DNA of 64,000 nucleotides, from the NCBI GenBank assembly GCA_002422795.1, contig DITJ01000104.1, positions 15,324 to 79,323 on the forward strand. The letters run 5' to 3'. This document shows, piece after piece, positions 1 through 64,000 of this stretch. The notes below the pieces were generated by a model. It made no database searches. It worked only from the letters and a program-made list of their open reading frames with translations, and was not told where the DNA came from. The position numbers and the translations under genes were made by a program. How positions within the stretch are numbered: position 1 is the first letter of the stretch; each line of letters begins with the position of its first letter. This DNA is from Alphaproteobacteria bacterium UBA6187. Its GTDB lineage: Bacteria; Pseudomonadota; Alphaproteobacteria; Rickettsiales; UBA6187.

Positions 1-52
1 GACAACGAAATCACCAAAAAATACTGTTATGCAGAAGTCTTTTTGAGCAGTA
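1..52. repeat. Right-end fragment of a ~150-bp palindromic MITE-like element, cut by the window edge
   Basis: Bases 1-50 align by eye with about 16189-16238 (aatcaccaaaaaataccgttatgcagaggtcttttt) with a few mismatches. Like the full copy, it lies just 3' of a minus-strand gene. Confidence 0.6.
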
Positions 53-71
53 TAACATCCATTTTATTAAG

Positions 72-443
72 TTAAAACTCCATTCTGAAGTGGAAAGCCG
101 GTGCTTTACTACGAGAATCAATCCCCAGTGACATAAAATAACGTTTTGTGCCGGTATCCTTAACCATTGTTTCCGCCATATATACGCCCTTCTTCCTTTG
201 CAACAGGAACACCCGCCCAAGCTCACCTTCTTTTGCATCTTTGCTTGTTAATCGTATCGCGCCTAAAGACATCGGCTTCTTTTCAAGATAGCGTGGCTTT
301 ATTTCTGCAAAAGCATTGCTTTTAATTTCTTCTCTGGAAACATAGCTTATATCAGTGCCACATGCACTTATAACAACAGATGCAAGCACCAGCAATCCCG
401 CTTTATAAAAAATATTCCTCTTTTTAGCGTTATGTAACAACAT
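72..443 (-). CDS. Hypothetical lipoprotein (123 aa)
   Basis: The N-terminus has basic residues, a hydrophobic stretch and a lipobox-like VISAC. I recognise no family. Confidence 0.5.
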   Translation of the reverse strand: MLLHNAKKRNIFYKAGLLVLASVVISACGTDISYVSREEIKSNAFAEIKPRYLEKKPMSLGAIRLTSKDAKEGELGRVFLLQRKKGVYMAETMVKDTGTKRYFMSLGIDSRSKAPAFHFRMEF

Positions 444-706
444 TCTTATTACACCTTATTTTTAAGGTTATTAATAATTTCCTCACTATTTGAGTATACC
501 AAATAATTAACTTTGACGCAATAGTAATACAGCCGTGGAATACATGATATTGTGGTGCAACGCACAATTGCACGCTATATATAGTAGGTCGCGATGGGAA
601 TTATACCACACAATGTGTTTCAAAATGGGACGTGCCTTTTTTAAGAAAAAGTCCACATTAAAAAAATATTTACCATTTATTTACTTTTTTGTTGTATGCT
701 CACTAA

Positions 707-1450
707 ATGCGCAATTTTAAAAACATTTCGGGCTTCTCGCTAGTGGAATTATCAGTTACTTTACTGATAATAGGAATTGTAATTGCTGCAATAACTAGTG
801 GCTCAAGTCTTCTGCAAGCTGCAAAAATCAATAAAACAATATCTGAAATCACCGGCTATGTTGCGGCCGTAAATAATTTCAAGGATAAATATAAAGCCTG
901 GCCGGGAGATATGCCCAATGCTACCAGCTATTGGGGCGCTACTGTGACAAACGGCAATGGGGATGAAGAAATATTGGACATTTCAGTGTCAGAAAATTTA
1001 TTAGCCTGGAGACAATTAGCCCTATCCGGACTAATTGCAGGCAATTATACTGGTACTTATGCTGAGTCTGCTTCTGGTGATTCAGAATATTTTGCGGCCG
1101 GGATTAATTCTCCTGCAAGCTCAAGTGCCTATAAAGGATCGTATTATTTTTTAGGTAGTCATTTCGATGTGTTTGACACTACGGGCATTTCTTTGCAATT
1201 AGGATCAAGCAAAGGTTATTATGAACCCTGGGGAGGGGCACTTTCGCCAGAAGATACACATATTATAGATGTAAAAATAGATGATGGGTTAGCATCTACA
1301 GGTAATTTTTATGGTTTTCGTAGCAATATATATTTGGGTGTAGCCAACCGTTGTGTTGATAATGATTATAATGTTAGCAGCGCAAATTATGTTCTTACTG
1401 ATAGAACGGTCAACTCATGCCGCATGTTTTACTGGATTAAAAAGGATTAA
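707..1450 (+). CDS. Type IV pilin / pseudopilin-like protein with prepilin N-terminal methylation motif (247 aa)
   Basis: Leader MRNFKNISG then FSLVELSVTLLIIGIVIAAI, giving Gly at -1, Phe at +1 and Glu at +5. There is a C-terminal Cys pair (NRC...NSC). It is a paralogue of 57510-58244, sharing motifs W(R/Q)xLAL..LI.G.Y.G and ID.KIDDGL...G.F. Confidence 0.8.
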   Translation: MRNFKNISGFSLVELSVTLLIIGIVIAAITSGSSLLQAAKINKTISEITGYVAAVNNFKDKYKAWPGDMPNATSYWGATVTNGNGDEEILDISVSENLLAWRQLALSGLIAGNYTGTYAESASGDSEYFAAGINSPASSSAYKGSYYFLGSHFDVFDTTGISLQLGSSKGYYEPWGGALSPEDTHIIDVKIDDGLASTGNFYGFRSNIYLGVANRCVDNDYNVSSANYVLTDRTVNSCRMFYWIKKD

Positions 1451-1508
1451 TCATTCCAAGTTAAATTGGAAGAATTAATCCGCAGATTTGCTGTGTCATT
1501 TGCAGAAA

Positions 1509-2252
1509 TTAAATAACTTCCCCACTCACTTTCAGCATTTGGTAAGTTTCCACATAAGCACTTTCCAACCTTGCTTTGTCGATCCCACGCAAAACTATAC
1601 TGGTGCCGAATTTACCTTCTTTTGCAAAAGGATAACTGCCCATTTCTATATCAGGGTATTTTTCCTGTAAGTCTGTAAGTGGTTTTGCAATTTTACTTTC
1701 ACCAACAAACGCAGCTATTTCGCGCGATAGGATTATCTCGCCATGCTTCAAATAAGTTTTAACAGATTCAAACATTGCTTGCATAATTTTAGGAATTCCA
1801 GCCATTACAAATACATTGCCGATTTTAAAACCTGGAGCGGTGCTTACCGGGTTATCGAGAAATTCAGCGTCTTCTGGAAAATCAGCCATTTTTAAGCGTG
1901 CGTCATTTAGCTGGTTGCCAGAACCTTCATAATAATTGCGGAGTTTTTCTACCACTTCTTTTCTTCTTTCTAATTTCAGCCCGAAAGCTTTGGTAATGGC
2001 TAAAGTTGTTATATCATCATGTGTTGGCCCTATGCCGCCAGTGGTGAATACATAATCAAATTTTGCGCGAAGTTCATTTACAGTATTTATAATAACCGGT
2101 TCTATATCAGGAATAACCCTAACTTCCGCAAAGGTAACGCCTATTTCCACGAGCTGTTTAGCGATGTAATTCAGGTTGGTATCTTGCGTGCGCCCGGAAA
2201 GAATTTCATTACCGATAATTATTAAAGCTGCTTTAGGATTATTTTCTGTCAT
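1509..2252 (-). CDS. CinA-family molybdopterin-binding (MoCF-biosynthesis domain) protein
   Basis: 247 aa. IIGNEILSGRTQDTNLNYIAKQL and TTGGIGPTHDDIT are typical of the CinA N-terminal/MoaB-Mog fold. Confidence 0.75.
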   Translation of the reverse strand: MTENNPKAALIIIGNEILSGRTQDTNLNYIAKQLVEIGVTFAEVRVIPDIEPVIINTVNELRAKFDYVFTTGGIGPTHDDITTLAITKAFGLKLERRKEVVEKLRNYYEGSGNQLNDARLKMADFPEDAEFLDNPVSTAPGFKIGNVFVMAGIPKIMQAMFESVKTYLKHGEIILSREIAAFVGESKIAKPLTDLQEKYPDIEMGSYPFAKEGKFGTSIVLRGIDKARLESAYVETYQMLKVSGEVI

Positions 2253-2368
2253 GATAAAAACTAGTTAATGGTTTCTGGTTACTAGTTGCCAGTATAAGCA
2301 ATTAAATTTAGCTTTGAAGAAAAATATGCACTGGATCTCACCACCCGACATAATTTATTCTTTGAAAT

Positions 2369-2447
2369 GTGTGTAACGGCATAACAGTGTAACAGTGCAA
2401 TGGTATAACCCCTCTCTTTCCGTTACACTACTAAGCCGTTATACTCC
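2369..2447. repeat. Imperfect hairpin of short-word repeats (G/T-rich arm then A/C-rich arm)
   Basis: gtgtgtaacggcataacagtgtaacagtg ... ccgttacactactaagccgttatactcc. It is nested inside a looser outer pair at about 2262-2300 and 2483-2515 (ggttactagttgcc / ggcaaccaataactagtaagc). Confidence 0.55.
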
Positions 2448-2519
2448 TTATTAATTAGTTGATAGTTTCATGTCTGTAGTTATAATAGCCGGCAACCAAT
2501 AACTAGTAAGCGACCAATT

Positions 2520-3314
2520 ATGCATGAAGATAAAGTTACCATACATTCTAAAGAAGATTTTGAAGGAATGCGCAAAGCCGGAAGGCTTGCAGCGGAAGTG
2601 CTTGATTATATTGCAGACTTCGTGCAGCCGGGCGTTAGCACTGATGAGCTGAATGTTTTATGCCATAATATGATTATAGGGCGCGGTGCAATCCCTGCCC
2701 CGCTTGGCTATAGGGGATTTCCTAAATCCATCTGCACTTCTGTAAACCATGTGGTTTGCCACGGCATACCTGATGAGCGTAAATTAAAAGATGGCGATAT
2801 AGTAAATATAGATGTTACCGTGATAGTAGATGGCTGGCACGGCGATACCAGCCGTATGTACTGGGCGGGTGAGCCTCCGGTAAAAGCAAAGCGCCTTAGC
2901 CAGGTAACTTATGATGCCATGATGCTGGGTATTGAACAAGTGCGCCCAGGTGCAACCCTTGGCGATATCGGCCACGCGATCCAGGAATATGCAGAAAAGC
3001 ATAATTATTCAATAGTGCGTGATTATTGCGGTCATGGCTTGGGGAAAATATTTCACACGGCTCCCAGTGTAATGCATTTCGGTAAAAAAGGCGAAGGCAT
3101 GGTGCTTAAAGAAGGCATGTTCTTTACCATTGAACCTATGGTGAATGTGGGCGGTTGGCGCACAGTGCTGAATAAAAAGGATAATTGGACTGTATGGACG
3201 AAGGATAAATCTCTATCAGCGCAATATGAGCATAGCCTGGGTGTTACCAGTGATGGGTTTGAGATATTTACAGGCTCGCCAAAGGGACTTAACTTTCCGC
3301 CTTATTCTAAATAG
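2520..3314 (+). CDS. map: Methionine aminopeptidase, type I
   Basis: 264 aa with canonical MetAP-I blocks (VCHGIP, DIVNIDVT, GHGLG, FTIEPM, EHS). Confidence 0.95.
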   Translation: MHEDKVTIHSKEDFEGMRKAGRLAAEVLDYIADFVQPGVSTDELNVLCHNMIIGRGAIPAPLGYRGFPKSICTSVNHVVCHGIPDERKLKDGDIVNIDVTVIVDGWHGDTSRMYWAGEPPVKAKRLSQVTYDAMMLGIEQVRPGATLGDIGHAIQEYAEKHNYSIVRDYCGHGLGKIFHTAPSVMHFGKKGEGMVLKEGMFFTIEPMVNVGGWRTVLNKKDNWTVWTKDKSLSAQYEHSLGVTSDGFEIFTGSPKGLNFPPYSK

Positions 3315-3375
3315 TTTTTAGTTCTTAGTTGTTAGTTTAAGCTAAGAACTACAAACTAAGAACCAACAACTAAAA
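3315..3375. repeat. Heptad-word hairpin between map and radC
   Basis: The 5' arm is AGTTTTT AGTTCTT AGTTGTT AGTTTAA. The 3' arm is TAAGAAC TACAAAC TAAGAAC CAACAAC. Both have period 7 and are complementary. Confidence 0.7.
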
Positions 3376-3382
3376 TCTTAAC

Positions 3383-4090
3383 ATGACCGCACCAGAAACA
3401 AAATCGCCAGAACCAGAACAGCCCCATTATATAGGCCACAGGCAACGCCTCCGCGGCCGGTTCCTAAGCGCACCAAAAGGCAGCCTGCCTGATTACGAAC
3501 TTCTTGAAATTATGTTATTTGCAGCCAGCCCACGTATGGATGTGAAACCGCTGGCAAAGCAATTATTACTGCGGTTTGGCAGCCTTGCCGGCGTGATAAC
3601 CGCGCAAACGGATGAATTAAAAGAAATAAAAGGCATGAATGATATAGCCATAACCCAGTTAAAAGCTGTGCAGGATATGTCGGAGCGGCTTATCAAGCAG
3701 GAAATTACTGAAAAGCCTATAATCCAAAGCTGGAAGGCGCTGCTAGATTATTGTCGCGCCAGCATGGGCCATTTAAAGAAAGAGCAGTTCCGTTTGCTAT
3801 TCTTAAATAAAAAACACATGATTATATCTGATGAACTGCAAGAATATGGCACAGTAGACCAAACCCCTGTATATCCGCGTGAAGTTGTAAAACGCGCTTT
3901 GCAATTAGAAGCTTCAAGCATAATTATGGTGCATAACCACCCCAGTGGCGATGTGCGCCCTTCGAAAGAAGATATCCAGATTACCAAGCAAATAATGCAA
4001 GCCGCAGAGACAGTTGGAATCACTTTGCACGACCATGTAATAATTTCGTCAAAAAATCACTATTCTTTTAAGGCGCATGGGGTTATGTAG
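3383..4090 (+). CDS. radC: RadC-family JAB-domain protein
   Basis: 235 aa with N-terminal HhH-like region, C-terminal HNHPSG motif and ED..T..L block. Confidence 0.9.
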   Translation: MTAPETKSPEPEQPHYIGHRQRLRGRFLSAPKGSLPDYELLEIMLFAASPRMDVKPLAKQLLLRFGSLAGVITAQTDELKEIKGMNDIAITQLKAVQDMSERLIKQEITEKPIIQSWKALLDYCRASMGHLKKEQFRLLFLNKKHMIISDELQEYGTVDQTPVYPREVVKRALQLEASSIIMVHNHPSGDVRPSKEDIQITKQIMQAAETVGITLHDHVIISSKNHYSFKAHGVM

Positions 4091-4093
4091 TAA

Positions 4094-4186
4094 GTGGGTT
4101 ATAGGTAATGGGTGTTTGGTTCTAGGGAAGAGTTGTTAGCGAAGCTAACTCAAATACCCATCACCTAACACCCATCACCTAACACC
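4094..4186. repeat. Heptad-word hairpin between radC and engB
   Basis: The 5' arm is G/T-rich (gtgggttataggtaatgggtgtttggttctaggg). The 3' arm is ACCCATC ACCTAAC ACCCATC ACCTAAC. It shares the 14-mer cccatcacctaaca with the element at 63354-63443. Confidence 0.7.
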
Positions 4187-4197
4187 TGGGAAAATTT

Positions 4198-4824
4198 ATG
4201 GAATATACACCTGAACAAATCGAACAAGGCAAACATCTATTCAGTGGCGAATGCAATTTCATTGCAGGCTCTACGGCACTTTCAAACCTGCCGATAAGCT
4301 CTTTGCCGGAAATAGCTTTTGCTGGTGCTTCCAATGTTGGAAAATCCAGTATTGTGAATGCCTTAACAAGCCGCAGAACCCTTGCCCGCACATCTTCAAA
4401 CCCTGGGCATACCAAGCAGCTAAACTTTTTCAAGCTACGTGAAGATATGGTGCTGGTGGATTTGCCAGGCTATGGTTATGCACGAGCTGCAAAAACTTCT
4501 ATTGCTGAATGGACAGGCTTTACCAAAGATTATTTAAAGGGCCGCCCGAATTTAAAAAGGATATGCCTGCTGATAGATTCACGCCGCGACCTTAAACCTG
4601 GCGATGTTGAAATAATGAATTTAATGGATGAAGTCGCGGTTATTTATCAGGTTGTGCTGACAAAAATCGACAAGGTAAAAAAAGATGATGTAGAAAGAAT
4701 AATTTCTGCTATAAAGACAAGCGCAAAAAAGCATACTGCCATGCACCCAGAAATCATTGCTACAAGCAGCCGTGAAGGGTATGGAATAGAAGACTTGCGG
4801 GCAGAACTTGCAATGTTAAAATAA
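4198..4824 (+). CDS. engB: Ribosome-biogenesis GTPase EngB (YihA/YsxC)
   Basis: 208 aa with G1 [15 protein letters not shown] and TKIDK motifs. Confidence 0.9.
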
Positions 4825-4855
4825 ATACCAGGCAACCAGAACTAACGGCGATAAC

Positions 4856-5770
4856 ATGACCATAAAAAATATACCAGAAAAAAGAGCAACAAAAGAACAG
4901 ATTGAAAAAGCTGAGCTTCTTTCGGAAGCATTGCCTTATATGCGCCAGTTTGCAGGAGAAACTTTCGTAATAAAATACGGCGGCAGTGCAATGGGTGATA
5001 AAGAACTTTCAAAAACATTTGCACGCGATGTTGTGCTTTTGAAGCAAGTTGGAATAAACCCCATAATCGTTCATGGTGGTGGCCCGCAAATAAGCCAGAT
5101 GCTTAATAAGCTTAAAATACAAAGCTCATTTATTGATGGCCTCCGCGTTACCGATTTAGCCACTGTAGAAATTGTGGAGATGGTGCTGTGCGGTTCTATC
5201 AATAAACAGATAGTAACAGAAATAAATTCTGCTGGCGGCATGGCGATGGGCATATCTGGTAAGGACTGTAACCTTATTACGGCAAGAAAATTACGCCGCA
5301 CTAAAAAAGACCCGGATTCAAATATTGAACAGATACTTGACCTTGGCTTTGTTGGCGAACCTACTGATATTAACCCGGAAGCTTTGGTGTTTTTTGAAGA
5401 GTCAGATGTTATTCCTGTAATTGCGCCAATCGGTCTTGGTGAAGGCGGGGAAACATATAATATAAATGCAGATAGCGCAGCCGGTGCAATTGCATCATCC
5501 CTTGCCGCGCATAAGCTTATCATGCTTACCGATGTTCCTGGCGTGCTTGATAAAGACGGCAAGCTTATCAGCCGCTTAACATTTAATGAAGCGCAGAAGC
5601 TTATAAGGAATGGCACAATTTCAGGCGGAATGATACCAAAGGTGGAAACCTGTATGGATGCCATAAGCAATCACGCCGAAGCTGCCCATATACTAGATGG
5701 CAGGGTTCCCCATGTATTACTGCTTGAGCTGTTCACCGAGCATGGCACAGGCACTATGATTGTTCCTTAG
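4856..5770 (+). CDS. argB: Acetylglutamate kinase
   Basis: 304 aa. VIKYGGSAM and VHGGGPQI are typical amino-acid-kinase family blocks of ArgB. Confidence 0.93.
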
Positions 5771-5875
5771 GATCTTTATTTATTTGGCAGGCCACGAGCT
5801 ATTTCTGGCCTGCCCCTTTATTATATTCCAGCTAAATCATATAGACTTCTCCATACGCGCCCATATAATTTATAT

Positions 5876-6058
5876 TATAGCGTTTCCGCTTTTCATTTCT
5901 ACGTCGTCATTCTTCGGACTCACAAAATTAGCGAACCTTCGATGTGATGAAATATAAGTAAACTTCATTTCATCACATCTTGGTTTCACCTAGGTTTACT
6001 AGGCTAAAATTTTGTTCACCTCGAATTCCTAGTAGAAATGAAAAGCGGAAACGCTATA
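5876..6058. repeat. 183-bp palindromic element with perfect 27-bp terminal inverted repeats
   Basis: tatagcgtttccgcttttcatttctac (5876-5902) is the exact reverse complement of 6032-6058. There is an inner hairpin gatgtgatgaaat...atttcatcacatc. A diverged half copy lies at 51192-51264. Confidence 0.85.
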
Positions 6059-6080
6059 TAACCTGATATGCGAGGTAAAT

Positions 6081-6938
6081 ATGAATTACTTAAAAACAGC
6101 AATATTACTAGCAGGGCTTACCGCATTATTTTGTGCCGCAGGATATCTGATTGGCGGCCAGGGCGGAATGGTGGTTGCCTTTGTGATAGCCTGCGCCATG
6201 AATATAATTTCCTACTGGTTTTCCGATAAGATTGTTCTTCGCATGTATAATGCGCAGCCTATCAATTCGGGTTTTATATATGATATGGTGGCAGAGCTAT
6301 CGCAAAAAGCCGCCATACCCATGCCGAAAGTTTATGTAATTGATTCATTCCAGCCAAATGCTTTTGCCACAGGGCGCAACCCCGAACATGCAGCGATAGC
6401 CGTTACAAACAGTATAACGCAGATGTTAAATAATGAAGAATTACGCGGTGTTATTGCCCATGAACTTTCCCACATCAAGAATTATGATACGCTTATAATG
6501 ACCATAACCGCCACTATTGCAGGGGCGCTTGGTATACTTGCAAATATGGCGATGTTTTCAGGAGGCAGGCGTGACCAGCCAGGAGGCTTGCTTGGAGCCA
6601 TGGCGCTTATGATACTTGCGCCGCTTGCGGCTATGCTGGTGCAAATGGCTATTTCCCGCACCCGTGAATATGCTGCTGATAAAAGCGGTGCAGAAATAAG
6701 CGGAACACCAATGGCGCTGGCTTCGGCGCTGCAAAAAATCCAGCATGGCGCACAAAAAATAGATAATAATGTAGCACAGCAGAACCCTGCTACAGCGCAT
6801 ATGTTTATAATAAACCCGCTGCATGGAAAATCTACTGATAATCTATTTTCCACCCACCCAAACACGGAAAACCGGATTAAGGCATTGCAGGAAATGTCCG
6901 TTAATAAAGACAGAGGTTCTAAAGGGCCTTGGGGTTAG
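6081..6938 (+). CDS. htpX: Zn-metalloprotease HtpX (M48)
   Basis: 285 aa with TM helices, an HELSHIKN zinc motif and a downstream EYAAD. Confidence 0.92.
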
Positions 6939-6943
6939 ATATT

Positions 6944-9469
6944 TTACTCATTCCTAAGCATTGCCGAAGGCCGAAAATTAAACAGGCGGCGGTTGCCTAA
7001 GTAGCCAATAAGCCATATTACCAAAATACAGGCACCAATTGTTGTGATGGTAACGTGTGGCATAAGTTGGAATTCCTGCCCACGTAACCGCACATTTATC
7101 AGCCACGCGCCGAATGTGCCGATACTTGCCGCAATTACAGAAGTTACCAGCGCCAGCAGCATCCATTCTGCGGTGCAGCTTTTTAATATGTCGCTGCGCC
7201 TTGCGCCCAGCACTTTTAATATGGCAACATCATACATGCGCTGCTCTATGGTGGCGCTAAGCGCGCTTGTAAGCACAAGAATTCCCGCTAGCAAGCTTAT
7301 TGCCACAGTAACCCGCAGCGCGGTTGCGATATGCTGCATAATATTTTGCACCAGATCAACTACCTCCCTGGTTCGGATAGCAGTTACGCCTGGAAAATCT
7401 TTTGCAATGCGCCCAACCAGTTCAAATTCTGCATCATTATTTTTATCAAGATGGATAGTGGCAAGACTGGTATGGGGGAATTCTTCTATTACGCCCGGTG
7501 AAAGCATCATGGCGAAATTCATCTGGAAAGTGGAATAATCAATTTCCCTTGCGCTAGCAATTTCAGCAGTTATTTCTTCGCCTAGTATTGTAATGGTGAT
7601 GGTATCGCCAATATCAATGCCCATGCCGCCAAGGAAACGTGCATCAACTGAAAGCAGCGGCTTGCCCGCGTAATCCTCCGGCCACCACTTGCCTTTTACA
7701 ATATTGGCGTTCGGGGGAGGCGCAGCGCTATAGCTTATGCCGCGGTCACCGCGCACCGCCCAATCTATGTCATCATCAATTTTTACTTCACTTACAGGCT
7801 TTCCGGCAATTTTAGTAATCCGCCCGCGCACCATTGGGTATAGCATAACTTTTTCTGGTGATGAATATTCCAGGAGAAGGTTTTGCACCTGCTGCTTCTG
7901 GTGTGGCTGGATATCAATCATGAATAATGAAGGGGCTTTTTCCTCCATCAACTGGGTGATGCGCGCCTGAAAATTCGCTTCTGTAAGGGTGAGGGCGATT
8001 AAAACCGTAATGCTTATGCCGATTGCAAAAATAACCGTGCCAGTAGTAGAACCCGGCCTGTGCATATTGCCAAGCGCAAGTTTCAGCCACGGCTTTTTAA
8101 CTTTTATATTGCGGGTTAATTTTCGCACAAATACAGAACAAAGCCCGAACAACAAAAACGAAACCAGTATCACACAAAAGCTTCCAACTATAAAAACCTT
8201 ATCATTGGCATTTATAAATAAGGTGATTAGCAAAATACTGATAAGGGCGGCTACGGTACCGCGCACAGTTTTATCATTACGGAAAAATAATAACCCGGTT
8301 TTGCTGCGGAATAATAATGAAGGGCGCACATTAATTGCGCTAAGTAGCGCAGGCATTGAAAATATATAAGAAATTAATATACCATACCACATTGCCAGGA
8401 TTGATGATGGTAAATATATCCCGCTTTGCCCCTTTAAAGCTGGCAATATATCTGCAAGTAACGGCACAAGTGCTGATGTGATAAGCATTGCAATTGCCAC
8501 GCCTGCCACACCCCCGGCAACAGCCAAAGCGCCAAGCACCAGCATATAGGTTACAAATACTGTTTTCCGGGAAGCCCCTTGCACTTTCAATACGGCAATA
8601 GTTTGTGATTTTTTCTCAAGGTAAGCGCGCACCGAGCTGCCAATGCCTATGCCTGAAATCAGGAAAGTTGCAAGGCCAGATAGGGTCATAAATGCAAGTA
8701 ACTGGTTTAGGAATCGTTTTAAGGTCTGGTTGCCATCGGTTCCGGTGCTTACGCGCCAGGAAGTATCCGGAAAATTCTTTTGTAATTCGCTTTCAACCTG
8801 TTTTTCATATTTATCATCGGCAATAACTCCTTCTGGCGTTACTATGCGGTAGCGGTGCTCCACAAGGCTGAAGGTGCTAACCAGGTTTGAGGCTTTAAGC
8901 GCTGCATGGCTCATTATAACCCTGGGGCCAAAGCTGAAAATCTGCACCGCCCTATCGGGTTCGGTTTTAATTGTGGCGCGGATTATATAAGAAGATTCGC
9001 CAATTTTTACTTCATCACCAATTTTAAGCCCTAACTGTGAAAGCAATATCTGGTCAACCGCAATGCCGTTATTTTCCAGCGCCTGCTCTTTTGCTACCTG
9101 CTCATTAAAAGCAAGTGTGCCGATAAGCGGGTAGTTTTCATCAATTGCCTTAATTTCCACTAATGTATGCTTGTCTTCATAATGCAGCATGGAACGGAGC
9201 GTTGCCGCATAAGAGATTTTGCCGTATTTTTCGAGGAATTGCCTTTGCTCTTTGCTTGCTTCCAGCCCACGGATGCGGATTTCCATATCGCCACCAAGCA
9301 GGCTTTGCGCTTCATTTTGCAAGGATGATTCTACAATTGAGCCAAATGTATTAACACATGCCATAATCGACACACCCAGAACCAGGCAAGCGAGAAACAC
9401 AGAAAAATGCCGCCAGCCTTGCTTTAGTTCTGTTAAAGCCAGTTTCAGTGGAATTGGTAAGCTACTCAT
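6944..9469 (-). CDS. ybbP: FtsX-family ABC transporter permease, YbbP-like (about 841 aa)
   Basis: Large duplicated FtsX-type permease. I prefer the start at the ATG at 9469 (MSSLPIPLKLALTELKQGW), which overlaps the upstream ATPase stop by 8 nt. The track ORF extends to 9529. Confidence 0.8.
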   Translation of the reverse strand: MSSLPIPLKLALTELKQGWRHFSVFLACLVLGVSIMACVNTFGSIVESSLQNEAQSLLGGDMEIRIRGLEASKEQRQFLEKYGKISYAATLRSMLHYEDKHTLVEIKAIDENYPLIGTLAFNEQVAKEQALENNGIAVDQILLSQLGLKIGDEVKIGESSYIIRATIKTEPDRAVQIFSFGPRVIMSHAALKASNLVSTFSLVEHRYRIVTPEGVIADDKYEKQVESELQKNFPDTSWRVSTGTDGNQTLKRFLNQLLAFMTLSGLATFLISGIGIGSSVRAYLEKKSQTIAVLKVQGASRKTVFVTYMLVLGALAVAGGVAGVAIAMLITSALVPLLADILPALKGQSGIYLPSSILAMWYGILISYIFSMPALLSAINVRPSLLFRSKTGLLFFRNDKTVRGTVAALISILLITLFINANDKVFIVGSFCVILVSFLLFGLCSVFVRKLTRNIKVKKPWLKLALGNMHRPGSTTGTVIFAIGISITVLIALTLTEANFQARITQLMEEKAPSLFMIDIQPHQKQQVQNLLLEYSSPEKVMLYPMVRGRITKIAGKPVSEVKIDDDIDWAVRGDRGISYSAAPPPNANIVKGKWWPEDYAGKPLLSVDARFLGGMGIDIGDTITITILGEEITAEIASAREIDYSTFQMNFAMMLSPGVIEEFPHTSLATIHLDKNNDAEFELVGRIAKDFPGVTAIRTREVVDLVQNIMQHIATALRVTVAISLLAGILVLTSALSATIEQRMYDVAILKVLGARRSDILKSCTAEWMLLALVTSVIAASIGTFGAWLINVRLRGQEFQLMPHVTITTIGACILVIWLIGYLGNRRLFNFRPSAMLRNE

Positions 9470-10145
9470 GCAAATGCCCATCCTGCATAATAAATTGCCG
9501 CGATGCCAGTTTTGCAAGCTCCATATCATGGGTGATAAGCAATAATGTAGTGCCGTGCTGTTCCTTTAAATTAAATAATAATTCTTTGATATGCTTGCCA
9601 TTTTCGCTATCTAAGTTACCGGTTGGCTCATCTGCCAGCAACAATGAAGGGCGCGTAGCAAATGCACGGGCAAGCGCCACGCGTTGCTGCTCCCCTCCTG
9701 ATAATTGGTCAGGATAGTGTGATATGCGCTTTTCCAGCCCCACACTTTTTAAGGCCTCAACCGCAACATCCTTTGCATGTTTATGCCCTGCAAGTTCCAG
9801 TGCTATTTCAACATTTTCAAGCGCTGTCATGGTTGGGATAAGGTGGAAGTTCTGAAATACAATACCAATATGCCTGCGGCGGAAAGCTGCGAGCCTATCT
9901 TCATCATGGTTGGTAATATCCTCACCTGCCACAATTATATTGCCACCGGTTGGTTTTTCCACCCCAGCTATAAGCATCATCAGTGAGGTTTTGCCGGAGC
10001 CAGAAGGCCCGGTTACGCTAATTGTATCGCCATGCTGTACTTGCATGTTAATATTGTGTAAGATATGCGTAGGCTTGTTGCCTGGCCCTGGAAGGGTAAG
10101 GGAAATATCTTGAAGGTGTATTATGTTTTCAGCTTTTTTTCGCAT
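9462..10145 (-). CDS. ybbA: ABC transporter ATP-binding protein, YbbA-like (227 aa)
   Basis: Walker A GPSGSGKTS, signature LSGGEQQR and Walker B LLLADEPT. The realistic start is MRKKAENIIHLQDISL at 10145. The 361-aa track ORF is a 5' run-on. Confidence 0.88.
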   Translation of the reverse strand: MRKKAENIIHLQDISLTLPGPGNKPTHILHNINMQVQHGDTISVTGPSGSGKTSLMMLIAGVEKPTGGNIIVAGEDITNHDEDRLAAFRRRHIGIVFQNFHLIPTMTALENVEIALELAGHKHAKDVAVEALKSVGLEKRISHYPDQLSGGEQQRVALARAFATRPSLLLADEPTGNLDSENGKHIKELLFNLKEQHGTTLLLITHDMELAKLASRQFIMQDGHLHE

Positions 10146-10755
10146 TATATTAATTCTTGTAACTATGAACGGGATTTTAATATCCCATGCCAGCGCGCAA
10201 ACTGCAACCTCCATTTTATTATTTGGGGATAGTATTATTGCAGGATATGGTCTTGCCCAGGAAAACGCGCTCTCTGCGCGGCTGGAAGCATTCTTCAATG
10301 AAAAAGGCAGGGATGTTAAAGTGATTAATGGCGGAGTATCTGGCGATACCACCACTAGCGCGCGCGGCAGGCTTAAATGGACGCTGGATAAATATAAGCC
10401 TGACGTAGTATTCCTGGCACTTGGCGGCAATGATGTACTACGCGGGTTTTCACCAACTGTAACACGTGATAATCTTGATGCTATGCTAACCATTTGCAAA
10501 AAAAGGAATATCAAAGTGGTGCTTTCCGCAGTGCGCGCCCCTGCCAATCTTGGTTTGGAATATATGGGCAGCTTTAATAAAATTTATCCCGATTTGGCAG
10601 ATAAGTATAATGCACCGCTTTATCCGTTCCTGCTGGAAAAAACATTCGGCAACCAGACCCTTATGCAAAGCGATGGCATCCACCCCACAGCAGAAGGGGT
10701 TAAATCCATAGCAAATGAACTTGGACCTTATTTGCTGAAGAATATCCTGAAATAA
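10123..10755 (+). CDS. tesA: GDSL/SGNH esterase, TesA-like, with signal peptide
   Basis: LLFGDSIIAGYG (GDS block), GGNDVLRG, and DGIHPT at the C-terminus. It is divergent from ybbA-ybbP as in E. coli. The start is uncertain (10123 or the ATG at 10165). Confidence 0.8.
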   Translation: MFSAFFRIILILVTMNGILISHASAQTATSILLFGDSIIAGYGLAQENALSARLEAFFNEKGRDVKVINGGVSGDTTTSARGRLKWTLDKYKPDVVFLALGGNDVLRGFSPTVTRDNLDAMLTICKKRNIKVVLSAVRAPANLGLEYMGSFNKIYPDLADKYNAPLYPFLLEKTFGNQTLMQSDGIHPTAEGVKSIANELGPYLLKNILK

Positions 10756-10867
10756 CAGTTAATTTCTAACTTACGCACAATCACAATTGCACGTTTCACA
10801 GAAAAGGATTAACTTTATGCTGGCTTTGTGCTAAGTATCCTTTTGAAATAAGGGGAAGGTAAAAATT

Positions 10868-12757
10868 TTGCTGGTTAAAAAATCATATATTGCCGCGCTG
10901 CATGATATTTTTATGGTCGCTATCAGTTTCATGGTGGCGCTATATTTACGCCTCGGAAATGATTTACTAACAAGATACACCCACCTTATTCCTTCAGTTT
11001 TATTATTCACTGCCATATGCGCTATAGTATTCTCAGTTATGGGTTTATACCGTGGTGTATGGCGTTATGCCTCCATTCGCGATATGCTTACTATAGCTAA
11101 GGCAATCACTTTAGCTACGCTGATTTTTGTGCCGCTTTTATTTATGCTTACCCGCCTGGAAAGCTTCCCGCGCTCGGTGCTGGTTATAAACTGGATGGTA
11201 CTATTTGCAGCCCTTGGCGGTCCAAGGCTTTTATATCGCATGATTAAAGATAAAAGCTTCTCCATCAGCTTCTTAAAGAATATCGAAGATTCCCGCATAC
11301 CCGTATTGCTTGTCGGGGTGAGTGATAATGCTGTAAATTTCATTCGGGAGGCATCACACCGCAGTTCTGATTACAAAATTGTAGGGCTGGTTGATGATAA
11401 TAAGGAAACCCACTCCAGGCAGATTCATGGCGTGAAGGTTTATGGCGGTTTTGATTCGATACCTAAAATTATCAGGAAGTTAAAAAAAGATGGTTTGCCT
11501 CCGCGTCGCATTATTCTGGCGCGCGATAATATCGATGGATCTGTTATAAAGGAACTGCTTAAAACAACTGATAAACTGGGCTTTACCCTTGCCAAATTGC
11601 CGAAAATGTCAGATTTCAAGGAAAATATTGATAAAATTGAAGTGCGGCCAGTAGCAATCGAGGATTTACTTGGCAGGGCGCAAAAAACCCCTGAACTGGG
11701 GCGCAGGAAGGAATTGATAGAAGGAAAATCAGTGCTGGTAACTGGCGCTGGCGGCACTATAGGCAGTGAATTAGTAAGGCAGATTGCCGCCTATCACCCT
11801 GAAAAACTTATATTGCTGGAAATTTCTGAGTTTAATTTATATAAAATTGGGCAGGAACTCTCTTTAAATTTCCCTGATCTGCCACTGCGCTGCCTGATTG
11901 GCGATGTGAGGGATATTGCGGGTCTTGATAATATTTTTAAAGCGGAAAAACCTGAATTAATATTCCATGCAGCAGCACTTAAGCATGTGCCTATAGTTGA
12001 AGAAAATTTATGCGAAGCTGCGCTCACCAATATAATCGGCTCTAAAAATGTAGCAGATTGCTCTGTAGCCCACCATGCTAAAAAAGTGGTTATGGTTTCA
12101 ACCGACAAGGCAGTAAACCCAACCAGCTTAATGGGCGTTACAAAACGTGTTGCCGAATGCTATGTGCAGGGGCTTGGCGCTTCTGGCACATGCGGTGACA
12201 CATCTTTTTCAACGGTGCGGTTTGGTAATGTGCTTGGCTCTTCTGGTTCTGTAATACCTTTGTTTCAGGAGCAACTGGCAAAAGGCGGCCCTATAACTGT
12301 TACCCACCCTGAGATGACCCGCTATTTCATGACCGTTCCCGAGGCGGTTGAGTTAGTTCTACAAGCTTCCACAATAGAACATAATGATGAAAAATCTGCG
12401 ATATTCGTGCTTGATATGGGTGAACCGATGCTGATACAAGACCTTGCAATCCAAATGATAAAACTAGCCGGATTCAAGCCGCATGAAGATATAAAAATAG
12501 AATATACGGGCATAAGGCCAGGCGAAAAGCTTTACGAAGAGTTATTTTATGATAATGAAGTGCGCAGCCGCACATTATATGAAGGCATAACTTCTGCAGA
12601 AGCCAGGGATACGGATTTTGCGTCTATTGCAAAAATAGTAGATAAAATAGGCAAAGCGGCACTAACCAGAAATTCGGTTGAGCTGCTTGAGTTGTTAAAG
12701 GAGCAAGTGCCGGAGTATAATGCAAATCCGGATACTAATATAAAAAAGGTAGCCTGA
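10868..12757 (+). CDS. Membrane-anchored polysaccharide-biosynthesis nucleotide-sugar 4,6-dehydratase (CapD/WbpM/PglF family)
   Basis: 629 aa with N-terminal TM helices, Rossmann motif VTGAGGTIGSEL and STDKAV. The track ORF begins at TTG, so the exact start is uncertain. Confidence 0.85.
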   Translation: MLVKKSYIAALHDIFMVAISFMVALYLRLGNDLLTRYTHLIPSVLLFTAICAIVFSVMGLYRGVWRYASIRDMLTIAKAITLATLIFVPLLFMLTRLESFPRSVLVINWMVLFAALGGPRLLYRMIKDKSFSISFLKNIEDSRIPVLLVGVSDNAVNFIREASHRSSDYKIVGLVDDNKETHSRQIHGVKVYGGFDSIPKIIRKLKKDGLPPRRIILARDNIDGSVIKELLKTTDKLGFTLAKLPKMSDFKENIDKIEVRPVAIEDLLGRAQKTPELGRRKELIEGKSVLVTGAGGTIGSELVRQIAAYHPEKLILLEISEFNLYKIGQELSLNFPDLPLRCLIGDVRDIAGLDNIFKAEKPELIFHAAALKHVPIVEENLCEAALTNIIGSKNVADCSVAHHAKKVVMVSTDKAVNPTSLMGVTKRVAECYVQGLGASGTCGDTSFSTVRFGNVLGSSGSVIPLFQEQLAKGGPITVTHPEMTRYFMTVPEAVELVLQASTIEHNDEKSAIFVLDMGEPMLIQDLAIQMIKLAGFKPHEDIKIEYTGIRPGEKLYEELFYDNEVRSRTLYEGITSAEARDTDFASIAKIVDKIGKAALTRNSVELLELLKEQVPEYNANPDTNIKKVA

Positions 12758-12912
12758 TGAAAGAAATAACTATTGAACTACCAACTTCTTTGCTTCGCCG
12801 TGCGCAGGAAGCAACTGGTAAAAATATTGATGATACACTGATTGCTGCTTTAGAAGCTGTAATAAACACTAAATTAACTAATAAAGATAAAAAAATAATA
12901 GGAATAAAATGA
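12757..12912 (+). CDS. 51-aa VapB-like (ribbon-helix-helix type) antitoxin-like micro-ORF
   Basis: MKEITIELPTSLLRRAQEATGKNIDDTLIAALEAVINTKL... Its ATG overlaps the capD-like stop (TGATGA), and its TGA overlaps the purH ATG (ATGA). It falls below the 60-aa ORF-track cutoff. Confidence 0.5.
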   Translation: MKEITIELPTSLLRRAQEATGKNIDDTLIAALEAVINTKLTNKDKKIIGIK

Positions 12913-14459
12913 AAATCCAGCGCGCCTTACTCTCCGTTTCCGATAAAACCGGCCTTATTGAACTTGCCAGGTTTTTAGATAAAAAGAACATAGAATTACT
13001 TTCCACAGGTGGCACCGCGAAGGCTATAAGGGACGCGGGCATAAAAGTGAAAGATGTATCAGAACATACCGGTTTTCCTGAAATAATGGATGGCAGGGTA
13101 AAAACTTTGCACCCAAAAATTCATGGCGGCCTGCTTGCCTGCCTTGATGACAAAGAACATGTACAGGCCATGCAGGAGAATGATATTTTTCCAATAGGGC
13201 TTGTAATTGTGAATCTTTATCCATTTGAAGAAACAGTAAAACGCAACGCCCCTTTTCATGAGGCTATTGAAAATATCGATATTGGCGGTCCTTCAATGGT
13301 TCGCTCCGCTGCGAAGAACCATGCTTTCACTACCGTTATTACCGATAGCAGCGATTATGATAGTTTAAAACGCGAAATCGAAGCGAATGAAGGCGCAACC
13401 AGCCTGGAGTTTAAGAAGAAGATGGCTGCAAAAGCATTTTCCCGCACAGCTTCTTATGATGCATCTATCAGCAACTGGTTTGCAAAACAGGTTGGTGATA
13501 ATTTTCCAAAAACCCTTACTGTTTCTGCAAAATTACGCCAGGATTTACGTTATGGCGAAAATCCGCACCAGGCAGCGGCATTTTATAGCTTTGATGATTC
13601 ATATGGTATCGGCTCGGCCCAGCAAATTCAGGGCAAGGAACTCAGCTATAATAATATTAATGATGCAGATGCGGCGCTTCAGCTTGTTTCAGAATTTGAA
13701 GACCCTGCGGCTGTTATAATTAAACATGCCAACCCATGCGGCGCGGCAATAGGCCGTGACTTGCTGGAAGCCTATGAAAGAGCGCTGGAATCAGACCCGG
13801 TTAGCGCATTTGGCGGAATTATTGCATTTAATGAGCCTATCGGCGAAGATGTGGCAGCGGCCCTTTCCAAAATGTTCGTAGAAGCTGTTATCGCCCCTTC
13901 AATAACCGAGCGGGCAAGAGAAATGCTTGCCGCCAAGAAAAACATGCGCGTATTATTGACTGGTAAAAAAACGCTTCTGAAGCGCGAATTAACTTATAAA
14001 TCCGTTGCAGGCGGGCTGCTTGTGCAGGAAAATGACTTTAATTTTGCCAATGAAAGTGAATTGCTTTGCGTTACAAAGCGCAAACCAACTGAAGATGAAA
14101 TGCGCGAACTTCTTTTCACATTCCGCGTTTGTAAGCATGTTAAGTCTAACGCAATAGTACTTTCAAAAAACAAAGCTACAATCGGTATTGGCGCAGGGCA
14201 AATGAGCCGTGTGGATTCAGTGCGCATTGCAGCAATGAAAGCCAGCGATAGCAAAACCAACCCTAACAGGGCGCAAGGCTCCGTGCTTGCATCTGATGCA
14301 TTCTTCCCATTCGCAGATGGCCTTTTAGAAGCTGCAAAAATCGGTGTAAAAGCTATAATCCAGCCAGGCGGCTCAGTGCGTGATGAAGAGGTAATCCAAG
14401 CTGCCAATGCTAATAATATTGCGATGGTGTTTACCGGGATGCGGCATTTTAAGCATTAG
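12909..14459 (+). CDS. purH: Bifunctional AICAR transformylase / IMP cyclohydrolase
   Basis: 516 aa full-length PurH pattern (ALLSVSDKTGL, GGTAKA, MDGRVKTLHP, YNNINDADAA, FFPFADG). Confidence 0.96.
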   Translation: MKIQRALLSVSDKTGLIELARFLDKKNIELLSTGGTAKAIRDAGIKVKDVSEHTGFPEIMDGRVKTLHPKIHGGLLACLDDKEHVQAMQENDIFPIGLVIVNLYPFEETVKRNAPFHEAIENIDIGGPSMVRSAAKNHAFTTVITDSSDYDSLKREIEANEGATSLEFKKKMAAKAFSRTASYDASISNWFAKQVGDNFPKTLTVSAKLRQDLRYGENPHQAAAFYSFDDSYGIGSAQQIQGKELSYNNINDADAALQLVSEFEDPAAVIIKHANPCGAAIGRDLLEAYERALESDPVSAFGGIIAFNEPIGEDVAAALSKMFVEAVIAPSITERAREMLAAKKNMRVLLTGKKTLLKRELTYKSVAGGLLVQENDFNFANESELLCVTKRKPTEDEMRELLFTFRVCKHVKSNAIVLSKNKATIGIGAGQMSRVDSVRIAAMKASDSKTNPNRAQGSVLASDAFFPFADGLLEAAKIGVKAIIQPGGSVRDEEVIQAANANNIAMVFTGMRHFKH

Positions 14460-14575
14460 GAATTGTAGATAAAGCTTGGTTTGGGAGTGCTTGTATTACA
14501 TCCTCGCTGTCATGCCCCATATCTTCAGCAACAAAACAATTAAATACTTCTTGCGGAAGTGTCAGCTAAGGCAAT

Positions 14576-14694
14576 ATTAGCTACGTTTCCAGCAGCAAGA
14601 GATCCTTCAGAAATATGTCATTCTGATGTAAGGCGGCATAAAATTTATCGTTATGCTTCCTCGGCTGATGCCCTTGCTTTGCTGCCCCCTTTTA
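14576..14694. repeat. Direct repeat copy 1 (decayed gene fragment) flanking the dioxygenase gene
   Basis: attagctacgtttcc.gcagcaaga.atccttc...ggcggcataaaatttatcgttatgcttcc.cggctgatgcccttgctttgctgccccc recurs at 15941-16060 with small indels. Confidence 0.8.
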
Positions 14695-14760
14695 AGCCCA
14701 ACTGCATATATCCTTCTGGCAACGCCTGAACTTATCGCTAAAATTATCCACTGACAAAGT

Positions 14761-15660
14761 TCAATAAACGCCCTCGGTATTACAAACAAACCTCCCGAAC
14801 CGACTTACCAGCACACGCCCGCAATCATTTTTTATCATGGCCCTGCCATGAAGGTAGCGGATATTATCTATTACTAGTAAATCCTGTGCCTGCCATACAT
14901 GCTTATACATAATACTATCATGTATATCTATAAGCTCATTTATCATGGAGTTTGGTATTATTTCGCCGTCGCCGAAGAAAACCCGGTTGGAAGCTTTTGT
15001 ATATACAATTTTATCCTGATATCCTGGATGGGTGATTTCGGGAATATGCGCCAGCATTGCGTTTGCAAATACCTTATTGCCCCTTTTATTTTTTCGGACT
15101 GCCTCGGTAGTATAAAATAAATGTAAATCTTCGTTGTGCAGGCTATATTTTACGCCTTTGGCGTTGTCTAAAAAATTTTTCAGGGAGCCTATGTCATTTA
15201 CCAGGAATTCATTTTGCCAACGTGCTTTTTCCCAGTACATTTCATAGGTTATGCCGGTATTTTCAAAGCGTTTACGGATTTTTTCTGGGAGCAACCTAAA
15301 GAACTTCTCACCATCTACCAGGGTTGTTTCCCCTCCAGGTTCAGATGGCGGGCTAACGCACATAAAGAAACAAATTTCTGGTGGATTATTATTGGGCCTA
15401 TAACTACCTTCAGTGTGACCAAGTAAGGCATAATTTTTTGCAGTCACTTCTGTAGTATATTTATCGCCCCTTACAGAACTATTTTGTCGTGTAGCCACCA
15501 CATGGAAATTATTGCAGAAAACATTACTGAATTCTTCTAGTTTTTCAATATTAAAATCAAAGTCACGCAATAACACATACCCTTCATCATTAAGGATATT
15601 GAGGGTTTCGCTTAGGTTAATTGTATTAATGGGTTGTTTCTTTCTCTCTATCATAACCAC
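14761..15660 (-). CDS. Fe(II)/2-oxoglutarate dioxygenase, TauD/TfdA (clavaminate-synthase-like) family
   Basis: 299 aa with an H-x-E facial-triad motif (GHTEGSY) and a C-terminal DNIRYLHGR block, as in CAS/AsnO/VioC-type hydroxylases. Substrate unknown. Confidence 0.7.
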   Translation of the reverse strand: MVMIERKKQPINTINLSETLNILNDEGYVLLRDFDFNIEKLEEFSNVFCNNFHVVATRQNSSVRGDKYTTEVTAKNYALLGHTEGSYRPNNNPPEICFFMCVSPPSEPGGETTLVDGEKFFRLLPEKIRKRFENTGITYEMYWEKARWQNEFLVNDIGSLKNFLDNAKGVKYSLHNEDLHLFYTTEAVRKNKRGNKVFANAMLAHIPEITHPGYQDKIVYTKASNRVFFGDGEIIPNSMINELIDIHDSIMYKHVWQAQDLLVIDNIRYLHGRAMIKNDCGRVLVSRFGRFVCNTEGVY

Positions 15661-15940
15661 TATTGGAAATTGATAATTACCTAACTTAATAAAATATGCG
15701 ATAATCTTATGTCTTTCTACAAAACAAGGCTACTAAATTATGGAACAATACTTCCAACGGCAGCATATTTGCCGGATGTGGCTACACCACACGCCTGTAA
15801 CTGGCTGACACGGCCTCGTCAGACCTTATTATCTTCCGCACTCTCGGTAGTCCCTGATGCTCCAGCATTTGAGGTATAACACCCTTATCTTCCTGCGACT
15901 TTTCATTATTATCATCTCCAAATTTTATACTCCTGCCTGG

Positions 15941-16060
15941 ATTAGCTACGTTTCCGGCAGCAAGATATCCTTCCAAAATATGCCCTTCTGATGTAATGGC
16001 GGCATAAAATTTATCGTTATGCTTCCCCGGCTGATGCCCTTGCTTTGCTGCCCCCCTTTA
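15941..16060. repeat. Direct repeat copy 2 (part of a longer start-less reading frame on the minus strand)
   Basis: Same ~120-bp sequence as 14576-14694. On the minus strand it continues into ...GKHNDKFYAAITSEGHILEGYLAAGNVANPGRSIKFG... with no ATG and an upstream stop, so it looks like a gene remnant. Confidence 0.75.
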
Positions 16061-16086
16061 ATCCGCCGCCATGAGGGTAAACCTTA

Positions 16087-16233
16087 AAATGACCTCTGCA
16101 TAATGAGGATTTTTTTGTGTGAGTTCTAGGAACGCCCGCCCGCAGAACCTTAAGTAAATAGACGTACATGAGGATTTGAGGACGGACGTAACGAAGAAAT
16201 CACCAAAAAATACCGTTATGCAGAGGTCTTTTT
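16087..16233. mobile_element. ~147-bp MITE-like palindromic element
   Basis: Perfect 13-bp inverted termini gacctctgcataa (16091-16103) and ttatgcagaggtc (16216-16228), flanked by A/T runs. A second, truncated copy lies at 1-52. It has no coding capacity. Confidence 0.7.
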
Positions 16234-16245
16234 AAAGTAGTAGAG

Positions 16246-17145
16246 TTACTGAGCTTTAGCAAATAACCGGAAGAAATTTTCAGTAGTAACTTTTTTCACT
16301 TCCTCATAAGGAATATTTTTTAGTTCCGCGAGAAATTTTGCAGTATAGCTAGTGTAAGCAGGTTCATTAGGTTTACCGCGATGTGGCATTGGCGCAAGAT
16401 ATGGCGCATCAGTTTCCACCAGCAGGCTTGAAAGCGGTAGGTTCTTAACAATTTCCTGCAATTCAACGGCTTTTTTAAAGGTTATTATTCCTGAAATAGA
16501 AACATACATTCCAAGCTCAATCGCCGCCTCTGCCAGCTCTTTGCCAGTGCTGAAACAATGGATAAGCCCCGGGAATTTTCCTTTTCTCATTTCATTCTGA
16601 AGGATTTTTATAGTGTCATCATCAGCGCTGCGCGTATGCACAATAACCGGCAGCCCGGTTTCGCGGGAGGCTTTAATATGCTCAATGAAGCTACTGGTTT
16701 GTAGCTCACGCGGGGAATGTTCATAATAATAATCAAGCCCGGTTTCACCAAGGCCGATTACTTTCGGGTCTTTTGCGGCTGCAATTAACTCTTCCGAGGT
16801 AACTGGTGGTTCTTCCGCAACATTATTGGGATGCACACCCACAGAACACCAGATATTATCATAACGCTTTGCAATTGCTAAAATATCAGGAAACTCACGC
16901 ATACGTGTGCAGATAGTTTGCATATAGCCAACATCTAAAGATGCCGCATTTGCAACCACATCATCCAGGCGGCTGGAGAGTTCAGGGAAATTCAGATGGC
17001 AATGTGAGTCAACCAATACCAACCCCTTATCTTTGTAACACGTTGTCGCGCTTTGGCCTTTCGGTGCGCACGTAGATTCGGCTACGCTTACGCCCTCCTT
17101 GCCTTGCGCTCCTAGTGTTACTTCGCTAATGGGCTGGTATGGCAT
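16246..17145 (-). CDS. tatD: TatD-family metal-dependent deoxyribonuclease/hydrolase
   Basis: VDSHCHL plus downstream His/Glu/Asp blocks. The ORF carries an unusual ~45-aa N-terminal extension that coincides with a repeat element. An internal TTG start just before VLVDSHCHL is possible. Confidence 0.85.
   Translation of the reverse strand: MPYQPISEVTLGAQGKEGVSVAESTCAPKGQSATTCYKDKGLVLVDSHCHLNFPELSSRLDDVVANAASLDVGYMQTICTRMREFPDILAIAKRYDNIWCSVGVHPNNVAEEPPVTSEELIAAAKDPKVIGLGETGLDYYYEHSPRELQTSSFIEHIKASRETGLPVIVHTRSADDDTIKILQNEMRKGKFPGLIHCFSTGKELAEAAIELGMYVSISGIITFKKAVELQEIVKNLPLSSLLVETDAPYLAPMPHRGKPNEPAYTSYTAKFLAELKNIPYEEVKKVTTENFFRLFAKAQ
17028..17125. repeat. Palindromic-element copy lying in the 5' part of the tatD ORF
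   Basis: The reverse complement reads taggagcgcaaggcaaggagggcgtaagcgtagccgaatctacgtgcgcaccgaaaggccaaagcgcgacaac. It matches the core of the intergenic element at 32154-32277. Confidence 0.7.
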
Positions 17146-17146
17146 A

Positions 17147-17671
17147 TTATTTCTTTTTCATAGATTTAGTACCAGCGGCAATATAATCCATAAGCGCAAG
17201 CAATACGCCTGAAACCACGAAAACCAGATGGATAATAATCATCCATCTTATCTGCGCGTCAGAGGTTTTTTCAACATCCATAAATACTTTCAAAAGATGG
17301 ATACCTGAAATTGCCACGATGGATGCAATAAGTTTCAGTTTTAATGATGAAAAATCAACAGTTCCTTTCCATTCCGGCTGGTCTTTATGATCTGTAGTAT
17401 CTATTTTAGAAACAAAATTCTCATATCCTGAAAACATTACTATGATTAATAAATTTCCGGCAAGGGAAAGATCAATAAGGGAAAGCACCCCAAGCACCGC
17501 ATCAGTTTGGGTAAGGGTGGGTATGCTCATCATAAAATGCAATAATTCTTGCATAAAACTGAAAAGCAGCACTATAAGCGCGCCAACCAAACCTATATAA
17601 AAGGGCGCCATCAGCCAACGGCTGGCAAATAATCCCTGTTCGATACTTCTTTCTATTATGTTATTACTCAT
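17147..17671 (-). CDS. yqhA: UPF0114 (YqhA-family) inner-membrane protein
   Basis: 174 aa. The N-terminus ERSIEQGLFASRWLMAPFYIGL and the TM pattern are typical of YqhA. Confidence 0.75.
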   Translation of the reverse strand: MSNNIIERSIEQGLFASRWLMAPFYIGLVGALIVLLFSFMQELLHFMMSIPTLTQTDAVLGVLSLIDLSLAGNLLIIVMFSGYENFVSKIDTTDHKDQPEWKGTVDFSSLKLKLIASIVAISGIHLLKVFMDVEKTSDAQIRWMIIIHLVFVVSGVLLALMDYIAAGTKSMKKK

Positions 17672-17686
17672 AAATATCCTATTAAT

Positions 17687-19294
17687 CTAATTTTTGTCTG
17701 TCTCAATCCTTGGAAACACGCCTTGTGGAACCGGCAATAAAGTGCCAGTCTTTAAAGAATATTCAGGGCTTAAATGCTTAAACATGCGTTCATTTTCAGG
17801 GCTGGCAAGCAGATCCAGGATTTTGCCGGATGCGCCAGGCATGAAAGGTTGTAGCATTATGGCGATACAACGGATGCTTTCCGCCAGCACATAAAGCACC
17901 GAATTTCTGCGCACTAAATCATCTTTCAGTTTCCACGGTGCTTCTTTATTTATATATTCATTAGCATCCGAAGAAATAGAAAGTATATCCTCAAGTATCA
18001 GGTCAAACTTGAAATTATTAATATGGTTATTGATTGGAGCTTCAATTACCTTGCGCTTATCAAGGGTAACTTGCGCATAATCAAGCATTCTTTTATCATC
18101 ATCAGTAAGTGCGCTAAATGCAGGCACCAGGCCATTGCAATTTTTCTGTATCATGGAAAGTACACGCTGCGCAAGGTTACCAATATTATTTGCCAGGTCG
18201 CTGTTAATGCGGTCAGACATAGCAGTGCGCGAGAAATTACCATCATTCCCAAACGGCACTTCACGAAGCAGGAAGTACCGCATCTGGTCAAGGCCAAATT
18301 CATTAACCAAATCCTTTGGCGCAACTACGTTACCAACAGATTTGCTCATTTTCTCGCCTTCAATAGTCCACCAGCCATGGGCAACTATTTTCCTTGGCAT
18401 AGGCAAATCTGCCGCCATCAGGAATGCAGGCCAGTATACAGCGTGGAAGCGGATAATATCCTTACCCACAACATGCACCGGGGAATCGGCATTTCCTTCC
18501 CAGAATTTTTTATATTCAGCATTATCAGCATCAGGATAGCCAATTGCAGTTAAATAATTGCAAAGCGCATCAATCCACACATACATTACATGTTTAGGGT
18601 TGCCGGGAACCGGAATGCCCCAATCAAATGTGGTACGGGAAATTGAAAGGTCTTTCAGCGCCCCTTCTTCAAATTCCTTGCCACCACGCACAAAGCTTTT
18701 AACTTCGTTATAGCGCGTGTTTGGTATTACAAAATCCGGGTGTGATTCATAAAAATCCAGCAATTTTTTTTGCCATTTGGAAAGATTGAAGAAATAACTT
18801 TCTTCCTTCACCCATTCTACTTCCGCGCCGGATGGGGCAATTTTTTTTCCTTCTTTTTCTACGAGTTCCGATTCCTGGTAATATGCCTCATCGCGCACAG
18901 AATACCAGCCTTCATAAGTATCAAGATAGATATGCCCGTTATCCTCCATGCGTTTCCATAACGCCTGCGCTGCCTTCTTGTGACGGGATTCAGTGGTACG
19001 GATGAAATCATCATTAGAAATATTAAGCAAATTCTCCCCGGTATTCACCAGGTTACGGAAACGGATTGAAACTTCATCAGTAAAAGCTTGTGGGTCGATA
19101 TTGGCAGTTTTCGCGGCTTTATCAACTTTCTGGCCGTGTTCATCAGTTCCGGTGAGGAATTTAACATCATAGCCATCAAGGCGTTTAAAGCGCGCCATCG
19201 CATCGCAGGCTATGGTGGTGTATGCGTGCCCAATATGCGGGGAATCGTTCACGTAATATATCGGGGTGGTGATGTAGAAGCTTTTATCGGCCAT
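17687..19294 (-). CDS. metG: Methionyl-tRNA synthetase
   Basis: HIGH (PHIGHAYT) and KMSKS motifs. The realistic start is MADKSFYITTPIYY at 19294. The track ORF runs on to 19360. Confidence 0.95.
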   Translation of the reverse strand: MADKSFYITTPIYYVNDSPHIGHAYTTIACDAMARFKRLDGYDVKFLTGTDEHGQKVDKAAKTANIDPQAFTDEVSIRFRNLVNTGENLLNISNDDFIRTTESRHKKAAQALWKRMEDNGHIYLDTYEGWYSVRDEAYYQESELVEKEGKKIAPSGAEVEWVKEESYFFNLSKWQKKLLDFYESHPDFVIPNTRYNEVKSFVRGGKEFEEGALKDLSISRTTFDWGIPVPGNPKHVMYVWIDALCNYLTAIGYPDADNAEYKKFWEGNADSPVHVVGKDIIRFHAVYWPAFLMAADLPMPRKIVAHGWWTIEGEKMSKSVGNVVAPKDLVNEFGLDQMRYFLLREVPFGNDGNFSRTAMSDRINSDLANNIGNLAQRVLSMIQKNCNGLVPAFSALTDDDKRMLDYAQVTLDKRKVIEAPINNHINNFKFDLILEDILSISSDANEYINKEAPWKLKDDLVRRNSVLYVLAESIRCIAIMLQPFMPGASGKILDLLASPENERMFKHLSPEYSLKTGTLLPVPQGVFPRIETDKN

Positions 19295-19536
19295 GTTGGG
19301 GAAGTCCTTATTGTTGCAAGTGTGCATTTTATAAAGATTATTTATACGTTTTGCAAGCATGAAGGACTATATAGGTAACTATACCATCAATACAAGTAGG
19401 TCGCCATCGCCAGAATTTTACGCAGTAAAATTTTAGGGTGATCCAGTTTAATATCCTAGATTCCAGTATAATTTTTATTTATTTTTTACCTTCTAAGTAC
19501 ATACTGTAGCAGCTGATATAATAATTCCAATGACTG

Positions 19537-21048
19537 CTAATTATCTTTTTCAAGGCGCTTTCCTTCCTGTTTGGCATTTTCCAACAGCGTATCAAGCGTA
19601 GGCAGGGGGCTTGCAATTACCCCAGCCTGAAACGCAAATAAACCTTTGCTGATTTTCATAAGCAATTGGTTTATAGAGAGTAATAACTTTGAAATTATGC
19701 CGGTGCCAGTTATCAAGTTAACAGGCACCGCTATAGCTTTTACAGTTTTTATGGCGTAACCGTGGCTTTCCAGGAGCTTGCGCAAAGATTTAAAGGTAAA
19801 CAGGCGCTTATGGGTCATATCGAGTATGCCGTGCTTACCATAATTAAATTGCCCTATCAGCAGCATTAACCTTACTATAATAAAGCCCACATTCGCTGCG
19901 GTGATTATAATTTCCGGTTTTTCCCCTGAAAAGGCCTGGCGTAAATTATAAAGGAATTGTTCCGGGTTTTCCCTTTGCTCCAGCATATCGAGCAATAATA
20001 TATAATCAGCGGTTTTTTCTTCTGCTGATAACATACTGAAGTCGAAATTCTCAATATCCGCCTGTTTTAAGGAAGCATAATTTTCCTGGTCTTTTCTTAC
20101 CGGATTAGAATTATAACCATAAATCTTGCAATTCTTTTCCTTTAATTTTTTTACAACGAAGCGGTTATCGCTACTGAAATCAAGCACTGTGCTATCTGGT
20201 TTTATCTGGTCAAGCGCAAAACTATGGCTGCTGTCAAAACTCGTTTTATCTGCATACTCCTGCTTGCCAAATTTATAATCAAATTTCGGGGCATAGAGCA
20301 GCCCCAACCTTTGCACGCGCGAGATAAAAGTGGATAGCATTATCTGTAATGCATATTTTGTGCCGTTAACATGGCACACCTCATCGCCATAATGCGTAGG
20401 GATCGGCACTTCATGGATTCGTTTTTTAGTGTCGATAAGCTGGATGATGATATCTGTATCAAAATCAAAATCATTTGAGTTATACTGGAACGGTATGGAT
20501 TTTAAAGTTTCTATACTATACGCCCTGTATCCCGAGTGGAATTCCGATAAATTAGCCCCTAATATAAAATTCTGGGTTTTTGTAAGGAAAATATTTGCGG
20601 CAAATTTATAAAGCGGCATACCGCCTTTTAATGCAGAATCCTTTGAAAGCATCCTTGAACCGAACACTGCATCTGCCTGCCCACTTAATAAAGGCTTTAG
20701 CATTTCTTCAAGATATTCGGGTGCATATTGCCCGTCTCCATGAAGCATCACTACCGCATCATAGCCATGCTCAATAGCATATGTATAACCTATTTTCTGG
20801 TTACCGCCATAACGCTGGTTTACCGGGTTACGCATTACAGTAACATTCTTAAATGCTTTTTTGGGATAATTATTGCTAACAGAGATTGTGTCATCTTTAG
20901 ACATATCATCTATTATAATTACGTCCGTACTATAACTCTCACCTGTGAATAATGACTCCGGTATCCTATCTAAAACCGATTCAATATGCTTTTGTGCGTT
21001 GTAAGTTAATACAAAAATTAGAACCCTGGGTTTGGTTGCTTCTGACAT
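19537..21048 (-). CDS. Glycosyltransferase family 2 fused to a methyltransferase-like C-terminal domain (503 aa)
   Basis: The N-terminal half has GT2 blocks (VLIFVLTYNAQKHI, IIIDDMSKDDT, VMLHGDGQYAPE). The C-terminal half has a class-I MTase-like layout, but the SAM-loop position reads VLDFSSDN, which lacks the glycines. Confidence 0.7.
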   Translation of the reverse strand: MSEATKPRVLIFVLTYNAQKHIESVLDRIPESLFTGESYSTDVIIIDDMSKDDTISVSNNYPKKAFKNVTVMRNPVNQRYGGNQKIGYTYAIEHGYDAVVMLHGDGQYAPEYLEEMLKPLLSGQADAVFGSRMLSKDSALKGGMPLYKFAANIFLTKTQNFILGANLSEFHSGYRAYSIETLKSIPFQYNSNDFDFDTDIIIQLIDTKKRIHEVPIPTHYGDEVCHVNGTKYALQIMLSTFISRVQRLGLLYAPKFDYKFGKQEYADKTSFDSSHSFALDQIKPDSTVLDFSSDNRFVVKKLKEKNCKIYGYNSNPVRKDQENYASLKQADIENFDFSMLSAEEKTADYILLLDMLEQRENPEQFLYNLRQAFSGEKPEIIITAANVGFIIVRLMLLIGQFNYGKHGILDMTHKRLFTFKSLRKLLESHGYAIKTVKAIAVPVNLITGTGIISKLLLSINQLLMKISKGLFAFQAGVIASPLPTLDTLLENAKQEGKRLEKDN

Positions 21049-21228
21049 AATAAATTCTGAATTATTTTAAAGATGCTAATTACTACTATAAGCTAATTAT
21101 TTCGTAAAGATTTATAATTCCATCTTGTAATAAAGCCACTTCGGAAGGTATATTATGTGTGTGTTATTAACTGGTTTGCCATGTAACATTTACACCGGCT
21201 CTTACCCTAATTAAAAAAACAAGAAATT

Positions 21229-21897
21229 ATGCGTACATTATACCATTTTCCATTATGCCCGTTTTCACGTAAAGTTCGAGTTGTTCTTGCAGAAAAAAAG
21301 CTTGATTTCGATCTTATAGTTGAAAATTTCTGGGAACGCCGCCGGGCATTTTCCGCCCTTAACCCGGCTATGCAGGTTCCAGTATTAGTTGAGCCGGACA
21401 ATAAAGTGCTTCCAGACAGCTACGCAATATGTGAATATCTTGAAACCATATATTCTGAAAACCGCCTGATTGGTTATTCAGAAGTTGAATCTGCCAATAT
21501 AAGGCGCCTGGTATCATGGTTTGATAATAAATTTTTCCATGAGGTAAATAAATACCTGATCCATGAAAAAATCCTACGTTACTATACACGCGTTGGCGCG
21601 CCTAATTCAGAGGCTATAAGGGTAGCCAAGGCGAATATCATTCCGCACATGGAATACATAACCTTCCTTACTGAAGAAAACATGTGGCTAGCCGGTGAGC
21701 GGATTACACTTGCAGATATTGCTGCGGCCGCGCAAATTTCCGTAGCTGATTATTTGGGTGAAGTGCCGTGGGATTCGTACCCTGCGGTTAAGGATTGGTA
21801 TGCACTTCTTAAATCCCGCCCTAGTTTCCGAAAAATACTTAATGATAAAATCCCAGGGTTTGCACCGCCGAAGCATTATGCTGTGCTTGATTTTTAA
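21229..21897 (+). CDS. Glutathione S-transferase family protein (Cys-type N-terminal site)
   Basis: 222 aa. YHFPLCPFSRKVR is a thioredoxin-like N-domain, followed by a helical C-domain. Confidence 0.8.
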   Translation: MRTLYHFPLCPFSRKVRVVLAEKKLDFDLIVENFWERRRAFSALNPAMQVPVLVEPDNKVLPDSYAICEYLETIYSENRLIGYSEVESANIRRLVSWFDNKFFHEVNKYLIHEKILRYYTRVGAPNSEAIRVAKANIIPHMEYITFLTEENMWLAGERITLADIAAAAQISVADYLGEVPWDSYPAVKDWYALLKSRPSFRKILNDKIPGFAPPKHYAVLDF

Positions 21898-21958
21898 TCA
21901 GAAGAGCGCTCTTATGGGGTTCTATAATGTTTCAAGTATAGAACTGCCGTCATAGTAC

Positions 21959-22059
21959 CGTGTCATTGCGAGGCGCGAAGCGCCGTGGCAATCCAGAAAT
22001 ATAACACACCATATTTTTCTTTATTTCTGGATCGCCACGCCTTACGGCTCGCGATGACG
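21959..22059. repeat. Palindromic repeat of the gtcattgcgag...ctcgcaatgac family
   Basis: cgtgtcattgcgaggcgcgaagcgccgtggcaatccagaaat ... atttctggatcgccacgccttacggctcgcgatgacg. Other copies are at 56310-56417, 33152-33178 (half) and a degenerate one at 30833-30858. Confidence 0.85.
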
Positions 22060-22120
22060 TAAAATCGGCAATTTCAAGCTTGAAATACTATATAATGCTT
22101 ATGGGCAGGCTCAAGCATTA

Positions 22121-22984
22121 TCAATGCGATAGTAACAAAGGTATGTCACTTTTTTCCAGCATATCCCTGGTAAAGCTCCCTAGTATTATTTCGCGGAAAC
22201 GGCTGTGGCTATACGCCCCCATCACCAGCAGGTTAGATTTCAGCTCTTTCGCTTTATTTAGGATTGTTTCAGCTACTGTATGGTTTTCAGGATCAATTAT
22301 AATATGGTCGGGTTTTAAGCCGTGCTCGAATAAATATTTTATTATGGGATTATAGGCGTTAAGGTTTTCATCTATTTTTCCTGATTTACAGGCCGTAAGC
22401 AGGTGTATTTTTTCTGCTTTTTTCAGGATTGGCATAGCATTAAATATTGCCCGCGCCGCTTCCATGCTACTATCCCATGAAATTGAAATCACCTTATCCT
22501 GCAATTCATGCGGTGCTATCCCATCAATTTGTGGTAATAATAAAACCGGCCTACCAGTATTAAATAAAGCAGCCATTATATTTCCATCTTTTATACTAGA
22601 ACCAAGCACTATAATATCAGATGCTATCCCTTCTTTCCCGATAATTATGTCAGGGTCGCCGCTATGGTGGATAAAATGCGCAGAGGCATGGTGGTTTACA
22701 TATTCTTTTATATCCAGCGGCACAAGATGCCGATCTGCCAATAATCTTACAAGCTCTTTGGCCTTATCCATCCTTATTCTATTTTCTTCATCAATGGACA
22801 GGATTAATTCCTGACGTATAACGATACCATCTTCATAAACCCCTATATAATTCGATGGGCTTTGTGATATATGCAGGAACCTGATATTTGCGCGGAAAGT
22901 TTTTGCAAGCAGGAATGCCGCATTAACGGCACCTAGCTCTTCTTGCGAGCCTTCAAATATACAAAGTATTGATTTTATAGTCAT
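22121..22984 (-). CDS. Tandem-domain universal stress protein (UspA/UspE-like)
   Basis: 287 aa comprising two Usp-like halves. The C-terminal half ends in LLVMGAYSHSRFREIILGSFT. Confidence 0.8.
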   Translation of the reverse strand: MTIKSILCIFEGSQEELGAVNAAFLLAKTFRANIRFLHISQSPSNYIGVYEDGIVIRQELILSIDEENRIRMDKAKELVRLLADRHLVPLDIKEYVNHHASAHFIHHSGDPDIIIGKEGIASDIIVLGSSIKDGNIMAALFNTGRPVLLLPQIDGIAPHELQDKVISISWDSSMEAARAIFNAMPILKKAEKIHLLTACKSGKIDENLNAYNPIIKYLFEHGLKPDHIIIDPENHTVAETILNKAKELKSNLLVMGAYSHSRFREIILGSFTRDMLEKSDIPLLLSH

Positions 22985-23259
22985 AGTTTATTTATCAATG
23001 AAATAAGCCATAACTATAGCTAACTTAAATATTTGGGTATTTAATTAAAGTCAAACATGCTCAGCTTTTTAAGATTAAGTTACGGACGATATTTTCCCAG
23101 AACTGATACCATAAAACTTATCCACAGCCGCCTTACCACCCCTTATGAAAATCTTATAAGCATATTTATTCCCCCGATAGCTTCCTTATCCTTATTTTGT
23201 AATATTCTTTCTATTGGGTTTTACCCCCGATTTATCAGCGTCACATTAGGGATAAGTAT

Positions 23260-24324
23260 ATGCAAAGTAGCAATAAAGTTGGAGAGATCTCACCAGCTAA
23301 GAACTCTACCATCCTTAAAAAACCATTACATAAGATAAATAATGTTTTAAAAATCTCAGCGATAATTGAAACTATAATATTTTTATCAATAATTACAGCA
23401 GTGAGCCTTTTTGCCGGTGATGGAACCAGGTTCATGTATATCTCACCGCATCCGTTCTGGGTTATTATACTGCTTGTGATAATGCAATATGGAGCAAATG
23501 AAGCAATTGCGGCGGCAATCTTATCAAGTGTTTTTCTGCTATTTGGCAACCTGCCCGAACAATTCTTAACAGAAACTATGTATGAATATATATTGCGCGT
23601 GTTATCTCTGCCTTTTATATGGCTTGTTACAGCATTGATTCTTGGTAGTGTGCGTACCCGCCAGCTAAATGACCAGGCAGCCTTAAAGGACAAGCTGGAA
23701 AAGGCGGAAAGGGTAATAAAGACAATCAGTACCGGCTATAATTCGGTTAAGCAATCAAAAGAACAGTTGGAATTGCGCCTTGCTTCCGAAAAATGCAGCC
23801 TGCTTACAATATCGGAAATATCACGTTCTTTGCAAACTTCGGATATATCAAAAATTCCTGCAGCAATTGCAAGATTAGTGGATGTGGTGCTTTCCCCGGC
23901 TAAGTTTTCTATATTTTTCGAGGAAAATGACGACCTCTGCCTGCATAAATCTTATGGATGGAAAAAAACCGATTTGTACCGCACAATATTAGATAAAGAC
24001 TCTCCTTTGGCAAACCATATACTTAATAAACTCACCCCTTCTCTTTGTGTTACAAATATCGAAGAAGAGCCTATCCTTATGGGGCAAGGTATCATGGCGG
24101 GGCCTATTCTTGATAAGCGTAGCGGCAAAGTATTCGGCATGCTTAAAATAGAAGAAATGAGTTTTATGAATATGGGGGCGCACACAAGGGAGACCTTCCA
24201 GCTTTTATGTGAATGGATTTCTTCTGTATATATTAACATCGACAAGAAAAGAATTGCATCAGGAAGCCAGGACGCTACCAGCGCACAAGATTCGCTTCCG
24301 CAGGAGAAATTATATGCAGCATAG
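23260..24324 (+). CDS. pelD: PelD-like membrane protein: TM region, coiled coil and GAF-like domain, with no GGDEF-like domain (354 aa)
   Basis: First gene of a coupled four-gene set ending in clear PelF and PelG. It has ~4 TM helices, the coiled coil RTRQLNDQAALKDKLEKAERV and a GAF-like C-terminal half. The assignment rests on position and architecture. Confidence 0.6.
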   Translation: MQSSNKVGEISPAKNSTILKKPLHKINNVLKISAIIETIIFLSIITAVSLFAGDGTRFMYISPHPFWVIILLVIMQYGANEAIAAAILSSVFLLFGNLPEQFLTETMYEYILRVLSLPFIWLVTALILGSVRTRQLNDQAALKDKLEKAERVIKTISTGYNSVKQSKEQLELRLASEKCSLLTISEISRSLQTSDISKIPAAIARLVDVVLSPAKFSIFFEENDDLCLHKSYGWKKTDLYRTILDKDSPLANHILNKLTPSLCVTNIEEEPILMGQGIMAGPILDKRSGKVFGMLKIEEMSFMNMGAHTRETFQLLCEWISSVYINIDKKRIASGSQDATSAQDSLPQEKLYAA

Positions 24325-25414
24325 CAAAGGCAGGGAGTCTATAATTGCAGTTATCCTTCTGGCCGGGCTTGCAATGGCCGTTGATCTTGCGGCATTTGCT
24401 ATTGCTATAAAGTCACATCAATTAATTGTGGCTGTGTGCATCCACTTGGCACTTGGCGTGGTATTATCAGGATTGGTATATTACCGCATTTCCAGGAATA
24501 AAGATTACCGCTTTACAGTTTTACTTTTGATAACGGTGCTAGCAGCAGGGCCTTTTGGCAGTACTATATGCCTTCTTGCTGTAATTGGATATATGTATTG
24601 CTCCCTTAGTGCCAGTTCGCCGGATGAGTGGATAAGCAGTATTTTTTCTTATGCAGAAGAAGAAAATAAATTATATGAACAAATCTCATTCGACATGGAT
24701 AATATCCGTAAAGTCTCGGGTGTAGAGCCCTTCCAGAACATACTAAGCAGCGGCACAATGCTACAAAAGCAAGCGGTTATCGCCAAGATGACTCGTTATT
24801 TCCGCCCTGAGTTTTCTCCGCTTATGATAGAAGCAACCCAGGACGCTAATGCTGCAATACGTGTGCAAGCTGCGGCCTCATTATCTAAAATTGAGCGCCA
24901 GTTTACCTTGCGTTATGTGCAATTGGAAAAACAGTTGAAAGATACCCCCCCTTATAAGGCAGAATGGCTGGAACTTGCTGAAATTTACGAAGAATATGCA
25001 AGTGCTGGATTAATAGATGAATATAGCATTTGTGCTTTTCGCGAAAAGGCGGCTAAAATCTATCAGGAATATTTATCCGTTACCCATGACCTTGAAATAC
25101 AGGCGCGCCTTGCCCGCATATATTTAAGACAAAACCGCCCGGAAGTTGCCAATAAATTACTTGGGGATTTAATAAATGCCGGGGAAAATATATCGCCCGC
25201 CGCTTTGCTTTGCTACATAGAATCATTCTTTAACCTGCATAAATTCGACGATGTAAGGCGCGTGGTAAATCATTACGTTGCCGAACTCGCAACACTTGAT
25301 AAGCATAAATATATGGCGAATATTGATGAAGCCCTGCATTTGTGGGAACAGGAATTTAGCAACGATAACCGTAAAAATGAACAATATACAAGCGAGAAAG
25401 TTTATGCAGCATAA
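24314..25414 (+). CDS. pelE: PelE-like membrane / helical-repeat (TPR-like) protein (366 aa)
   Basis: The ATG at 24314 follows AGGAG and overlaps the pelD end by 11 nt. It has N-terminal TM helices followed by a helical-repeat region. The assignment is mainly by position between pelD and pelF. Confidence 0.55.
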   Translation: MQHSKGRESIIAVILLAGLAMAVDLAAFAIAIKSHQLIVAVCIHLALGVVLSGLVYYRISRNKDYRFTVLLLITVLAAGPFGSTICLLAVIGYMYCSLSASSPDEWISSIFSYAEEENKLYEQISFDMDNIRKVSGVEPFQNILSSGTMLQKQAVIAKMTRYFRPEFSPLMIEATQDANAAIRVQAAASLSKIERQFTLRYVQLEKQLKDTPPYKAEWLELAEIYEEYASAGLIDEYSICAFREKAAKIYQEYLSVTHDLEIQARLARIYLRQNRPEVANKLLGDLINAGENISPAALLCYIESFFNLHKFDDVRRVVNHYVAELATLDKHKYMANIDEALHLWEQEFSNDNRKNEQYTSEKVYAA

Positions 25415-26942
25415 GCAGGCAGATATATGCCTTATATTAGAAGGAACTTACCCATTTACTATGGGTGGTGTTTCTAGCTGGACACATGAACTTATTACCA
25501 TGCAAAAGCATCTTACATTTGCAATTGTTGCCCTGGTAAGCTCGGATTCCAAAGAGAAGCTTTTATACAAGCTTCCCCCAAATGTTATAAGCCTGGATGT
25601 TATACGCCTGCAGGTATTGAAGGCAGGCACGGCATCCTTGCCGCCTGCTTTGGAAAAGAAGTTATTTAAGCAGCTAGAAAAGCCCCTTCTTAATTTGCAA
25701 GCCCACGCACGGCTTGAGGATTTAAAGGAGATAATCTCCGCAATAGCCCCATATAAGAATAAGTTAGGCAAAAACCTGCTGCTAAATTCACAAAGTGCGT
25801 GGAATATGCTGCTGCATATGTACCAGATAACTATGCCCAGAACCCCATTCCTTGATTATTTCTGGTCGTGGCGCGGACTTTTTGGAGGGTTATTCAGTAT
25901 ACTCCTTGCCCCCTTGCCAAAAGCCAAGTCATACCATGCTTTATGCACCGGCTATGCAGGGCTGCTTCTTGCGCGAGCGCATATTGAAACAGGGAAGCCA
26001 TGTATTGTTACAGAACATGGTATTTACACTAATGAACGCAGGATAGAGATTATAACCGCAGACTGGCTACATGATTTAAGCGTATTTAATTTATCAGTAA
26101 CCAGGCCTATCAACCATACACGTGAAATAAAAGATTTCTGGATTGATACATTCGTAAATTATTCCCGCCTTTGTTATGAATCATGCAGTAAAATTATAAC
26201 ATTATATAAGGGTAACCAGGAATTCCAGTTAATAGACGGCGCTTCACAGAAGAAACTCAAAGTAATTCCAAACGGCATAGATTCAAGCCGCTACAACGCT
26301 ATTGAAAGAAATGCAAATCACCCGCCTACAGTGGCTTTAATAGGCAGGGTTGTTTCTATTAAGGATATTAAAACCTATATCAAGGCGATTGCTATTTTGA
26401 AAGAATCAATGCCGAAATTGCTTGCGCTTATAATAGGGCCGGTAGAAGAAGAGCCGGAATATGCAAGGGAATGTATTGAACTGGTGGAGCATTTGAATTT
26501 ACAGGAAAGCCTTATATTTACAGGCAAAGTGGATATCGAGCCTTATTTAAAGGTAATAGATATAAATGTGCTTACCAGCATAAGTGAAGCGCAGCCTTTG
26601 GTTATACTTGAGGCAGGAGCCGCAGGCATTCCAACCGTTGCAACCGATGTGGGGGCTTGCAGGGAAATGGTAATGGGCGATAGCGAGGAATACCCATATC
26701 TTGGGGAAGGCGGAGCTATAGTGCAGCTTTCTAATCCAAAAGCTATTGCAGGAGCGCTGCTTAAACTTCTAACAGATAAGGGTTATTATAATAAATGCAG
26801 CGCCTCCATCAAGAAGCGCGTACAGGTTTATTATAGTAAAGAAGACCAATATTGGGCGTATGCAAATCTTTATACCGGCCTTATAGAAGGCAAAGATGAA
26901 TATATAGAGATGCAGGATCTTATAATTAAGGAGGCCGCATAA
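25404..26942 (+). CDS. pelF: PelF-like GT4 glycosyltransferase (512 aa)
   Basis: The N-terminus ADICLILEGTYPFTMGGVSSW matches the PelF-specific N-domain. The C-terminal GT-B half has LIGRVVSIKD, NVLTSISEAQPLVILEAGAAGIP. The start at 25404 overlaps the pelE end. Confidence 0.85.
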   Translation: MQHKQADICLILEGTYPFTMGGVSSWTHELITMQKHLTFAIVALVSSDSKEKLLYKLPPNVISLDVIRLQVLKAGTASLPPALEKKLFKQLEKPLLNLQAHARLEDLKEIISAIAPYKNKLGKNLLLNSQSAWNMLLHMYQITMPRTPFLDYFWSWRGLFGGLFSILLAPLPKAKSYHALCTGYAGLLLARAHIETGKPCIVTEHGIYTNERRIEIITADWLHDLSVFNLSVTRPINHTREIKDFWIDTFVNYSRLCYESCSKIITLYKGNQEFQLIDGASQKKLKVIPNGIDSSRYNAIERNANHPPTVALIGRVVSIKDIKTYIKAIAILKESMPKLLALIIGPVEEEPEYARECIELVEHLNLQESLIFTGKVDIEPYLKVIDINVLTSISEAQPLVILEAGAAGIPTVATDVGACREMVMGDSEEYPYLGEGGAIVQLSNPKAIAGALLKLLTDKGYYNKCSASIKKRVQVYYSKEDQYWAYANLYTGLIEGKDEYIEMQDLIIKEAA

Positions 26943-35728: not shown

Positions 35729-35811
35729 TAAAACCGTGTATATAAATAAACAATAATAAGAATAAAATATATCTTATATTATTTAAGAGAATAGAAAATT
35801 AGGAATTAAAA

Positions 35812-36834
35812 GTGCAATATTTAACCAGTTTAGAAAAAGTAATAAGAGGTTTTCCAGGTGATTCTGTTCCTATCTGGCTTATGAGACAAGCAGGCAGGTA
35901 TCTGGAAGAATATAGGAATGTGCGCAGCACTACCAGTAGTTTCCTTGAATTTTGCTATAGTCCTGAAAAAGCTTCAGAAGTAACTTTACAGCCTATAAGG
36001 CGCTTTGACTTTGACGCTGCTATAATATTTTCAGATATTCTTGTAATACCTGATGCACTTGGTGTGGATGTTTCCTTTCTAGTTGGCGAAGGGCCAAAAC
36101 TTGCAAAAATTACTGCTAATGATATAGGTAATTTAAAATATAATCCAAATAAGCTTCTACCTGTCTATGAGGCTATAAAAATGGTTAGGGCGGGTCTTGC
36201 CCCACAAAAATCCTTAATAGGCTTTGCAGGAGCTCCCTGGACGCTTGCAACCTATATGATTGAAGGTGGAGGTAGTAAAGATTTCCATAATACTAAATCA
36301 TGGGCTTATGCTGATCCTAAATCTTTCAGGAAATTAATTTATATTCTGGCTGATAGTATAATCATTCATGCGATTGCCCAAATAAAAGCCGGTGCAAATA
36401 TAATCCAGTTATTCGATAGCTGGGCTGGCACAGTTGCTGCTGGCGATGAATTTAATAAATGGGTGATAGAACCGACTGCTTATATAATTTCTAAAATAAA
36501 AGCCCAATTCCCAAATATCCCTATAATTGGTTTTCCGCGGGGAGCTGGGGTTGCTTATGTTGACTATGCTAATAAAACTGGAGTTGGTGCTATATCGGTT
36601 GATTATAATATGCCGCTTGAGTGGATAGCCAGTAAAGTTGATATTACCATTCAAGGTAACCTTGACCCATTGCTTTTAAAGTATAATCTGGAAGGCACTT
36701 TAATCCAGGCAAAGAAAATATTGGATATTATGAAGGGGCAGAAATTTATATTTAATTTGGGACATGGGATATTACCGGAAACTCCTATTGCTAATGTTGA
36801 AGCGTTGGTAAATTTAGTTAAAAACTATAGATAA
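35812..36834 (+). CDS. hemE: Uroporphyrinogen decarboxylase
   Basis: 340 aa with [15 protein letters not shown] and FSDILV blocks. The ORF begins with GTG. Confidence 0.93.
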
Positions 36835-36839
36835 TTAAA

Positions 36840-37826
36840 ATGAAAAAAGCTGTAATATTATTTAACCTTGGTGGCCCTGATAGTCTTGATGCGGTTGAAC
36901 CTTTTTTATTCAACCTGTTCAATGATAAAAATATCATAACCATACCAAATCCCATGCGGTTTTTTCTGGCGAAACTTATCTCCGGTAAAAGAGCGCCTAT
37001 CGCTAAGGAAATTTATAAAAATATTGGCAATAAATCCCCGATATTAGAAGAAACTGAAAAGCAGGCAGTGGCTTTGGAAAAAGCTTTAAATTCCATCACT
37101 AATCACCAATCACCAATCACCTACAAAACTTTTATATCAATGCGTTACTGGCATCCTTTTTCATACGAAACTATTGAAAAGGTAAAAGAATTTAACCCTG
37201 ATGAAATTATCCTTCTGCCGCTTTATCCGCAATTTTCAACCACAACAACAAAATCATCTTATGATGACTGGCATAAAATATCTAAGAAAAATGGATTAAA
37301 AATTCCTGTTAAAACTATATGCGGATATCATTTGGATGAAGATTTTATTACTGCGCACTCTAATATTATTAAAAAATCCTACGAAGAAATAGGTAATACA
37401 AAAACCAGGATTTTATTTTCTGCACACGGATTACCTGAAAAAATAATTAAAAAAGGCGATCCTTACCAAAAGCAAATAGAAGAAACAGCTGCTGCAATCG
37501 TAGCTAAATTATCTATAGAAAACCTTGATTTTGTAGTTTGTTACCAATCACGTGTTGGTAGGTTAAAATGGATAGACCCCAGCACAGAAGATGAAATAAA
37601 ACGCGCAGGTGTTGATTCTTTGGAAATTATTGTAGTTCCTATTGCTTTTGTATCTGAGCATTCAGAAACTTTAGTGGAACTTGATATTGAATATAAGCAT
37701 CTTGCGAAAGAATCTGGGGTAAAAAATTATTACCGAGTTCCTACACTTGGTGTGGATGATAATTTTATAAAAACACTGGTAAATGTTTGTATAAATACCG
37801 AAGAATTTAAATGTAATTGCTATTAA
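36840..37826 (+). CDS. hemH: Ferrochelatase
   Basis: 328 aa with [15 protein letters not shown] and SAHGLPE blocks. Confidence 0.93.
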
Positions 37827-37860
37827 TAGTATCATTTTTAATATAAATACATATTCAAAT

Positions 37861-38625
37861 ATGCCCAATAAATTACAAAAACCAAAGAAAATCAGGGCTG
37901 ATGAATTTTTACTAATTAATAGCCTTGCAGAAAATATTGAGCAGGCGCGTGCGCTTATAATGTCTGGTCTGGTTCTGTATGATGAAAAACCAATTACAAA
38001 GCCTGGTATATCTATAAACCAAGATGCTAAAGTACGAATAAAAAATCCCAAAGGGCATTCGTGGGTTTCACGTGGCGCAATTAAGCTGGAACATGCATTA
38101 AAGGAATATGCTATAGATGTAACTGGTATGATAGCTGTTGATGTTGGTGCATCCACCGGAGGATTCACTGATGTGCTTCTTCATTATGGGGCTAAAAAAG
38201 TATTTTCTGTGGATGTAGGTTATGGAGAGCTTGCATGGAAATTGCGCAATGATGATAGGGTGGTATTGCTTGAGCGCACCAATGCCAGATATTTAACAGA
38301 AAAAGAAATAACTGAAACTCCAGATATAATCGTATGTGATGCCAGCTTCATAAGCCTTAAAACTGTTCTCCCTGCTTCTTTAAAACTTGCAAAATCAGGA
38401 ACTATACTAGTGGCGCTGATAAAGCCGCAATTTGAGGTAGCGCAGGAAGAAGTTGGCGATAAGGGGGTAGTTTTAGATGTTCTACTACATGAACGTGTGT
38501 GCGCTGAAATTAGGAATTGGCTTGAACAAATGCCTGATTGGGAAGTAATTGGCATCACAACCAGCCCTATTAAAGGGCCGGAAGGTAATGTAGAGTTTTT
38601 AATATTTGCTAAAAATATACTTTAG
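37861..38625 (+). CDS. tlyA: TlyA-family rRNA 2'-O-methyltransferase (hemolysin A)
   Basis: S4-like N-terminus (RADEFLL...) and an FtsJ-like domain (VDVGASTGGFTDVLL). Confidence 0.88.
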   Translation: MPNKLQKPKKIRADEFLLINSLAENIEQARALIMSGLVLYDEKPITKPGISINQDAKVRIKNPKGHSWVSRGAIKLEHALKEYAIDVTGMIAVDVGASTGGFTDVLLHYGAKKVFSVDVGYGELAWKLRNDDRVVLLERTNARYLTEKEITETPDIIVCDASFISLKTVLPASLKLAKSGTILVALIKPQFEVAQEEVGDKGVVLDVLLHERVCAEIRNWLEQMPDWEVIGITTSPIKGPEGNVEFLIFAKNIL

Positions 38626-40354
38626 AGTTCTGCTCCCAGGATTTCTCAATCGTTTTTTCAATATCAGCATTATTTATGCCTACCTCTTCCATAAGCAAAC
38701 GAGCAATGCGCAAGCTTGATTCCAGCGTTTCCGCTACAACATATTTTGCTCCCATATCATATAATCTATCCATATCTTCCGTATCTTTTGAGCGCATGAT
38801 AACGGGAAGTGTTGGCCATTGGGCCCGTATGGATTTAAGCATATTATCTGTAGATGAGTGATCGTCAATGGCAATAACTGCGGCAATAACTGCCCCATTA
38901 TGAATTTTATGCCATAATTCCATTTTCCTGGCGTCTCCATAGATTATTCGGCAACCTTGTTCTTTAAGTATTTGAACCCGCTCAACATTATTATCAATAG
39001 TAATATAAGGTATTTTTTGTTCTTCAAGTAACTTGCCAAGCAATTGCCCTACACGGCCAAAACCTGCAATTATAACAATTCTTTCATCAGTTTGAGTGGT
39101 TTCTTCCGTAGATATTTCAGGAAATATCCGGTTAGCAAAATCTCCAGCCAAAGGTGCCAGCCTAAATAATAAAGGTGTCAGCATCATTGCTGTTGCGGTT
39201 ACAAGAAGGAAAAACTGTGCAGATTCTGTAGGTATGAGTTTTGCAATTAATGCCACGTTAATAATCAGTAACGCAAATTCCCCAGGCTGGGCAAGAAATA
39301 AGGCCGCCTGCGCCGAACGTCTTCCTGAAATCTTAAACCATCTGCAAACAGGAAAAATAATACTTGCCTTCACCACATATATCCCAATTACAGAAGCTAA
39401 AAGAAGTAATGGTTGCCTTGCAATTTCAGCTAAATTAATCATCATTCCTATGGAAAGGAAGAACATACCAAGCAACATGCTTTTTAAGGGAGTTATGATT
39501 ACGTCGACTTCGTGCCTGAACTCAGTTTCTGCAATTAACAGACCTGCAATAAAAGCACCAAGCGCCGGGGAAAGACCGGCAAAATGGGTTATGCTAGCGC
39601 AGGCAATAACAAAAAATATAATAAATGCAATTAACCACTCTGCATTACGTGAAATACTTATATATTTCAGAATCGGCCTTAGCAGGCGCCTTCCTGTAAT
39701 ATACATTATTACTACAGTTAATGTGCCAGCAACTAAAGCACTTAAGATCATACCGCCGGTATTTCCTGTATCCCCACCTGAAAAAGCACCCGCTAAAACA
39801 AGAATAGGGACAACAGCCAAATCTTGCATAAGCAGAATAGAAAAACACAAAATACCAACCGGGCGGTTTACAAGGCGGCGCTCTTCCAAGAGCTGCATTA
39901 CAATAGCAGTAGAGGAAAGGGCAAAAGATGCGCCAATAAGTATTGATGCCTGCAAAGAATTATTGAAAAACTTTGCTAACAGAAAAATAACTATAGTGGT
40001 AGCAAGAATTTGTATGCTACCAAGACCAAAAACCAGACGTTTTAATTCACGTAGGCGGGTTAATGATAACTCAAGCCCAATCATGAACATCAAAGCGATT
40101 ATTCCCAATTCCCCCATAGAGCGCACAGTAGTGCTATCTTTAATGGTAAATGGCACAAGCCAAGGCATTTCACTGGAAAATAATGCAAGTCCGTAAGGGC
40201 CAATTACAATGCCACACAGAAGATATGCCAGAACAGGTGAAATTTTAATACGTTGTAATAGAGGTACGGCAAGTCCGGCAAGTCCAAAGAACAGCAGAAT
40301 ATTTGACATTAAGTCTATTATGTGTCCTGGATCTGATATTTCCGAATCAATCAT
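38609..40354 (-). CDS. CPA2-family K+/H+ antiporter with C-terminal RCK/TrkA-N domain (KefB/C-like)
   Basis: 581 aa with about 12 TM helices, then IIAGFGRVGQ as the Rossmann motif. Its 3' end overlaps the tlyA 3' end by 17 nt (convergent). Confidence 0.88.
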   Translation of the reverse strand: MIDSEISDPGHIIDLMSNILLFFGLAGLAVPLLQRIKISPVLAYLLCGIVIGPYGLALFSSEMPWLVPFTIKDSTTVRSMGELGIIALMFMIGLELSLTRLRELKRLVFGLGSIQILATTIVIFLLAKFFNNSLQASILIGASFALSSTAIVMQLLEERRLVNRPVGILCFSILLMQDLAVVPILVLAGAFSGGDTGNTGGMILSALVAGTLTVVIMYITGRRLLRPILKYISISRNAEWLIAFIIFFVIACASITHFAGLSPALGAFIAGLLIAETEFRHEVDVIITPLKSMLLGMFFLSIGMMINLAEIARQPLLLLASVIGIYVVKASIIFPVCRWFKISGRRSAQAALFLAQPGEFALLIINVALIAKLIPTESAQFFLLVTATAMMLTPLLFRLAPLAGDFANRIFPEISTEETTQTDERIVIIAGFGRVGQLLGKLLEEQKIPYITIDNNVERVQILKEQGCRIIYGDARKMELWHKIHNGAVIAAVIAIDDHSSTDNMLKSIRAQWPTLPVIMRSKDTEDMDRLYDMGAKYVVAETLESSLRIARLLMEEVGINNADIEKTIEKSWEQNSKVYF

Positions 40355-40574
40355 TTATGTTTATTAACCGCAGGATTGAACATGATAAACAAATTACCCT
40401 GTTCATAGCAACTCCGCAACGGATAATTAACTGATTGTTAAGTATTTGGTGGTATTATTTTATTTCCGGCATCAATCAGTAATTGTAAGGAATTGCTAGA
40501 AAAATTGGTTGTATGAGGAAATTAATACCAGGTTTCATTTAAATAATGAACTGGGTATAAAATGGGCATGTAGC

Positions 40575-42689
40575 ATGGATTTTAATACTACAATTAATAA
40601 TTTAAAAACAAAGCTGCAGATACTTGCCGGAAAAATAAAAACCTGCAAGTTACCTGATAAGAGCGCACTGAAAACAGATAAGATTATAGCATGCACTTCT
40701 AATTTTGCTAAACATGGTTTTAGCGCCATTGGAAAATATAGTTATGAACATGAAAATATCCTTGGGCTGGAAATAAGCCCCCATTATATCCGCATATGCC
40801 AGATGAAGAATTCTTATGGCAGATGGAGCCTTAACCAGCTTGCATCAGCATGTATGGAAAGTCAGTTTACCCTTAGGGATATACAATCAAATCCTGAAAT
40901 ATATACTGAAAACCTGAAGATTCTTATCGCAAAGCATCATATAAAAGCAAAAGAAGTTGCTTTATCAATCCCCACATCCAGTTCCATTATCAAAATAATA
41001 AATATACCTGATATGGAAGAAGATGAGCTGGCACAGGCAGCAGGTATGGGCGGAATCTGGGAAAGTCTTGTAGAGTTAAATGGTGGAATACATGAATATT
41101 CAGTATATTATAAAATATTAAACCGCAAAATAAAGCCATCTTGCAGCCTTGCGGAAAGAACCATACATGAATCGCAAGATATCTATCTAGAAAGTAAAAA
41201 TGAAACTACCGCTGAACCTGCAATAACATCATTTAATTTAGAAAATTTATTACAAGTCGAGACCGCCCCCCTTGTAGAGGAGCAGTTACAGGAAGATCCT
41301 AATATCACCGCTACCACCACGGAGACGCAAGACGGAACGATAGCAGCAGATGAAACTTCCACAATACAGGAAGAAGCGCCGCAAGAAGCATCTATAGAAG
41401 AGGCCGAAGAAGAAGCAAACACCATGGATGTGCTGTTTGTTGCCGCCAAAATAATGGATATACAATTATATCTGGATATAGTGAAAAAAGCCGGGCTTAT
41501 CCCTATTATTGCGGATGTTAAATGCAACGCCTTAAAACATGCTTTTGAAACAAACCCTGAAAGGGATAAAACACCGGGGCCTTACGCACTACTGGAATTC
41601 GGTGCGGATGAGAATTATATTTACATAATAAATGGCGCTCAAACTATTATATTTAACATAAATATAACCGATCATGATAGAGATCTTGTGGCGCAAAATG
41701 AAACCAACCAAAGCGCAGTATCAGGATTTGTGCAAAGATACGCAGGCCAGTTGCAGGAAATCCTTGATGAGTACACCAAGAAATATAATAATAAAATCTA
41801 CAATATTTATGTTAGTTCAGCTACCCCTTTGCATGTTGATAAGGCAGCATCAGAGCCGCTTATAAATATGTTTATCAATAATATAACGCAAATAATGGGA
41901 GATTATAAAATATCGCAATGTACTTTCTGTAACCATATAGAAGTACCTGCCGAATTTGCAAAAAAAGTAAATGCAGAAGGTAACCTTGCTGCATGGGCAA
42001 CAGTTCTTGGACTTGCCACATATAAGCTGGATGTATTTGATTATAATAAAAAATGCGATGTAATTGATAGGGTTAACTTACTCCCTGGCGCTGAAATACA
42101 AAAGAAAAGCCGTGTTTTGCAATTGCTCAGTGCTTTGGTAGTATCGGCGGTTTTTGCATTTGTTGTTACTACGTCAGTATTAACATTCTTATTACTTATT
42201 ATTAATAGCAATAGCCTTTCCAGCCAGATAAACGGCCTTGCAAGTGTAAAAAATGAATATGAAACAAAAAACAACGAGATGCAGAAACTTAAAAATGTTA
42301 TGGATAAGGTTAAATCTCTGGATTCTGTAAAGGATACCTTGCCTTCAAACCAGGCCCAGGTTATTGGTGTGTATAAACATATCACCCAATCTATCCCGGA
42401 AGGCGTATGGCTTAGCGAGATTAATTTCAGCCTGCCTAAATTTGCAGAAATAAGGGGTAATTCTATAAATGACCAGAATATCCTTGAATTTATTAAAAGG
42501 CTGAATGAATCAGGCGGGTTCAAGAAAGTATCCCTTAAAACCATGGAAGTGGTTGATAAGGGTGATACTAAAACCACTACATCACCCGCGGTTGGCACGT
42601 ATAATGTTAAAAGATTTGCAATCCAGTGCGAGCTTATGCTAGATGCCGCAGCCACAAAGCTGGAAATCATTTCAAGTGGGGTAAAATAA
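40575..42689 (+). CDS. Fused PilM-PilN-like type IV pilus alignment protein with a ~100-aa acidic insert
   Basis: The N-terminal part is PilM/actin-like (LGLEISPHYIRICQ..., VLFVAAKIMDIQLYLDIVKKAGLIPIIADV). Residues about 520 onward are PilN-like (VNLLPGAEIQKK, a TM helix and a periplasmic domain). The start is uncertain, either TTG 40509 or ATG 40575. Confidence 0.7.
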   Translation: MDFNTTINNLKTKLQILAGKIKTCKLPDKSALKTDKIIACTSNFAKHGFSAIGKYSYEHENILGLEISPHYIRICQMKNSYGRWSLNQLASACMESQFTLRDIQSNPEIYTENLKILIAKHHIKAKEVALSIPTSSSIIKIINIPDMEEDELAQAAGMGGIWESLVELNGGIHEYSVYYKILNRKIKPSCSLAERTIHESQDIYLESKNETTAEPAITSFNLENLLQVETAPLVEEQLQEDPNITATTTETQDGTIAADETSTIQEEAPQEASIEEAEEEANTMDVLFVAAKIMDIQLYLDIVKKAGLIPIIADVKCNALKHAFETNPERDKTPGPYALLEFGADENYIYIINGAQTIIFNINITDHDRDLVAQNETNQSAVSGFVQRYAGQLQEILDEYTKKYNNKIYNIYVSSATPLHVDKAASEPLINMFINNITQIMGDYKISQCTFCNHIEVPAEFAKKVNAEGNLAAWATVLGLATYKLDVFDYNKKCDVIDRVNLLPGAEIQKKSRVLQLLSALVVSAVFAFVVTTSVLTFLLLIINSNSLSSQINGLASVKNEYETKNNEMQKLKNVMDKVKSLDSVKDTLPSNQAQVIGVYKHITQSIPEGVWLSEINFSLPKFAEIRGNSINDQNILEFIKRLNESGGFKKVSLKTMEVVDKGDTKTTTSPAVGTYNVKRFAIQCELMLDAAATKLEIISSGVK

Positions 42690-43501
42690 TGCCAATAGAC
42701 TTAAATATGGATATGGGAACTGTAATTAAGGATCTGATAAGTAAGTGCAGGAATAGCAATGCGTCGGGTCAAACTTCCTCTAATGTTAATGGGAAGCTGC
42801 CTATTGCTGCATATAAAGTTGCAATAATAATATCTATATTAATGATATTGGTTATAATTACTTATATTACTTTTATATACCTGCCTTTAAAAGAAAAGAA
42901 CCATCAGAAAGCTGATGAGCTTAATAAAATTCTGGAAATGAAAACCCAGCTTAGCGTTTTAGACGAACAAATAGATACTCTTAAAAAGAGGCTGGATAAA
43001 TCCAAGGAAGAATATATTGAAAGTCTTTCCAATTTCGGCAGTAGTGATGATTTAGGCAGCCTTTACCAGGTTGTAAGTACACTTGCTGCAAAATATAACC
43101 TTGTGGTTCTTAATGTAAAGGAAATAGCCCTGCCTCCACCGCCGCCTCCTGCAGCTAAAACAACTGTAACAGAAACCCCGGGCGCAAACGCTGAAAAGAA
43201 AGATGATAAAGTCGCAAGCGCTACTCCAGCCGCTCCTGCTGCTAAGGCAGCTGGGGTGAGTGTAAAGGAAAGCCGGGTGGAGCTGGAGCTAAAAGGGCAT
43301 TATGGCGAATATATAAAATTTAAGGAAGACCTGGCGATTGCAGCAGCTTTGCTTAAGATTAACTCCGAATCCATAATAGTTAAGAATGAAACAACCGAGC
43401 AAGGCAGTATCTACGTAAAATTAAACCTTAGTACCTATGCAATAGATAAAAAACCGTTCCAAGGCATAATTACGGATAAAGAAAATGAAAAAACTCAGTA
43501 A
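42689..43501 (+). CDS. pilO: PilO-like protein with Pro/Ala-rich linker (270 aa)
   Basis: A TM helix, a coiled coil (LKEKNHQKADELNKILEMKTQLSVLDEQIDTLKKRL) and a linker PPPPPPAAKTT...AAPAAKAAG. Its ATG overlaps the upstream TAA (TAATG). The assignment is by position and architecture. Confidence 0.6.
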   Translation: MPIDLNMDMGTVIKDLISKCRNSNASGQTSSNVNGKLPIAAYKVAIIISILMILVIITYITFIYLPLKEKNHQKADELNKILEMKTQLSVLDEQIDTLKKRLDKSKEEYIESLSNFGSSDDLGSLYQVVSTLAAKYNLVVLNVKEIALPPPPPPAAKTTVTETPGANAEKKDDKVASATPAAPAAKAAGVSVKESRVELELKGHYGEYIKFKEDLAIAAALLKINSESIIVKNETTEQGSIYVKLNLSTYAIDKKPFQGIITDKENEKTQ

Positions 43502-43901
43502 AACTATTCTTCTGGCATTGATAACAGCGTCCGGCATAGCTGTGGCTGCGGATAGGGACCCATTCTTGCCCTACACCTGGTCAACGCCTGCGGCAACAAC
43601 CGATACTAATAGTGCTAATATAAATACAGATAGTAAAATAAGCCCGTTAATTGATAAACCGCTTTCTGCATATACGGTAATCGGCGTGGTAGTATCGCCA
43701 AATGACGCCCTTGCAGTTTTAAAATCAAGGGATAAGCGTGAATATTTTGCCTATATCGGCGACCCGGTAGGTTCTGAAGGCGGTGTTTTAGAAACTATCA
43801 ACACAGAAGGTATATCCGTTGATATGGGTGGTAAGATTGTGACTTTAAAGGTAAGTAACCGATTTGAGATGCAAGATGAAAAACAAGATGAAAAGAAATA
43901 A
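43485..43901 (+). CDS. pilP: PilP-like periplasmic protein
   Basis: 138 aa with a signal peptide, then the RDPF motif (AADRDPFLPY) and a beta-rich C-terminus. There is no lipobox Cys. Confidence 0.65.
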   Translation: MKKLSKTILLALITASGIAVAADRDPFLPYTWSTPAATTDTNSANINTDSKISPLIDKPLSAYTVIGVVVSPNDALAVLKSRDKREYFAYIGDPVGSEGGVLETINTEGISVDMGGKIVTLKVSNRFEMQDEKQDEKK

Positions 43902-45444
43902 CCCAGTTGCAAAAATTTTGCTGCTGCTGCTCCTCGCTGGCTGCATAAAAGGCGAGAAAGCCTTTGATGGCAAGCTTATTGAGTCAAAATCCATGCTTGA
44001 CCAGAAGCAGTTCATTAAAGAAACCGAACCGAGGCTGGAAGAATCTGCCAAATACGGCCCGAAGATAACAGAAATTGATGAAACAAACATCCGTGAAGAA
44101 GCCAGCACGTTTATTAATAAAGAAGAGGCGCAAGGCTATGTTTCCGTGGGTGATGCGTCAGAAGCATTCCCAATTGATATAAATGTTGAAAATGTTGATA
44201 TCAGAACATTCACCCAGATGCTTTCAAAAATCACCGGTGTAAATTTTCTGGTATCTGATGAAGTAAGCGGCTATGTAACCGCAGAATTACACGATGTTCC
44301 ATGGCCTAATGCACTTGATTCAGTACTTAATTTAAAATCGCTTGCAAAGCATGTAGATAATAAAGCCAATGTTATCCGCATCCACAGCCAGGATTCAATA
44401 GTGAAACTTGAATCATTCGACCGCCAAAGACGCGAAGATTTGCAAAAAACCCTTGTACTTGAACGCGCTACCGAACCTTTCTATACAGAAGTATTTAAAC
44501 TGTTTTATTCTAAGCCTGATAAAATGAAGGCTGTTTTAGCAGAAGTACTTGGCATAGGCGCAGCTCCCACTGCAGGCTCGGCAATGCCGGTTGCCCAGAT
44601 AACCATAGATACCCGCATGAACCAACTTATTGTAAAAGCGCGCAAAGAAGATATGGAAATCGCAAAGAAACTTATCGCTAAACTTGATTCCCGCACTAAG
44701 CAAATATTCATCGAAGCTTTTATAGTTGAGGCAACCGATGACTTTGAAACTGCACTTGGTACGCGGCTGGGCGGTAACTTTACACAAGGTTTCACTAACC
44801 AGGGCAAAAACTTTAATGTGCGCAGCACTGGTCTTGCTGGCACAGCAGCAAATGCTGTTGCAGCTGGCGATACTTCTGCCACATTTACTAACATGTCTGC
44901 AATCAGCAAAACTGGCGTCACTAGTGGCATTGGTTTTCTTGCAGGCGTTGGCGACGCGGTTGACCTGAAATTTGAACTGAGTGCCTTAGAGAATAAAGGG
45001 CTTTCCAAAGTTATTTCCAACCCAAGGCTGTTCACCCTTGATAACCAGGAAGCTGTGATATTCCAAGGCACCCAGGTTCCTTACAGCACCACATCGGCAG
45101 ATGGTACAAAAATTGAATTTAAAGATGCTGGCTTAAAACTGGCCGTAACCCCAAGCGTTGTGGGTGATGGTAATTTAATGTTGGCGATTGCTGTTAATAA
45201 AGATACAGTAGACCTTACTCAGGCATTGCCGCCTATAACAAAAAGTACAATCACTACCAACCTTGTTACTAAAGACGGCTCAATAGTGGTAATTGGCGGT
45301 ATATATACGCAAACAAAAGCAGATGGCAGCGATAAAGTTCCCGGCCTTGGTGATATTCCGGTAGCTGGCAAACTATTCCGCCGCGATAATAATTCGAACT
45401 CTAAAAAAGAATTAATGATATTTATATCACCTAAGATTTTGTAG
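43876..45444 (+). CDS. pilQ: Secretin (PilQ-like) with lipoprotein signal peptide
   Basis: The C-terminal secretin domain has VPGLGDIPVAGKLFR...ELMIFISPKIL. The N-terminus MKNKMKRNNPVAKILLLLLLAGC carries a lipobox. The start is ambiguous (43864 TTG, 43876 or 43888 ATG). Confidence 0.85.
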   Translation: MKNKMKRNNPVAKILLLLLLAGCIKGEKAFDGKLIESKSMLDQKQFIKETEPRLEESAKYGPKITEIDETNIREEASTFINKEEAQGYVSVGDASEAFPIDINVENVDIRTFTQMLSKITGVNFLVSDEVSGYVTAELHDVPWPNALDSVLNLKSLAKHVDNKANVIRIHSQDSIVKLESFDRQRREDLQKTLVLERATEPFYTEVFKLFYSKPDKMKAVLAEVLGIGAAPTAGSAMPVAQITIDTRMNQLIVKARKEDMEIAKKLIAKLDSRTKQIFIEAFIVEATDDFETALGTRLGGNFTQGFTNQGKNFNVRSTGLAGTAANAVAAGDTSATFTNMSAISKTGVTSGIGFLAGVGDAVDLKFELSALENKGLSKVISNPRLFTLDNQEAVIFQGTQVPYSTTSADGTKIEFKDAGLKLAVTPSVVGDGNLMLAIAVNKDTVDLTQALPPITKSTITTNLVTKDGSIVVIGGIYTQTKADGSDKVPGLGDIPVAGKLFRRDNNSNSKKELMIFISPKIL

Positions 45445-45687
45445 TGGTGGAGAGATTACCCTAGTAAGCTAGTAGTGCAGAAATTAAATTTGTAGTAATT
45501 TTACTTTAAAATTCTCTATTATTTCATTTGTGCAGGTGCGCTAGTGTTCGCTATAGTGTTGTTTTGATAATTAATTGGTATTATAGTATTTCCCATTTTC
45601 AATAATGATGCGTCAATCATCATCTCATGTAGCTCACCTACACATCGACTCGATTTCCTATCATTATTGAAAAGCGAAAACACTATA

Positions 45688-46674
45688 TTATATAACTTTA
45701 ATAGAATCCTTAAACTTCATATATTGCGTCCTTTCATAAATCTTTACCCAATCTTTAACCATCTTCTGTGATGAATAATTTTTAAGGACATATTCCTGGC
45801 TGAGTTGCAAATAATGGCTTCGCTCTTCAAAAGAGCGTAACTTATTTATCAATTCTACAATGCCCGAATTTGATGTAAAAAGATAATTTTCAAGACCGCA
45901 ATTCGTTAAAAGCCTTTGATAAGCCGGAGTTTTACTTGCTATTACAGGAACGCCCCGGTTTATAGCAAGAACCGCCTTATTTTCTGACTTACAATAAGTG
46001 TTAACATCAAAATCAGTGGGAACATGACTTAATACACATGCATCAAAGGTTTGCAGCAATGCGGGAAATGTTTCTGGGGTATATTGGTGAATTATACAAT
46101 TTTGTACTTTGCCGTAATGCTTGTTTTTGGTAACAATATGATATTCAATTTCTTTTTCTAAATGTAAGGTAGTTAGTGTGTGTTCGTGTGCTATCATGGA
46201 CTTTTGATAAGAATCCGGATACCCAAACCACACAATTTTTAAAGGCTTTTTATTGTCTGTAGGCTTTTTAAATGAATTGGTAAAGCCAAAATCAATCGGG
46301 TCTAAGAGAACTTCAACCGAACGGTTTGTAAATAGTTGTACAACATCCTTCATTTCCGGGGTTGGCAGTAAAAGAACATCCACAAGCTCTGACCATCGTT
46401 TTAATGACGGAATCAATTTATTGCTGATATCTGGAATAAAAAGCATAATAACGGCATGTTGTGCGCGCTTCTGCAATAAGGATACAAGTCTTGGGTTCGT
46501 ATCAAGATCAATCTTTAAGCCGTTAATCAATATTCCAGATACTTTTTCATTGCTTTCTTGTAAACGACAAAAATTAAAGCCTGCAGGTTTTTGAGCAATT
46601 AATGGATTAAATTTCACGCGATGAACTACGCCATCAGGGTAGGGACTAAGGATTTCAATATTGTTTTTAAGCAT
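45688..46674 (-). CDS. Hypothetical protein, possibly a GT-B-type glycosyltransferase
   Basis: 328 aa. The C-terminal half (KIVWFGYPDS..., NRGVPVIASKTPAYQRLL) resembles a GT-B sugar-donor domain. The call is weak. Confidence 0.35.
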   Translation of the reverse strand: MLKNNIEILSPYPDGVVHRVKFNPLIAQKPAGFNFCRLQESNEKVSGILINGLKIDLDTNPRLVSLLQKRAQHAVIMLFIPDISNKLIPSLKRWSELVDVLLLPTPEMKDVVQLFTNRSVEVLLDPIDFGFTNSFKKPTDNKKPLKIVWFGYPDSYQKSMIAHEHTLTTLHLEKEIEYHIVTKNKHYGKVQNCIIHQYTPETFPALLQTFDACVLSHVPTDFDVNTYCKSENKAVLAINRGVPVIASKTPAYQRLLTNCGLENYLFTSNSGIVELINKLRSFEERSHYLQLSQEYVLKNYSSQKMVKDWVKIYERTQYMKFKDSIKVI

Positions 46675-46852
46675 TTGCAGATTCTTATTGAATATTTTAA
46701 CTTAGATTATAAATGTAAGATGTATTATATAAAGATAAATTTATACCCCATTATAATATGCTTATAAATATAAAAGAGCTACTATTGCAGCAAGAAGTTT
46801 TTTCTGTTATATAAATAATGCTATGTTATTTTACATGGCGCATGGTAAAAAT

Positions 46853-46868
46853 TGTTTCACGTGAAACA
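46853..46868. promoter_or_regulatory. parS site (perfect palindrome TGTTTCACGTGAAACA)
   Basis: An exact 16-mer matching the consensus TGTTNCACGTGAAACA, 12 bp upstream of the mnmG ATG. Confidence 0.85.
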
Positions 46869-46879
46869 CTGGAAAATAT

Positions 46880-48778
46880 ATGAAATATGATGTTATAGTT
46901 ATTGGCGGCGGCCATGCAGGATGTGAGGCCGCTGCGGCTTCTGCCCGGACGGGTGCAAAAACTATGCTTGCCACATTAAAGCCTGAGAATCTCGGTGAGA
47001 TGTCTTGCAATCCCGCAATCGGTGGAGTGGCAAAAGGAACGCTAGTTAGAGAAATTGACGCATTAGACGGTGTAATGGGGCGCGTTATAGATAAAGCCGG
47101 CATCCATTTTCGCATGCTTAATGCCAGTAAGGGCCCGGCTGTTTGGGGGCCGCGCGCACAAGCAGACCGCAAATTATACAAAAAAGCTATGCAGGAGATC
47201 CTGCCTGAAATTTCCAATCTTGATATAAAAATCACTTCTATTGAAAATATCATCCTTGATAAAAACAATGCGGTTGCTGGAGTTGAAACATCAACTGGCG
47301 AAGTTATAAATTGCAAAGCTGTTGTGCTTACTACAGGTACGTTCTTGCGTGGCCTTATTCACATGGGGGAAGTTAAAATCCCAGCAGGCAGAGTAGGGGA
47401 GCAGCCGTCAATAGGCTTATCAGATACATTGCAAAGATTTAATTTCAATCTTGGGCGCCTTAAAACGGGCACGCCTCCAAGGCTGGATGGCAGGACAATA
47501 GATTGGTCGGGCTTAGAAAAACAACCAACAGATAATCCACAGCAGCCGTTTTCTTATCTCACTGACAAAATTACCACTCCACAAATAGATTGCTACATCA
47601 CCAAAACCACACTGGCAACGCGTGACTTAATACAAGCGAATGTGCATCGCTCACCAATGTACTCAGGGCAGATATCCAGCATTGGGCCAAGATATTGCCC
47701 TTCAATTGAAGATAAAATTGTAAGATTTGCAGATAAACTAACCCACCAGATATTCCTTGAGCCGGAAGGGTTGGATGATGATACGGTTTATCCAAATGGC
47801 ATTTCAACGTCACTTCCAGAAGAGGTGCAAATCGAAATATTAAAAACGATTCCGGGCTTAGAAAATACCAAAATGTTCCGGCCTGGCTATGCAATAGAAT
47901 ATGATTTTGTTGATCCGCGTGAATTACGAGCAACATTAGAAACAAAAAAAATTCCTGGCTTGTTTCTTGCCGGGCAAATTAACGGAACCACTGGTTATGA
48001 AGAGGCTGGCGGGCAGGGGATAGTTGCTGGCATAAATGCCGCAAGACTTGCTGGTAATGGCGTTGCTGATTTCATATTGGATAGATCTGAAGCCTATATT
48101 GGCGTGATGATTGATGATTTAATAACGCTTGGCACATCAGAGCCTTATCGTATGTTTACCTCAAGGGCTGAATACCGCCTTAGTTTGCGCAGCGACAATG
48201 CGGATTTGCGCCTTACACAAAAAGGCATTGATGCGGGATGTATATCTTCTATAAGAACCGAGGCATTTAGTAAAAAAGAGCGGCTTCTAACTGAAGCAAA
48301 AAACAAAATGCTATCTGTGAATATTTCACCCAATGAGGCGGAAAAATCTGGCGTTTTTATAAATAAAGATGGTGTGAAGCGCAGTGCCTTGGAGCTTCTG
48401 GCGATGAATAATATAGGCTTTGATGGCGTAAGTAAAATTTGGCCGGAATTTAAGGACCTTCCTGCTGATATTATTCAGCAGCTCTCCATTGAGGCGGTTT
48501 ATTCTGTATATTTAGAAAAACAGCAGGCCGATATTGTTACTTTCCGCAAAGATGAAGAGGTTCATATACCTGAAGATTTTGATTATGATTCGCCCTCAAT
48601 AAGCCTTTCAAATGAATCCAGGGTAAAATTCAAGAAAGCTTTGCCACATACTATTGGTGCGGCAGCACGAATTCCGGGGATTACTCCGGCGGCTGTTACC
48701 TCTTTGTTAGTGGCGATTAAGAAGCGCAAAACAATAAGGTCGCATAGCAATGCAATGTTTCACGTGAAACACCCATAA
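46880..48778 (+). CDS. mnmG: tRNA uridine-5-carboxymethylaminomethyl modification enzyme MnmG (GidA)
   Basis: 632 aa with [16 protein letters not shown] and NPAIGG blocks, and full-length similarity to GidA. Confidence 0.96.
48756..48771. promoter_or_regulatory. parS site inside the last codons of mnmG
   Basis: Exact TGTTTCACGTGAAACA, encoding MFHVKH at the MnmG C-terminus. Confidence 0.85.
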
Positions 48779-48798
48779 ATTTATAATCTGATCTTTTC

Positions 48799-49416
48799 AT
48801 GACACAATTAAATATTCTGAAATCCATAACTGGAAATTCTAATTTCTTACAGGATAAAATCACTAGTTTGCAGGATTTCTCGGAGCTGCTTCTAAAGTGG
48901 AACCAGAAAATTAACCTGGTGAGTAAGAAAATTACTGCGGAAGAGTTATGGCAGAGGCATATATTAGATTCGGCTCAATTATTAAAATACATTCCCGGCC
49001 AAAGTAAAATAGTTGATTTTGGCAGTGGGGCCGGGTTCCCGGCCATTATATTGGCGCTTTTAAGTGATGATGAAATCACATTAGTAGAAAGTGACCAGCG
49101 TAAATGTGCTTTTATGCAGGAAGCTAAGGCAAAATTTAATTTGAATATAAATGTTATTTGCGCGCGCATTGAAGATGTAAAACCATTTGATGTGGATGTT
49201 ATAACCTCACGGGCATTGGCCCCATTACAGAATTTACTGGAATATTCTTACCCTTTCTACAAGAATGATAATTATATGCTTTTCTTAAAGGGGCAGAATG
49301 TGTTAGAAGAAATAAAGGAAGCATCAATATATTGGGATTTTACCCATGAGCTATTCCCTGATGCCGTAAATAAAGAAGGTGGCGTGTTAAAAATTTCTAA
49401 TTTAAAGAGGCTATAA
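48799..49416 (+). CDS. rsmG: 16S rRNA m7G527 methyltransferase RsmG (GidB)
   Basis: 205 aa with DFGSGAGFPAI as the SAM motif, in the canonical position after mnmG. Confidence 0.92.
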   Translation: MTQLNILKSITGNSNFLQDKITSLQDFSELLLKWNQKINLVSKKITAEELWQRHILDSAQLLKYIPGQSKIVDFGSGAGFPAIILALLSDDEITLVESDQRKCAFMQEAKAKFNLNINVICARIEDVKPFDVDVITSRALAPLQNLLEYSYPFYKNDNYMLFLKGQNVLEEIKEASIYWDFTHELFPDAVNKEGGVLKISNLKRL

Positions 49417-50222
49417 TGACATCTAACCTTGCAAAAGATAACACCAAAATAATGGCATTGGTTAACCAGAAAGGTGGGGTGGGGAAGACGACGACGGCTG
49501 TAAACCTCGCAACCGCCCTTTCTGCAACCAGAAAAAAAGTTTTACTTATAGATTTAGATCCACAAGGCAATGCTAGCACCGGTCTTGGAATTGAAGGCAA
49601 GCTACGTAAGAATAACAGCATTTATGAAGTTTTGGTAGGTTTAAGAAACATTGAAGACGCGGTGATAAAAACAAAAATTCCTGGCTTAGATATAGTACCA
49701 GCAAGCGTGGTGCTTTCTGCCGCTGAAATTGAGCTGGTAGGAGTTGAATCTAGGGAGTTTGTACTCAAATCTTTATTAAACGGCCTATCTAAAAAATATG
49801 ATTACATACTTATAGATTGCCCACCATCATTGGGGCTGCTTACTTTAAATGCCTTGGTTGCCTCTAATTCAGTGATGATCCCCCTGCAATGTGAATTTTT
49901 TGCGCTAGAGGGGCTTAGCCATTTATTAAAAACTGTGGAATTAGTAAAAAAGAAGCTCAATCCGGCACTTTCTATCCATGGAATTGTACTTACCATGTAT
50001 GATAAACGCAATAAATTGACAGAACAGGTAGAGCTTGATGTAAGAAAACATCTGGGAGACGATGTTTACAAAACAGTTATTCCAAGAAATATAAAAATTT
50101 CAGAAGCGCCGTCACACGGACAGCCAGCAATTATTTATGATTATAAATCGGCTGGTTCAATGGCGTATTTGCACTTAGCGAAAGAAATGCTGCAAAGAGA
50201 AAAGAGGGCGGTTGCCGTTTAA
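49416..50222 (+). CDS. parA: Chromosome partitioning ATPase ParA
   Basis: Deviant Walker A NQKGGVGKTTT. The ATG overlaps the rsmG stop. Confidence 0.94.
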   Translation: MTSNLAKDNTKIMALVNQKGGVGKTTTAVNLATALSATRKKVLLIDLDPQGNASTGLGIEGKLRKNNSIYEVLVGLRNIEDAVIKTKIPGLDIVPASVVLSAAEIELVGVESREFVLKSLLNGLSKKYDYILIDCPPSLGLLTLNALVASNSVMIPLQCEFFALEGLSHLLKTVELVKKKLNPALSIHGIVLTMYDKRNKLTEQVELDVRKHLGDDVYKTVIPRNIKISEAPSHGQPAIIYDYKSAGSMAYLHLAKEMLQREKRAVAV

Positions 50223-50232
50223 TATTGCAAAA

Positions 50233-50248
50233 TGTTTCACGTGAAACA
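50233..50248. promoter_or_regulatory. parS site between parA and parB
   Basis: Exact TGTTTCACGTGAAACA. Confidence 0.85.
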
Positions 50249-50277
50249 TATATTTATTTAAAATAAGGAAAAGCATA

Positions 50278-51153
50278 ATGAAAATATCAAAACAAGCACT
50301 AGGTAAAGGACTTTCCGCATTAATCTCGACTGATGATGATGACTTTCAAACAGCAGAAAGATTGCAGCCACTGGAGATGCCTTTAAATTTATTGGTGGCT
50401 GGGAAATCGCAGCCAAGGGGGTATTTTGAAGAGAGTAGCTTGCAGGAGCTTGCTGAATCTATTAAGAAAAATGGAGTTATTCAGCCCATTTTGGTGAGGA
50501 AATTAAATGATATAAGCTATGAAATAATTGCTGGAGAGCGTCGTTTCCGCGCTTCAAAACTGGCCGGATTACAGACCATGCCTGTAATTATAAAAGAATT
50601 AGATAACCGGCAAGCATTGGAATTAGCCCTTATAGAAAATATCCAAAGAGAAAACCTTACTGCAATTGAAGAAGCTGAGGGGTATAAACGCCTACAGGAA
50701 GAATTTAACTACACGCAAGAGCAATTAGGTAATGTTTTAGGAAAAAGCCGTAGCCATGTAGCAAATATGCTGCGTTTATTAACCCTGCCGCAATCAATAA
50801 AAGATATGTTAAATTCCGGGTTGATTTCTATGGGGCATGCCAGGGTATTGGTGGGGGTGGAGGGTCCACAAGCATTAGCTGAAAGAATAGTTAATGAAGG
50901 GCTAAGTGTGCGTGATGCTGAAAAGTTTGCCAGCGGTAGTATGCATAGTCAAGTTACAGCAAAAGAGCGTCAACCGAGTCAGAAAAGAAATAACTCTACC
51001 GCATCTAGCGCGCAAAAGGATGAGGATTTATTGCTTATAGAAAGATCTTTATCAGATTTACTTGGTATGAAGATTTCTATTGAGGAAGATCGTGTTGTGC
51101 TTTACTACAACAATCTTACTGAACTAGATAAGATATTGCAAAGGATAGGTTAA
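50278..51153 (+). CDS. parB: Chromosome partitioning protein ParB
   Basis: 291 aa with the GERRFRA box and an HTH region (QEQLGNVLGKSRSHVANMLRLL). Confidence 0.94.
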   Translation: MKISKQALGKGLSALISTDDDDFQTAERLQPLEMPLNLLVAGKSQPRGYFEESSLQELAESIKKNGVIQPILVRKLNDISYEIIAGERRFRASKLAGLQTMPVIIKELDNRQALELALIENIQRENLTAIEEAEGYKRLQEEFNYTQEQLGNVLGKSRSHVANMLRLLTLPQSIKDMLNSGLISMGHARVLVGVEGPQALAERIVNEGLSVRDAEKFASGSMHSQVTAKERQPSQKRNNSTASSAQKDEDLLLIERSLSDLLGMKISIEEDRVVLYYNNLTELDKILQRIG

Positions 51154-51191
51154 TTGGCATTTCTATAATTCTGGCAATAATGTATACTTAT

Positions 51192-51264
51192 ATTTCATTA
51201 TGCAGAAGCTTCGCCAATTATGCAAGTCCGAAGAATAACAACATAGAAATGAAAATGAGTATAA
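51192..51264. repeat. Diverged half copy of the 5876-6058 palindromic element
   Basis: atttcattatgcagaagcttcgccaattatgcaagtccgaagaataacaacatagaaatgaaaatgagtata aligns with the reverse complement of 5876-5950. Confidence 0.6.
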
Positions 51265-51352
51265 AGCAGGAGAGGGTGCTTTTTTAGAGATTGCCTTACT
51301 GTTGATCTTGTTTTTCTTTCCAAGCAGCTAAATTTCCGCTATTGCTACTATC

Positions 51353-54300
51353 ATGACAACAGCACAGCTTCAAGCATCAGACCCGGCATATTCGGTATGG
51401 GTGGCGGCATCTGCCGGAACGGGAAAAACCACCGTGCTTACCTCACGTGTGCTGCGCCTGCTGCTTAATAATACCAACCCGGGGAAAATTCTGTGCCTAA
51501 CCTACACAAAGGCAGGTGCTGCGGAAATGGAATGCCGCATTAAAGCCAGATTATGCCGCTGGGTAACATTGCCGGAAAATGAGCTTATCGTAGAATTAAC
51601 GAAGCTTACCACTGAAATTCCAAGCGCAGATACAATAAAGCTCGCCCGCAAATTATTCCTTGAAACGCTGGATACGCCTGACGGGATTAAAATCCAGACC
51701 ATCCACTCATTCTGCCAGGGATTAATGCGCCGTTTTCCGCTTGAGGCGGGGATTGTGCCGCATTTTAAGGTTATGGACGATAAAACCTCAAGAGAATTAT
51801 TAAAAGAAGCACGCTTAAAGCTCCTTTCTGATTCAGATATTTATACGGCAGAAATAAAAGCCTCCATTACAAATATTTTCAGGCGAATTCGCGAAGGCAC
51901 GTTTTCAGAAGTAATTGAAGGTATAATAAGTGACCGTGGTAAACTGGGCAAGGCAATCGCCCAATCTGGTGGGGTAGAGGGGCTAAAAAAAGCAATATTC
52001 GGATTGCTTGAAGTGGATGAGGGGCAAGATGAATATGCCGTCCTTAAAAACGCCATGCAGGAGGCAAATTTTAACAGGAAAGAATTGCATGCAACAGCTA
52101 TTGGGCTTTTAAATGAAAAAGGCGTGACTTTTATAGAGCGCGGAAAAATTATATGTAACTGGCTGGAGCAGGACGAAAAAGGCAGGCTGGAAAATTTCCA
52201 CTCATATAAACTTGCATATCTTACTAAAGAAGAGGCGCCAAGGGCGGCATTGCTTCCTGCAAAAACCAATATACCGCCTGAACCGATAGACTTTGAAAAA
52301 GAGCGTATATGCAGGCTGATTAGAGCCATAAAAAGAACCAGGCTGGCGCTTCTTTCCAGTAGCATGGTAGATATTGCCTGCTCGCTCTTGGCATTATACG
52401 ATATAGAAAAATCCGGCAAGGCATATCTTGATTATAACGACCTTATCACAAAAGCCGAAAACCTGCTTTCTGGCACAGATATTGCACCATGGGTGCTTTA
52501 TAAACTAGATGGCGGCATAGACCACTTGCTGCTCGATGAAGCGCAGGATACCAGCCTGGCACAGTGGCATATCATAGATTCCTTATGCTCGGAATTTTTT
52601 ACAGGCAGTGGCGCGCGCGATGTGGAGCGGACAATTTTCGTGGTAGGAGATGAAAAGCAATCAATATTCAGCTTCCAGGGGGCGGCTCCGCATATATTCA
52701 ATAAAATGCGCTATAAATTCCAGGAGCGCGCCGAGCAGGCAGGCAAGCAATGGCTGAATGTAAGGCTGGATGAATCTTTCCGCTCTGCGCCTGTGGTGTT
52801 GCGGGCGGTGGATGCGGTATCGCAGGGATTGGGGATTAGGACTTGGGGATTAGGGAATCATAATAATCTGGAATCAACTTCCTTTAATATTAACGCGGCT
52901 TCCTCGCCACCTCCCAATCCCCAATCCCCAATCCCCAACTTACATATTCCCCACCATAAAACCCTGCATGGCAAAGTGGAAATATGGCCTTTAATCGAAC
53001 GGCAACAAGAAGAAGAGCAAAGTGCCGGCTGGGTGATGCCGCTGGAATATAAGGATAAACAGAACCCCCCGAAAATTCTTGCTGAAAAAATTGCCAGCAC
53101 CATAAAGAAGTGGCTTGATAATGGCCGCATAATTGAAGCAACGGGGCAGAAAGTGCGTGCAGGCGATATAATTATATTGCTGCGCAAAAGAACCAACATG
53201 GCGGATAATATTATCTCCAGTTTGAAAAGCCGCAATGTTGCCGTGGCAGGGCATGATAGGCTTATAATAACAGAGCATATTGCGGTTATGGATTTAATGG
53301 CGTTGGGTAACTTCCTGTTGCTGCCCGAAGATAGTCTGTCGCTCGCCTGCGTTTTAAAATCACCCTTAATCGGCTTTTCGGAAGAAGATTTATTTCAAGT
53401 TGCGTATGGAAGGGATAAAAAAAGCCTATGGCAGGCTTTGAAAGAGCGCGCAAAAGATGCGCAAAACCCGCCGCATTTCCAGCATGCAGTGGAGTATCTT
53501 TCCAATCTGCTGAATAAGGTTGATTATTTTACTCCATTTAAGCTTTATTGTTATATATTAGAGGCTATCGGCGGCAGGAAAAAGCTGGTGCAGCGCCTGG
53601 GCGAGGAAATAAATGATCCCGTGGATGAATTCCTTTCTTTGAGCCTTGAATTTGAAAAATCCCATGCCCCTTCCTTGCAGGGTTTTTTAAACTGGCTGGA
53701 ATCCGGCAAATCAGAAATAAAACGCGATATGGAACAAAGTGGCACAGATGCTGTAAGGGTGATGACAGTGCATGGCTCTAAGGGGCTAGAAGCGCCTATA
53801 GTCATAATGCCTGATACCACTACCGTACCCGAAACGAAAATGAAAATTTTCTGGCATGAGGATGATAACGCAAACATACTTCTCTGGCCGGGCGGTTCGC
53901 ATAACGAGGAAGAATTCTGCGATGCTATAAAAGAAAACAAAAAAATGGAAGAAAAGCAGGAATATTACCGCCTGCTTTATGTAGCCATGACCCGCGCTAA
54001 ATTTGAGCTATATGTAGCAGGTTCGGTAGGTAAAAAAAGCAGGCCGGATTGGTGCTGGTATGATGTTATATATTCCGCACTTGATAATATTAGACTTCCA
54101 CGGAAACAGGGTTTTGGGGAGGCAGATGCGCGAAGCGAGTATCACAGAACCGTAAGCGTACAGGGCGTACGTGCGGATTCGAGAAACGCAGCGACAAGCG
54201 AGCTGCCCACCAAAACCCTGTTTCCGTGGAAGTCTATTGCGGAAAAAGATGCAGATGGCATCTTACGCTTAAGCGGCGGCAATCCTGCGATTATAAAAGA

Positions 54301-54949
54301 ATCGCAAATAAAGCAGGCCGCTGTTTTTGCCCCGCTGCCTGCATATTTATTGAATAAGCCTGAAAGTGAGCCAAACCCAACGCGCCCCCTTACCCCATCA
54401 AAAATTGAAGGGGAGCAAGGCGCGGAGGTTTATTCGCCGTCCAGCCGGGCAAAGCTTATGGAAGGCAAGATTATCCATAGCCTGCTGGAATTCCTGCCTG
54501 ATATATTTGAGGCAAACCGCATGGATAAAGGGCTTGAATTTTTAAGAAAGAAGTTTCCCACCGCTGAAAATGTGGAGATAGAAAGCATACTGGCGAACTT
54601 GCTTGCAATAATGTGCAGGGACGATCTAAAGCATGTATTTAGCGAAACATCCCGCGCCGAAGTGCCGGTTATAGGAATCGCTGGCGGCATGGTTATATCG
54701 GGCCGTATCGACAGGCTAGGCATCACAGATGATAAGGTAATAATAGTTGATTACAAAACCGGGCGCATACCGCCTAAATCAATTTCAGCTATAAATAGGG
54801 CTTATATTAAGCAGATGTCTGTTTATAAGGATATCATTAAGGAAATTTACCCTGCCAAGCAAGTGGAATGTTACCTTATATGGACAGAAGGTGCGGTAGT
54901 TTTCAAATTACCTGAAGAAACCCTTGGTAAACAGGCGAGTGTAGTGTAA
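51353..54949 (+). CDS. addA: Double-strand-break repair helicase-nuclease AddA (UvrD-like helicase plus C-terminal RecB-type nuclease)
   Basis: 1198 aa with Walker A AASAGTGKTTVL, LLLDEAQDTS, and the C-terminal nuclease motif GRIDRLG...IIVDYKTG. It is followed by trxA, as in many alphaproteobacteria. It contains two palindromic inserts. Confidence 0.9.
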   Translation: MTTAQLQASDPAYSVWVAASAGTGKTTVLTSRVLRLLLNNTNPGKILCLTYTKAGAAEMECRIKARLCRWVTLPENELIVELTKLTTEIPSADTIKLARKLFLETLDTPDGIKIQTIHSFCQGLMRRFPLEAGIVPHFKVMDDKTSRELLKEARLKLLSDSDIYTAEIKASITNIFRRIREGTFSEVIEGIISDRGKLGKAIAQSGGVEGLKKAIFGLLEVDEGQDEYAVLKNAMQEANFNRKELHATAIGLLNEKGVTFIERGKIICNWLEQDEKGRLENFHSYKLAYLTKEEAPRAALLPAKTNIPPEPIDFEKERICRLIRAIKRTRLALLSSSMVDIACSLLALYDIEKSGKAYLDYNDLITKAENLLSGTDIAPWVLYKLDGGIDHLLLDEAQDTSLAQWHIIDSLCSEFFTGSGARDVERTIFVVGDEKQSIFSFQGAAPHIFNKMRYKFQERAEQAGKQWLNVRLDESFRSAPVVLRAVDAVSQGLGIRTWGLGNHNNLESTSFNINAASSPPPNPQSPIPNLHIPHHKTLHGKVEIWPLIERQQEEEQSAGWVMPLEYKDKQNPPKILAEKIASTIKKWLDNGRIIEATGQKVRAGDIIILLRKRTNMADNIISSLKSRNVAVAGHDRLIITEHIAVMDLMALGNFLLLPEDSLSLACVLKSPLIGFSEEDLFQVAYGRDKKSLWQALKERAKDAQNPPHFQHAVEYLSNLLNKVDYFTPFKLYCYILEAIGGRKKLVQRLGEEINDPVDEFLSLSLEFEKSHAPSLQGFLNWLESGKSEIKRDMEQSGTDAVRVMTVHGSKGLEAPIVIMPDTTTVPETKMKIFWHEDDNANILLWPGGSHNEEEFCDAIKENKKMEEKQEYYRLLYVAMTRAKFELYVAGSVGKKSRPDWCWYDVIYSALDNIRLPRKQGFGEADARSEYHRTVSVQGVRADSRNAATSELPTKTLFPWKSIAEKDADGILRLSGGNPAIIKESQIKQAAVFAPLPAYLLNKPESEPNPTRPLTPSKIEGEQGAEVYSPSSRAKLMEGKIIHSLLEFLPDIFEANRMDKGLEFLRKKFPTAENVEIESILANLLAIMCRDDLKHVFSETSRAEVPVIGIAGGMVISGRIDRLGITDDKVIIVDYKTGRIPPKSISAINRAYIKQMSVYKDIIKEIYPAKQVECYLIWTEGAVVFKLPEETLGKQASVV
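52825..52938. repeat. Heptad-word hairpin embedded in-frame in addA
   Basis: The 5' arm is GGATTGG GGATTAG GACTTGG GGATTAG GGAAT. The 3' arm is CCTCCCA ATCCCCA ATCCCCA ATCCCCA AC. It is translated as ...GLGIRTWGLGNHNNLESTSFNINAASSPPPNPQSPIPN... The boundaries are approximate. Confidence 0.7.
54095..54232. repeat. 138-bp palindromic element embedded in-frame in addA
   Basis: Perfect 23-bp inverted termini cttccacggaaacagggttttgg (54095-54117) and ccaaaaccctgtttccgtggaag (54210-54232). It spans exactly 46 codons, starts on a codon boundary, and encodes LPRKQGFGEADARSEYHRTVSVQGVRADSRNAATSELPTKTLFPWK. Confidence 0.85.
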
Positions 54950-55067
54950 GATAATATCTACCTTGAAATTTGCTCCAACTGACATTATATAATAGCAATA
55001 AGCCACAGCAAGCAGGCTGTAATTAAGATATAGCAATATCAAAAAATAATTAAACATAGGAATTTTT

Positions 55068-55391
55068 ATGTCGCACGAAACTACAGATATTAATTTTGAA
55101 AAAGATGTTTTAAAAGCAAATGGCCCTGTACTTGTTGATTTCTGGGCTGAATGGTGTGGGCCTTGTAAGCAGTTATCTCCGATTATTGACGAAATTTCCA
55201 ACGAACTTAAAGGCAAGCTGGAAGTTTATAAAGTAAATATAGACCAAAACCCGGATGCACCTGCTAAATATAATGTGCGCGGTATACCTACCTTACTTAT
55301 ATTTAAAGATGGCGCGCCAGTTGCAACTAAAGTAGGCTCACTTCCAAAAAGCCGCCTTGTTGAGTGGATTACAACTGTTATTGCTGCGTAA
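55068..55391 (+). CDS. trxA: Thioredoxin
   Basis: 107 aa with the WAEWCGPCK active site. Confidence 0.96.
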
Positions 55392-55435
55392 TATCTACCA
55401 TTCCACTTAGTTTTAATAAAATTTTGAAGTACAGT

Positions 55436-55470
55436 AAAACCCCCTATCCTTCAATGGATAGGGGGTTTTG
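55436..55470 (+). terminator. Rho-independent terminator after trxA
   Basis: aaaaccccctatcc ttcaat ggatagggggtttt forms a GC-rich ~13-bp stem followed by a T run. Confidence 0.8.
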
Positions 55471-55590
55471 CAATTGCAATCAGTATATTATTTATATGCC
55501 AATATTGCCCTAGTGGCTCAAAATAATGGAAGAATATACAAAATTACAAACCTCGAATTCTATATAATTAAATAAAACCAGGTAATATTT

Positions 55591-55959
55591 ATGGAAATAA
55601 AAACAGTTGATGTGCAAGCTTTGCAAGAGCTTCTTGATAGAAATGAAGTAGTGCTTATTGATGTTCGTGAGGTTGATGAGCATAGCGAAGCAAGCATTCC
55701 TAGCGCTATTAATATCCCCCTTGGCATTGTCACAATAGAATTACTGCCTAAAAACAACTCTGGAAAGAAACTTGTCTTGCATTGCGGCGGTGGCGGAAGA
55801 AGCGCCAAGGCTTGCGAAAAATTAATAATGCAGGATTCCGATATTGAAGTTTATAACCTTACAGGCGGTATCCGCTCATGGAAAGGGGCTGGATATGCTG
55901 TAAATGGGGCTGGTATAATTAGTTCCAATATGTGTGCCATCAAAGTAAAAAGTGAATAG
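55591..55959 (+). CDS. Rhodanese-domain sulfurtransferase
   Basis: 122 aa with the active-site loop HCGGGGRSAKA. Confidence 0.85.
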   Translation: MEIKTVDVQALQELLDRNEVVLIDVREVDEHSEASIPSAINIPLGIVTIELLPKNNSGKKLVLHCGGGGRSAKACEKLIMQDSDIEVYNLTGGIRSWKGAGYAVNGAGIISSNMCAIKVKSE

Positions 55960-56302
55960 CTTGATGATTCCTTTAACCACTATATTATTGCTGACATTTT
56001 CCAATATTTTTATGACATTTGCCTGGTATGGGCATTTGAAATATAAGGCTACGCCATTATTCGTGGTGATTCTGGTTAGTTGGGGTATAGCATTTTTTGA
56101 ATACTGCCTGCAAGTTCCTGCAAACCGTATCGGGCATGGTTATTTTTCAGCTGTGGAATTAAAAACTATCCAGGAAATAATTACATTATTGGTATTTGTG
56201 GCATTTTCTTATTTATATCTGGATGAGGAAATGCGCTGGAACCATCTGGTTGGTTTTGTTTTTATAGTCCTTGCAGCATTTTTTATTTTTAAGAAGTGGT
56301 AG
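55952..56302 (+). CDS. Small DMT-superfamily membrane protein (DUF486-like)
   Basis: 116 aa with 4 TM helices and an FMTFAWYGHLKY motif. It overlaps the rhodanese gene by 8 nt. Confidence 0.7.
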   Translation: MNSLMIPLTTILLLTFSNIFMTFAWYGHLKYKATPLFVVILVSWGIAFFEYCLQVPANRIGHGYFSAVELKTIQEIITLLVFVAFSYLYLDEEMRWNHLVGFVFIVLAAFFIFKKW

Positions 56303-56309
56303 TGGATAT

Positions 56310-56417
56310 CTGTCATTGCGAGCGAAGCGTGGCAATCTATGCGGTATAAAAACAAACTGTGTAGTTGCTTGTAACCTCGTATGGATTGCCACGCCACTTC
56401 GTGGCTCGCAATGACGG
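56310..56417. repeat. Palindromic repeat of the gtcattgcgag...ctcgcaatgac family
   Basis: ctgtcattgcgagcgaagcgtggcaatc ... gattgccacgccacttcgtggctcgcaatgacgg. Confidence 0.85.
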
Positions 56418-56428
56418 AGGCAAAAATT

Positions 56429-57286
56429 CTACAAACAGCTTTTCAACCCCTCCCTATAAGTCGGATATTTAAGCTGCACACCTAATTCCTGTTTGATGCG
56501 TTCATTGCTAACGCGCCTATTGCTTGCCCAGAAACTTTTTGCCATTTCTGAGAGTTCCGCCTGCTCAAATTCCACAAGTGGCGGAGGGGTTATTCCAAGT
56601 AGCTTTGCCGCATATTCAACCACCTGGGCCTGCGGTGCAGGCTCGTCATCCGCGCAGTTATATACACGCCACGGGTTTGGTTTATTTATAGAGCCTCGCA
56701 AGATTCCCGCAATATCTTCAACATGTATACGCGAAAACACCTGCCCTTCCTTATGCACTCTGTGCGCTTTTCCCGCTTTTAATTCATCAATTGCACTACG
56801 ACCTTTGCCGTAAATTCCAGAAAGGCGGAATATATGCACAGGCAAGCCGCAGTCGAGCCACGCCTCTTCCGCATCGGCTCGCCTCTGGTTGCGCCCATGA
56901 GGCGGATTTACAGGCGTTTCTTCACTGACCCATGCACCATTATGATCGCCATATACACCAGTGGTAGAAAGATAACCAAACCATTCCAGGTTTGGGAGTG
57001 ATTTTAGGTCAGCCAGGTGGTGGTGGAGTACAGGGTCTAGGGGCTGGGGGCTGGAGGCTGGGGGAGCCGAATGCAAAATATGCGTTACTCCTCCCAAATC
57101 CCAAACTTCCTGAAGGGGTAAATCATTATCAAATATATAAGCGGTGATGCCCATGGCGCGCAGGCGTTCGCATTTATCAGATGTGCGGCAAGTGCCAGAA
57201 ACGCGCCAGCCCTCGAGCAGCAGTTGCTTTGCTAAAATTAAAGCAGAATATCCGAGGCCGAAGCAGAAGAGGTGGGGCATGAGCAA
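56429..57286 (-). CDS. NAD(P)-binding SDR/epimerase-family protein
   Basis: 285 aa with the Rossmann-like N-terminus CFGLGYSALILAKQLLLEGWRVSGTCR and YLSTTGVYGD. It carries a G-rich heptad tract at 57033-57106. Confidence 0.75.
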   Translation of the reverse strand: MLMPHLFCFGLGYSALILAKQLLLEGWRVSGTCRTSDKCERLRAMGITAYIFDNDLPLQEVWDLGGVTHILHSAPPASSPQPLDPVLHHHLADLKSLPNLEWFGYLSTTGVYGDHNGAWVSEETPVNPPHGRNQRRADAEEAWLDCGLPVHIFRLSGIYGKGRSAIDELKAGKAHRVHKEGQVFSRIHVEDIAGILRGSINKPNPWRVYNCADDEPAPQAQVVEYAAKLLGITPPPLVEFEQAELSEMAKSFWASNRRVSNERIKQELGVQLKYPTYREGLKSCL

Positions 57287-57509
57287 TTACAAAATATTAG
57301 GTATTATGATAAATTCAGAAATAATAAGTACTAAAATTTAAATAAGATCTAAGCGCGCACCGGATAAAATCTCATGAACCTATGGAAACAATCTTTATTT
57401 CTGCAATAAGTTATTGTTTATACCGCCATTTATTACTTAAATTTATATTTAAGTTGTTATCCTTATATGATATAAGGGTATAAATAACATATTTTATTTT
57501 AATTAGAAA

Positions 57510-58244
57510 ATGTTTGCTTCACATACACAAAGAAAAAAAGCCTTCACTTTAATTGAGCTCTCGGTTGTTATTGTAATAATCGGGCTTATCGTTGCGGGAA
57601 TAGTTTCTGGAACGAACCTTGTACGACAAGCAAAGTTAATTGCTATAACTAAAGATGTAAATAGGTATGTAGCTTCAATAAATAGCTTTAAGCTATTATA
57701 TAATGCACTTCCTGGGGATATAAAAAATGCATCTTCGTATTTCCCCGGCGCTAATGATGGAAATGGCAATAACTTTATTAATTGGCAAGGCACAGACTAT
57801 GAGGATAAATTGGCGTGGCAACATCTTGCATTAGCAAACTTGATAAATGGCAAATATAGTGGTTCAGGTTCTGGGCCTCCATATGTTGCAGGGGTTACTG
57901 TTCCATCTGGTCCATTACCCAGAAGTGCGTATTGGCTTACAGAGGCTGTTGCATCAAATCCTTTTTCTGACATATGGGGATATGGTGGAACTAATATACA
58001 GTTTGCCGCCCAAATAGGAAGCGGTAGTAGTAATTATCCAATTGGGCCAATAATAACAGCTATAGAAGCATATGCTATAGATAAAAAAATTGATGATGGG
58101 CTTCCAAATAAAGGTACTTTTATGGCTCGTAATGGCGTGTTTGCAGTAAATCCATGTACAAGCTCCTCAGCCCCTTACACATATATAACTTCATCTAGTG
58201 ATCTATCATGTAGGATATTTTTCTTTATAAGTTCAAAACGATAG
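57510..58244 (+). CDS. Type IV pilin / pseudopilin-like protein, paralogue of 707-1450 (244 aa)
   Basis: Leader MFASHTQRKKA then FTLIELSVVIVIIGLIVAGIV, with Ala rather than Gly at -1 and Glu at +5. There is a C-terminal Cys pair (NPC...LSC). It shares the WQHLALANLINGKYSG and IDKKIDDGLPNKGTF blocks with the other paralogue. Confidence 0.8.
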   Translation: MFASHTQRKKAFTLIELSVVIVIIGLIVAGIVSGTNLVRQAKLIAITKDVNRYVASINSFKLLYNALPGDIKNASSYFPGANDGNGNNFINWQGTDYEDKLAWQHLALANLINGKYSGSGSGPPYVAGVTVPSGPLPRSAYWLTEAVASNPFSDIWGYGGTNIQFAAQIGSGSSNYPIGPIITAIEAYAIDKKIDDGLPNKGTFMARNGVFAVNPCTSSSAPYTYITSSSDLSCRIFFFISSKR

Positions 58245-58297
58245 AACAAGAGTATAACGCGTAGCCTTATATTTTGTGCGGAAATATAAGAATATTT

Positions 58298-58613
58298 TTA
58301 AGCCGCCAGCTTTTTCTTTAATAACTCATTAAGCACCTGCGGATTAACCTTGCCGCCCGAAGCTTTCATAACTTGCCCCACAAAGAAGCCAAATAATTTA
58401 TCCTTACCGCTTCTATATTCAGCAACTTTATCCTGGTTCGCTGCCATTATTTCTTCGATAACTTTCTCGATTGTGCCAGTATCAGTAACCAGTTTTAATC
58501 CCTGTTATTCAACAATCTGAGCGGCAGATTTGCCGGTTTCAATATGGTATAGAATACATCTTTGGCCATTTTGCTGGAGATAGTATTATCTGTGATAAGG
58601 CTCAGCAATCCAT
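58298..58613 (-). pseudogene. Decayed duplicate of the gatB 3' end
   Basis: About 315 bp align with 59931-60246 at roughly nine of ten positions by eye. The fragment keeps its own stop (…LKKKLAA*) but has an internal stop or frameshift near 58490. The track ORF 58495-58698 is a chimera that ends in GatB-like [19 protein letters not shown]. Confidence 0.8.
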
Positions 58614-58721
58614 CCTTTTCAAGAGAACTAACCGCCATTTTACTAAAGAAGAAATTCTGACAAGCAGTTATTTCTTTATATGGAACATGGCTTGCCATTT
58701 TCTTTTATACCCATGATAAAT

Positions 58722-59915
58722 TTATTGCGGATGGTCTTTTTTAAAAGAAGTAGCAAGCAGAAGGAATGTTGCTGAAAGAATACCAATTGGTATCAGCCAA
58801 TCCTGCCAGACACTGTATGTTAATAAGCCTATTATAAAATAATTGGTAAATAACGCACAGGAAAATGCCATCATTGTATGATTCTGGTATTTCTTTGCAA
58901 TATGTTGTAGCGTTACGATAAGAAATGCGGTGTAGATAAAAAGCCCAAAAACGCCAAGTTCTAACCAGACCTGCAAAATAAAATTATGCGGGGAGTTTGG
59001 AATTGCTGGCCTGCCATCTAGGAAAGAATCATGTTGCTCTACTGAAAAATTTTGCGAAGCATTGAATCCCCAGCCAAAGAAGTGCTTTTGCAGGGCGTGT
59101 TTTGCTGTATAATCCCATATATAAAGCCTGTAGTCTGAGGCCGCATCGGGTACAATCGGAACATTACCTATTAGTTTCTGTGAATTTAAAATGCTTGCAA
59201 GCATAATAACCAGCATCACACCAATGGCCGCAATCACAGCAAATACTTTTAAAGCACGCTTTCCTTTATAATACACAATCGGAAAAATTACCAGGCCGCT
59301 AATCGAAAATCCCAATATTGAAGATAAACTTTCCATGCGCAAAACTGTTGCAAGCACTGCAAAAAATAGCAGTAATGCAGATTTACATCTTTTAGTTACC
59401 CATAAATAGCATATTGGTGCCCAGCTTAGTAAGCTAATAACGCACGAACCTTCGTTCGTGAAATAAATATTGTTATACCAAAAGAGAGCTATATTCTTAA
59501 AATTATATGACAGTTCATTATTAACCAATATCAGGGCAGCTATTATGCCGGCAAGCAGCGATTCTAATATTAATTGCCGTTCATAATTTCCTGAGGATTG
59601 CGCGGAAGAAAATAACCCAAGGGCGCCAATGAAGAATAGCACCCTTAATATCCATAATTTTAAGGATTCATCAGGTTTTATTGTCCATATTATGCTTATA
59701 AGGCTATATGCAATTAATAGGATGATTACTTTATTTACATCAGACTCAGCCCAGATATTCTTTAAGTTGCCATTATATATATAAATACAAGCAGCAAAGG
59801 CGGCTACAATTGCAAACAACCGTTCGGCTGGTGCATTTAGTATAATTATTGCCAGCATTGGCAATATAAATACAGCAACGGAATTTATTACAAAAAGTAA
59901 ACGTGCGATTTTCAT
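58722..59915 (-). CDS. O-antigen ligase / Wzy_C-family polytopic membrane protein
   Basis: 397 aa with about 10-12 TM helices and a Wzy_C-like block (FGWGFNASQNF ... SPHNFILQVWLELGVFGLF). It starts 15 nt after the gatB stop on the same strand. Confidence 0.75.
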   Translation of the reverse strand: MKIARLLFVINSVAVFILPMLAIIILNAPAERLFAIVAAFAACIYIYNGNLKNIWAESDVNKVIILLIAYSLISIIWTIKPDESLKLWILRVLFFIGALGLFSSAQSSGNYERQLILESLLAGIIAALILVNNELSYNFKNIALFWYNNIYFTNEGSCVISLLSWAPICYLWVTKRCKSALLLFFAVLATVLRMESLSSILGFSISGLVIFPIVYYKGKRALKVFAVIAAIGVMLVIMLASILNSQKLIGNVPIVPDAASDYRLYIWDYTAKHALQKHFFGWGFNASQNFSVEQHDSFLDGRPAIPNSPHNFILQVWLELGVFGLFIYTAFLIVTLQHIAKKYQNHTMMAFSCALFTNYFIIGLLTYSVWQDWLIPIGILSATFLLLATSFKKDHPQ

Positions 59916-59930
59916 ATTTGCCTTAATAAA

Positions 59931-61388
59931 CTATGAGGCTAGTTTTTTCTTTAACAAATCATTAAGTACCTGCGGATTAACTTTGCCGCCCGAAGCTTTC
60001 ATGGCTTGACCTACAAAGAAGCCGAATAATTTATCCTTACCGCTTCTATATTCATCAACCTTATCCTGGTTAGCAGCCATTATTTCTTCGATGATTTTCT
60101 CGATTGCGCCAGTATCGGTAACCTGCTTTAAGCCCTGCTCTTCAACAATCTGGCTCGCTGATTTGCCGGTTTCAAACATAGTATCGAATACATCTTTAGC
60201 CATTTTGCCGGAGATAGTATTATCTGTGATAAGGCTCAGCAATCCACCTAATTCCTTTGCGGAAACTGGTGAGTTTTCAATATTCTCCCCATTTTTATTA
60301 AGGCGCGCAAATAATTCGGCAGTAATCCAGTTTGCTGCCATTTTAGCATCATGGCCTTTTGCAACTTCTTCAAAATATTTCGCAGTTTCTTTATCAGCCA
60401 CCAGCACACTTGCGTCATATTTAGAAAGCCCCATCGCGTTTATATAGCGCTCTTTCTTATCATCAGGAAGTTCTGGCAAATCTTTGCGTAATTTATTGAT
60501 AAATTCTTCGGAAATTTCCAGAGGCAGAAGGTCTGGGTCTGGGAAATAGCGGTAATCATGCGCATCTTCTTTGGTTCGCATGGTGCGGGTTTCGCATTTG
60601 TTAGCATCAAACAGCCTGGTTTCCTGGGCAATTGTACCGCCACTTTCATAGGCTTCAACATGGCGGTTGGCTTCATAAGTTATTGCCTGCTGCATAAAGC
60701 GCATAGAGTTCAGGTTTTTTATTTCGCAACGCGTGCGCAGCTCAGTGCTACCAACCGGGCGCACCGAAACATTAGCATCGCAGCGCATAGAACCTTTTTC
60801 CATATCACCATCGCATGTGCCAAGATAACGCATGATAGTGCGCAGCTTCTTCAAATATTCCATGGCCTCTTCTGCTGATCGCATATCCGGCTTGGATACA
60901 ATTTCCATTAGCGCAATACCAGCGCGGTTTAGATCGATAAATGAAGAATCTGGTGATTGGTCATGCATCGATTTTCCGGCATCCTGTTCAAGATGGATAC
61001 GTTCCACACCAATCGAACGTGAAGTGCCATCCTTCATATCAATTATAATAGTGCCTTCGCCAACGATAGGATCGGAAAACTGGCTGATCTGGTAGCCTTG
61101 CGGCAAATCGGCATAGAAATAATTTTTACGGTCGAATACCGAATGGTGGTTGATTTTTGCTTTAAGGGCAAGGCCGCTGCGCACTGCTTGCTTCACGCAT
61201 TCTGCGTTTAAAACCGGCAGCATTCCAGGCATAGCGGCATCTACCAGGGATACCTGGCTATTAGGTTCACCACCGAACAAAGTTGATGCACCGGAAAATA
61301 ATTTTGATTTAGAGGTTATTTGCGCATGAACCTCAAGCCCGATTACAATTTCCCAGTTGCCTGTGTTGCCTTTTATTATTTGTGTCAT
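59931..61388 (-). CDS. gatB: Asp/Glu-tRNA amidotransferase subunit B
   Basis: 485 aa with [12 protein letters not shown] at the N-terminus, full-length GatB. Confidence 0.96.
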
Positions 61389-61399
61389 TTTCTTTCCTT

Positions 61400-61479
61400 A
61401 GAGAATGTAAGAATATAAGAGTGTGAGAGTGTAAGTAAAATATTATTAACACTTACATTCTTACACTCTTACATTCTAC
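61400..61479. repeat. Octad-word hairpin between gatA and gatB
   Basis: The 5' arm is AATGTAAG AATATAAG AGTGTGAG AGTGTAAG and has no C. The 3' arm is CTTACATT CTTACACT CTTACATT and has no G. Confidence 0.75.
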
Positions 61480-62946
61480 TTATACTAACCCTTTAAACCC
61501 AGCCGCCTTTTCAACCACAGCGGCAGTTTTAAATACCGTTTCTTCATCAAATGCCTTGCCGATTATTTGCAGGCCAAGCGGTGTTCCTTCTGATGAAAAC
61601 CCAGCCGGAACTGATATTCCTGGAAGCCCAGCAAGGCTTGCCGGAACGGTGAATACGTCGTTCAAATACATTGTAACCGGGTCCATTTTCTCGCCCAGTG
61701 CAAATGCTGCTGAAGGCGTGGTTGGTGCAAGTATTACATCAACTTTTTCAAAGGCGCTTGCAAAATCCCTTGATATTAAAGTGCGCACACGCTGGGCTTT
61801 TTTATAATATGCATCGTAATATCCGGCAGAAAGTACATATGTACCTATCATAATACGGCGCTTTACTTCTGTGCCGAACCCTGCCGCGCGGGTAAGCTCA
61901 TATAAATCATCTAGAGAACCGCCTTTTTCTTCAACTCGAAGACCATAACGCACGCCATCAAAGCGCGCTAAATTTGCAGAAGCTTCCGCAGGTGCAATAA
62001 TATAATAAGTAGGTAGTGCGTACTTAGTATGCGGCAGGCTGATATCTACAATTTTTGCACCGGCATCTTTAAGCCACTCGGCACCTTGTCTCCATAATGC
62101 ATCTATTTCGGATGGCATGCCATCCTGGCGGTATTCTTTAGGAATTCCCACACGAAGGCCCTTTATATTCAAATCGCCAAGAGCGCGTGAGAATTGCGGT
62201 ATTTCTACCGGGGCAGAGGTTGAATCTTTTTCATCATGACCGCTAATGGCTTCTAACATTATTGCGGCATCTTTTACCGAGCGTGTAAATACACCCGCCT
62301 GATCAAGTGAGCTTGCAAAGGCAATCATGCCATAACGTGAACACATGCCATAAGTTGGCTTCATTCCTACAATACCACAAAAAGCCGCTGGCTGGCGCAC
62401 TGAACCACCTGTATCGCTACCTAGCGCACCAAGGCATAAACCCGCCGCAACCGCGGCCGCAGAACCGCCAGATGAACCGCCCGGCACTAAATCGGTATTA
62501 TCATTTTTTCTTTTCCATGGATTTTTTACTTCGCCATAATAACTGCTGGCGTTAGATGAACCCATTGCAAGTTCATCCATGTTGGTTTTACCAAGCATTA
62601 TCGCGCCTGCGCCAAATAATTTGCTGGTAACTGTGGATTCATAAGGCGGCACAAAACCATCTAGTATATGCGAACATGATGTAGTGCGAACATCCTTCGT
62701 GCAGAATAAATCCTTTACTCCAACAGGTATACCTTCCATGGCGCCTGCTTTGCCTTGGCTACGCCTTTTATCGGATTCATTGGCAGCTTTTTGCGCAATT
62801 TCGAATGTATCTACTATATATGCATTAAGATTGCGCTGTTTTTCAATCTCGCTGATATGCGCATCCACAAGCTCGCGGCTGGTGAATTCACCATTTGCAA
62901 GGCCTTCAAGGGCGGAAGAGATTGTTAGTTTTGTTAGTTCTGTCAT
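61480..62946 (-). CDS. gatA: Glu-tRNA(Gln) amidotransferase subunit A
   Basis: 488 aa with the amidase signature [14 protein letters not shown]. Confidence 0.96.
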
Positions 62947-62950
62947 AAGA

Positions 62951-63041
62951 AGAGTCCAGAGTTCGGAGTCCAGAGTTCAGTATTTAAGAGTTTAGGAAGG
63001 GGTCTGCTTCACGGGACTCTGAATTCTGAACTCTGAACTCT
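62951..63041. repeat. Heptad-word hairpin between gatC and gatA
   Basis: The 5' arm is GAGTCCA GAGTTCG GAGTCCA GAGTTCA. The 3' arm is GACTCTG AATTCTG AACTCTG AACTCT. Confidence 0.75.
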
Positions 63042-63045
63042 ATTG

Positions 63046-63333
63046 TTATTCTACCACTTTCGGCACTTCAAAACACCCAAAGGCGCTTTTAGGTGCATTC
63101 TTTAATATATCGGCTTGTTTGTTACCATCCGTAACCACATCAGGGCGTAAAGAAAGGCCTATGCTGGAAACAGATGACATTTGCGGAACTTTATCAGTAT
63201 TTACTTCTTGCAGCATTTCAATCCAGTTAAATATGCTGGAGATTTCCTGGCCATAGCGCACCACTTCTTCATCAGAAAGCCGGATGCGGGCAAGTTTAGC
63301 AATTTTTTTTACCTGTGCGGTTGTTAATGACAT
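63046..63333 (-). CDS. gatC: Asp/Glu-tRNA amidotransferase subunit C
   Basis: 95 aa from MSLTTAQVKKIAKLARIRLSDEE (ATG at 63333). The 124-aa track ORF runs into the upstream hairpin element. Confidence 0.9.
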   Translation of the reverse strand: MSLTTAQVKKIAKLARIRLSDEEVVRYGQEISSIFNWIEMLQEVNTDKVPQMSSVSSIGLSLRPDVVTDGNKQADILKNAPKSAFGCFEVPKVVE

Positions 63334-63353
63334 TTGTATTCCTTGAAAGATAA

Positions 63354-63443
63354 GGTGATGGGTGATAGGTAATAGGTGACTGGGAGTTAAGATAAAGCAA
63401 AGCTTTATCTTCCCCATCACCTAACATCTATCACCCAGTACCC
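63354..63443. repeat. Heptad-word hairpin between divergent gatC and ruvX
   Basis: The 5' arm is GGTGATG GGTGATA GGTAATA GGTGACT GGGAG. The central stem is aagataaag / ctttatctt. The 3' arm is CCCCATC ACCTAAC ATCTATC ACCCAGT. Confidence 0.75.
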
Positions 63444-63445
63444 AA

Positions 63446-63901
63446 ATGATATACGATTCCGCATCCGAATTTGCAAGCGCTATTCCTTTTGAGGGCTCTC
63501 TTTTGGGACTTGATTACGGGCAAGCGCGCATAGGCATTGCCGTGTGTGATAGAACGCGCATTATTGCCTCCCCGCGTGAGGTATATAAACGCAGGAACAT
63601 ATCCAAGGATATGGGGCATATAGCACGCATGGTGCGTGAAAACTCTGTAGTTGGTTTTGTGATTGGCCTGCCCCTTTCGCCAGATGGCACTGAGGGAGAA
63701 AATTGCGCTCTTGTGCGCGCCTTTGCAGAGAAACTCGTCAAAAAAATTAACTTGCCTGTTTTGTTTTATGATGAGCGCTTTTCCACCGCCGCAGTAACTC
63801 GCTCTATGCAGGATGCAGGCGTTAAACGAAAAGACCGCCAGGCTGTTGATGACAAGCTGGCGGCCGGGTATATTTTGCAGTGTGCGCTGGAGATGTTATA
63901 A
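63446..63901 (+). CDS. ruvX: YqgF/RuvX-family putative pre-16S rRNA nuclease / Holliday-junction resolvase-like protein
   Basis: 151 aa with LLGLDYGQARIGIAV and the GLPL..DGTEG and DER.ST..A blocks. Confidence 0.9.
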   Translation: MIYDSASEFASAIPFEGSLLGLDYGQARIGIAVCDRTRIIASPREVYKRRNISKDMGHIARMVRENSVVGFVIGLPLSPDGTEGENCALVRAFAEKLVKKINLPVLFYDERFSTAAVTRSMQDAGVKRKDRQAVDDKLAAGYILQCALEML

Positions 63902-64000
63902 AATTATTCTCGTATGCGTGGCTGCATTCTTTTCAACGCGCGATAACCAATTCTTAAGCGGCATTGTTTCTACTTATTAAAGCGCATTATACCCTTCCGC

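Follow-up and report, generated by a model that had tools for sequence, protein, structure and literature searches.

Hairpin repeats with tandem 7–8-base arms in an alphaproteobacterial lineage resemble small mobile palindromes

The uncultured Alphaproteobacteria bacterium UBA6187 and its relatives carry many hairpin repeats, typically 70–110 bases long, with arms that each repeat a TAG-containing unit of 7 or 8 bases a few times in tandem. They are described here from one stretch of 64,000 nucleotides (GCA_002422795.1 DITJ01000104.1:15324-79323), called the window, and from related sequences. Because they behave like families of small mobile palindromes, among which REPINs are the nearest, we class the elements as an unusual form of selfish DNA of a known kind, rather than as a new system. 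On balance, we favour a clade-specific superfamily of non-autonomous palindromic repeats, with the GTAG-outside build of a REP dimer and with tandem-repeat arms that slip after insertion.

In the window and 12.7 kb of flanking sequence, there are 12 long hairpins (arm of at least 18 nt, at least 75% complementary, loop of at most 70 nt), against a mean of 0.55 in 20 dinucleotide shuffles. Arms of period 7 or 8 are found in nine of the 12, and the shuffles contain no periodic hairpin at all. This is the shuffled control that the original prediction proposed, and the periodic sites it listed hold up: eight window sites are confirmed, with arms of 3–5 imperfect tandem units. Two of its looser sites are something else. 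That is, 33761–33807 is a plain 10-bp hairpin plus a distant direct repeat, and 45535–45687 belongs with 5876–6058 to a different, MITE-like family. Folding z-scores of the elements range from −4 to −10. The periodic hairpins are no assembly artefact, as the element sequences are identical between two independent assemblies. The members in the window and at a further locus of this genome, L089, are as follows.

2366–2449: cinA/map hairpin, period 8, family C-like, units GTGTAACA/GCATAACA, in the divergent cinA/map promoter region; arms 28 nt, spacer 28 nt, folding z −4.0, 5′ arm with 7 G and 4 C
3312–3378: map-radC hairpin, family D, period 7, TAGTTNT ×4, fills the spacer; z −6.2; the map stop codon is its first TAG
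4094–4186: radC-engB hairpin, family A, period 7, GGTGATN/GGTGTTA, fills the spacer; the radC stop TAG (4088–4090) is part of a GTAG that precedes the 5′ arm by 7 nt; inner mini-hairpin with apex AGCGAAGCT
35349–35440: family B hairpin, period 7, GTAGTTN/ATGGTTT, abutting a kinase/pyrophosphorylase start codon (minus strand) beside an AT-rich oriC-like region; a perfect ATGGTTT ×3.6 array is restricted to one arm
37095–37121, plus strand: solo A/C-rich array, ATCACCA ×3.9, inside hemH; the word is the complement of family A's GGTGATT, and there is no intact 5′ partner
52825–52938, plus strand: addA hairpin, family F, period 7, GGGGATT, in frame inside addA (51353–54949); translated as GLGIRTWGLG...PPPNPQSPIPN, at a variable loop of AddA
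57020–57110: probably a decayed member, judged by eye, inside the ORF at 56429–57286 (minus strand); a GGGGCTG array, then CCCAAAT units, with arm complementarity now poor
61402–61477: gatA-gatB hairpin, family C, period 8, AGWRTGTA, fills the spacer; z −9.9; its foot carries GTAG on the minus strand
62951–63041: gatC-gatA hairpin, family E, period 7, GAGTCCA/GAGTTCR, fills the spacer
63354–63442: gatC/ruvX hairpin, family A, period 7, between divergent gatC and ruvX; inner mini-hairpin with apex AGCAAAGCT
L089 3681–3776: additional member in the hom-glpX spacer, family B, paralogue of 35349–35440
L089 1524–1612: additional member inside alaS, a 22-aa insert

The elements occur at about one per 8–20 kb in the clade. 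In 1.26 Mb of other alphaproteobacterial loci none was found, except in a duplicate of the L083 lineage, and two are present in 0.67 Mb of gatA loci from diverse sources.

A fixed polarity had been claimed, with the G/T-rich arm always 5′. The fixed part stands when polarity is expressed as G over C: G exceeds C in the 5′ arm of 22 of 22 elements, which come from UBA6187 itself, from four relatives and from two unrelated bacteria. This, and not G/T richness, is the universal rule; a G/T-rich 5′ arm is clear in five of the eight window elements (G+T is 0.40–0.59 in the other three) and in about half overall. The stems contain 98 G-C pairs versus 17 C-G, and 97 T-A versus 68 A-T. Non-periodic palindromes in the window show both polarities, and generic short hairpins split 54 to 37. 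As had been pointed out, inverting an element leaves its polarity unchanged; therefore, all descendants of the proposed superfamily would inherit the G-first order.

The copies fall into about seven families (A–G) in this genome, with two or three copies seen per family in the part of the genome available. The units of different families fit one template, N-T-T-A-G-K-K, with an invariant G that follows an A in 70%. When each family is represented by one array, the template's information content is 3.54 bits versus a null of 2.87 ± 0.20, a value reached in 0 of 200 null trials. The words are neither arbitrary nor, as the original prediction had them, fast-changing, and "largely different sequences" overstated the case. 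Its observation that 4094–4186 and 63354–63443 have the 14-mer cccatcacctaaca in common is correct. The central spacers, of 14–75 nt, are family-specific, and some have a mini-hairpin of their own. At the element feet, TAG is present in 20 of 40 (background 14%) and GTAG in 7 of 40 (background 2.9%, p about 1e-4); the tag is missing from some feet and is not independent of the word that is repeated. Both hom and map end in a TAG that belongs to the element itself.

A common template is unexpected if each array was seeded where it stands. Such an in-place origin, which we consider unlikely, would dispense with mobility: slippage would make the 7–8-mers from local sequence such as stop codons, and template switching would copy the inverted partner and keep the arms complementary. 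Hairpins are known to be made and maintained by template switching (PMC8794818), and comparable arrays in Xanthomonas hold their position between species (PMC4692102). Here, the upstream stop codon often lies within the first unit, and the match between the two arms of one element is better than that between an arm and its orthologue in another genome. Perfect arrays are confined to one arm (52913–52938, 35359–35383 and 4156–4186), and the gatC-gatA spacer of L034, orthologous to the one occupied here, has a solo array of TAGAGTT units. From the solo array and the slippage in single arms, it is clear that the elements are shaped by local processes too. However, simple fold-back copying does not predict large, family-specific central spacers.

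Also against an in-place origin, families with near-identical words, once with the same loop apex, stand at non-orthologous sites within and between genomes. Within this genome, the element at 4088 is 77% identical to 63340–63450, including the apex AGCRAAGCT (both family A), and the element at 35345 is paralogous to that at L089 3677 (family B). The family C words of the element at 61402 recur in another lineage at a non-orthologous site, L171 1175–1335. Family D occupies three non-orthologous sites in different lineages, namely window 3312, the ruvX/gatC spacer of L083 and the epimerase-ubiA spacer of L087; 3312–3378 aligns in register with L083 6561 and L087 1157. One AddA loop hosts members of three families across four lineages, and each of these families also occurs elsewhere. 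The addA element of L085 matches this genome's alaS element (z 12.9), and that of L087 matches this genome's family B (z 8.9 and 7.0); this genome's own addA element compared with that of L083 gives z 4.3. The 22-aa alaS insert is missing from orthologues that are 80% identical, and L083 has no gatA-gatB spacer at all; both cases speak for gain of an element. These paralogous copies, the families at non-orthologous sites and the three-family AddA loop count against the earlier view that a simple mobile-element model cannot explain the elements. As families are found at other sites in related genomes, they were presumably copied to new sites by a trans-acting machinery.

The comparison with REP/BIME sequences made at the outset was apt. 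REP dimers ("HH" dimers or REPINs, mobilised by the tyrosine transposases RAYT/TnpA-REP) are, like the elements here, about 70–110 bp long, with inverted arms that form one long hairpin (PMC3733652, PMC3116915, PMC8266576). In REP dimers, GTAG is outside, the spacers are 20–100 bp, and TAG stop codons are donated to genes (PMC3733652). The elements likewise are inverted dimers with spacers of 14–75 nt and with the tagged array 5′ on both strands, although TAG or GTAG stands at only part of the feet. In both, there are several families per genome, no target-site duplication and TAG stop donation. REPs also lie inside repair and tRNA-synthetase genes, and a single recB site holds different ones (PMC3733652). 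The elements too have copies in frame within genes for repair helicase-nucleases and tRNA synthetases, and a recB-type gene site hosts different families here as well. There are differences. A REP unit is an imperfect palindrome of 20–40 nt that folds alone, whereas the arms here are C-depleted tandem arrays of 7–8-nt units that, folded alone, are essentially unstructured (0 to −5.3 kcal/mol). Being not self-palindromic, they are not REP units. REP units have a conserved unpaired GTAG at one end; here, an exact GTAG is limited to 7 of 40 feet. GTAG-type REPs are reported mainly from gammaproteobacteria. REPINs have a cognate RAYT (Y1 transposase) gene flanked by the repeats, but neither the roughly 55 ORFs of the window nor the called genes in about 220 kb from the clade, equal to only some tenth of one genome, include a transposase or RAYT.

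We propose the following pathway for the superfamily. An element consists of a 5′ arm of 3–5 NTTAGKK-type units, a spacer of 14–75 nt and the reverse-complement array as 3′ arm. The candidate mobiliser is most likely a strand-specific single-stranded-DNA enzyme of the REPIN-mobilising kind. The REP-associated transposase recognises single-stranded REP, not its complement, and needs the AG of GTAG (PMC8266576). An enzyme of this type is suggested by the TAG or GTAG tag on the outer 5′ side of the strands together with the lack of target-site duplication, and by TAG stop donation along with copies that persist in frame where repair and tRNA-synthetase genes encode loops. The fixed polarity, with the G-rich, C-poor arm 5′ on both strands, would be the orientation of the tagged unit. 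Copies would survive only at hairpin-tolerant places, i.e., operon stop-start gaps, promoter regions and protein surface loops. After insertion, the arms would act as simple-sequence repeats, and slippage would yield perfect arrays in one arm only. Counting against this reading are the flanks of 20 elements, which show neither a target-site duplication nor a shared motif, the arms that are not REP units, the low copy number per family in the sequence available, and the lack of a transposase gene in the portion covered.

The placement of the elements also bears on a role in RNA. As originally stated, every spacer of gatCAB is occupied. The co-directional spacers hom-glpX, map-radC, radC-engB, gatC-gatA and gatA-gatB are filled exactly, and stems of 25–35 bp suffice for RNase III. 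Some sites are occupied across deep divergence. Selection for RNase III sites, 3′-exonuclease barriers or bridges that couple translation from stop to start codon in operons would be consistent with these features; even so, such RNA elements are an improbable explanation. The two strands fold equally well, the antisense fold being the more stable in six of seven elements and the sense strand having fewer G·U pairs. Folding both transcripts had been put forward as a check, and the sense RNA is not favoured; the strand comparison gives no sign that sense-strand RNA structure is specifically preserved. Moreover, copies of the same elements lie at divergent promoters and, in frame, within the coding sequences of addA and alaS, and relatives do without the gatA-gatB spacer (in L083, gatA and gatB overlap). 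No Rfam family matches at or above its gathering score anywhere in the window. Intrinsic (Rho-independent) terminators were considered and rejected: no terminator-like T-tract directly follows the hairpins, which lie within operons, and no terminator-like site was called at the elements in 2000–4500 or 61000–64000. A role in mRNA processing is possible. For mobile palindromes, two side effects are probable: long double-stranded RNA in operon transcripts may be a target of RNase III, and the hairpin would bring stop and start codons together.

The architecture has its closest published precedent in Xanthomonas, where 70–75 of the GGGAATC heptamer arrays per genome form "convergent" inverted pairs (PMC4692102). 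Both systems pair tandem heptamers in inverted orientation, and on each strand the G-rich array comes 5′, the Xanthomonas polarity being taken from the text of that paper (PMC4692102). In both, the arrays are mostly intergenic and near the upstream gene, positions are conserved between species, and solo arrays exist. Unlike the Xanthomonas pairs, the elements are documented in frame within genes and as families recurring at non-orthologous sites. Xanthomonas uses one quadruplex-capable word; the arrays here draw on about seven families of words, and most of these lack G-tracts. A G-quadruplex role, as proposed for the Xanthomonas GGGAATC and Nostoc GGGGATT arrays, would fit the addA element, whose four G-tracts come from repeats of the Nostoc word, (GGGGATT)n; such heptamer arrays form quadruplexes in vitro (PMC4692102). 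However, the addA element is the only one here with the Xanthomonas-type array of at least four G-tracts. Seven of nine arms have no run or a single run of at least three G, and families B, C, D and E, which cannot form quadruplexes, have the same architecture and polarity. Quadruplex formation is already contradicted for most families and is very improbable as the general explanation.

The G-first polarity shared with Xanthomonas and a Syntrophaceae contig suggests that the rule is broader than the descent of one superfamily. A bolder proposal, which we regard as a long shot, is that this polarity and the telomere-like (T)TAG(G/T)(G/T) unit reflect a general strand-specific mechanism by which inverted arrays of tandem units are built in distantly related bacteria; these may include Xanthomonas, the Syntrophaceae contig and another alphaproteobacterial MAG. 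One possible version is a single-stranded-DNA enzyme that reads reiterated TAG units and not a folded REP. Another is templated repeat addition to the 3′ ends flanking a break; addition at both sides would give exactly the head-to-head arrangement. If this were true, the elements would form a new class of DNA, either mobile or generated by repair, and not a REPIN variant.

Other known repeats share part of the picture. MITEs are likewise short, non-coding, dispersed families with terminal inverted repeats, but the target-site duplication of MITEs is absent here, and the inverted repeat makes up almost the whole element. We know of no related full-length insertion sequence. Solo heptamer arrays elsewhere, such as the cyanobacterial STRR, also exist as many intergenic and intragenic tandem copies with lineage-specific words. 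They include the TAACTGA repeats of Beggiatoaceae (PMC4679880) and the GGACCGG or MTYCTGA repeats of Geobacter (PMC2700814). Unlike the elements, all three kinds are mostly direct arrays that lack an inverted partner, and neither the hairpin architecture nor the polarity rule is a feature of them. Rickettsia palindromic elements are small alphaproteobacterial palindromes that, like the elements, occur in frame within essential genes and in spacers; they have a long unique consensus without tandem-unit arms, and the likeness is confined to in-frame insertion behaviour. The window's addA also carries a 147-nt insertion of the Rickettsia palindromic element type.

The window belongs to a metagenome contig of 142 kb (ENA ERZ27315062 k141_1091743) from an uncultured alphaproteobacterium with a G+C content of about 40%. 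Independent Logan contigs (run SRR5323116) are identical to it base for base over stretches of 3,784 and 5,951 nt, which include several of the elements. The sequence was extended by 9,294 nt at the 5′ side (L089) and 3,387 nt at the 3′ side (L088), for a total of 76.7 kb. The closest public proteins are 67–74% identical for GatA, 62–63% for AddA, and 80% for AlaRS, and no relative closer than these AddA and AlaRS values was found in the collections searched.

Hairpins with tandem-unit arms were recovered at the cited sites by Tandem Repeats Finder and an inverted-repeat finder. Our own scan (arms ≥18 nt, complementarity ≥75%, loop ≤70 nt) found 12 hairpins in the extended window, versus a mean of 0.55 and a maximum of 2 in 20 dinucleotide-preserving shuffles. 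Of these 12, nine have arms that repeat every 7 or 8 nt, and the shuffles produced no periodic hairpin. Every element also folds far better than composition-matched shuffles (z of −4 to −10). An Rfam scan gave 0 matches, and a tRNA scan gave nothing either. On sites, periodicity, and shuffle comparison, the overall observation holds, with corrections. The elements are as follows, in window coordinates unless L089 is named.

2366–2449, family C-like, period 8
3312–3378, family D
4094–4186 and 63354–63442, family A
35349–35440, family B
52825–52938, family F, GGGGATT units, within addA
61402–61477, family C, period 8
62951–63041, family E, gatC-gatA spacer
L089 3681–3776, additional member, hom-glpX spacer
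L089 1524–1612, additional member, in frame within alaS
57020–57110, probable additional member, decayed
37095–37121, solo A/C-rich array within hemH

Two of the looser cases in the original prediction are not members: 33761–33807 is an ordinary 10-bp hairpin, and 45535–45687 represents a different, MITE-like family shared with 5876–6058. Copies of this separate family (5876–6058 and 45579–45690) have the terminal inverted repeats TATAG(C/T)(G/A)TTTCC.C.TTTCA, and Logan contig L090 (5,957 nt) breaks off inside the first of them. Classical CGTC-tagged REP-type palindromes are also present as inverted dimers, (C/T)GTCATTGCGAG ... CGTGGCAATC ... and the inverse, so that the genome has three or more kinds of palindromic repeat. 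The CGTC-tagged copies are located as follows.

Window 21961–22059 and 56311–56416, with singles near 30833 and 33167
Related lineages L083 6990–7020 and L087 9440–9560, and locus L173 5924–6033

The tandem-unit elements occur about once per 8 kb in the window and one to four times per 15–23 kb in related lineages. None was found in 1.26 Mb of other alphaproteobacterial metagenome loci except a duplicate of the L083 lineage, and 0.67 Mb of diverse gatA loci contained two. The elements are clade-specific. Word searches of all loci at three mismatches were too noisy for use.

The words, which had been taken as fast-changing, are neither that nor arbitrary: families recur within and between genomes, and the arrays have a common unit. 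The segments 4088–4197 and 63340–63450 are 77% identical, in register, with a common loop apex, AGC-RAA-GCT; likewise, 35345–35442 and the hom-glpX element have arms in common. Across genomes, lineage L171 has the period-8 words of the gatA-gatB element again between priA and a transaldolase gene, and the map-radC element, with its TAGTTNT arms, can be aligned in register with elements in two other spacers, ruvX/gatC in L083 and epimerase-ubiA in L087. When 11 arrays, one per family, were phased against each other, a common unit emerged, N-T-T-A-G-K-K (K is G or T), in which the G is invariant and an A precedes it in 70% of units. The information content of this template is 3.54 bits, versus 2.87 ± 0.20 when unit columns are permuted, and 0 of 200 permuted sets reached 3.54; the analysis was also done with all arrays. 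The outer foot carries GTAG at 7 of 40 arm ends (background, 2.9%) and TAG at 20 of 40 (background, 14%).

The 5′ arm was originally described as G/T-rich, which is clear in five of eight window elements and not in the other three. What holds without exception is an excess of G over C in that arm. Taking all predicted stems together, G(5′)–C(3′) pairs number 98 versus 17 C–G pairs, and T–A pairs 97 versus 68 A–T pairs. The G-rich arm comes first in all 22 periodic hairpins of a set drawn from the extended window, four related lineages (L083, L085, L087, and L171), and two unrelated contigs (L012 and L068). A G-first bias common to all hairpins is weak at best: the ratio among short generic hairpins from 80 diverse loci is 54 to 37 (p = 0.09). 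Non-periodic palindromes of the window show both polarities. Because only the periodic hairpins are uniform, the polarity is a property of this element class. We agree with the earlier point that inverting an element leaves its polarity unchanged. The rule also appears in Xanthomonas, going by the published description (PMC4692102), and in a Syntrophaceae contig. A composite palindromic element at 29272–29424, located in the spacer that follows a response-regulator gene, has CCTCTCCCTCAAGGGAGAGG-type palindromes and a G-tract run (GAGGGAGAGGGTTAGGGTGAGGGAG) followed by C-tracts, and so is again G-first.

Two causes of the polarity were considered. Fold-back self-priming by G/T-rich strands is disfavoured by the large, family-specific central spacers. 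Avoidance of exposed C-rich RNA, where Rho would load, is disfavoured too, since Xanthomonas transcripts carry solo arrays in either orientation (PMC4692102). Two further ideas, polar motifs of the Chi or KOPS kind and spaced NAG triplets bound as by HutP or TRAP, had no support here. An ultimate cause can only be proposed, as is done below, and the question is still worth pursuing.

The addA gene bears on how elements arrive. The (GGGGATT)n element of the window occupies a variable loop flanked by the conserved motifs SFRS..VD.V and H.A.H..GK.E.WP. Hairpins whose 5′ arm is G-rich are found at this position in three related lineages too; among the sequences compared, more distant homologues and two clade members lack one. 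We first read the loop as in-place word drift with co-varying arms. This reading was dropped, as the L085 insert is of the same family as the window’s alaS element (pairwise local score 26, z 12.9) and the L087 insert belongs to family B (z 8.9 and 7.0 in comparison with the two window copies); the window and L083 inserts are related to each other (z 4.3). Since three families share one permissive loop and each is present elsewhere too, the loop bears the signature of repeated insertion rather than drift. Different REPs likewise occupy one recB site in two Xanthomonas species (PMC3733652). The statement that mobile DNA is unable to explain the pattern is therefore not supported, given that families recur elsewhere and that the AddA loop suggests repeated insertion. 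The 22-residue alaS insert is missing in orthologues at 80% identity, and in L083 gatA and gatB overlap with no spacer; both are taken as gains of whole elements. A second palindromic insertion within addA, at 54091–54236, consists of a 92-nt core between perfect inverted repeats of 27 nt (TAGACTTCCACGGAAACAGGGTTTTGG). Read in frame, it contributes 49 residues that are missing in 11 of 11 aligned homologues, behaving like Rickettsia palindromic elements.

Local processes also act. Perfect arrays confined to one arm (52913–52938, 35359–35383, and 4156–4186) would be the expected product of slippage after insertion. In the more distant L034, an uncultured “Rickettsiales” MAG of 55% G+C, the gatC-gatA spacer has at 3965–4000 a solo TAGAGTT-type array, directly after the gatC TAG stop and with no inverted partner, whose units belong to the family of the window’s gatC-gatA hairpin.

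Elements exactly fill five co-directional spacers (hom-glpX, map-radC, radC-engB, gatC-gatA, and gatA-gatB), lie in two divergent promoter regions, and in AddA and AlaRS are read in frame as part of the protein. For hom and map, the stop codon is the TAG of the element’s first unit; for radC, it is the TAG within a GTAG 7 nt upstream of a family A arm; and an element donates a stop in L012 too. A terminator role is rejected, as no T-tract terminator was called at the elements in 2000–4500 and 61000–64000. Seven transcribed elements were folded (L089 3681–3776; window 3312–3378, 4094–4186, 35349–35440, 52825–52938, 61402–61477, and 62951–63041). Nothing points to a structure kept specifically in mRNA, because both strands fold about equally, G·U pairs are fewer on the sense strand, and the antisense fold is the more stable in six of the seven, which also leaves selection on sense RNA through G·U pairs unsupported. 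The antisense excess may reflect mutation bias or selection against over-stable mRNA hairpins, seven elements being too few to tell. A near-consensus sigma-70-type promoter (TTGATA, 16 nt, TATAAT; 11 of 12 matches) lies at 2459–2486, just downstream of the 2366–2449 hairpin and upstream of map.

The nearest functional analogue is the REPIN, a dimer of REPs with GTAG tags outside, and the original comparison with REPs was apt. REPINs (PMC3733652, PMC3116915) and the present elements share two inverted arms that form one long hairpin with a spacer of 20–100 bp in REPINs and 14–75 nt here, several families per genome, donated TAG stops, in-frame copies in repair and tRNA-synthetase genes, and the absence of target-site duplication; no target motif was found at our elements either. 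They differ in a defining feature: a REP unit is a palindrome on its own, which the present arms are not. The nearest structural precedent is the “convergent” inverted pairs of GGGAATC heptamer arrays in Xanthomonas, 70–75 per genome, which have been discussed as G-quadruplex formers (PMC4692102). A quadruplex is rejected for most families here: 7 of 9 arms lack the G-tracts it requires, and so it cannot be what inverted heptamer arrays have in common. A scan of viral contigs for (GGGAATC)3 gave three solo arrays and was uninformative.

On balance, we lean towards a superfamily of palindromic repeats, specific to this clade and REPIN-like but with arms of tandem units, as the best explanation. 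Presumably an enzyme mobilises it; no RAYT gene was seen in the sequence inspected, roughly one tenth of a genome. The REP-associated transposase recognises single-stranded REP and not its complement, with the AG of GTAG mattering most (PMC8266576). With a similar enzyme, the tagged arm would have to stand 5′ on each strand, and such recognition would account for the polarity. The inversion-proof polarity and reiterated TAG unit offer a concrete handle on the recognising enzyme.

Arms built as tandem arrays of a tagged 7–8-nt unit are an unusual design among small bacterial palindromic repeats, and several such families coexist across one clade of uncultured alphaproteobacteria. They link the separate literatures on heptameric simple-sequence repeats and on REP/REPIN elements. 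For annotation, they account for the odd low-complexity, Gly-rich-then-Pro-rich inserts of AddA and AlaRS and for “filled” operon spacers.

Directly upstream of hemE, the AT-rich, gene-free segment 35440–35810 contains several TTATCCACA-type DnaA boxes and is probably the chromosomal replication origin; gidA-gidB-parA-parB lie at 46880–51153 and an Hda-like gene at 33812–34474.

Follow-up and report, generated by a model that had tools for sequence, protein, structure and literature searches.

Does a locus that encodes PilM and PilN as a single polypeptide, upstream of a secretin with a lipobox, still belong to a type IV pilus (T4P), or does it encode a different kind of envelope machine? PilM is a cytoplasmic actin-like ring protein, and PilN is its bitopic membrane partner. 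A preliminary description of this DNA, made from the sequence alone, had read the locus as a divergent hybrid of a T4P and a type II secretion system (T2SS). We analysed the whole 64-kb stretch, here called the window. All four of the open reading frames (ORFs) in that description were found at the coordinates given there in an ORF check of the window, and positions 40575-45444 of the plus strand hold four overlapping genes in the order pilMN-pilO-pilP-pilQ:

40575..42689, plus strand: pilMN, fused PilM-PilN, 704 aa (Pfam, PDB profile matches, AF2/Foldseek, homologue starts)
42689..43501, plus strand: pilO-like, 270 aa (AF2 model, Foldseek, weak Pfam PilO)
43485..43901, plus strand: pilP-like, 138 aa (Pfam PilP below cutoff, family profile matches)
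43876..45444, plus strand: pilQ secretin, 522 aa (TIGR02515, Pfam Secretin/Secretin_N/N0)

The start and stop codons overlap, as at the TAATG junction where the pilO ATG overlaps the pilMN stop codon, which argues that the four genes form one operon. This region very likely encodes the part of a type IVa pilus that spans the envelope, its alignment complex and secretin, in an uncultured environmental alphaproteobacterium labelled as Rickettsiales.

The first gene does combine PilM and PilN. Pfam PilM_2 (E 2e-11) and PilN (E 1.1e-8) both match above their gathering scores, the latter at aa 602-686 in the 704-aa numbering (624-708 in the 726-aa ORF). A profile of the fusion family retrieves M. 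xanthus PilM (E 5.6e-19) and PilN (E 1.9e-5) from the PDB, and the alignment to PilN begins at residue 4, RINLLP. The TIGR01175 PilM model scores 67 bits, under its cutoff of 133. Two starts are available, ATG 40575 (704 aa) and TTG 40509 (726 aa). The ATG is probably the correct one, because every homologue in the alignment begins M-D/N-F/L-N (MDFN/MNLN). From this start, the protein is laid out as follows:

40575..40748, plus strand: N-terminal extension, aa 1-58, before the first PilM beta-strand (alignment, AF2)
41130..41420, plus strand: acidic disordered insert, aa 186-282 of the 704-aa form (composition, pLDDT)
42072..42086, plus strand: VNLLP, the N-terminal PilM-binding motif of PilN, aa 500-504, internal here (alignments, AF2)
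42114..42203, plus strand: PilN transmembrane (TM) helix, aa 514-543 (hydrophobic stretch)
42351..42644, plus strand: PilN periplasmic ferredoxin-like domain, aa 593-690 (Pfam PilN, Foldseek)

The cytoplasmic domain has a complete four-subdomain PilM/FtsA-type fold (AF2 model, Foldseek). The N-terminal extension carries a conserved LGKYS motif and a predicted helix (aa 35-58). Its presence had been described correctly, but its length over canonical PilM is ~47 aa from ATG 40575 rather than the ~60 proposed (P. aeruginosa PilM residue 4 corresponds to family profile position 48). A linker of ~9 residues separates ATYKLDVFDY, where PilM has its last element, from the VNLLP motif, which aligns to M. 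xanthus PilN residues 4-9. Among homologues N501 is invariant and L502 nearly so, and SAR11 fusions carry INLLP at this position. The linker and motif are modelled with pLDDT 81-90, similar to the globular core. They are followed by the 30-residue hydrophobic helix at aa 514-543, by a coiled coil to ~aa 585 (AF2 helix 506-585) and by the periplasmic domain, in agreement with the PilN hallmark, TM helix and periplasmic domain first recognised from the sequence. The canonical PilM and PilN elements are all kept, joined head to tail in one chain. The joint itself has an engineered counterpart in PDB 5EOU, a PilM:PilN(1-12) chimera with PilN 1-12 (MARINLLPWREE) on the PilM C-terminus (chain residues 361-372). 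The natural joint is the same, and 5EOU shows that a joint of this kind is compatible with a folded PilM:PilN complex; in this artificial chimera the linker is shorter and PilN is limited to those 12 residues. ATP binding by the fused PilM domain may differ from that of canonical PilM, as the GG of the adenosine motif (M. xanthus LSGGT) aligns to VSSAT in the fusion, in a low-scoring alignment.

The acidic insert of ~100 residues noted at first reading is also real. It occupies a hairpin loop of PilM, between the strands EYSVYYKIL and MDVLFVAAK, with 25% D+E, 3% K+R and a net charge of -21, and its AlphaFold2 pLDDT of ~30 (29-43) predicts disorder. In 30 database homologues with a measurable loop, the length ranges from 8 to 262 aa (median 105), and only three distant homologues fall outside 40-262 aa, whereas the loop at this site is 8 aa in 72 SAR11-like loci. 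The insert, a disordered loop on the PilM domain surface, is specific to this clade and varies in length. It could be a spacer, whether electrostatic or entropic, or a segment on which a basic partner docks at the cytoplasmic ring.

Is the fusion genuine, and is it old? In model organisms pilM and pilN are normally two neighbouring genes, and the source here is a metagenome assembly, so one could suppose an assembly or sequencing artefact or, as the preliminary description suggested checking, a recent single-base change at a former stop codon. The distribution of the fusion makes either almost certainly wrong. The identical protein is recorded in NCBI and ENA, the junction contains no stop or start signal, and PilM and PilN are fused in 31/31 close database homologues (30-57% identity). 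In a 1.84-billion-protein library, ~100 cluster representatives are fused (510-940 aa), with a single match running from the PilM C-terminal half into PilN, and PilM proteins of the canonical 350 aa turn up only at E>1e-12. When one genome per species was scanned, 350 relatives emerged; the best 80 are Rickettsiales-labelled metagenome-assembled genomes (MAGs) and, for the most part, Pelagibacterales (SAR11), nearly all with the order pilMN-O-(P)-Q. The fusion also recurs in SAR11 and Rickettsiales-like bacteria, in hundreds of genomes obtained independently from single cells or metagenomes. Among Rickettsiales-like MAGs and SAR11 it persists where identity falls to 22-30%, and the comparison indicates an old trait that SAR11 shares, not a recent single-base event. 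The SAR11 and environmental Rickettsiales loci resemble ours: they encode a homologous fused PilMN (28-41% identity), after which come PilO-like and PilP-like genes and a PilQ-like gene with a lipobox. Besides the short loop in place of the acidic insert, the SAR11 proteins differ in that many have a ~250-aa N-terminal extension; in the loci inspected, pilQ is followed by a PilB-sized ATPase ORF.

A fused PilMN invites comparison with GspL of the T2SS (EpsL/PulL/XcpY), which reviews equate with a PilM-PilN fusion (PMC10191384, PMC4471445). The membrane topology is indeed identical, as had been pointed out: a single bitopic chain runs from an actin-like domain in the cytoplasm through one TM helix to a ferredoxin-like domain in the periplasm, and this last domain superposes on the periplasmic domains of XcpY/EpsL/PulL (Foldseek TM-score 0.71-0.81). 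On this basis the fusion could be a GspL equivalent in a hybrid T4P/T2SS-like machine, secreting protein through a lipidated secretin and building no surface pilus. However, the cytoplasmic domain is full-size and far closer to PilM (5EOU/2YCH, E ~1e-15, TM-score 0.71-0.74) than to EpsL/GspL (E 8e-6, TM-score 0.56). The Pfam GspL families give no match to the fusion at E<=1, and the PilN peptide motif, absent from GspL, is kept. The partners also differ from those of a T2SS, being PilO, PilP and PilQ, not GspM, GspC and GspD. The secretin passes the TIGR02515 PilQ model (343.9 bits, cutoff 284) and misses the GspD model (219.9 bits, cutoff 351), and the best structural and profile matches of the two small proteins are to PilO and PilP.

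For those two proteins, the identification as PilO and PilP comes from fold, profile and gene order, because Pfam PilO (E 0.034) and PilP (E 0.0012) both fall below their gathering scores. The best Foldseek matches of the PilO-like model are M. xanthus PilO (3JC8_O, E 2.4e-6) and P. aeruginosa PilO (2RJZ/5UVR), and the PilP family profile matches PilP (3JC8_P, E 4.7e-4), 2IVW and the GspC HR domain. Two smaller features of these envelope components lie at:

43130-43255, plus strand: Pro/Ala-rich disordered insertion in the PilO-like protein, aa 148-189 (AF2 model)
43933-43944, plus strand: PilQ lipobox L-A-G-C, aa 20-23

The Pro/Ala-rich segment had been taken for a linker; the segment is there, but in the AF2 model it interrupts the periplasmic core domain itself, separating two of its beta-strands. 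The PilP-like protein has a signal peptide with an AVA/AD cleavage-type site (AVA/ADRDPF) and, as originally noted, conserves RDPF (aa 24-27) and lacks a lipobox Cys in its signal peptide. Nor do its relatives have a lipobox Cys in the alignment; one of them (L068) has a non-canonical Cys-Cys in the signal peptide. The secretin, in turn, has N0, one Secretin_N and the secretin domain (Pfam), and its lipobox and lack of an AMIN domain (no Pfam match at E<=1) are as first reported. The signal-peptide Cys is kept in 70/70 related PilQ N-termini, with a strict lipobox in 59/70. A precedent for a self-piloted lipidated secretin is the "liposecretin" HxcQ of P. aeruginosa, as cited in PMC3230066; like PilQ here, it has an N-terminal lipobox, with which a secretin could dispense with a separate pilotin. 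HxcQ is part of a T2SS, which speaks for the hybrid; lipidation of PilQ here is a sequence prediction.

A further point in favour of the hybrid is that neither pilB nor pilT lies in the window. We found no pilB, pilC, pilD or pilT in the 64-kb window, as had been stated, or in the ~9 kb of contig upstream of it, where 54.9-56.4 kb of the window was covered by a PilB/T Walker-A motif scan only and not by Pfam. Yet the window does contain two type IV pilin genes:

707..1450, plus strand: type IV pilin-like gene, 247 aa, class III signal peptide ending ISG before FSLVELSVTLLIIG (Pfam N_methyl above cutoff, motif scan)
57510..58244, plus strand: type IV pilin-like gene, 244 aa, class III signal peptide ending KKA before FTLIELSVVIVIIG (Pfam N_methyl above cutoff, motif scan)

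The second is 36% identical to the first, which is paralogous to three other pilins; the four large pilins of the contig, in the window and just upstream, are ~250 aa with C-terminal Cys pairs. Among the best 80 of the 350 relatives, 71/80 loci have a PilB/T-type Walker-A ORF, and in inspected loci a PilB-sized ORF (493-642 aa) lies directly 3' of pilQ. In all, the PilM fold, the retained VNLLP, the PilQ score, the pilins and the PilB/PilT-type ATPase ORF of relatives leave the hybrid T4P/T2SS reading unsupported, and we consider it very unlikely. The window also contains pelF and pelG. Type IV pili and pel clusters have been described in the environmental Rickettsiales families Mitibacteraceae and Athabascaceae (PMC9352585).

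Could PilMN-O instead have been exapted as the scaffold of another machine, with no working pilus? Flagellar motors do co-opt PilMNO homologues, such as FcpMNO in the Campylobacterota flagellar cage (bioRxiv 10.1101/2025.02.19.638559, PMC10823254), and an ATPase gene is not adjacent in the source organism. Against this, pilP and a full pilQ secretin are kept and translationally coupled, pilin genes are present, relatives have the adjacent PilB-sized ORF, and there are no flagellar genes near the operon, which together make exaptation highly improbable. A type IVa pilus used mainly for DNA uptake (competence) rather than adhesion or twitching is a possibility that we rate as fairly unlikely. 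SAR11 authors have proposed DNA uptake for their own type IV pilus genes (PMC12789548), models of the DNA-uptake porin HofQ match the secretin, though below cutoff, and in a 52%-identical relative the operon is two genes away from dprA. However, dprA and topA commonly form a conserved pair, and the window itself lacks the linkage; neither comEC nor comEA was seen. Adhesion or biofilm formation would account at least equally well for a contig that carries pel exopolysaccharide genes and four large pilins.

The best explanation is a type IVa pilus. Set beside PilMNOPQ of P. aeruginosa, M. xanthus and T. thermophilus (PDB 3JC8, 5EOU, 2YCH, 2RJZ), the operon shares the gene order M-N-O-P-Q, the actin-like PilM fold, the PilN INLLP motif, TM helix, coiled coil and ferredoxin-like domain, the PilO fold, a PilP beta-domain after (R)DPF and a PilQ above the TIGR02515 cutoff. 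It differs in the single PilM-PilN chain, the ~47-aa extension and 97-aa acidic disordered loop of PilM, the 42-aa Pro/Ala insertion of PilO, a PilP that is no lipoprotein, a predicted lipoprotein PilQ without AMIN domains, and a pilB that is not adjacent. How would such a complex most likely work? The VNLLP peptide would still dock in the PilM groove, either that of its own chain or that of a neighbour; with this docking, the fusion would fix a 1:1 PilM:PilN stoichiometry and tether the PilM ring permanently to the membrane, much as GspL does in type II secretion. In the periplasm, PilN would pair with PilO, and soluble, non-lipidated PilP would link PilNO to the N0 domain of PilQ. PilQ, without AMIN peptidoglycan-binding domains, would need no pilotin and would travel to the outer membrane on an N-terminal lipid anchor of its own (self-piloting via Lol). 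The filament would consist of the ~250-aa pilins encoded elsewhere on the contig, and motor ATPases, platform protein and prepilin peptidase would have to be encoded elsewhere in the genome.

Natural PilMN fusions are known from Clostridioides difficile (PMC7057214, PMC6143707) and Campylobacterota (bioRxiv 10.1101/2025.02.19.638559), where the same domain architecture occurs in a bona fide type IV pilus cluster. Those bacteria belong to other phyla, and an acidic insert and lipidated PilQ are not reported there. The acidic disordered insert, the predicted lipidated PilQ with unlipidated PilP and the absence of AMIN domains are lineage-specific. The fused PilMN itself is an architecture variant already established elsewhere, rather than a new hybrid secretion machine.

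The preliminary description recognized a module of four open reading frames (ORFs) resembling pilMNOPQ, and this observation is confirmed by the ORF listing, Pfam, NCBIfam, and the positions of individual features. The first ORF, pilMN, encodes a fused PilM-PilN protein and is followed by the other components.

Genes of the pilMN-O-P-Q module in the ORF listing
40509 or 40575 to 42689, plus strand: ORF1 (pilMN)
42626 or 42689 to 43501, plus strand: PilO-like ORF
43485 to 43901, plus strand: PilP-like ORF
43864 or 43876 to 45444, plus strand: secretin ORF (pilQ)

The four same-strand ORFs overlap successively, first in a TAATG at 42687-42691, then by 17 nt, and then by 26 nt, which indicates one translationally coupled operon. 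Judging from the homologue alignment, the most likely start of pilMN is the ATG at 40575 (giving 704 aa) rather than the TTG at 40509, because all homologues begin with M-D/N-F/L-N. A promoter and terminator scan of positions 40300-45750 returned counts not above those of shuffled sequences, so the operon boundaries are not callable.

HMM searches against PilM, PilN, and GspL, which had been suggested as a check, place both halves of ORF1 in the PilM and PilN families at the Pfam level: PilM_2 (PF11104) scores 43.8 bits (cutoff 27) and PilN (PF05137) scores 35.4 bits (cutoff 22.8). The NCBIfam PilM model (TIGR01175) remains under its cutoff of 133 with 67 bits, and the Pfam GspL families have no match to the fusion at E ≤ 1. 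The family profile matches Myxococcus xanthus PilM at E 5.6e-19 and M. xanthus PilN (3JC8) at E 1.9e-5, the latter in an alignment that begins at PilN residue 4 with RINLLP; these matches argue that a whole PilN, including its PilM-binding peptide, is appended to a complete PilM. The PilM part has a cytoplasmic actin/FtsA-like domain (Pfam and Foldseek), and the PilN part has an INLLP-type motif (VNLLP at aa 500-504), one transmembrane (TM) helix of 30 residues (aa 514-543), and a periplasmic ferredoxin-like domain, in keeping with the VNLLP motif and single helix first read from the sequence.

Structure prediction of the fusion gives the same arrangement, with a PilM-type cytoplasmic fold, a TM helix, and a periplasmic domain. 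The AlphaFold2 model (22-sequence alignment, mean pLDDT 72) folds aa 50-190 and 280-500 into a confident globular core and leaves the insert disordered (aa 190-278, pLDDT about 30); aa 506-585 form one long helix, made up of the TM segment and a coiled coil, and aa 593-690 form an alpha/beta domain. When compared to the PDB using Foldseek, PilM ranks first (5EOU, 5EOX, 2YCH, and 3JC8_M, E 2e-15 to 3e-13; TM-score normalized to the target 0.67-0.74 for 5EOU, 2YCH, and 3JC8_M) and FtsA second (E about 1e-8), with the EpsL/GspL cytoplasmic domains well behind both (E 8e-6 to 1e-3, TM-score about 0.56). For the C-terminal domain, the structures that superpose are the periplasmic domains of XcpY, EpsL, and PulL (TM-score 0.71-0.81). 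In a poorly scoring alignment, the GG of the M. xanthus PilM adenosine motif is paired with SS in the pilMN product, which is a caveat as regards ATP binding.

For the neighboring genes, the best matches are PilO and PilP. The Pfam match of the PilO-like protein is weak (E 0.034, under cutoff), and a search of PDB sequences with the PilO family profile returned only coiled-coil noise and no PilO, so its identity is taken from the predicted fold. The AlphaFold2 model is bitopic, with a coiled coil and a ferredoxin-like core, and its top Foldseek matches are 3JC8_O (M. xanthus, E 2.4e-6) and 2RJZ/5UVR (Pseudomonas aeruginosa PilO), with Amuc_1100 and EpsM ranking after PilO. An hhalign comparison of the PilO and PilMN families aligned only the coiled coil that follows the TM helix, at a probability of 7%. 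The Pro/Ala-rich stretch attributed to this protein is present at aa 148-189; it is not a linker but a disordered segment inserted between two core-domain strands. For the PilP-like protein, the family profile matches 3JC8_P (M. xanthus, E 4.7e-4), 2IVW (Neisseria meningitidis), and the GspC HR domain, which supports a PilP beta-sandwich domain, and the Pfam score of 19.3 bits is under the 25.6 cutoff. As initially described, RDPF is kept and the lipobox is missing. The lipoprotein character of PilP is absent from its relatives as well: these have ordinary signal peptides with no lipobox Cys, and L068, one of the related loci, is alone in having a non-canonical Cys-Cys.

The secretin scores 343.9 bits on the PilQ model TIGR02515 (cutoff 284.35) and falls under the cutoffs of the GspD, HofQ, MshL, and SctC models, as expected of a PilQ-type secretin. 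An MSHA-type system can be rejected, since the MshL model, whose cutoff is 250, gives 103 bits. The preliminary description assigned this protein an LAGC lipobox and no AMIN domains, and both hold: its signal peptide ends in the lipobox Cys (MKNKMKRNNPVAKILLLLLLAGC), and Pfam finds no AMIN domain. AMIN domains are not universal in PilQ. Among related PilQ N-termini, the signal peptide ends in Cys in all 70, with a strict lipobox in 59 of the 70 and LNGC/LNAC-like variants in the remainder. Since the Cys is kept in PilQ and PilP has no lipobox Cys, the lipid anchor of this lineage is predicted to be on the secretin instead of PilP. A precedent for a self-piloted lipidated secretin is HxcQ, cited in PMC3230066; the N-terminal lipobox Cys is common to HxcQ-type secretins and the PilQ described here, whose lipidation is predicted from sequence. 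We saw no PilF/PilW/Tgl-like gene in the operon.

It was tempting to read this module as a divergent hybrid of type IV pilus and type II secretion machinery, as was first proposed. Part of that interpretation stands, namely, the PilM-PilN fusion and its GspL-like architecture: both GspL and the modeled fusion are bitopic chains with a cytoplasmic domain, a TM helix, and a periplasmic ferredoxin-like domain, a likeness of architecture and not of family membership. The hybrid machine itself is not supported. In Pfam and Foldseek comparisons, the fusion does not belong to the GspL family with its reduced, GspE-binding cytoplasmic domain; the secretin reaches 219.9 bits on the GspD model, against a cutoff of 351; and there is no partnership with GspM, GspC, GspD, and pseudopilins. 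No hybrid needs to be invoked, and instead of a new hybrid secretion system, the module is an ordinary operon for the alignment subcomplex and secretin of a type IVa pilus. The architecture is also already known. Reviews equate GspL/PulL with a PilM-PilN fusion (PMC10191384, PMC4471445), a natural PilMN fusion occurs in a true type IV pilus cluster of Clostridioides difficile (PMC7057214, PMC6143707), PilMN fusions are on record in Campylobacterota (bioRxiv 10.1101/2025.02.19.638559), and several homologues are labeled “PilM family ATPase/PilN” in JGI automatic annotation. In the searchable literature, we did not find descriptions of the lineage-wide SAR11/Rickettsiales fusion, the PilP-to-PilQ anchor swap, or the acidic loop.

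In model type IVa systems, PilM and PilN are typically separate polypeptides. Here they are not separate, non-covalent partners but a single ORF with neither stop nor start at the junction. Such an ORF could result from an assembly artefact or from recent loss of a stop codon, and the conservation of the fusion decides against both. A search of 5.8 billion proteins found 31 homologues (30-57% identity), every one of them fused. When 1.84 billion cluster representatives were searched exhaustively with HMMER, 133 matched at E ≤ 1e-10, 75 of them at E ≤ 1e-30; the full-length matches are nearly all 510-940 aa, with a single match running from the C-terminal half of PilM through PilN, and canonical PilM of about 350 aa was matched only at E > 1e-12. 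Scanning GTDB with one genome for each species yielded 350 relatives, and among the best 80 of these, most are Pelagibacterales (SAR11; 28-32% identity), with Rickettsiales, Rickettsiaceae, and Alphaproteobacteria metagenome-assembled genomes (MAGs) at 34-41%. In nearly all of these 80, a single ORF spans query residues ∼10-55 to ∼660-700, followed by PilO-like, sometimes recognizable PilP-like, and PilQ-like ORFs, and the SAR11 fusions contain the INLLP signature of PilN. In SAR11 and Rickettsiales-like alphaproteobacteria, fusion of PilM to PilN is an ancient trait that runs through the whole lineage.

Several Rickettsiales-like MAGs have a second, paralogous PilMN-like ORF; tblastn found no second paralogue within the 64-kb window.

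Second PilMN-like ORFs in related loci (each locus in its own coordinates)
L006, 7888-9834: directly upstream of the main pilMN; Pfam PilM_2 and PilN
L007, 2-1288: directly upstream of the main pilMN
L012, 600-2483: on the same contig as L008, about 20 kb upstream; Pfam PilM_2 and PilN; 8-aa loop
L009, 18633-20300: about 7 kb downstream of the main pilMN

Many SAR11 PilMN ORFs continue in frame upstream for about 200-280 aa (e.g., in the related loci L054 9368-10000, L040 3477-4190, L013 518-1360, and L064 9227-10000). This stretch is made up of acidic low-complexity sequence and a well-conserved block of roughly 70 aa (HQVIHKKDGRLHIYVRQDKYKGELKSKNWVGRLYIDGKQKISSSGT...), and the extra N-terminal domain, including the block, has no Pfam match. 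In one Rickettsiales MAG (L010 9920-12775), PilMN has a Pro/Glu-rich tail of about 400 aa past the periplasmic PilN domain, which suggests that disordered extensions occur at different positions in different lineages.

The acidic low-complexity insert reported in the PilM part spans aa 186-282, with 25% D+E, 3% K+R, and a net charge of -21. In 72 SAR11-like loci, the equivalent loop has a length of exactly 8 residues, which it shares with the remaining short-loop members of the family. It could be measured in 30 database homologues, where it is 8-262 residues long (median, 105); apart from three distant homologues, the loop spans 40-262 residues. Its sequence is not conserved, and it is strongly acidic in every case and often Pro-rich, which points to a disordered loop conserved in composition. 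The long acidic disordered loop is an addition to PilM made by one clade. If functional, it could gate or recruit motor ATPases or hold the nucleoid away.

A working pilus also requires pilins and motors. The window comes from a metagenome contig of 142 kb (ENA ERZ27315062 k141_1091743), which encodes four type IV pilin-like proteins with class III signal peptides, as well as pelF/pelG-type exopolysaccharide genes.

Pilin-like and pel-type genes on the contig (L004 is a stretch of the window's own contig)
Window 707-1450, plus strand: type IV pilin-like gene, N_methyl above cutoff
Window 57510-58244, plus strand: type IV pilin-like gene, N_methyl above cutoff
L004 6092-6856, minus strand: type IV pilin-like gene, just upstream of the window
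L004 7033-7800, minus strand: type IV pilin-like gene, just upstream of the window
Window 23260-28324, plus strand: pel-type cluster with GAF-domain (PelD-like), TPR (PelE-like), DUF3492 plus glycosyltransferase (PelF-like), and PelG genes

The four pilins are paralogous (29-60% identical) and have C-terminal Cys pairs; at about 250 aa, they are longer than is usual for type IVa major pilins. Database look-ups returned no record for the pilin at 57510 and only a 1.6-kb Logan contig for the Wzy-like gene at 58722. For the environmental Rickettsiales families Mitibacteraceae and Athabascaceae, Schön et al. (PMC9352585) reported both type IV pili and pel genes, and the pilin and pel content of this contig matches that report. 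The absence of pilB, pilC, pilD, and pilT noted earlier holds for the window and extends to roughly 9 kb of upstream contig, with 54.9-56.4 kb covered only by the PilB/T Walker-A motif scan, which found nothing across the whole window. Among the best 80 of the 350 relatives, 71 loci have a PilB/T-type Walker-A ORF, and in the related loci inspected, a PilB-sized ORF directly follows pilQ. In the window, that place is taken by a 328-aa ORF on the opposite strand (45688-46674, minus) with no Pfam family.

The operon lies between hemE, hemH, tlyA, and kefB upstream and mnmG (gidA), rsmG (gidB), parA, parB, and addB downstream, and the best named MnmG relatives are from Rickettsiales- or Alphaproteobacteria-labeled MAGs (66-69% identity). 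This setting (window 33812-38625 and 46880-51153) is a gene set typical of the alphaproteobacterial replication-origin region (Hda-like, hemE, hemH ... gidA, gidB, parA, parB); the cumulative GC skew has its minimum near 22-24 kb and turns upward at about 24 kb. An Rfam scan of window 1-64000 found no family, tRNAs included, at gathering score. A freshwater relative (52% identical) has a stand-alone four-gene pilMN-O-P-Q operon. There it lies two genes from dprA-topA (L086/L087 15448-16602) and not at the gidA locus, which suggests that the four genes change genomic context together.

How would such a basal body work? The VNLLP peptide, 9 residues past the last PilM element, would still sit in the PilM groove, given that the linker and VNLLP have pLDDT 81-90 in the AlphaFold2 model and that in the P. 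aeruginosa PilM:PilN crystal structure (PDB 5EOU) the two are likewise joined in one chain, where PilN 1-12 (MARINLLPWREE) follows the PilM C-terminus as residues 361-372. The fusion would enforce 1:1 stoichiometry and keep the cytoplasmic ring permanently tethered to the membrane, as GspL does. PilN-PilO heterodimers, soluble PilP, and lipid-anchored PilQ would complete the conduit, with pilins supplied from elsewhere on the contig and motor genes presumably located elsewhere in the genome. We suggest only tentatively, as a possibility that we hold to be rather doubtful, that Rickettsiales and SAR11 share a distinct and hitherto undescribed type IVa basal-body subtype, with PilM permanently tethered to PilN, the anchor moved from PilP to a self-piloting, AMIN-less PilQ, and, in the environmental Rickettsiales clade, an acidic disordered loop of 40-262 residues, conserved in composition, that projects from every PilM subunit in the cytoplasmic ring.

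Altogether, these results correct a tempting over-interpretation, and no new kind of system emerges from them. Work on P. aeruginosa gave rise to the idea that reversible PilM-PilN binding is needed for pilus dynamics; if a covalent PilM-PilN serves both extension and retraction, such reversibility would not be needed. The comparative findings may be of interest for modeling type IV pilus basal bodies and for the unexplained pili of SAR11, as well as for studies that take type IV pili to mark a free-living past of Rickettsiales.

Follow-up and report, generated by a model that had tools for sequence, protein, structure and literature searches.

Two unrelated hairpin-forming repeats are read in frame in a functional-looking addA gene from an uncultured alphaproteobacterial lineage

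Palindromic repeats that are read through in frame are best known from Rickettsia, where they are termed RPEs (RPE-1 to RPE-10; Ogata et al., 2000), and have been reviewed together with other in-frame fusions of MITEs (PMC10969869). RPEs are palindromes of ~100-150 bp in an alphaproteobacterium; they sit in frame in unrelated housekeeping genes, where they are translated and compatible with the protein fold, occur between genes too and amount to tens of copies per Rickettsia genome. The bacterial MITEs with ORF fusions, that is intragenic ERIC, large BOX, QMITE1 of Coxiella and the MITEs of Anabaena, are small, possess terminal inverted repeats, carry no transposase gene, duplicate their target site, form a long hairpin and are occasionally read through in frame. 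Heptamer repeats of the Nostoc STRR1 type consist of 7-nt words in tandem that form convergent stem-loop pairs, lie mainly between genes with a minority inside them, and vary in copy number. In Nostoc, 32% of the GGGGA(C/T)T heptamers are intragenic (PMC4692102), Xanthomonas contains 70-75 inverted GGGAATC pairs (Rehm et al., 2015, PMC4692102) and TAACTGA repeats are found in Beggiatoaceae (PMC4679880). REP/REPIN elements, which are mobilised by RAYT (Y1) transposases, combine inverted short repeats and a spacer into a hairpin of ~100 nt and are dispersed, mostly intergenic and lineage-specific, each family having its own conserved REP sequence.

In the 64-kb window, by which we mean the whole stretch of DNA analysed in this work, two palindromic elements are embedded in addA (51353-54949, plus strand), the gene for the double-strand-break repair helicase-nuclease AddA of the alphaproteobacterial type. 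The gene addB is not located next to it. As put forward in a first-pass annotation made from the sequence alone, both elements are present and the frame of 1198 aa is open throughout. The assignment is based on TIGR02784, Pfam, orthologue alignment and AlphaFold. The protein reaches 1103.8 bits with the curated equivalog model TIGR02784 (cutoff 860.75), covers model positions 2-1138 of 1138 and contains the Pfam domains UvrD-helicase, UvrD_C and PDDEXK_1. The best match of its AlphaFold model among solved structures is 4cej_A, the AddA subunit of AddAB (E = 1e-40). In an alignment of 119 sequences, the window AddA and 118 orthologues, the SF1 helicase motifs GTGKT (aa 22-26), DEAQDT (395-400), VGDEKQSI (431-438), SFRS (475-478, motif IV), HGSKGL (807-812) and VAMTRA (877-882, motif VI; VAMTRAK, 877-883) as well as the PD-(D/E)XK nuclease residues D1120, D1133 and K1135 fall into invariant or near-invariant columns, and every invariant helicase and nuclease residue is retained. 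At the level of sequence, the full-length TIGR02784 score above cutoff and the conserved residues rule out a pseudogene, one of two findings named beforehand as speaking against the in-frame elements. Judged by its sequence, addA is a functional-looking gene despite its two inserts.

The other such finding, conservation of the inserted segments in AddA orthologues, was not made either. In the same alignment, long segments that the window AddA alone possesses are limited to aa 491-514 and 911-959, and the second is absent from all 118 orthologues. The inserts had been expected in surface loops; both lie in disordered coils of the AlphaFold model, which has a mean pLDDT of 87.6 and drops below 50 at residues 501-527 and 918-958 and otherwise at four residues only. 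Since the two private segments map onto the only long low-confidence coils of the model, both protein positions appear to tolerate disordered extra sequence.

The downstream insert, element 2, is a MITE-like palindromic element of 144 bp (54092-54235, plus strand), delimited by inverted repeats, folding and orthologues, which contributes the in-frame peptide RLPRKQGFGEADARSEYHRTVSVQGVRADSRNAATSELPTKTLFPWKS. Perfect terminal inverted repeats of 26 nt (54092-54117 and 54210-54235, ends AGAC...GTCT) enclose 92 nt of unique interior. When the flanking T/A is counted, the perfect inverted repeat extends to 27 nt (54091-54117 and 54210-54236), which was not matched in 100 shuffles. The element forms a single long hairpin (DNA fold -50.2 kcal/mol, z = -11.1) and has a GC content of 56% compared with 46% for the addA gene. 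Orthologues read CWYDVIYNALAS followed immediately by IATK, whereas the window AddA reads CWYDVIYSALDN, 49 aa and then IAEKD. The insertion therefore comprises 147 nt or 49 codons, made up of the 144-nt element and a 3-nt direct repeat, ATT. These values replace the 138 bp, 23-bp termini and 46 codons of the first-pass annotation. Deletion of 54092-54238 gives back LDN-IAEKD in agreement with the orthologues, all 118 of which show a 49-column gap at this position. The two ATT copies (54089-54091 and 54236-54238, plus strand) probably represent a target-site duplication, as judged from the flanks of a second copy described below and from an empty site reconstructed from diverged orthologues, not from an empty allele. 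A TA duplication of the IS630/mariner type, which the 27-nt repeat would suggest, was rejected because the empty site of the orthologues calls for 147 inserted bases and because ATT is the sole direct repeat common to both copies. Element 2 is placed past helicase motif VI, where the linker to the nuclease domain starts, so that the original location of both elements between the helicase and nuclease blocks is right for this one.

Among 1.84 billion proteins, a profile search for element 2 picked out the protein P0122 (E = 8.7e-10), whose contig, L013, bears a homologous copy of 144 nt at 8858-9001. This copy is intergenic, with lspA on one side and the gene for a DUF3035 lipoprotein on the other, and has the same architecture, including ATT/ATT flanks and terminal repeats of 96% identity; overall, the copies are 85% identical. 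Across the 58 pairs of the stem in the two copies, 97% of the cells pair, as opposed to 28-45% in shifted-register controls. Six pairs are altered on both sides, i.e. compensated, and three have changed from GC to GU. Where such compensation falls in the terminal repeats, it could stem from their co-evolution with a transposase binding at both ends and not from selection on the hairpin.

Two copies of element 2 are thus known, in two genomes of which 64 kb and 16 kb were read. When all terminal-repeat and hairpin elements were compared with the window and 12 related loci by blastn-short, element 2 was found elsewhere only in L013. Exact 20-mer scans for its terminal repeat in GTDB representative genomes and JGI metagenomes yielded chance matches only (three, single-arm, within unrelated coding regions) and did not return the window's own contig either. 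The core conserved between the two copies would be a better scan pattern than the terminal-repeat 20-mer. The six frames of element 2, concatenated, had no match in a word-indexed search of proteins, which is uninformative because P0001 itself was missed as well. No transposase is present among the large ORFs of the window, and no parent IS was found for element 2.

Element 2 looks like a classical MITE because of its sharp 26-nt terminal inverted repeats and its 3-bp direct repeat, and it is also small, with no transposase gene in any of the six frames of its 144 nt. With the MITEs introduced above it shares all of the properties listed for them. It differs from them in that the ATT duplication together with the element length always keeps the frame, 144 + 3 nt being a multiple of three, and in that its family is undescribed. 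Blastn against plasmids and phages gave no element matches, and Rfam contained no family at gathering threshold for the hairpins and, below it, generic miRNA-precursor hairpins only. We read element 2 as a new, previously uncatalogued MITE-like family. The insertion event and its tolerance by addA are evident from the orthologue comparison, and we infer its mode of transposition and a parent transposase. Element 2 is probably a non-autonomous transposable element that inserted at ATT and duplicated it, and its read-through gives a 49-residue loop predicted to be disordered since orientation and phase are stop-free and 144 + 3 is divisible by three. The parent IS would then bear the ends AGACTTCCAC. 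Selection for translatability, as suggested earlier, is not needed, given that the unit keeps the frame and that two of the six combinations of orientation and phase are free of stops.

The resemblance to RPEs noted in the first-pass annotation holds for behaviour, and membership in the RPE family is not supported. Both addA inserts are in-frame palindromes of ~100-150 bp read through in a housekeeping gene, and intergenic copies exist here as well. On the other hand, the host is not Rickettsia, the closest named relatives of its MnmG being unclassified metagenome-assembled genomes of Alphaproteobacteria/Rickettsiales at 67-69% identity. Element 2, known from two copies, occurs once in the 64 kb covered, as against tens of copies per genome for RPEs, and element 1, unlike the RPEs, is a hairpin of heptad words. 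The insert peptides had no hit in NCBIfam and Pfam at E <= 10, and the whole AddA gave no RPE hit either; RPE similarity was judged by these domain libraries, which presumably contain RPE domain models. DNA similarity to the elements was not found elsewhere in the window or in the related loci, the L013 copy aside.

The upstream insert, element 1, is a GGGGATT/AATCCCC heptad hairpin (52824-52938, plus strand); its reported read-through peptide is correct and its hairpin is borne out by folding. The 5' arm (52824-52858) consists of the G-rich heptads GGGATTG, GGGATTA, GGACTTG, GGGATTA and GGGAATC and is translated as GLGIRTWGLGN. It is followed by an AT-rich loop (52859-52903) containing TTAATATTA, which also occurs in the loop of the L002 orthologue, and by a 3' arm (52904-52938) of C-rich heptads, CCCAATC x3.7, translated as SPPPNPQSPIPN. 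Tandem Repeats Finder reports AGGGATT x4.7 with period 7 at 52824-52856 and CCCAATC x3.7 at 52913-52938 (100% matches, score 52), and the arms, recognized as inverted-repeat pairs, are complementary at 84-87% across 23-26 nt. As single-stranded DNA the hairpin folds with -24.8 to -28.7 kcal/mol (z = -4.1 to -5.6), a value equalled by none of 200 shuffles. The element begins 13 residues past helicase motif IV in a variable loop and lies inside the helicase, contrary to the position first given. It spans 38 codons, and its net excess over typical orthologues is 24 aa.

At the orthologous site, the addA genes of related species contain hairpins whose words differ. Mapped on the AddA tree, these range from strong to decayed: the z value is -5.6 in the window, -6.8 in L002, -3.4 in L005, -2.7 in L004, -1.3 in L007 and -0.2 in L006, and hairpins are absent from L008 and L009. 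On the basis of these comparisons, we do not regard element 1 as a simple insertion present in one copy. Descent from one origin with later turnover of the arms is indistinguishable here from several independent insertions into a permissive loop. A word hairpin may have settled in the loop after motif IV in the ancestor of the clade, or may have been re-inserted there repeatedly, and slippage within the arms, copying or conversion between them, or decay would have acted since then. We infer that such turnover or decay accounts for the different words found at one site among related species.

The hairpin need not have been mobile at all. The loop might have grown in place by slippage of heptads, with template switching then creating the inverse arm, and in each of the relatives the hairpin would have arisen locally and independently through this kind of mutation. 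That every word hairpin seen in the window and in relatives has its own words and loop, with neither conserved ends nor target duplications, would fit such an origin, as would the short stretches of G-rich/C-rich or heptad-like character seen there in the basal relatives L008 and L009 and the net excess of just 24 aa although the hairpin takes up 38 codons. Yet the tsaD gene of L004 contains a clean 32-aa word-hairpin insert relative to an orthologue of 83% identity, which looks like an insertion event, and hairpins of the GGGATTA and AGARTGTA word families occur in L013 at sites not orthologous to those of the window, which suggests dispersal. We consider growth in place unlikely. Homology of the element 1 arms to the GGGATTA hairpin of L013 was also considered; the identity of ~80% found in either orientation is what the shared word alone gives and is therefore not decisive.

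By word hairpin we mean an AT-rich loop flanked by two arrays of a 7-8-nt word that are inverted relative to each other. Such hairpins are frequent in this lineage, mostly intergenic, and also present in its relatives. The others of the window, with words of 7-8 nt, are all intergenic (3312-3372, 35357-35430, 61402-61477, 62951-63041 and 63353-63442). The words of element 1, GGGGATT and GGGAATC, are tandem period-7 units of the STRR/GGGNATC kind arranged as a convergent pair capable of forming a stem-loop, and the likeness to the heptamer repeats extends to the use of exactly GGGGATT. In contrast to the known heptamer repeats, those described here belong to an uncultured alphaproteobacterial lineage in which many 7- and 8-mer words coexist with no single consensus, nearly all form hairpins, and one lies inside addA where relatives have other words. 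The similarity to REP/REPIN comprises the general build and distribution of those elements and ends with the arms, which are tandem word arrays in place of one conserved REP sequence. Among those ORFs of the window that were scanned, none was a RAYT gene. The first-pass annotation further considered in-frame palindromes widespread in the genome. They do recur in the clade, since besides the tsaD insert the AddA of L005 contains a third kind of in-frame palindrome, but in the window just two strong hairpins lie within coding sequence, both in addA, and the great majority of the other hairpin and terminal-repeat elements lie between genes. An identity of the L005 palindrome with the window's CGTGGCAATCC hairpins was dropped, as no relative of it was found in the window.

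Palindromes are a known cause of assembly errors, and the sequence derives from an assembled metagenome (ENA ERZ27315062 k141_1091743), so that one or both elements might be fold-back chimeras or misjoins absent from the real addA. This is extremely improbable: an identical protein of 1198 aa was obtained from NCBI, Logan and ENA on contigs of different length, element 2 has a unique interior and an identically built homologue in an independent genome, orthologues from other samples bear hairpins at the element 1 site, and the frame is open through both inserts.

A very unlikely alternative is that the hairpins are selected features of addA, either at the RNA or DNA level, where a hairpin or G-quadruplex would adjust addA translation or the stability of its mRNA, or as a slippage-prone heptad frameshift switch in which gain or loss of one 7-nt unit breaks the frame and renders recombination repair phase-variable. 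The persistence of a hairpin in this AddA loop among 4-5 of 8 related species, with complementary arms despite different words, the compensated and GC-to-GU changes in the stem of element 2, the 3.7 perfect heptads in the 3' arm of element 1 and the at least four G-runs of its sense strand, of the GGGGATT type that forms G-quadruplexes in vitro (PMC4692102), are compatible with such a role. However, hairpin strength at the site varies from high to complete decay, and in two clade members the hairpin is missing, for which neutral turnover is the better fit. Furthermore, the word class is mainly intergenic with no fixed sequence, element 2 occurs in a single genome among the 119 AddA sequences, and there are only ~4 heptads. 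Neither hairpin is followed by a T-run, and intrinsic terminators were rejected on this ground.

We therefore favour, with a probability of about 0.72, the view that two unrelated hairpin-forming repeats have accumulated in a functional-looking addA at positions that tolerate disordered sequence. Their survival in frame would result from purifying selection purging those insertions that break addA, and the peptides need not confer any benefit; survivorship in permissive loops is sufficient to account for in-frame elements. It is quite unlikely that word hairpins are a self-renewing class, mobile or driven by conversion, whose arms stay complementary while the word is replaced and of which one has persisted in addA across speciation. 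If true, this would amount to concerted evolution of a DNA/RNA hairpin inside a protein loop with species-specific words, and the persisting hairpin might regulate addA, as a hairpin or G-quadruplex, or give phase-variable repair by heptad slippage.

The in-frame hairpin DNA in addA is a good new example of a phenomenon known from Rickettsia and from other miniature transposons and not a new principle. Here, outside Rickettsia, several unrelated selfish hairpin families clearly colonise one large repair gene and are tolerated because they fall into disordered loops. Among them is a new MITE-like family whose length has frame preservation built in. Heptad word hairpins, a type of repeat familiar from cyanobacteria and Xanthomonas, prove abundant in alphaproteobacteria of an uncultured lineage, where essential genes can harbour them. 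Such inserts inflate protein length, create spurious N-terminal extensions as in P0122 and can mislead annotation. Finally, the hairpins of different words at one orthologous site provide a natural experiment, if a small one, on how palindromes arise, turn over and decay in coding DNA.

The addA gene of the window forms a single 1198-aa reading frame on the forward strand (51353-54949). Its product scores 1103.8 bits against TIGR02784, the equivalog model for alphaproteobacterial AddA (cutoff 860.75; model positions 2-1138 of 1138), and contains the Pfam domains UvrD-helicase, UvrD_C and PD-(D/E)XK. The gene is preceded by gidA-gidB-parA-parB and followed by a thioredoxin gene. The DNA is part of a 142-kb metagenome contig (ENA ERZ27315062 k141_1091743), and identical entries for the AddA protein exist in NCBI, Logan and ENA. 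Since the closest named relatives of MnmG from the window (67-69% identity) stem from unclassified Alphaproteobacteria or "Rickettsiales" metagenome-assembled genomes, the host is an uncultured alphaproteobacterium and not a Rickettsia. In an alignment of 119 sequences, AddA retains all invariant helicase and nuclease residues, so that nothing in its sequence points to a pseudogene. In alphaproteobacteria, addB is usually located directly upstream of addA. It does not adjoin addA in the window (49416-55391) or in the relatives, where parA-parB or gatB lies upstream and thioredoxin downstream, and AddB is absent among the ten largest window ORFs. In one related locus (L007) a 1-nt frameshift within a T-run (8186-8189, at the junction of YYRLL and YVAMTRAK) breaks addA into two ORFs, so that either the assembly is wrong here or the gene is a true pseudogene.

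The two palindromes originally described within addA are both present, and their repeats and folding were confirmed. Alignment of AddA with 15 and then with 118 orthologues identified residues 491-514 and 911-959 as the only long segments private to the window protein. At the site of element 2, a terminal-inverted-repeat palindrome, every orthologue has a clean gap: CWYDVIYNALAS is directly followed by IATK in the orthologues, while 49 residues separate CWYDVIYSALDN from IAEKD in the window. The insertion therefore comprises 147 nt and not 138 as first thought. An AlphaFold2 model based on the 119-sequence alignment (mean pLDDT 87.6, pTM 0.77) finds its best solved-structure matches in AddA of the Bacillus AddAB complex (4cej_A, E = 1e-40) and in RecB; in sequence, residues 388-893 align with 3u44_A. 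Only two long stretches of the model fall below a pLDDT of 50, namely 501-527 and 918-958, both of which are coil. As these overlap the two segments, both inserts are predicted to be extruded, disordered loops, in agreement with the surface position expected by the first-pass annotation. That annotation had also placed both between helicase and nuclease blocks. This is true for element 2, which follows helix 902-911 past motif VI (VAMTRAK, 877-883) and precedes a poorly conserved nuclease-domain linker, but not for element 1, a heptad-word hairpin, which resides inside the helicase after helix 480-492, just past motif IV (SFRS, 475-478), and before strand 540-544.

Element 2 contains a perfect inverted repeat of 27 nt rather than 23 (54091-54117 and 54210-54236), the arms of which are 92 nt apart. 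No match of this length arose in shuffled sequences, and the element folds as a single long hairpin (-50.2 kcal/mol, z = -11.1). With 56% its GC content compares to 46% for the addA gene. The arithmetic fits only one reading, that is a unit of 144 nt (54092-54235, AGAC...GTCT) whose perfect terminal inverted repeats measure 26 nt and which is flanked by 3-nt direct repeats (ATT, 54089-54091 and 54236-54238); in-silico deletion of 54092-54238 gives back LDNIAEKD. Duplication of TA, the initial idea, is incompatible with an insertion of 147 nt. Element 2 and its direct repeat add 144 + 3 nt, a multiple of three, so that the downstream frame survives wherever it inserts. As two of the six orientation and phase combinations are free of stop codons, a third of random insertions into tolerant sites would be read through. 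The selection for translatability that had been suggested is thus not needed.

Scans for terminal repeats at the DNA level were unproductive in the search for more copies of element 2. A profile built from both stop-free element 2 translations (alignment A2), run against 1.84 billion representative proteins, matched P0122 (E = 8.7e-10). This protein is a DUF3035 lipoprotein encoded on contig L013 (NCBI GCA_038920735.1), and its N-terminus carries a spurious extension (MPKLIRLPPKLDFGEANARSECRRTVSV...). Here, the gene caller ran the ORF upstream through element 2 (8843-9016), adding a spurious N-terminus of 58 residues. This second copy (8858-9001) likewise comprises 144 nt, with arms of equal length 92 nt apart and a flanking ATT at either end. 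It is intergenic, abutting the end of lspA, whose TAG stop codon straddles the element edge, and leaving 15 nt to the ATG of the lipoprotein gene at its other end. Identity between the two copies is about 85%. In the 58-pair hairpin, 97% of cells pair across both copies, compared with only 28-45% in shifted-register controls; six stem pairs are altered on both sides and three change from GC to GU. As the changes keep pairing, the ends and most of the hairpin co-vary, as would be expected if a single transposase binds both ends of a MITE, if the structure is under selection, or if both apply. Terminal inverted repeats, target duplication, small size and lack of a transposase ORF define element 2 structurally as a MITE, known from two copies and with a putative parent insertion sequence. 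It is one new element family.

Element 1 (52824-52938) is of a different, unrelated type, as had been proposed. Its arms consist of AGGGATT x4.7 (52824-52856) and CCCAATC x3.7 (52913-52938) and are 84-87% complementary. As single-stranded DNA it folds with -24.8 to -28.7 kcal/mol (z = -4.1 to -5.6), and no shuffle was as stable. Five further hairpins with arms of tandem 7- or 8-nt words occur in the window, each with a distinct word and all intergenic: TAGTTCT (3312-3372), GTTTATG (35357-35430), AGARTGTA (61402-61477), AGAGTTC (62951-63041) and AGGTGAT (63353-63442). Folded as RNA, they reach between -20 and -54 kcal/mol. Related contigs contain about one word hairpin per 8-16 kb, and L013 has members of the GGGATTA and AGARTGTA families at sites non-orthologous to the window; the AGARTGTA words recur at L013 4805-5050. 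In Nostoc, GGGGA(C/T)T heptamers are abundant and 32% of them are intragenic, and in Xanthomonas GGGAATC heptamers occur 70-75 times as convergent pairs forming potential stem-loops (PMC4692102). Element 1 carries the exact word GGGGATT, has the makeup of a convergent pair of heptamer simple-sequence repeats and is best grouped with those of Nostoc and Xanthomonas, for which this is a new host lineage. Two other genes contain single-arm heptad arrays that are translated in frame: the ferrochelatase ORF (36840-37826; ATCACCA x4 at 37095-37123, for which no partner arm was found) and an unnamed 285-aa ORF on the minus strand (56429-57286; a threefold array at 57040-57061).

Seven addA loci, those of the closest relatives (54-63% protein identity), were compared across the loop between SFRS..VD.V and H(I/V)AHHK. 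Hairpins built of differing words are found in the window (GGGGATT, z -5.6), L002 (GGGTTTA/GGGTGTA, z -6.8), L005 (TCGTTGG/TCGTTTA, z -3.4), L004 (GGGCGAA..., z -2.7) and L007 (GCTGAGG..., z -1.3); in L006 the site is decayed (z -0.2), and the loops of L008 and L009 are short and lack a hairpin. On the AddA tree, the simplest history is a single gain after the L009 split, with the hairpin later decaying or disappearing in L006 and L008. The loops of window and L002 have CCTT(T)AATATTA in common, and their arms keep one (GGG N4)n register with respect to the codons on either side, both of which hint at shared descent in which changes were compensated. Alternatively, hairpins may have inserted repeatedly into this loop as the most permissive one. 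A hairpin with species-specific words persisting at one protein-loop site could be the only feature beyond the ordinary; as the present data fit concerted evolution of the arms and repeated insertion alike, we consider the former, novel reading improbable.

In this clade word hairpins do arrive cleanly and in frame: TsaD of L004 (7440-7565, minus strand) differs from the 83%-identical TsaD of L006 by a clean 32-aa in-frame insert built of GGGATKAA / TCATCCCT 8-mer words. AddA of L005, the closest relative of the window, carries a third, unrelated in-frame palindrome at another site (9439-9560, ends GTCATTGCGAGGAGC...GCTCCTCGCAATGAC, peptide CHCEEPTEGGATKQS...LPRHTPSGRLLAMT, RNA fold -73.7 kcal/mol), which has no relative in the window. 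What looks like a further MITE-like family, with terminal repeats of the TATAG(C/T)(G/A)TTTC type, is present in the window and L013: a 183-bp element (5876-6058) whose 27-nt terminal repeats are perfect, a 112-bp relative (45579-45690), a 31-nt fragment of 90% identity just upstream of the addA start (51225-51255), a possibly related solo end (22065-22092, matching the L013 element at 89% across 28 nt) and a full member nested in the loop of an 8-mer word hairpin (L013 4867-4974). The strongest window hairpin in a sliding RNA fold is intergenic (29272-29424, -82 kcal/mol over 150 nt, arms such as CCTCCTCCCTTGAGGGAGAGGG), and an 18-nt piece matches L002/L003 14202-14219 exactly. Another two elements with inverted repeats, each about 150 bp long, recur in part elsewhere in the window: 16081-16238 at 7-44 (95% over 38 nt) and 32145-32286 at 17061-17114 (87% over 54 nt), the latter inside an ORF (16246-17145).

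In behaviour, the addA inserts equal Rickettsia palindromic elements and other MITEs that create in-frame fusions (PMC10969869). Membership in the Rickettsia element families is unsupported: the insert peptides match no Pfam or NCBIfam domain and the inserts have no Rfam family match and no similarity in plasmids or phages. The inserts are a genuine and well-documented case of a phenomenon already known, to which this organism adds one new family of elements as well as heptad hairpins in a lineage not previously counted among their hosts.

Follow-up and report, generated by a model that had tools for sequence, protein, structure and literature searches.

In the window, which is the whole 64,000-nt stretch of DNA analysed here from Alphaproteobacteria bacterium UBA6187, the 3' end of gatB is present twice in the same orientation, on either side of a gene for a membrane protein of the Wzy_C (O-antigen ligase/polymerase) family. 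The two tails diverged mainly under purifying selection, were functional in separate lineages and were then united in one genome; one of them came in with, or was displaced by, inserted DNA. The history that we favour, with a probability of about one half, is that a segment with a gatB tail of its own (copy B), plus the Wzy_C gene and a spacer of ~109 nt, was inserted into the 3' part of a resident gatB, leaving the resident tail (copy A) on the far side. As a whole, the locus is a recombination scar, clean but not out of the ordinary, located where synteny breaks, and of a kind already known from e14 in icd.

Repeat finding, MAFFT alignment and self-BLAST all identified copy A as a direct repeat of the gatB 3' end (Table 1). 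The initial annotation had estimated by eye about nine matches in ten, and the alignment that it suggested confirmed this similarity: a base-by-base count gave 277 identical columns out of 316 (87.7%), with 38 substitutions and one 1-nt gap, and self-BLAST gave 88.7% over 309 nt (E = 2e-110). The similarity opens with a block of 37 identical nucleotides at the gene-internal edge and extends as far as the stop codon, with unrelated sequence on either side. No other identical run in the repeat is as long, the next two being 30 and 20 nt; identity of the first 12 codons (36 nt) at the divergence of the remainder has a P of ~0.004, in a test picked after the data had been seen. Between the copies lie the 397-aa Wzy_C gene, correctly recognized at the outset as the sole gene there, and 109 nt of unrelated sequence, and nothing else.

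Table 1. Features of the gatB locus in the window (positions are those of the whole stretch).
Feature	Coordinates	Strand	Evidence or remark
gatC, 95 aa from internal ATG	63046..63333	-	ORF; 95-aa GatC at same position in relatives
gatA, 488 aa	61480..62946	-	ORF; homologous Amidase-family gene at same position in all relatives
gatB, intact, 485 aa, last conserved gene of the gatC-gatA-gatB cluster	59931..61388	-	Pfam GatB_N E = 8.9e-121, GatB_Yqey E = 2e-54
37-nt identical block, copy B instance; proposed crossover core	60210..60246	-	Longest identical run
Copy B, functional gatB 3' 315 nt + 1 nt; proposed replacement tail brought with the insert	59931..60246	-	Repeat finding, MAFFT, base count
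Wzy_C (O-antigen ligase/polymerase family) membrane-protein gene, 397 aa, only cargo between the repeats	58722..59915	-	Pfam PF04932
Spacer, 109 nt of unrelated sequence between Wzy_C stop and copy A	58613..58721	-	Last 87 nt start the chimeric ORF
37-nt identical block, copy A instance	58576..58612	-	Base-by-base count
Copy A, stranded decayed gatB 3' end (pseudogene fragment), own stop codon	58298..58612	-	Repeat finding, MAFFT
Chimeric 67-aa ORF, by-product	58495..58698	-	Spacer + gatB fragment + frameshifted run
Convergent prepilin-type gene, 244 aa, copy A-side flank	57510..58244	+	Pfam N_methyl E = 4e-6; NCBIfam prepilin N-terminal domain
SDR/epimerase-like gene	56429..57286	-	Homologue directly after gatB in metagenomic relative L094

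Copy A is decaying. It keeps its own stop codon (TAA at 58298-58300) and is internally broken, as had been noticed initially, by a 1-nt deletion between 58543 and 58544 and by an in-frame GAG to TAA change at 58505-58507. A 49-aa remnant ORF within it (58298-58447) still matches GatB_Yqey in Pfam (E = 1.5e-18). The replacements G13S, D21Y, Q41L, A47T and A81V are also found in copy A, at sites with little or no variation among relatives. In copy B, the lineage-specific amino acid changes are limited to two (tail residues A31S and A104S), and relatives vary at both positions; both disabling lesions and the changes at conserved sites are in copy A.

If the gatB end had been duplicated when the gene was inserted and the spare copy had then decayed, differences would be expected over all codon positions and would be mostly non-synonymous. 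The 38 substitutions are instead distributed as 8/4/26 over the first, second and third codon positions, that is, 68% at third positions, and the Nei-Gojobori comparison of copies A and B (Sd = 23, Nd = 12) gave dS = 0.47, dN = 0.052 and omega = 0.11. When duplication followed by decay under full neutrality was simulated, none of 352 runs reached the observed third-position share or as few as 13 amino acid differences; simulations fitted only with copy A unconstrained for roughly 15-25% of its branch. The codon pattern, the omega value and the rejection by simulation together indicate that the tails are diverged alleles and not an on-the-spot duplicate.

Duplication on the spot, whether as a target-site or as a tandem event, was the explanation put forward in the initial annotation, and it would account for the direct repeats around a single gene and for the visibly broken copy A. 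Besides the selection signature, it is opposed by the similarity ending at the stop codon in both copies, which is unexpected from tandem duplication and deletion, and by the lack of any inverted-repeat pair bracketing the insert or of a transposase between the repeats. Target duplications made by transposons are only a few bases long. A transposon with target-site duplication should leave an exact duplication of 2-15 bp together with terminal inverted repeats and a transposase, and a repeat of 315 nt with 12% divergence does not fit; a tandem segmental duplication with subsequent decay fails on the simulations and on its end point at the stop codon. No third copy of the gatB tail that could act as a gene-conversion donor was detected in the window by self-BLAST. 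We consider duplication at the site very improbable. Of the original proposal, therefore, recombination at the gatB 3' end stands, on the architecture of the locus, and duplication of the target does not.

Under the favoured history, the incoming DNA would have derived from a fairly close relative, the tails being 88% identical with a dS of ~0.47. The crossover would have fallen within the 37-nt stretch identical in donor and recipient, the incoming tail would have rebuilt gatB with its function retained, and the presumably native tail, copy A, would have been pushed downstream, where it was useless and began to decay. The enzymology may have been of either of two types: a site-specific event of the tyrosine-integrase type, with later deletion of the integrase, or a single crossover with a circular fragment, mediated by RecA. 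Between the repeats, there is no integrase, excisionase, transposase or other mobility gene, and the insert measures just 1.3 kb. Rfam and tRNA scans of the window revealed no RNA genes, and no terminator-like fold was found after copy A.

Copies A and B are each other's nearest sequences, with 88% nucleotide identity compared with 72-79% to the tails of six relatives whose GatB proteins, the closest in the databases, are 86-89% identical. No database GatB tail closer to copy A than copy B is was found, and none with an A-type tail. Distances of the gatB body and tails to the six relatives did not discriminate a native from a foreign tail, both tails being about equally distant. In the genome collection, the closest GatB among the matches listed had 68% amino acid identity; in the metagenome collection, a 29-nt gatB-tail pattern retrieved six contigs, the best with 79% nucleotide identity, among which there was neither a strain-level relative nor an empty site. 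The searches yielded neither an empty site nor a donor context, since no available relative comes nearer than ~79% in gatB at the nucleotide level (the nearest available genes are ~79-82% identical).

In this clade, synteny breaks downstream of gatB. Eight close relatives retain ruvX and the gatC-gatA-gatB cluster (one short contig shows gatA-gatB only), and the gene after gatB varies among them, being NeuB, an AddA-like helicase, Amt, MCP or an unidentified ORF. In a ninth relative, the short metagenomic contig L094 that covers only the gatB 3' end, the gatB stop is followed after a gap of ~53 nt by a co-directional epimerase-like homologue, which has 67% amino acid identity to the product of the SDR/epimerase-like gene of the window. 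This arrangement fits with copy A lying in the older local context. None of the nine relatives has a Wzy_C gene or a second gatB tail after gatB.

The constraint on copy A could also have acted within this genome if two full-length gatB genes had stood in tandem under long selection and most of the second had later been deleted, leaving copy A. The initial annotation had pointed to relatives with a second gatB-like gene as the observation that would favour such an ancient paralogue. A tblastn search with the GatB tail of 90 loci, each fetched with up to 8 kb of flank as far as its contig reached, gave two copies in the window only and one each in the other 89 loci with a match; thus, none of the related loci carries a second tail of gatB within these flanks. 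No remnant of gatB is visible in the spacer upstream of copy A, and the end point of the deletion would have to coincide with the longest identical block. An old paralogue is accordingly quite improbable.

The selection signature does not separate the favoured history from one in which the roles of the tails are exchanged. In that alternative, the B-tailed gatB is native along with the Wzy_C gene and the spacer, and copy A together with the prepilin-type gene is a foreign piece from a related bacterium, of which copy A is the cut end; this piece was attached behind the Wzy_C gene by illegitimate recombination, with or without facilitation by homology. Copy A would then have diverged in the working gatB of another lineage, and the signature would fit equally well. 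The prepilin-type gene, which ends 53 nt from the copy A stop, has the lowest GC3 among the genes measured in the window (0.233) and is absent from all fetched relatives, including L094, where the epimerase-like gene directly follows gatB; the region is, moreover, a rearrangement hot spot. The price of this alternative is that two illegitimate joints are needed and that the 37-nt identical block exactly at the fragment edge is left as a coincidence (P ~0.004, by the same post hoc test). In addition, neither a Wzy_C gene nor a convergent prepilin gene comes after gatB in any relative. We regard such a foreign fragment as possible but unlikely.

The inner junctions are reproduced in an independent assembly. 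Contig L081 (1657 nt) of the Logan assembly of run SRR5323116 is 100% identical to the window and runs from copy B through the Wzy_C gene and the spacer into the first bases of copy A; reads thus contain both inner junctions. The contig breaks at the 37-mer at both ends; the de Bruijn graph thus branches there, and past the 37-mer only the original assembly supplies the linear order. It is conceivable on this basis that two strains with different gatB tails were stitched together through the shared 37-mer. Against this, L081 physically joins the spacer to the start of the gatB fragment, which makes the fragment junction real DNA, and copy A, with its frameshift and nonsense codon, cannot be the tail of a working gatB in a second strain. 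The alternative path through the graph would consist of a broken essential gene and a 1.6-kb circle, and an assembly artefact is hardly credible.

The insertion of the cryptic prophage e14 into E. coli icd, with the displaced pseudogene icdC, is described in PMC13626634 and PMC6379469 (citing Hill et al. 1989). The icd/icdC repeat of E. coli K-12 was measured here as 165 nt with 12 differences, which fall on the codon positions as 1/0/11, and it ends at the stop codon; its identical start is 11 nt long, compared with 37 nt at gatB. In e14 (and phage 21) at icd, as proposed for gatB, the insert supplies the 3' end of the intact housekeeping gene and the original end is stranded on the far side. 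In both cases, an identical stretch within the coding sequence marks the abrupt start of the repeat, the stop codon marks its end, and most differences are synonymous. The two systems differ in that e14 is 15 kb long, with intE and xisE beside the att site and with documented excision, whereas the gatB insert, at 1.3 kb, lacks a recombinase and carries a single cargo gene. The repeat at gatB is also longer (315 vs 165 nt) and more diverged (12% vs 7%), and the stranded gatB copy is already disabled. Thus, the 3'-end direct repeat, the identical gene-internal core and the mainly synonymous tail differences of the e14/icd type are all present at gatB, but the element contains no integrase; for want of one, the insert is not classifiable as a current member of this type, and it could be a decayed remnant.

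Islands with targets at the 3' end of a tRNA, tmRNA or protein gene are flanked by attL/attR repeats and carry a replacement that keeps the target gene intact. DLP12 in argU is an example of such 3'-end-targeting elements (PMC6379469). In genomic islands and integrative elements, as at gatB, a direct repeat of the 3' end of the target gene brackets the acquired DNA; they have an integrase beside one att site, which the gatB insert lacks. In homology-facilitated illegitimate recombination and Campbell-type crossover, DNA of a relative that is anchored by homology brings in an adjacent non-homologous gene, and a single crossover with a circular molecule leaves direct repeats of the homologous segment around the insert. 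Such integration is usually seen in experiments and not inferred from scars as at gatB; alone, it does not predict a repeat that starts with the longest identical block, and no transfer route is evident.

The literature and phage records searched contained no report of gatB as an attachment site or insertion point. Among the matches listed for viral contigs, no gatB tail linked to an integrase was found, only two odd fusions of tape-measure-like sequence to Gat genes. A gatB tail in the record of Komagataeibacter phage phiKM1 was considered as phage-borne and then rejected, as it is actually host flank, in which gatB is followed by tRNA-Ser and then the integrase; this phage probably uses the tRNA gene as its target.

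The product of the Wzy_C gene matches Pfam Wzy_C (PF04932) over residues 183-328 with E = 7.9e-20 and 71.6 bits against a cutoff of 31.7. The family comprises WaaL O-antigen ligases, Wzy polymerases and PglL/PilO/TfpO O-oligosaccharyltransferases, with which the cargo protein shares the His-containing motif of the periplasmic loop. In an alignment of 10 homologues, the protein retains the conserved P-H-N...W-L-E-L-G motif; R263, E319 and G321 are invariant and P306, H308, P309 and H310 nearly so. By analogy with WaaL and PglL, these loop residues may be catalytic. The AlphaFold model is all-helical with ~18 helices (pLDDT 77, pTM 0.81), and the model and the alignment thus agree on a polytopic helical membrane protein with conserved His/Arg loop residues, as characterizes the family. 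As to the subfamily (ligase, polymerase or pilin glycosylase), NCBIfam returned no family, phmmer against PDB no match, and Foldseek of the model against PDB nothing below E = 0.1. Only one homologue exceeds 31% identity, at 45%, and it lies in a different context that does not adjoin gatB, so that a donor lineage with gatB next to a Wzy_C gene is hypothetical.

The ATG of the Wzy_C gene stands 15 nt past the gatB stop with AAGG upstream of it, and no minus-strand terminator-like site was found between the two genes, in agreement with the initial placement of the ligase-like gene at the tail of gatCAB; judged from this arrangement, it is probably co-transcribed with the cluster. A comparison of base composition, also suggested initially, did not mark the gene as foreign (GC3 0.337, vs 0.23 to 0.48 for other genes measured in the window). 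The spacer has no similarity to gatB above shuffled controls at the DNA or protein level and, apart from the identical Logan contig, it matched nothing in the fetched loci or the rest of the window. Matches of the type 'VS..E' and 'ITA' had suggested that it might be a very old gatB remnant, and this idea was dropped when shuffle tests gave no signal. The chimeric ORF that starts in the spacer was initially described as a fusion of ~85 bp of unrelated sequence with a gatB fragment, which is accurate: it consists of 29 unrelated codons (87 nt), 23 codons in the gatB frame and an out-of-frame run, and its GatB_Yqey match is partial and below threshold (E = 0.0027, 18 bits vs a cutoff of 27).

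A more far-reaching view, which we hold to be doubtful, is that the gatB tail, the Wzy_C gene and the spacer form a minimal cassette that has no integrase and for which the replacement 3' end of an essential, conserved gene serves as portable homology. Crossing-over between the flanking direct repeats would release a 1.6-kb circle; once transferred, this circle could re-insert into the gatB gene of a related cell through one RecA crossover, and each re-insertion would rebuild gatB and regenerate the repeat-flanked structure. The identical ends of the Logan contig are compatible with this view and prove nothing. The same holds for a second single-gene insert in the window (14576-16064), located between direct repeats of 124 nt.

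A duplicated gene end does not necessarily reflect duplication: the codon-position analysis used here separates imported alleles from local copies, and it is applicable to other cases of duplicated gene ends. Through recombination, the 315-nt direct repeats could cause loss of the Wzy_C gene, and short-read assemblies break at them in the gatB locus. Under the favoured history, the locus would be a natural example of a surface-polysaccharide gene that moved between related bacteria and was wired into an essential translation operon, with the operon left undamaged.

The 3' end of gatB occurs twice in the window, in the same orientation: once as the tail of the intact gene (copy B, 59931-60246) and once, downstream, as a broken fragment (copy A). 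In a base-by-base count, the copies differ by 38 substitutions and one 1-nt gap over 316 columns (87.7% identity), and self-BLAST of the window recovered the repeat at E=2e-110, which bears out the initial annotation of a repeat of about 315 bp with some nine matches in ten. Copy A had been described as broken yet carrying its own stop codon, and both were found: it contains a 1-nt deletion at 58543/58544 and an in-frame GAG->TAA change at 58505-58507. The Wzy_C ORF is indeed the sole gene between the copies, 15 nt past the gatB stop, and the 67-aa ORF is chimeric as proposed, with only a partial, sub-threshold match to GatB_Yqey.

Features of the gatCAB locus and the repeat at its 3' end
Feature	Position	Strand	Remarks
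gatC	63046-63333	minus	
gatA	61480-62946	minus	
gatB, intact, 485 aa	59931-61388	minus	GatB_N E=8.9e-121; GatB_Yqey E=2e-54
Wzy_C ORF, 397 aa	58722-59915	minus	Pfam Wzy_C, 71.6 bits, E=7.9e-20, above threshold
Spacer, 109 nt	58613-58721		unrelated sequence between Wzy_C stop and copy A
Copy A	58298-58612	minus	repeat of last 315 nt of gatB, same orientation as copy B
Chimeric ORF, 67 aa	58495-58698	minus	spacer, gatB-frame codons and frameshifted run
Prepilin-type gene	57510-58244	plus	convergent; 53 nt separate its end from copy A

The similarity between the copies opens abruptly within coding sequence, with an identical 37-nt block (58576-58612 = 60210-60246) that is the longest identical run of the repeat, followed by runs of 30 and 20 nt. 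Upstream of this block, no relatedness was found between the copy A and copy B sides. At the divergence of the other 93 codons, identity of the first 12 has P ~0.004 in a post hoc test made with the block already seen. The similarity stops at the stop codon, beyond which lie the Wzy_C start on the B side and 53 nt plus the end of the prepilin gene on the A side.

The inner junctions of the insert are real, because L081, a contig from an independent Logan assembly of run SRR5323116, spans them at 100% identity, from inside copy B via the Wzy_C gene and the spacer into copy A. An assembly artefact is hardly credible, conflicting as it does with these junctions and with the disabling lesions in copy A. 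Both ends of L081 (SRR5323116_449, 1657 nt) fall inside the same shared 37-mer, owing to which its start and end sequences are the same; this is the product expected of a k-mer assembler at such a repeat. Circularity detectors would label the contig circular, which calls for caution in automated plasmid or virus calling at the gatB locus.

The differences between the copies carry a clear mark of selection. The 38 substitutions are distributed 8/4/26 over codon positions 1/2/3, and Nei-Gojobori counts (Sd=23, Nd=12) gave dS=0.47, dN=0.052 and omega=0.11, whereas copying followed by free drift predicts about two thirds non-synonymous differences. In codon simulations with copy A unconstrained, not one run in 352 attained the observed share of third-position changes or stayed at 13 or fewer amino-acid differences, and the best fit left copy A unconstrained over only ~15-25% of its branch. 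When the changes were polarised against seven relatives, all disabling lesions and all replacements at invariant or nearly invariant sites fell in copy A (G13S, D21Y, Q41L, A47T, A81V), and the changes of copy B were A31S and A104S only, both at variable positions. The copies are mutually the closest tails: they share 88% nucleotide identity, against 72-79% with the corresponding tails in six relatives that have GatB proteins of 86-89% identity, and none of the 120 best database GatB matches had a tail nearer to A than B is. The mostly synonymous differences and this mutual closeness argue that A and B are alleles that diverged in working gatB genes of separate, fairly closely related lineages, and that they were united in one genome later, copy A decaying since then. 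Thus, of the insertion with target duplication proposed in the initial annotation, insertion or recombination at the gatB end stands as the best reading; duplication of the gatB end in place, rejected by the simulations and the low omega, is barely plausible.

The nearest GatB proteins were 86-89% identical in a large protein database and at most 68% among the matches listed for the genome collection; the best gatB match in a metagenome scan had 79% nucleotide identity. No relative at species level was among them. Eight of the closest relatives keep ruvX with gatC-gatA-gatB, one of them being a short contig that shows gatA-gatB only, and the gene after gatB varies across them: a convergent NeuB cluster, a co-directional AddA-like UvrD/PD-(D/E)XK helicase (four contigs), a convergent ammonium transporter, a convergent chemoreceptor, or an ORF without family assignment. 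The helicase lies directly 3' of gatB, on the same strand, in the related contigs L083, L086, L087 and L091. Its homologue in the window (51353-54949, plus; 58-68% amino-acid identity) is 5 kb off on the opposite strand, after gidA-gidB-parA-parB, a placement that would imply a rearrangement, perhaps an inversion, with the end of gatB as one of its breakpoints. In this clade, synteny is thus repeatedly broken after gatB. Neither a second gatB tail nor a Wzy_C gene adjoining gatB was present in any of 90 related loci, so relatives with a second gatB-like gene, the case that was to refute an insertion, were not found. An old full-length gatB paralogue, mostly lost since, is very improbable in view of these loci and of a spacer without gatB trace.

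Based on these results, we propose, at about even odds (0.5), that DNA from a related bacterium, comprising a gatB tail, the Wzy_C gene and the spacer, was inserted by a crossover within the 37-nt core identical in both partners. The incoming tail would have restored gatB and left the resident tail stranded at the far side of the insert; the agent may have been an integrase later deleted, or RecA acting with a circular fragment. The short metagenomic contig L094, which holds the gatB 3' end only, continues with a co-directional SDR/epimerase-like gene 67% identical to window 56429-57286; because that gene sits on the copy A side of the insert, there is a mild preference for copy A belonging to the older arrangement of the locus. 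Distance to relatives gives no separation of native and incoming tail. In the main alternative the roles are reversed: copy A would mark where a piece of imported DNA was cut, and the prepilin gene, whose GC3 is low (0.233), would have arrived with that piece. This accounts equally well for the selection signature, but it turns the identical block at the repeat edge into a coincidence and seems rather unlikely.

The base-composition check of the ligase-like gene against its surroundings gave no foreign mark: its GC of 36.8% (40.6% for the window) and its GC3 of 0.337 are ordinary for the window, as is consistent with a donor among close relatives. The gene is probably co-transcribed with gatCAB, given that 15 nt separate it from gatB, that an AAGG precedes its ATG and that no minus-strand terminator-like site lies between the two genes. 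The protein was modelled as an all-helical membrane protein (pLDDT 77, pTM 0.81); R263 and W317-L-E-L-G321 are conserved among ten homologues, with P306/H308/P309/H310 near-invariant. NCBIfam, PDB sequence and Foldseek searches gave no match that would tell whether it is a ligase, a polymerase or a pilin glycosylase, and the sole homologue above 31% identity (45%) is flanked by a uracil-DNA glycosylase gene and lpxC. Since pilin O-glycosylases (PilO/TfpO, PglL) belong to the Wzy_C family, a link to pilin glycosylation is a possible lead. The convergent prepilin-type gene encodes an N-terminal methylation motif, and a secretin gene is also present (43864-45444).

Another one-gene insert with long direct repeats lies at 14576-16064. 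Its repeat (14576-14698/15941-16064; 92% over 124 nt, copies ~1365 nt apart) is non-coding, each of the six frames containing stops. The one gene inside it, of TauD/TfdA-like dioxygenase type (14761-15660, minus), has purH (12909-14459) on one side and a tatD-like gene (16246-17145) on the other. The 91-nt gatA-gatB spacer (61389-61479, minus) forms a long near-perfect hairpin of GUAAGA-like repeats (MFE -32.8 kcal/mol, z=-6.8 vs shuffles); in the nearest relatives the two genes touch or overlap, and the hairpin may be a small palindromic element inserted within the operon. Self-BLAST also revealed palindromic intergenic stretches (16081-16238, 54091-54236, 21920-22095) and short dispersed repeats (16196-16233 = 7-44; 5890-5969 inverted vs 51176-51255; 17030-17114 inverted vs 32179-32264), which point to small repeated elements of one family in the UBA6187 genome.

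No gatB-targeting element was found in phage records, papers, or viral contigs among the matches listed. Komagataeibacter phage phiKM1 was rejected as a carrier of a gatB tail, the sequence being host flank next to tRNA-Ser. Its 'complete phage genome' (L097, LC644974.1) ends, at 50325-51977, in unannotated host DNA, namely a gatB 3' part, tRNA-Ser and then the phage integrase; bacterial flank seems to have been deposited with the phage, whose target is probably the tRNA gene beside gatB. In two unrelated IMG/VR viral contigs, L100 (1624-2919) and L101 (5773-6195), a tape-measure-like N-terminal part (LQGDEF/LRS motif) is in frame with Gat sequence, namely a GatA C-terminal part followed by full gatB in L100 and a 53-aa GatB tail fragment in L101; these fusions may reflect either chimeric assembly or genuine recombination.

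The textbook arrangement in E. coli K-12, where icd and the pseudogene icdC lie on either side of prophage e14, and its origin via site-specific integration have been described (PMC13626634, PMC6379469, citing Hill et al. 1989). Measured here, icd and icdC share a 165-nt repeat in which 11 of the 12 differences are at third positions; the two copies start out identical, and past the stop codon similarity fades to a few short patches. The gatB repeat has a like anatomy, the one expected of a crossover in a short identical core: an intact gene with a tail that the insert would have supplied, and a second tail stranded past the insert; but unlike e14-type elements the insert holds one cargo gene and no recombinase. 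Because no integrase, excisionase or transposase is encoded between the repeats, the structure is a look-alike or remnant of e14-type elements and not a current member. It is improbable that the unit is a cassette able to move without encoding an integrase, with the gatB tail serving as portable homology. The kind of event, in which inserted DNA replaces the 3' end of a gene and strands the other, is already known; what is new is gatB as the target and an insert that holds a single gene and lacks a recombinase.
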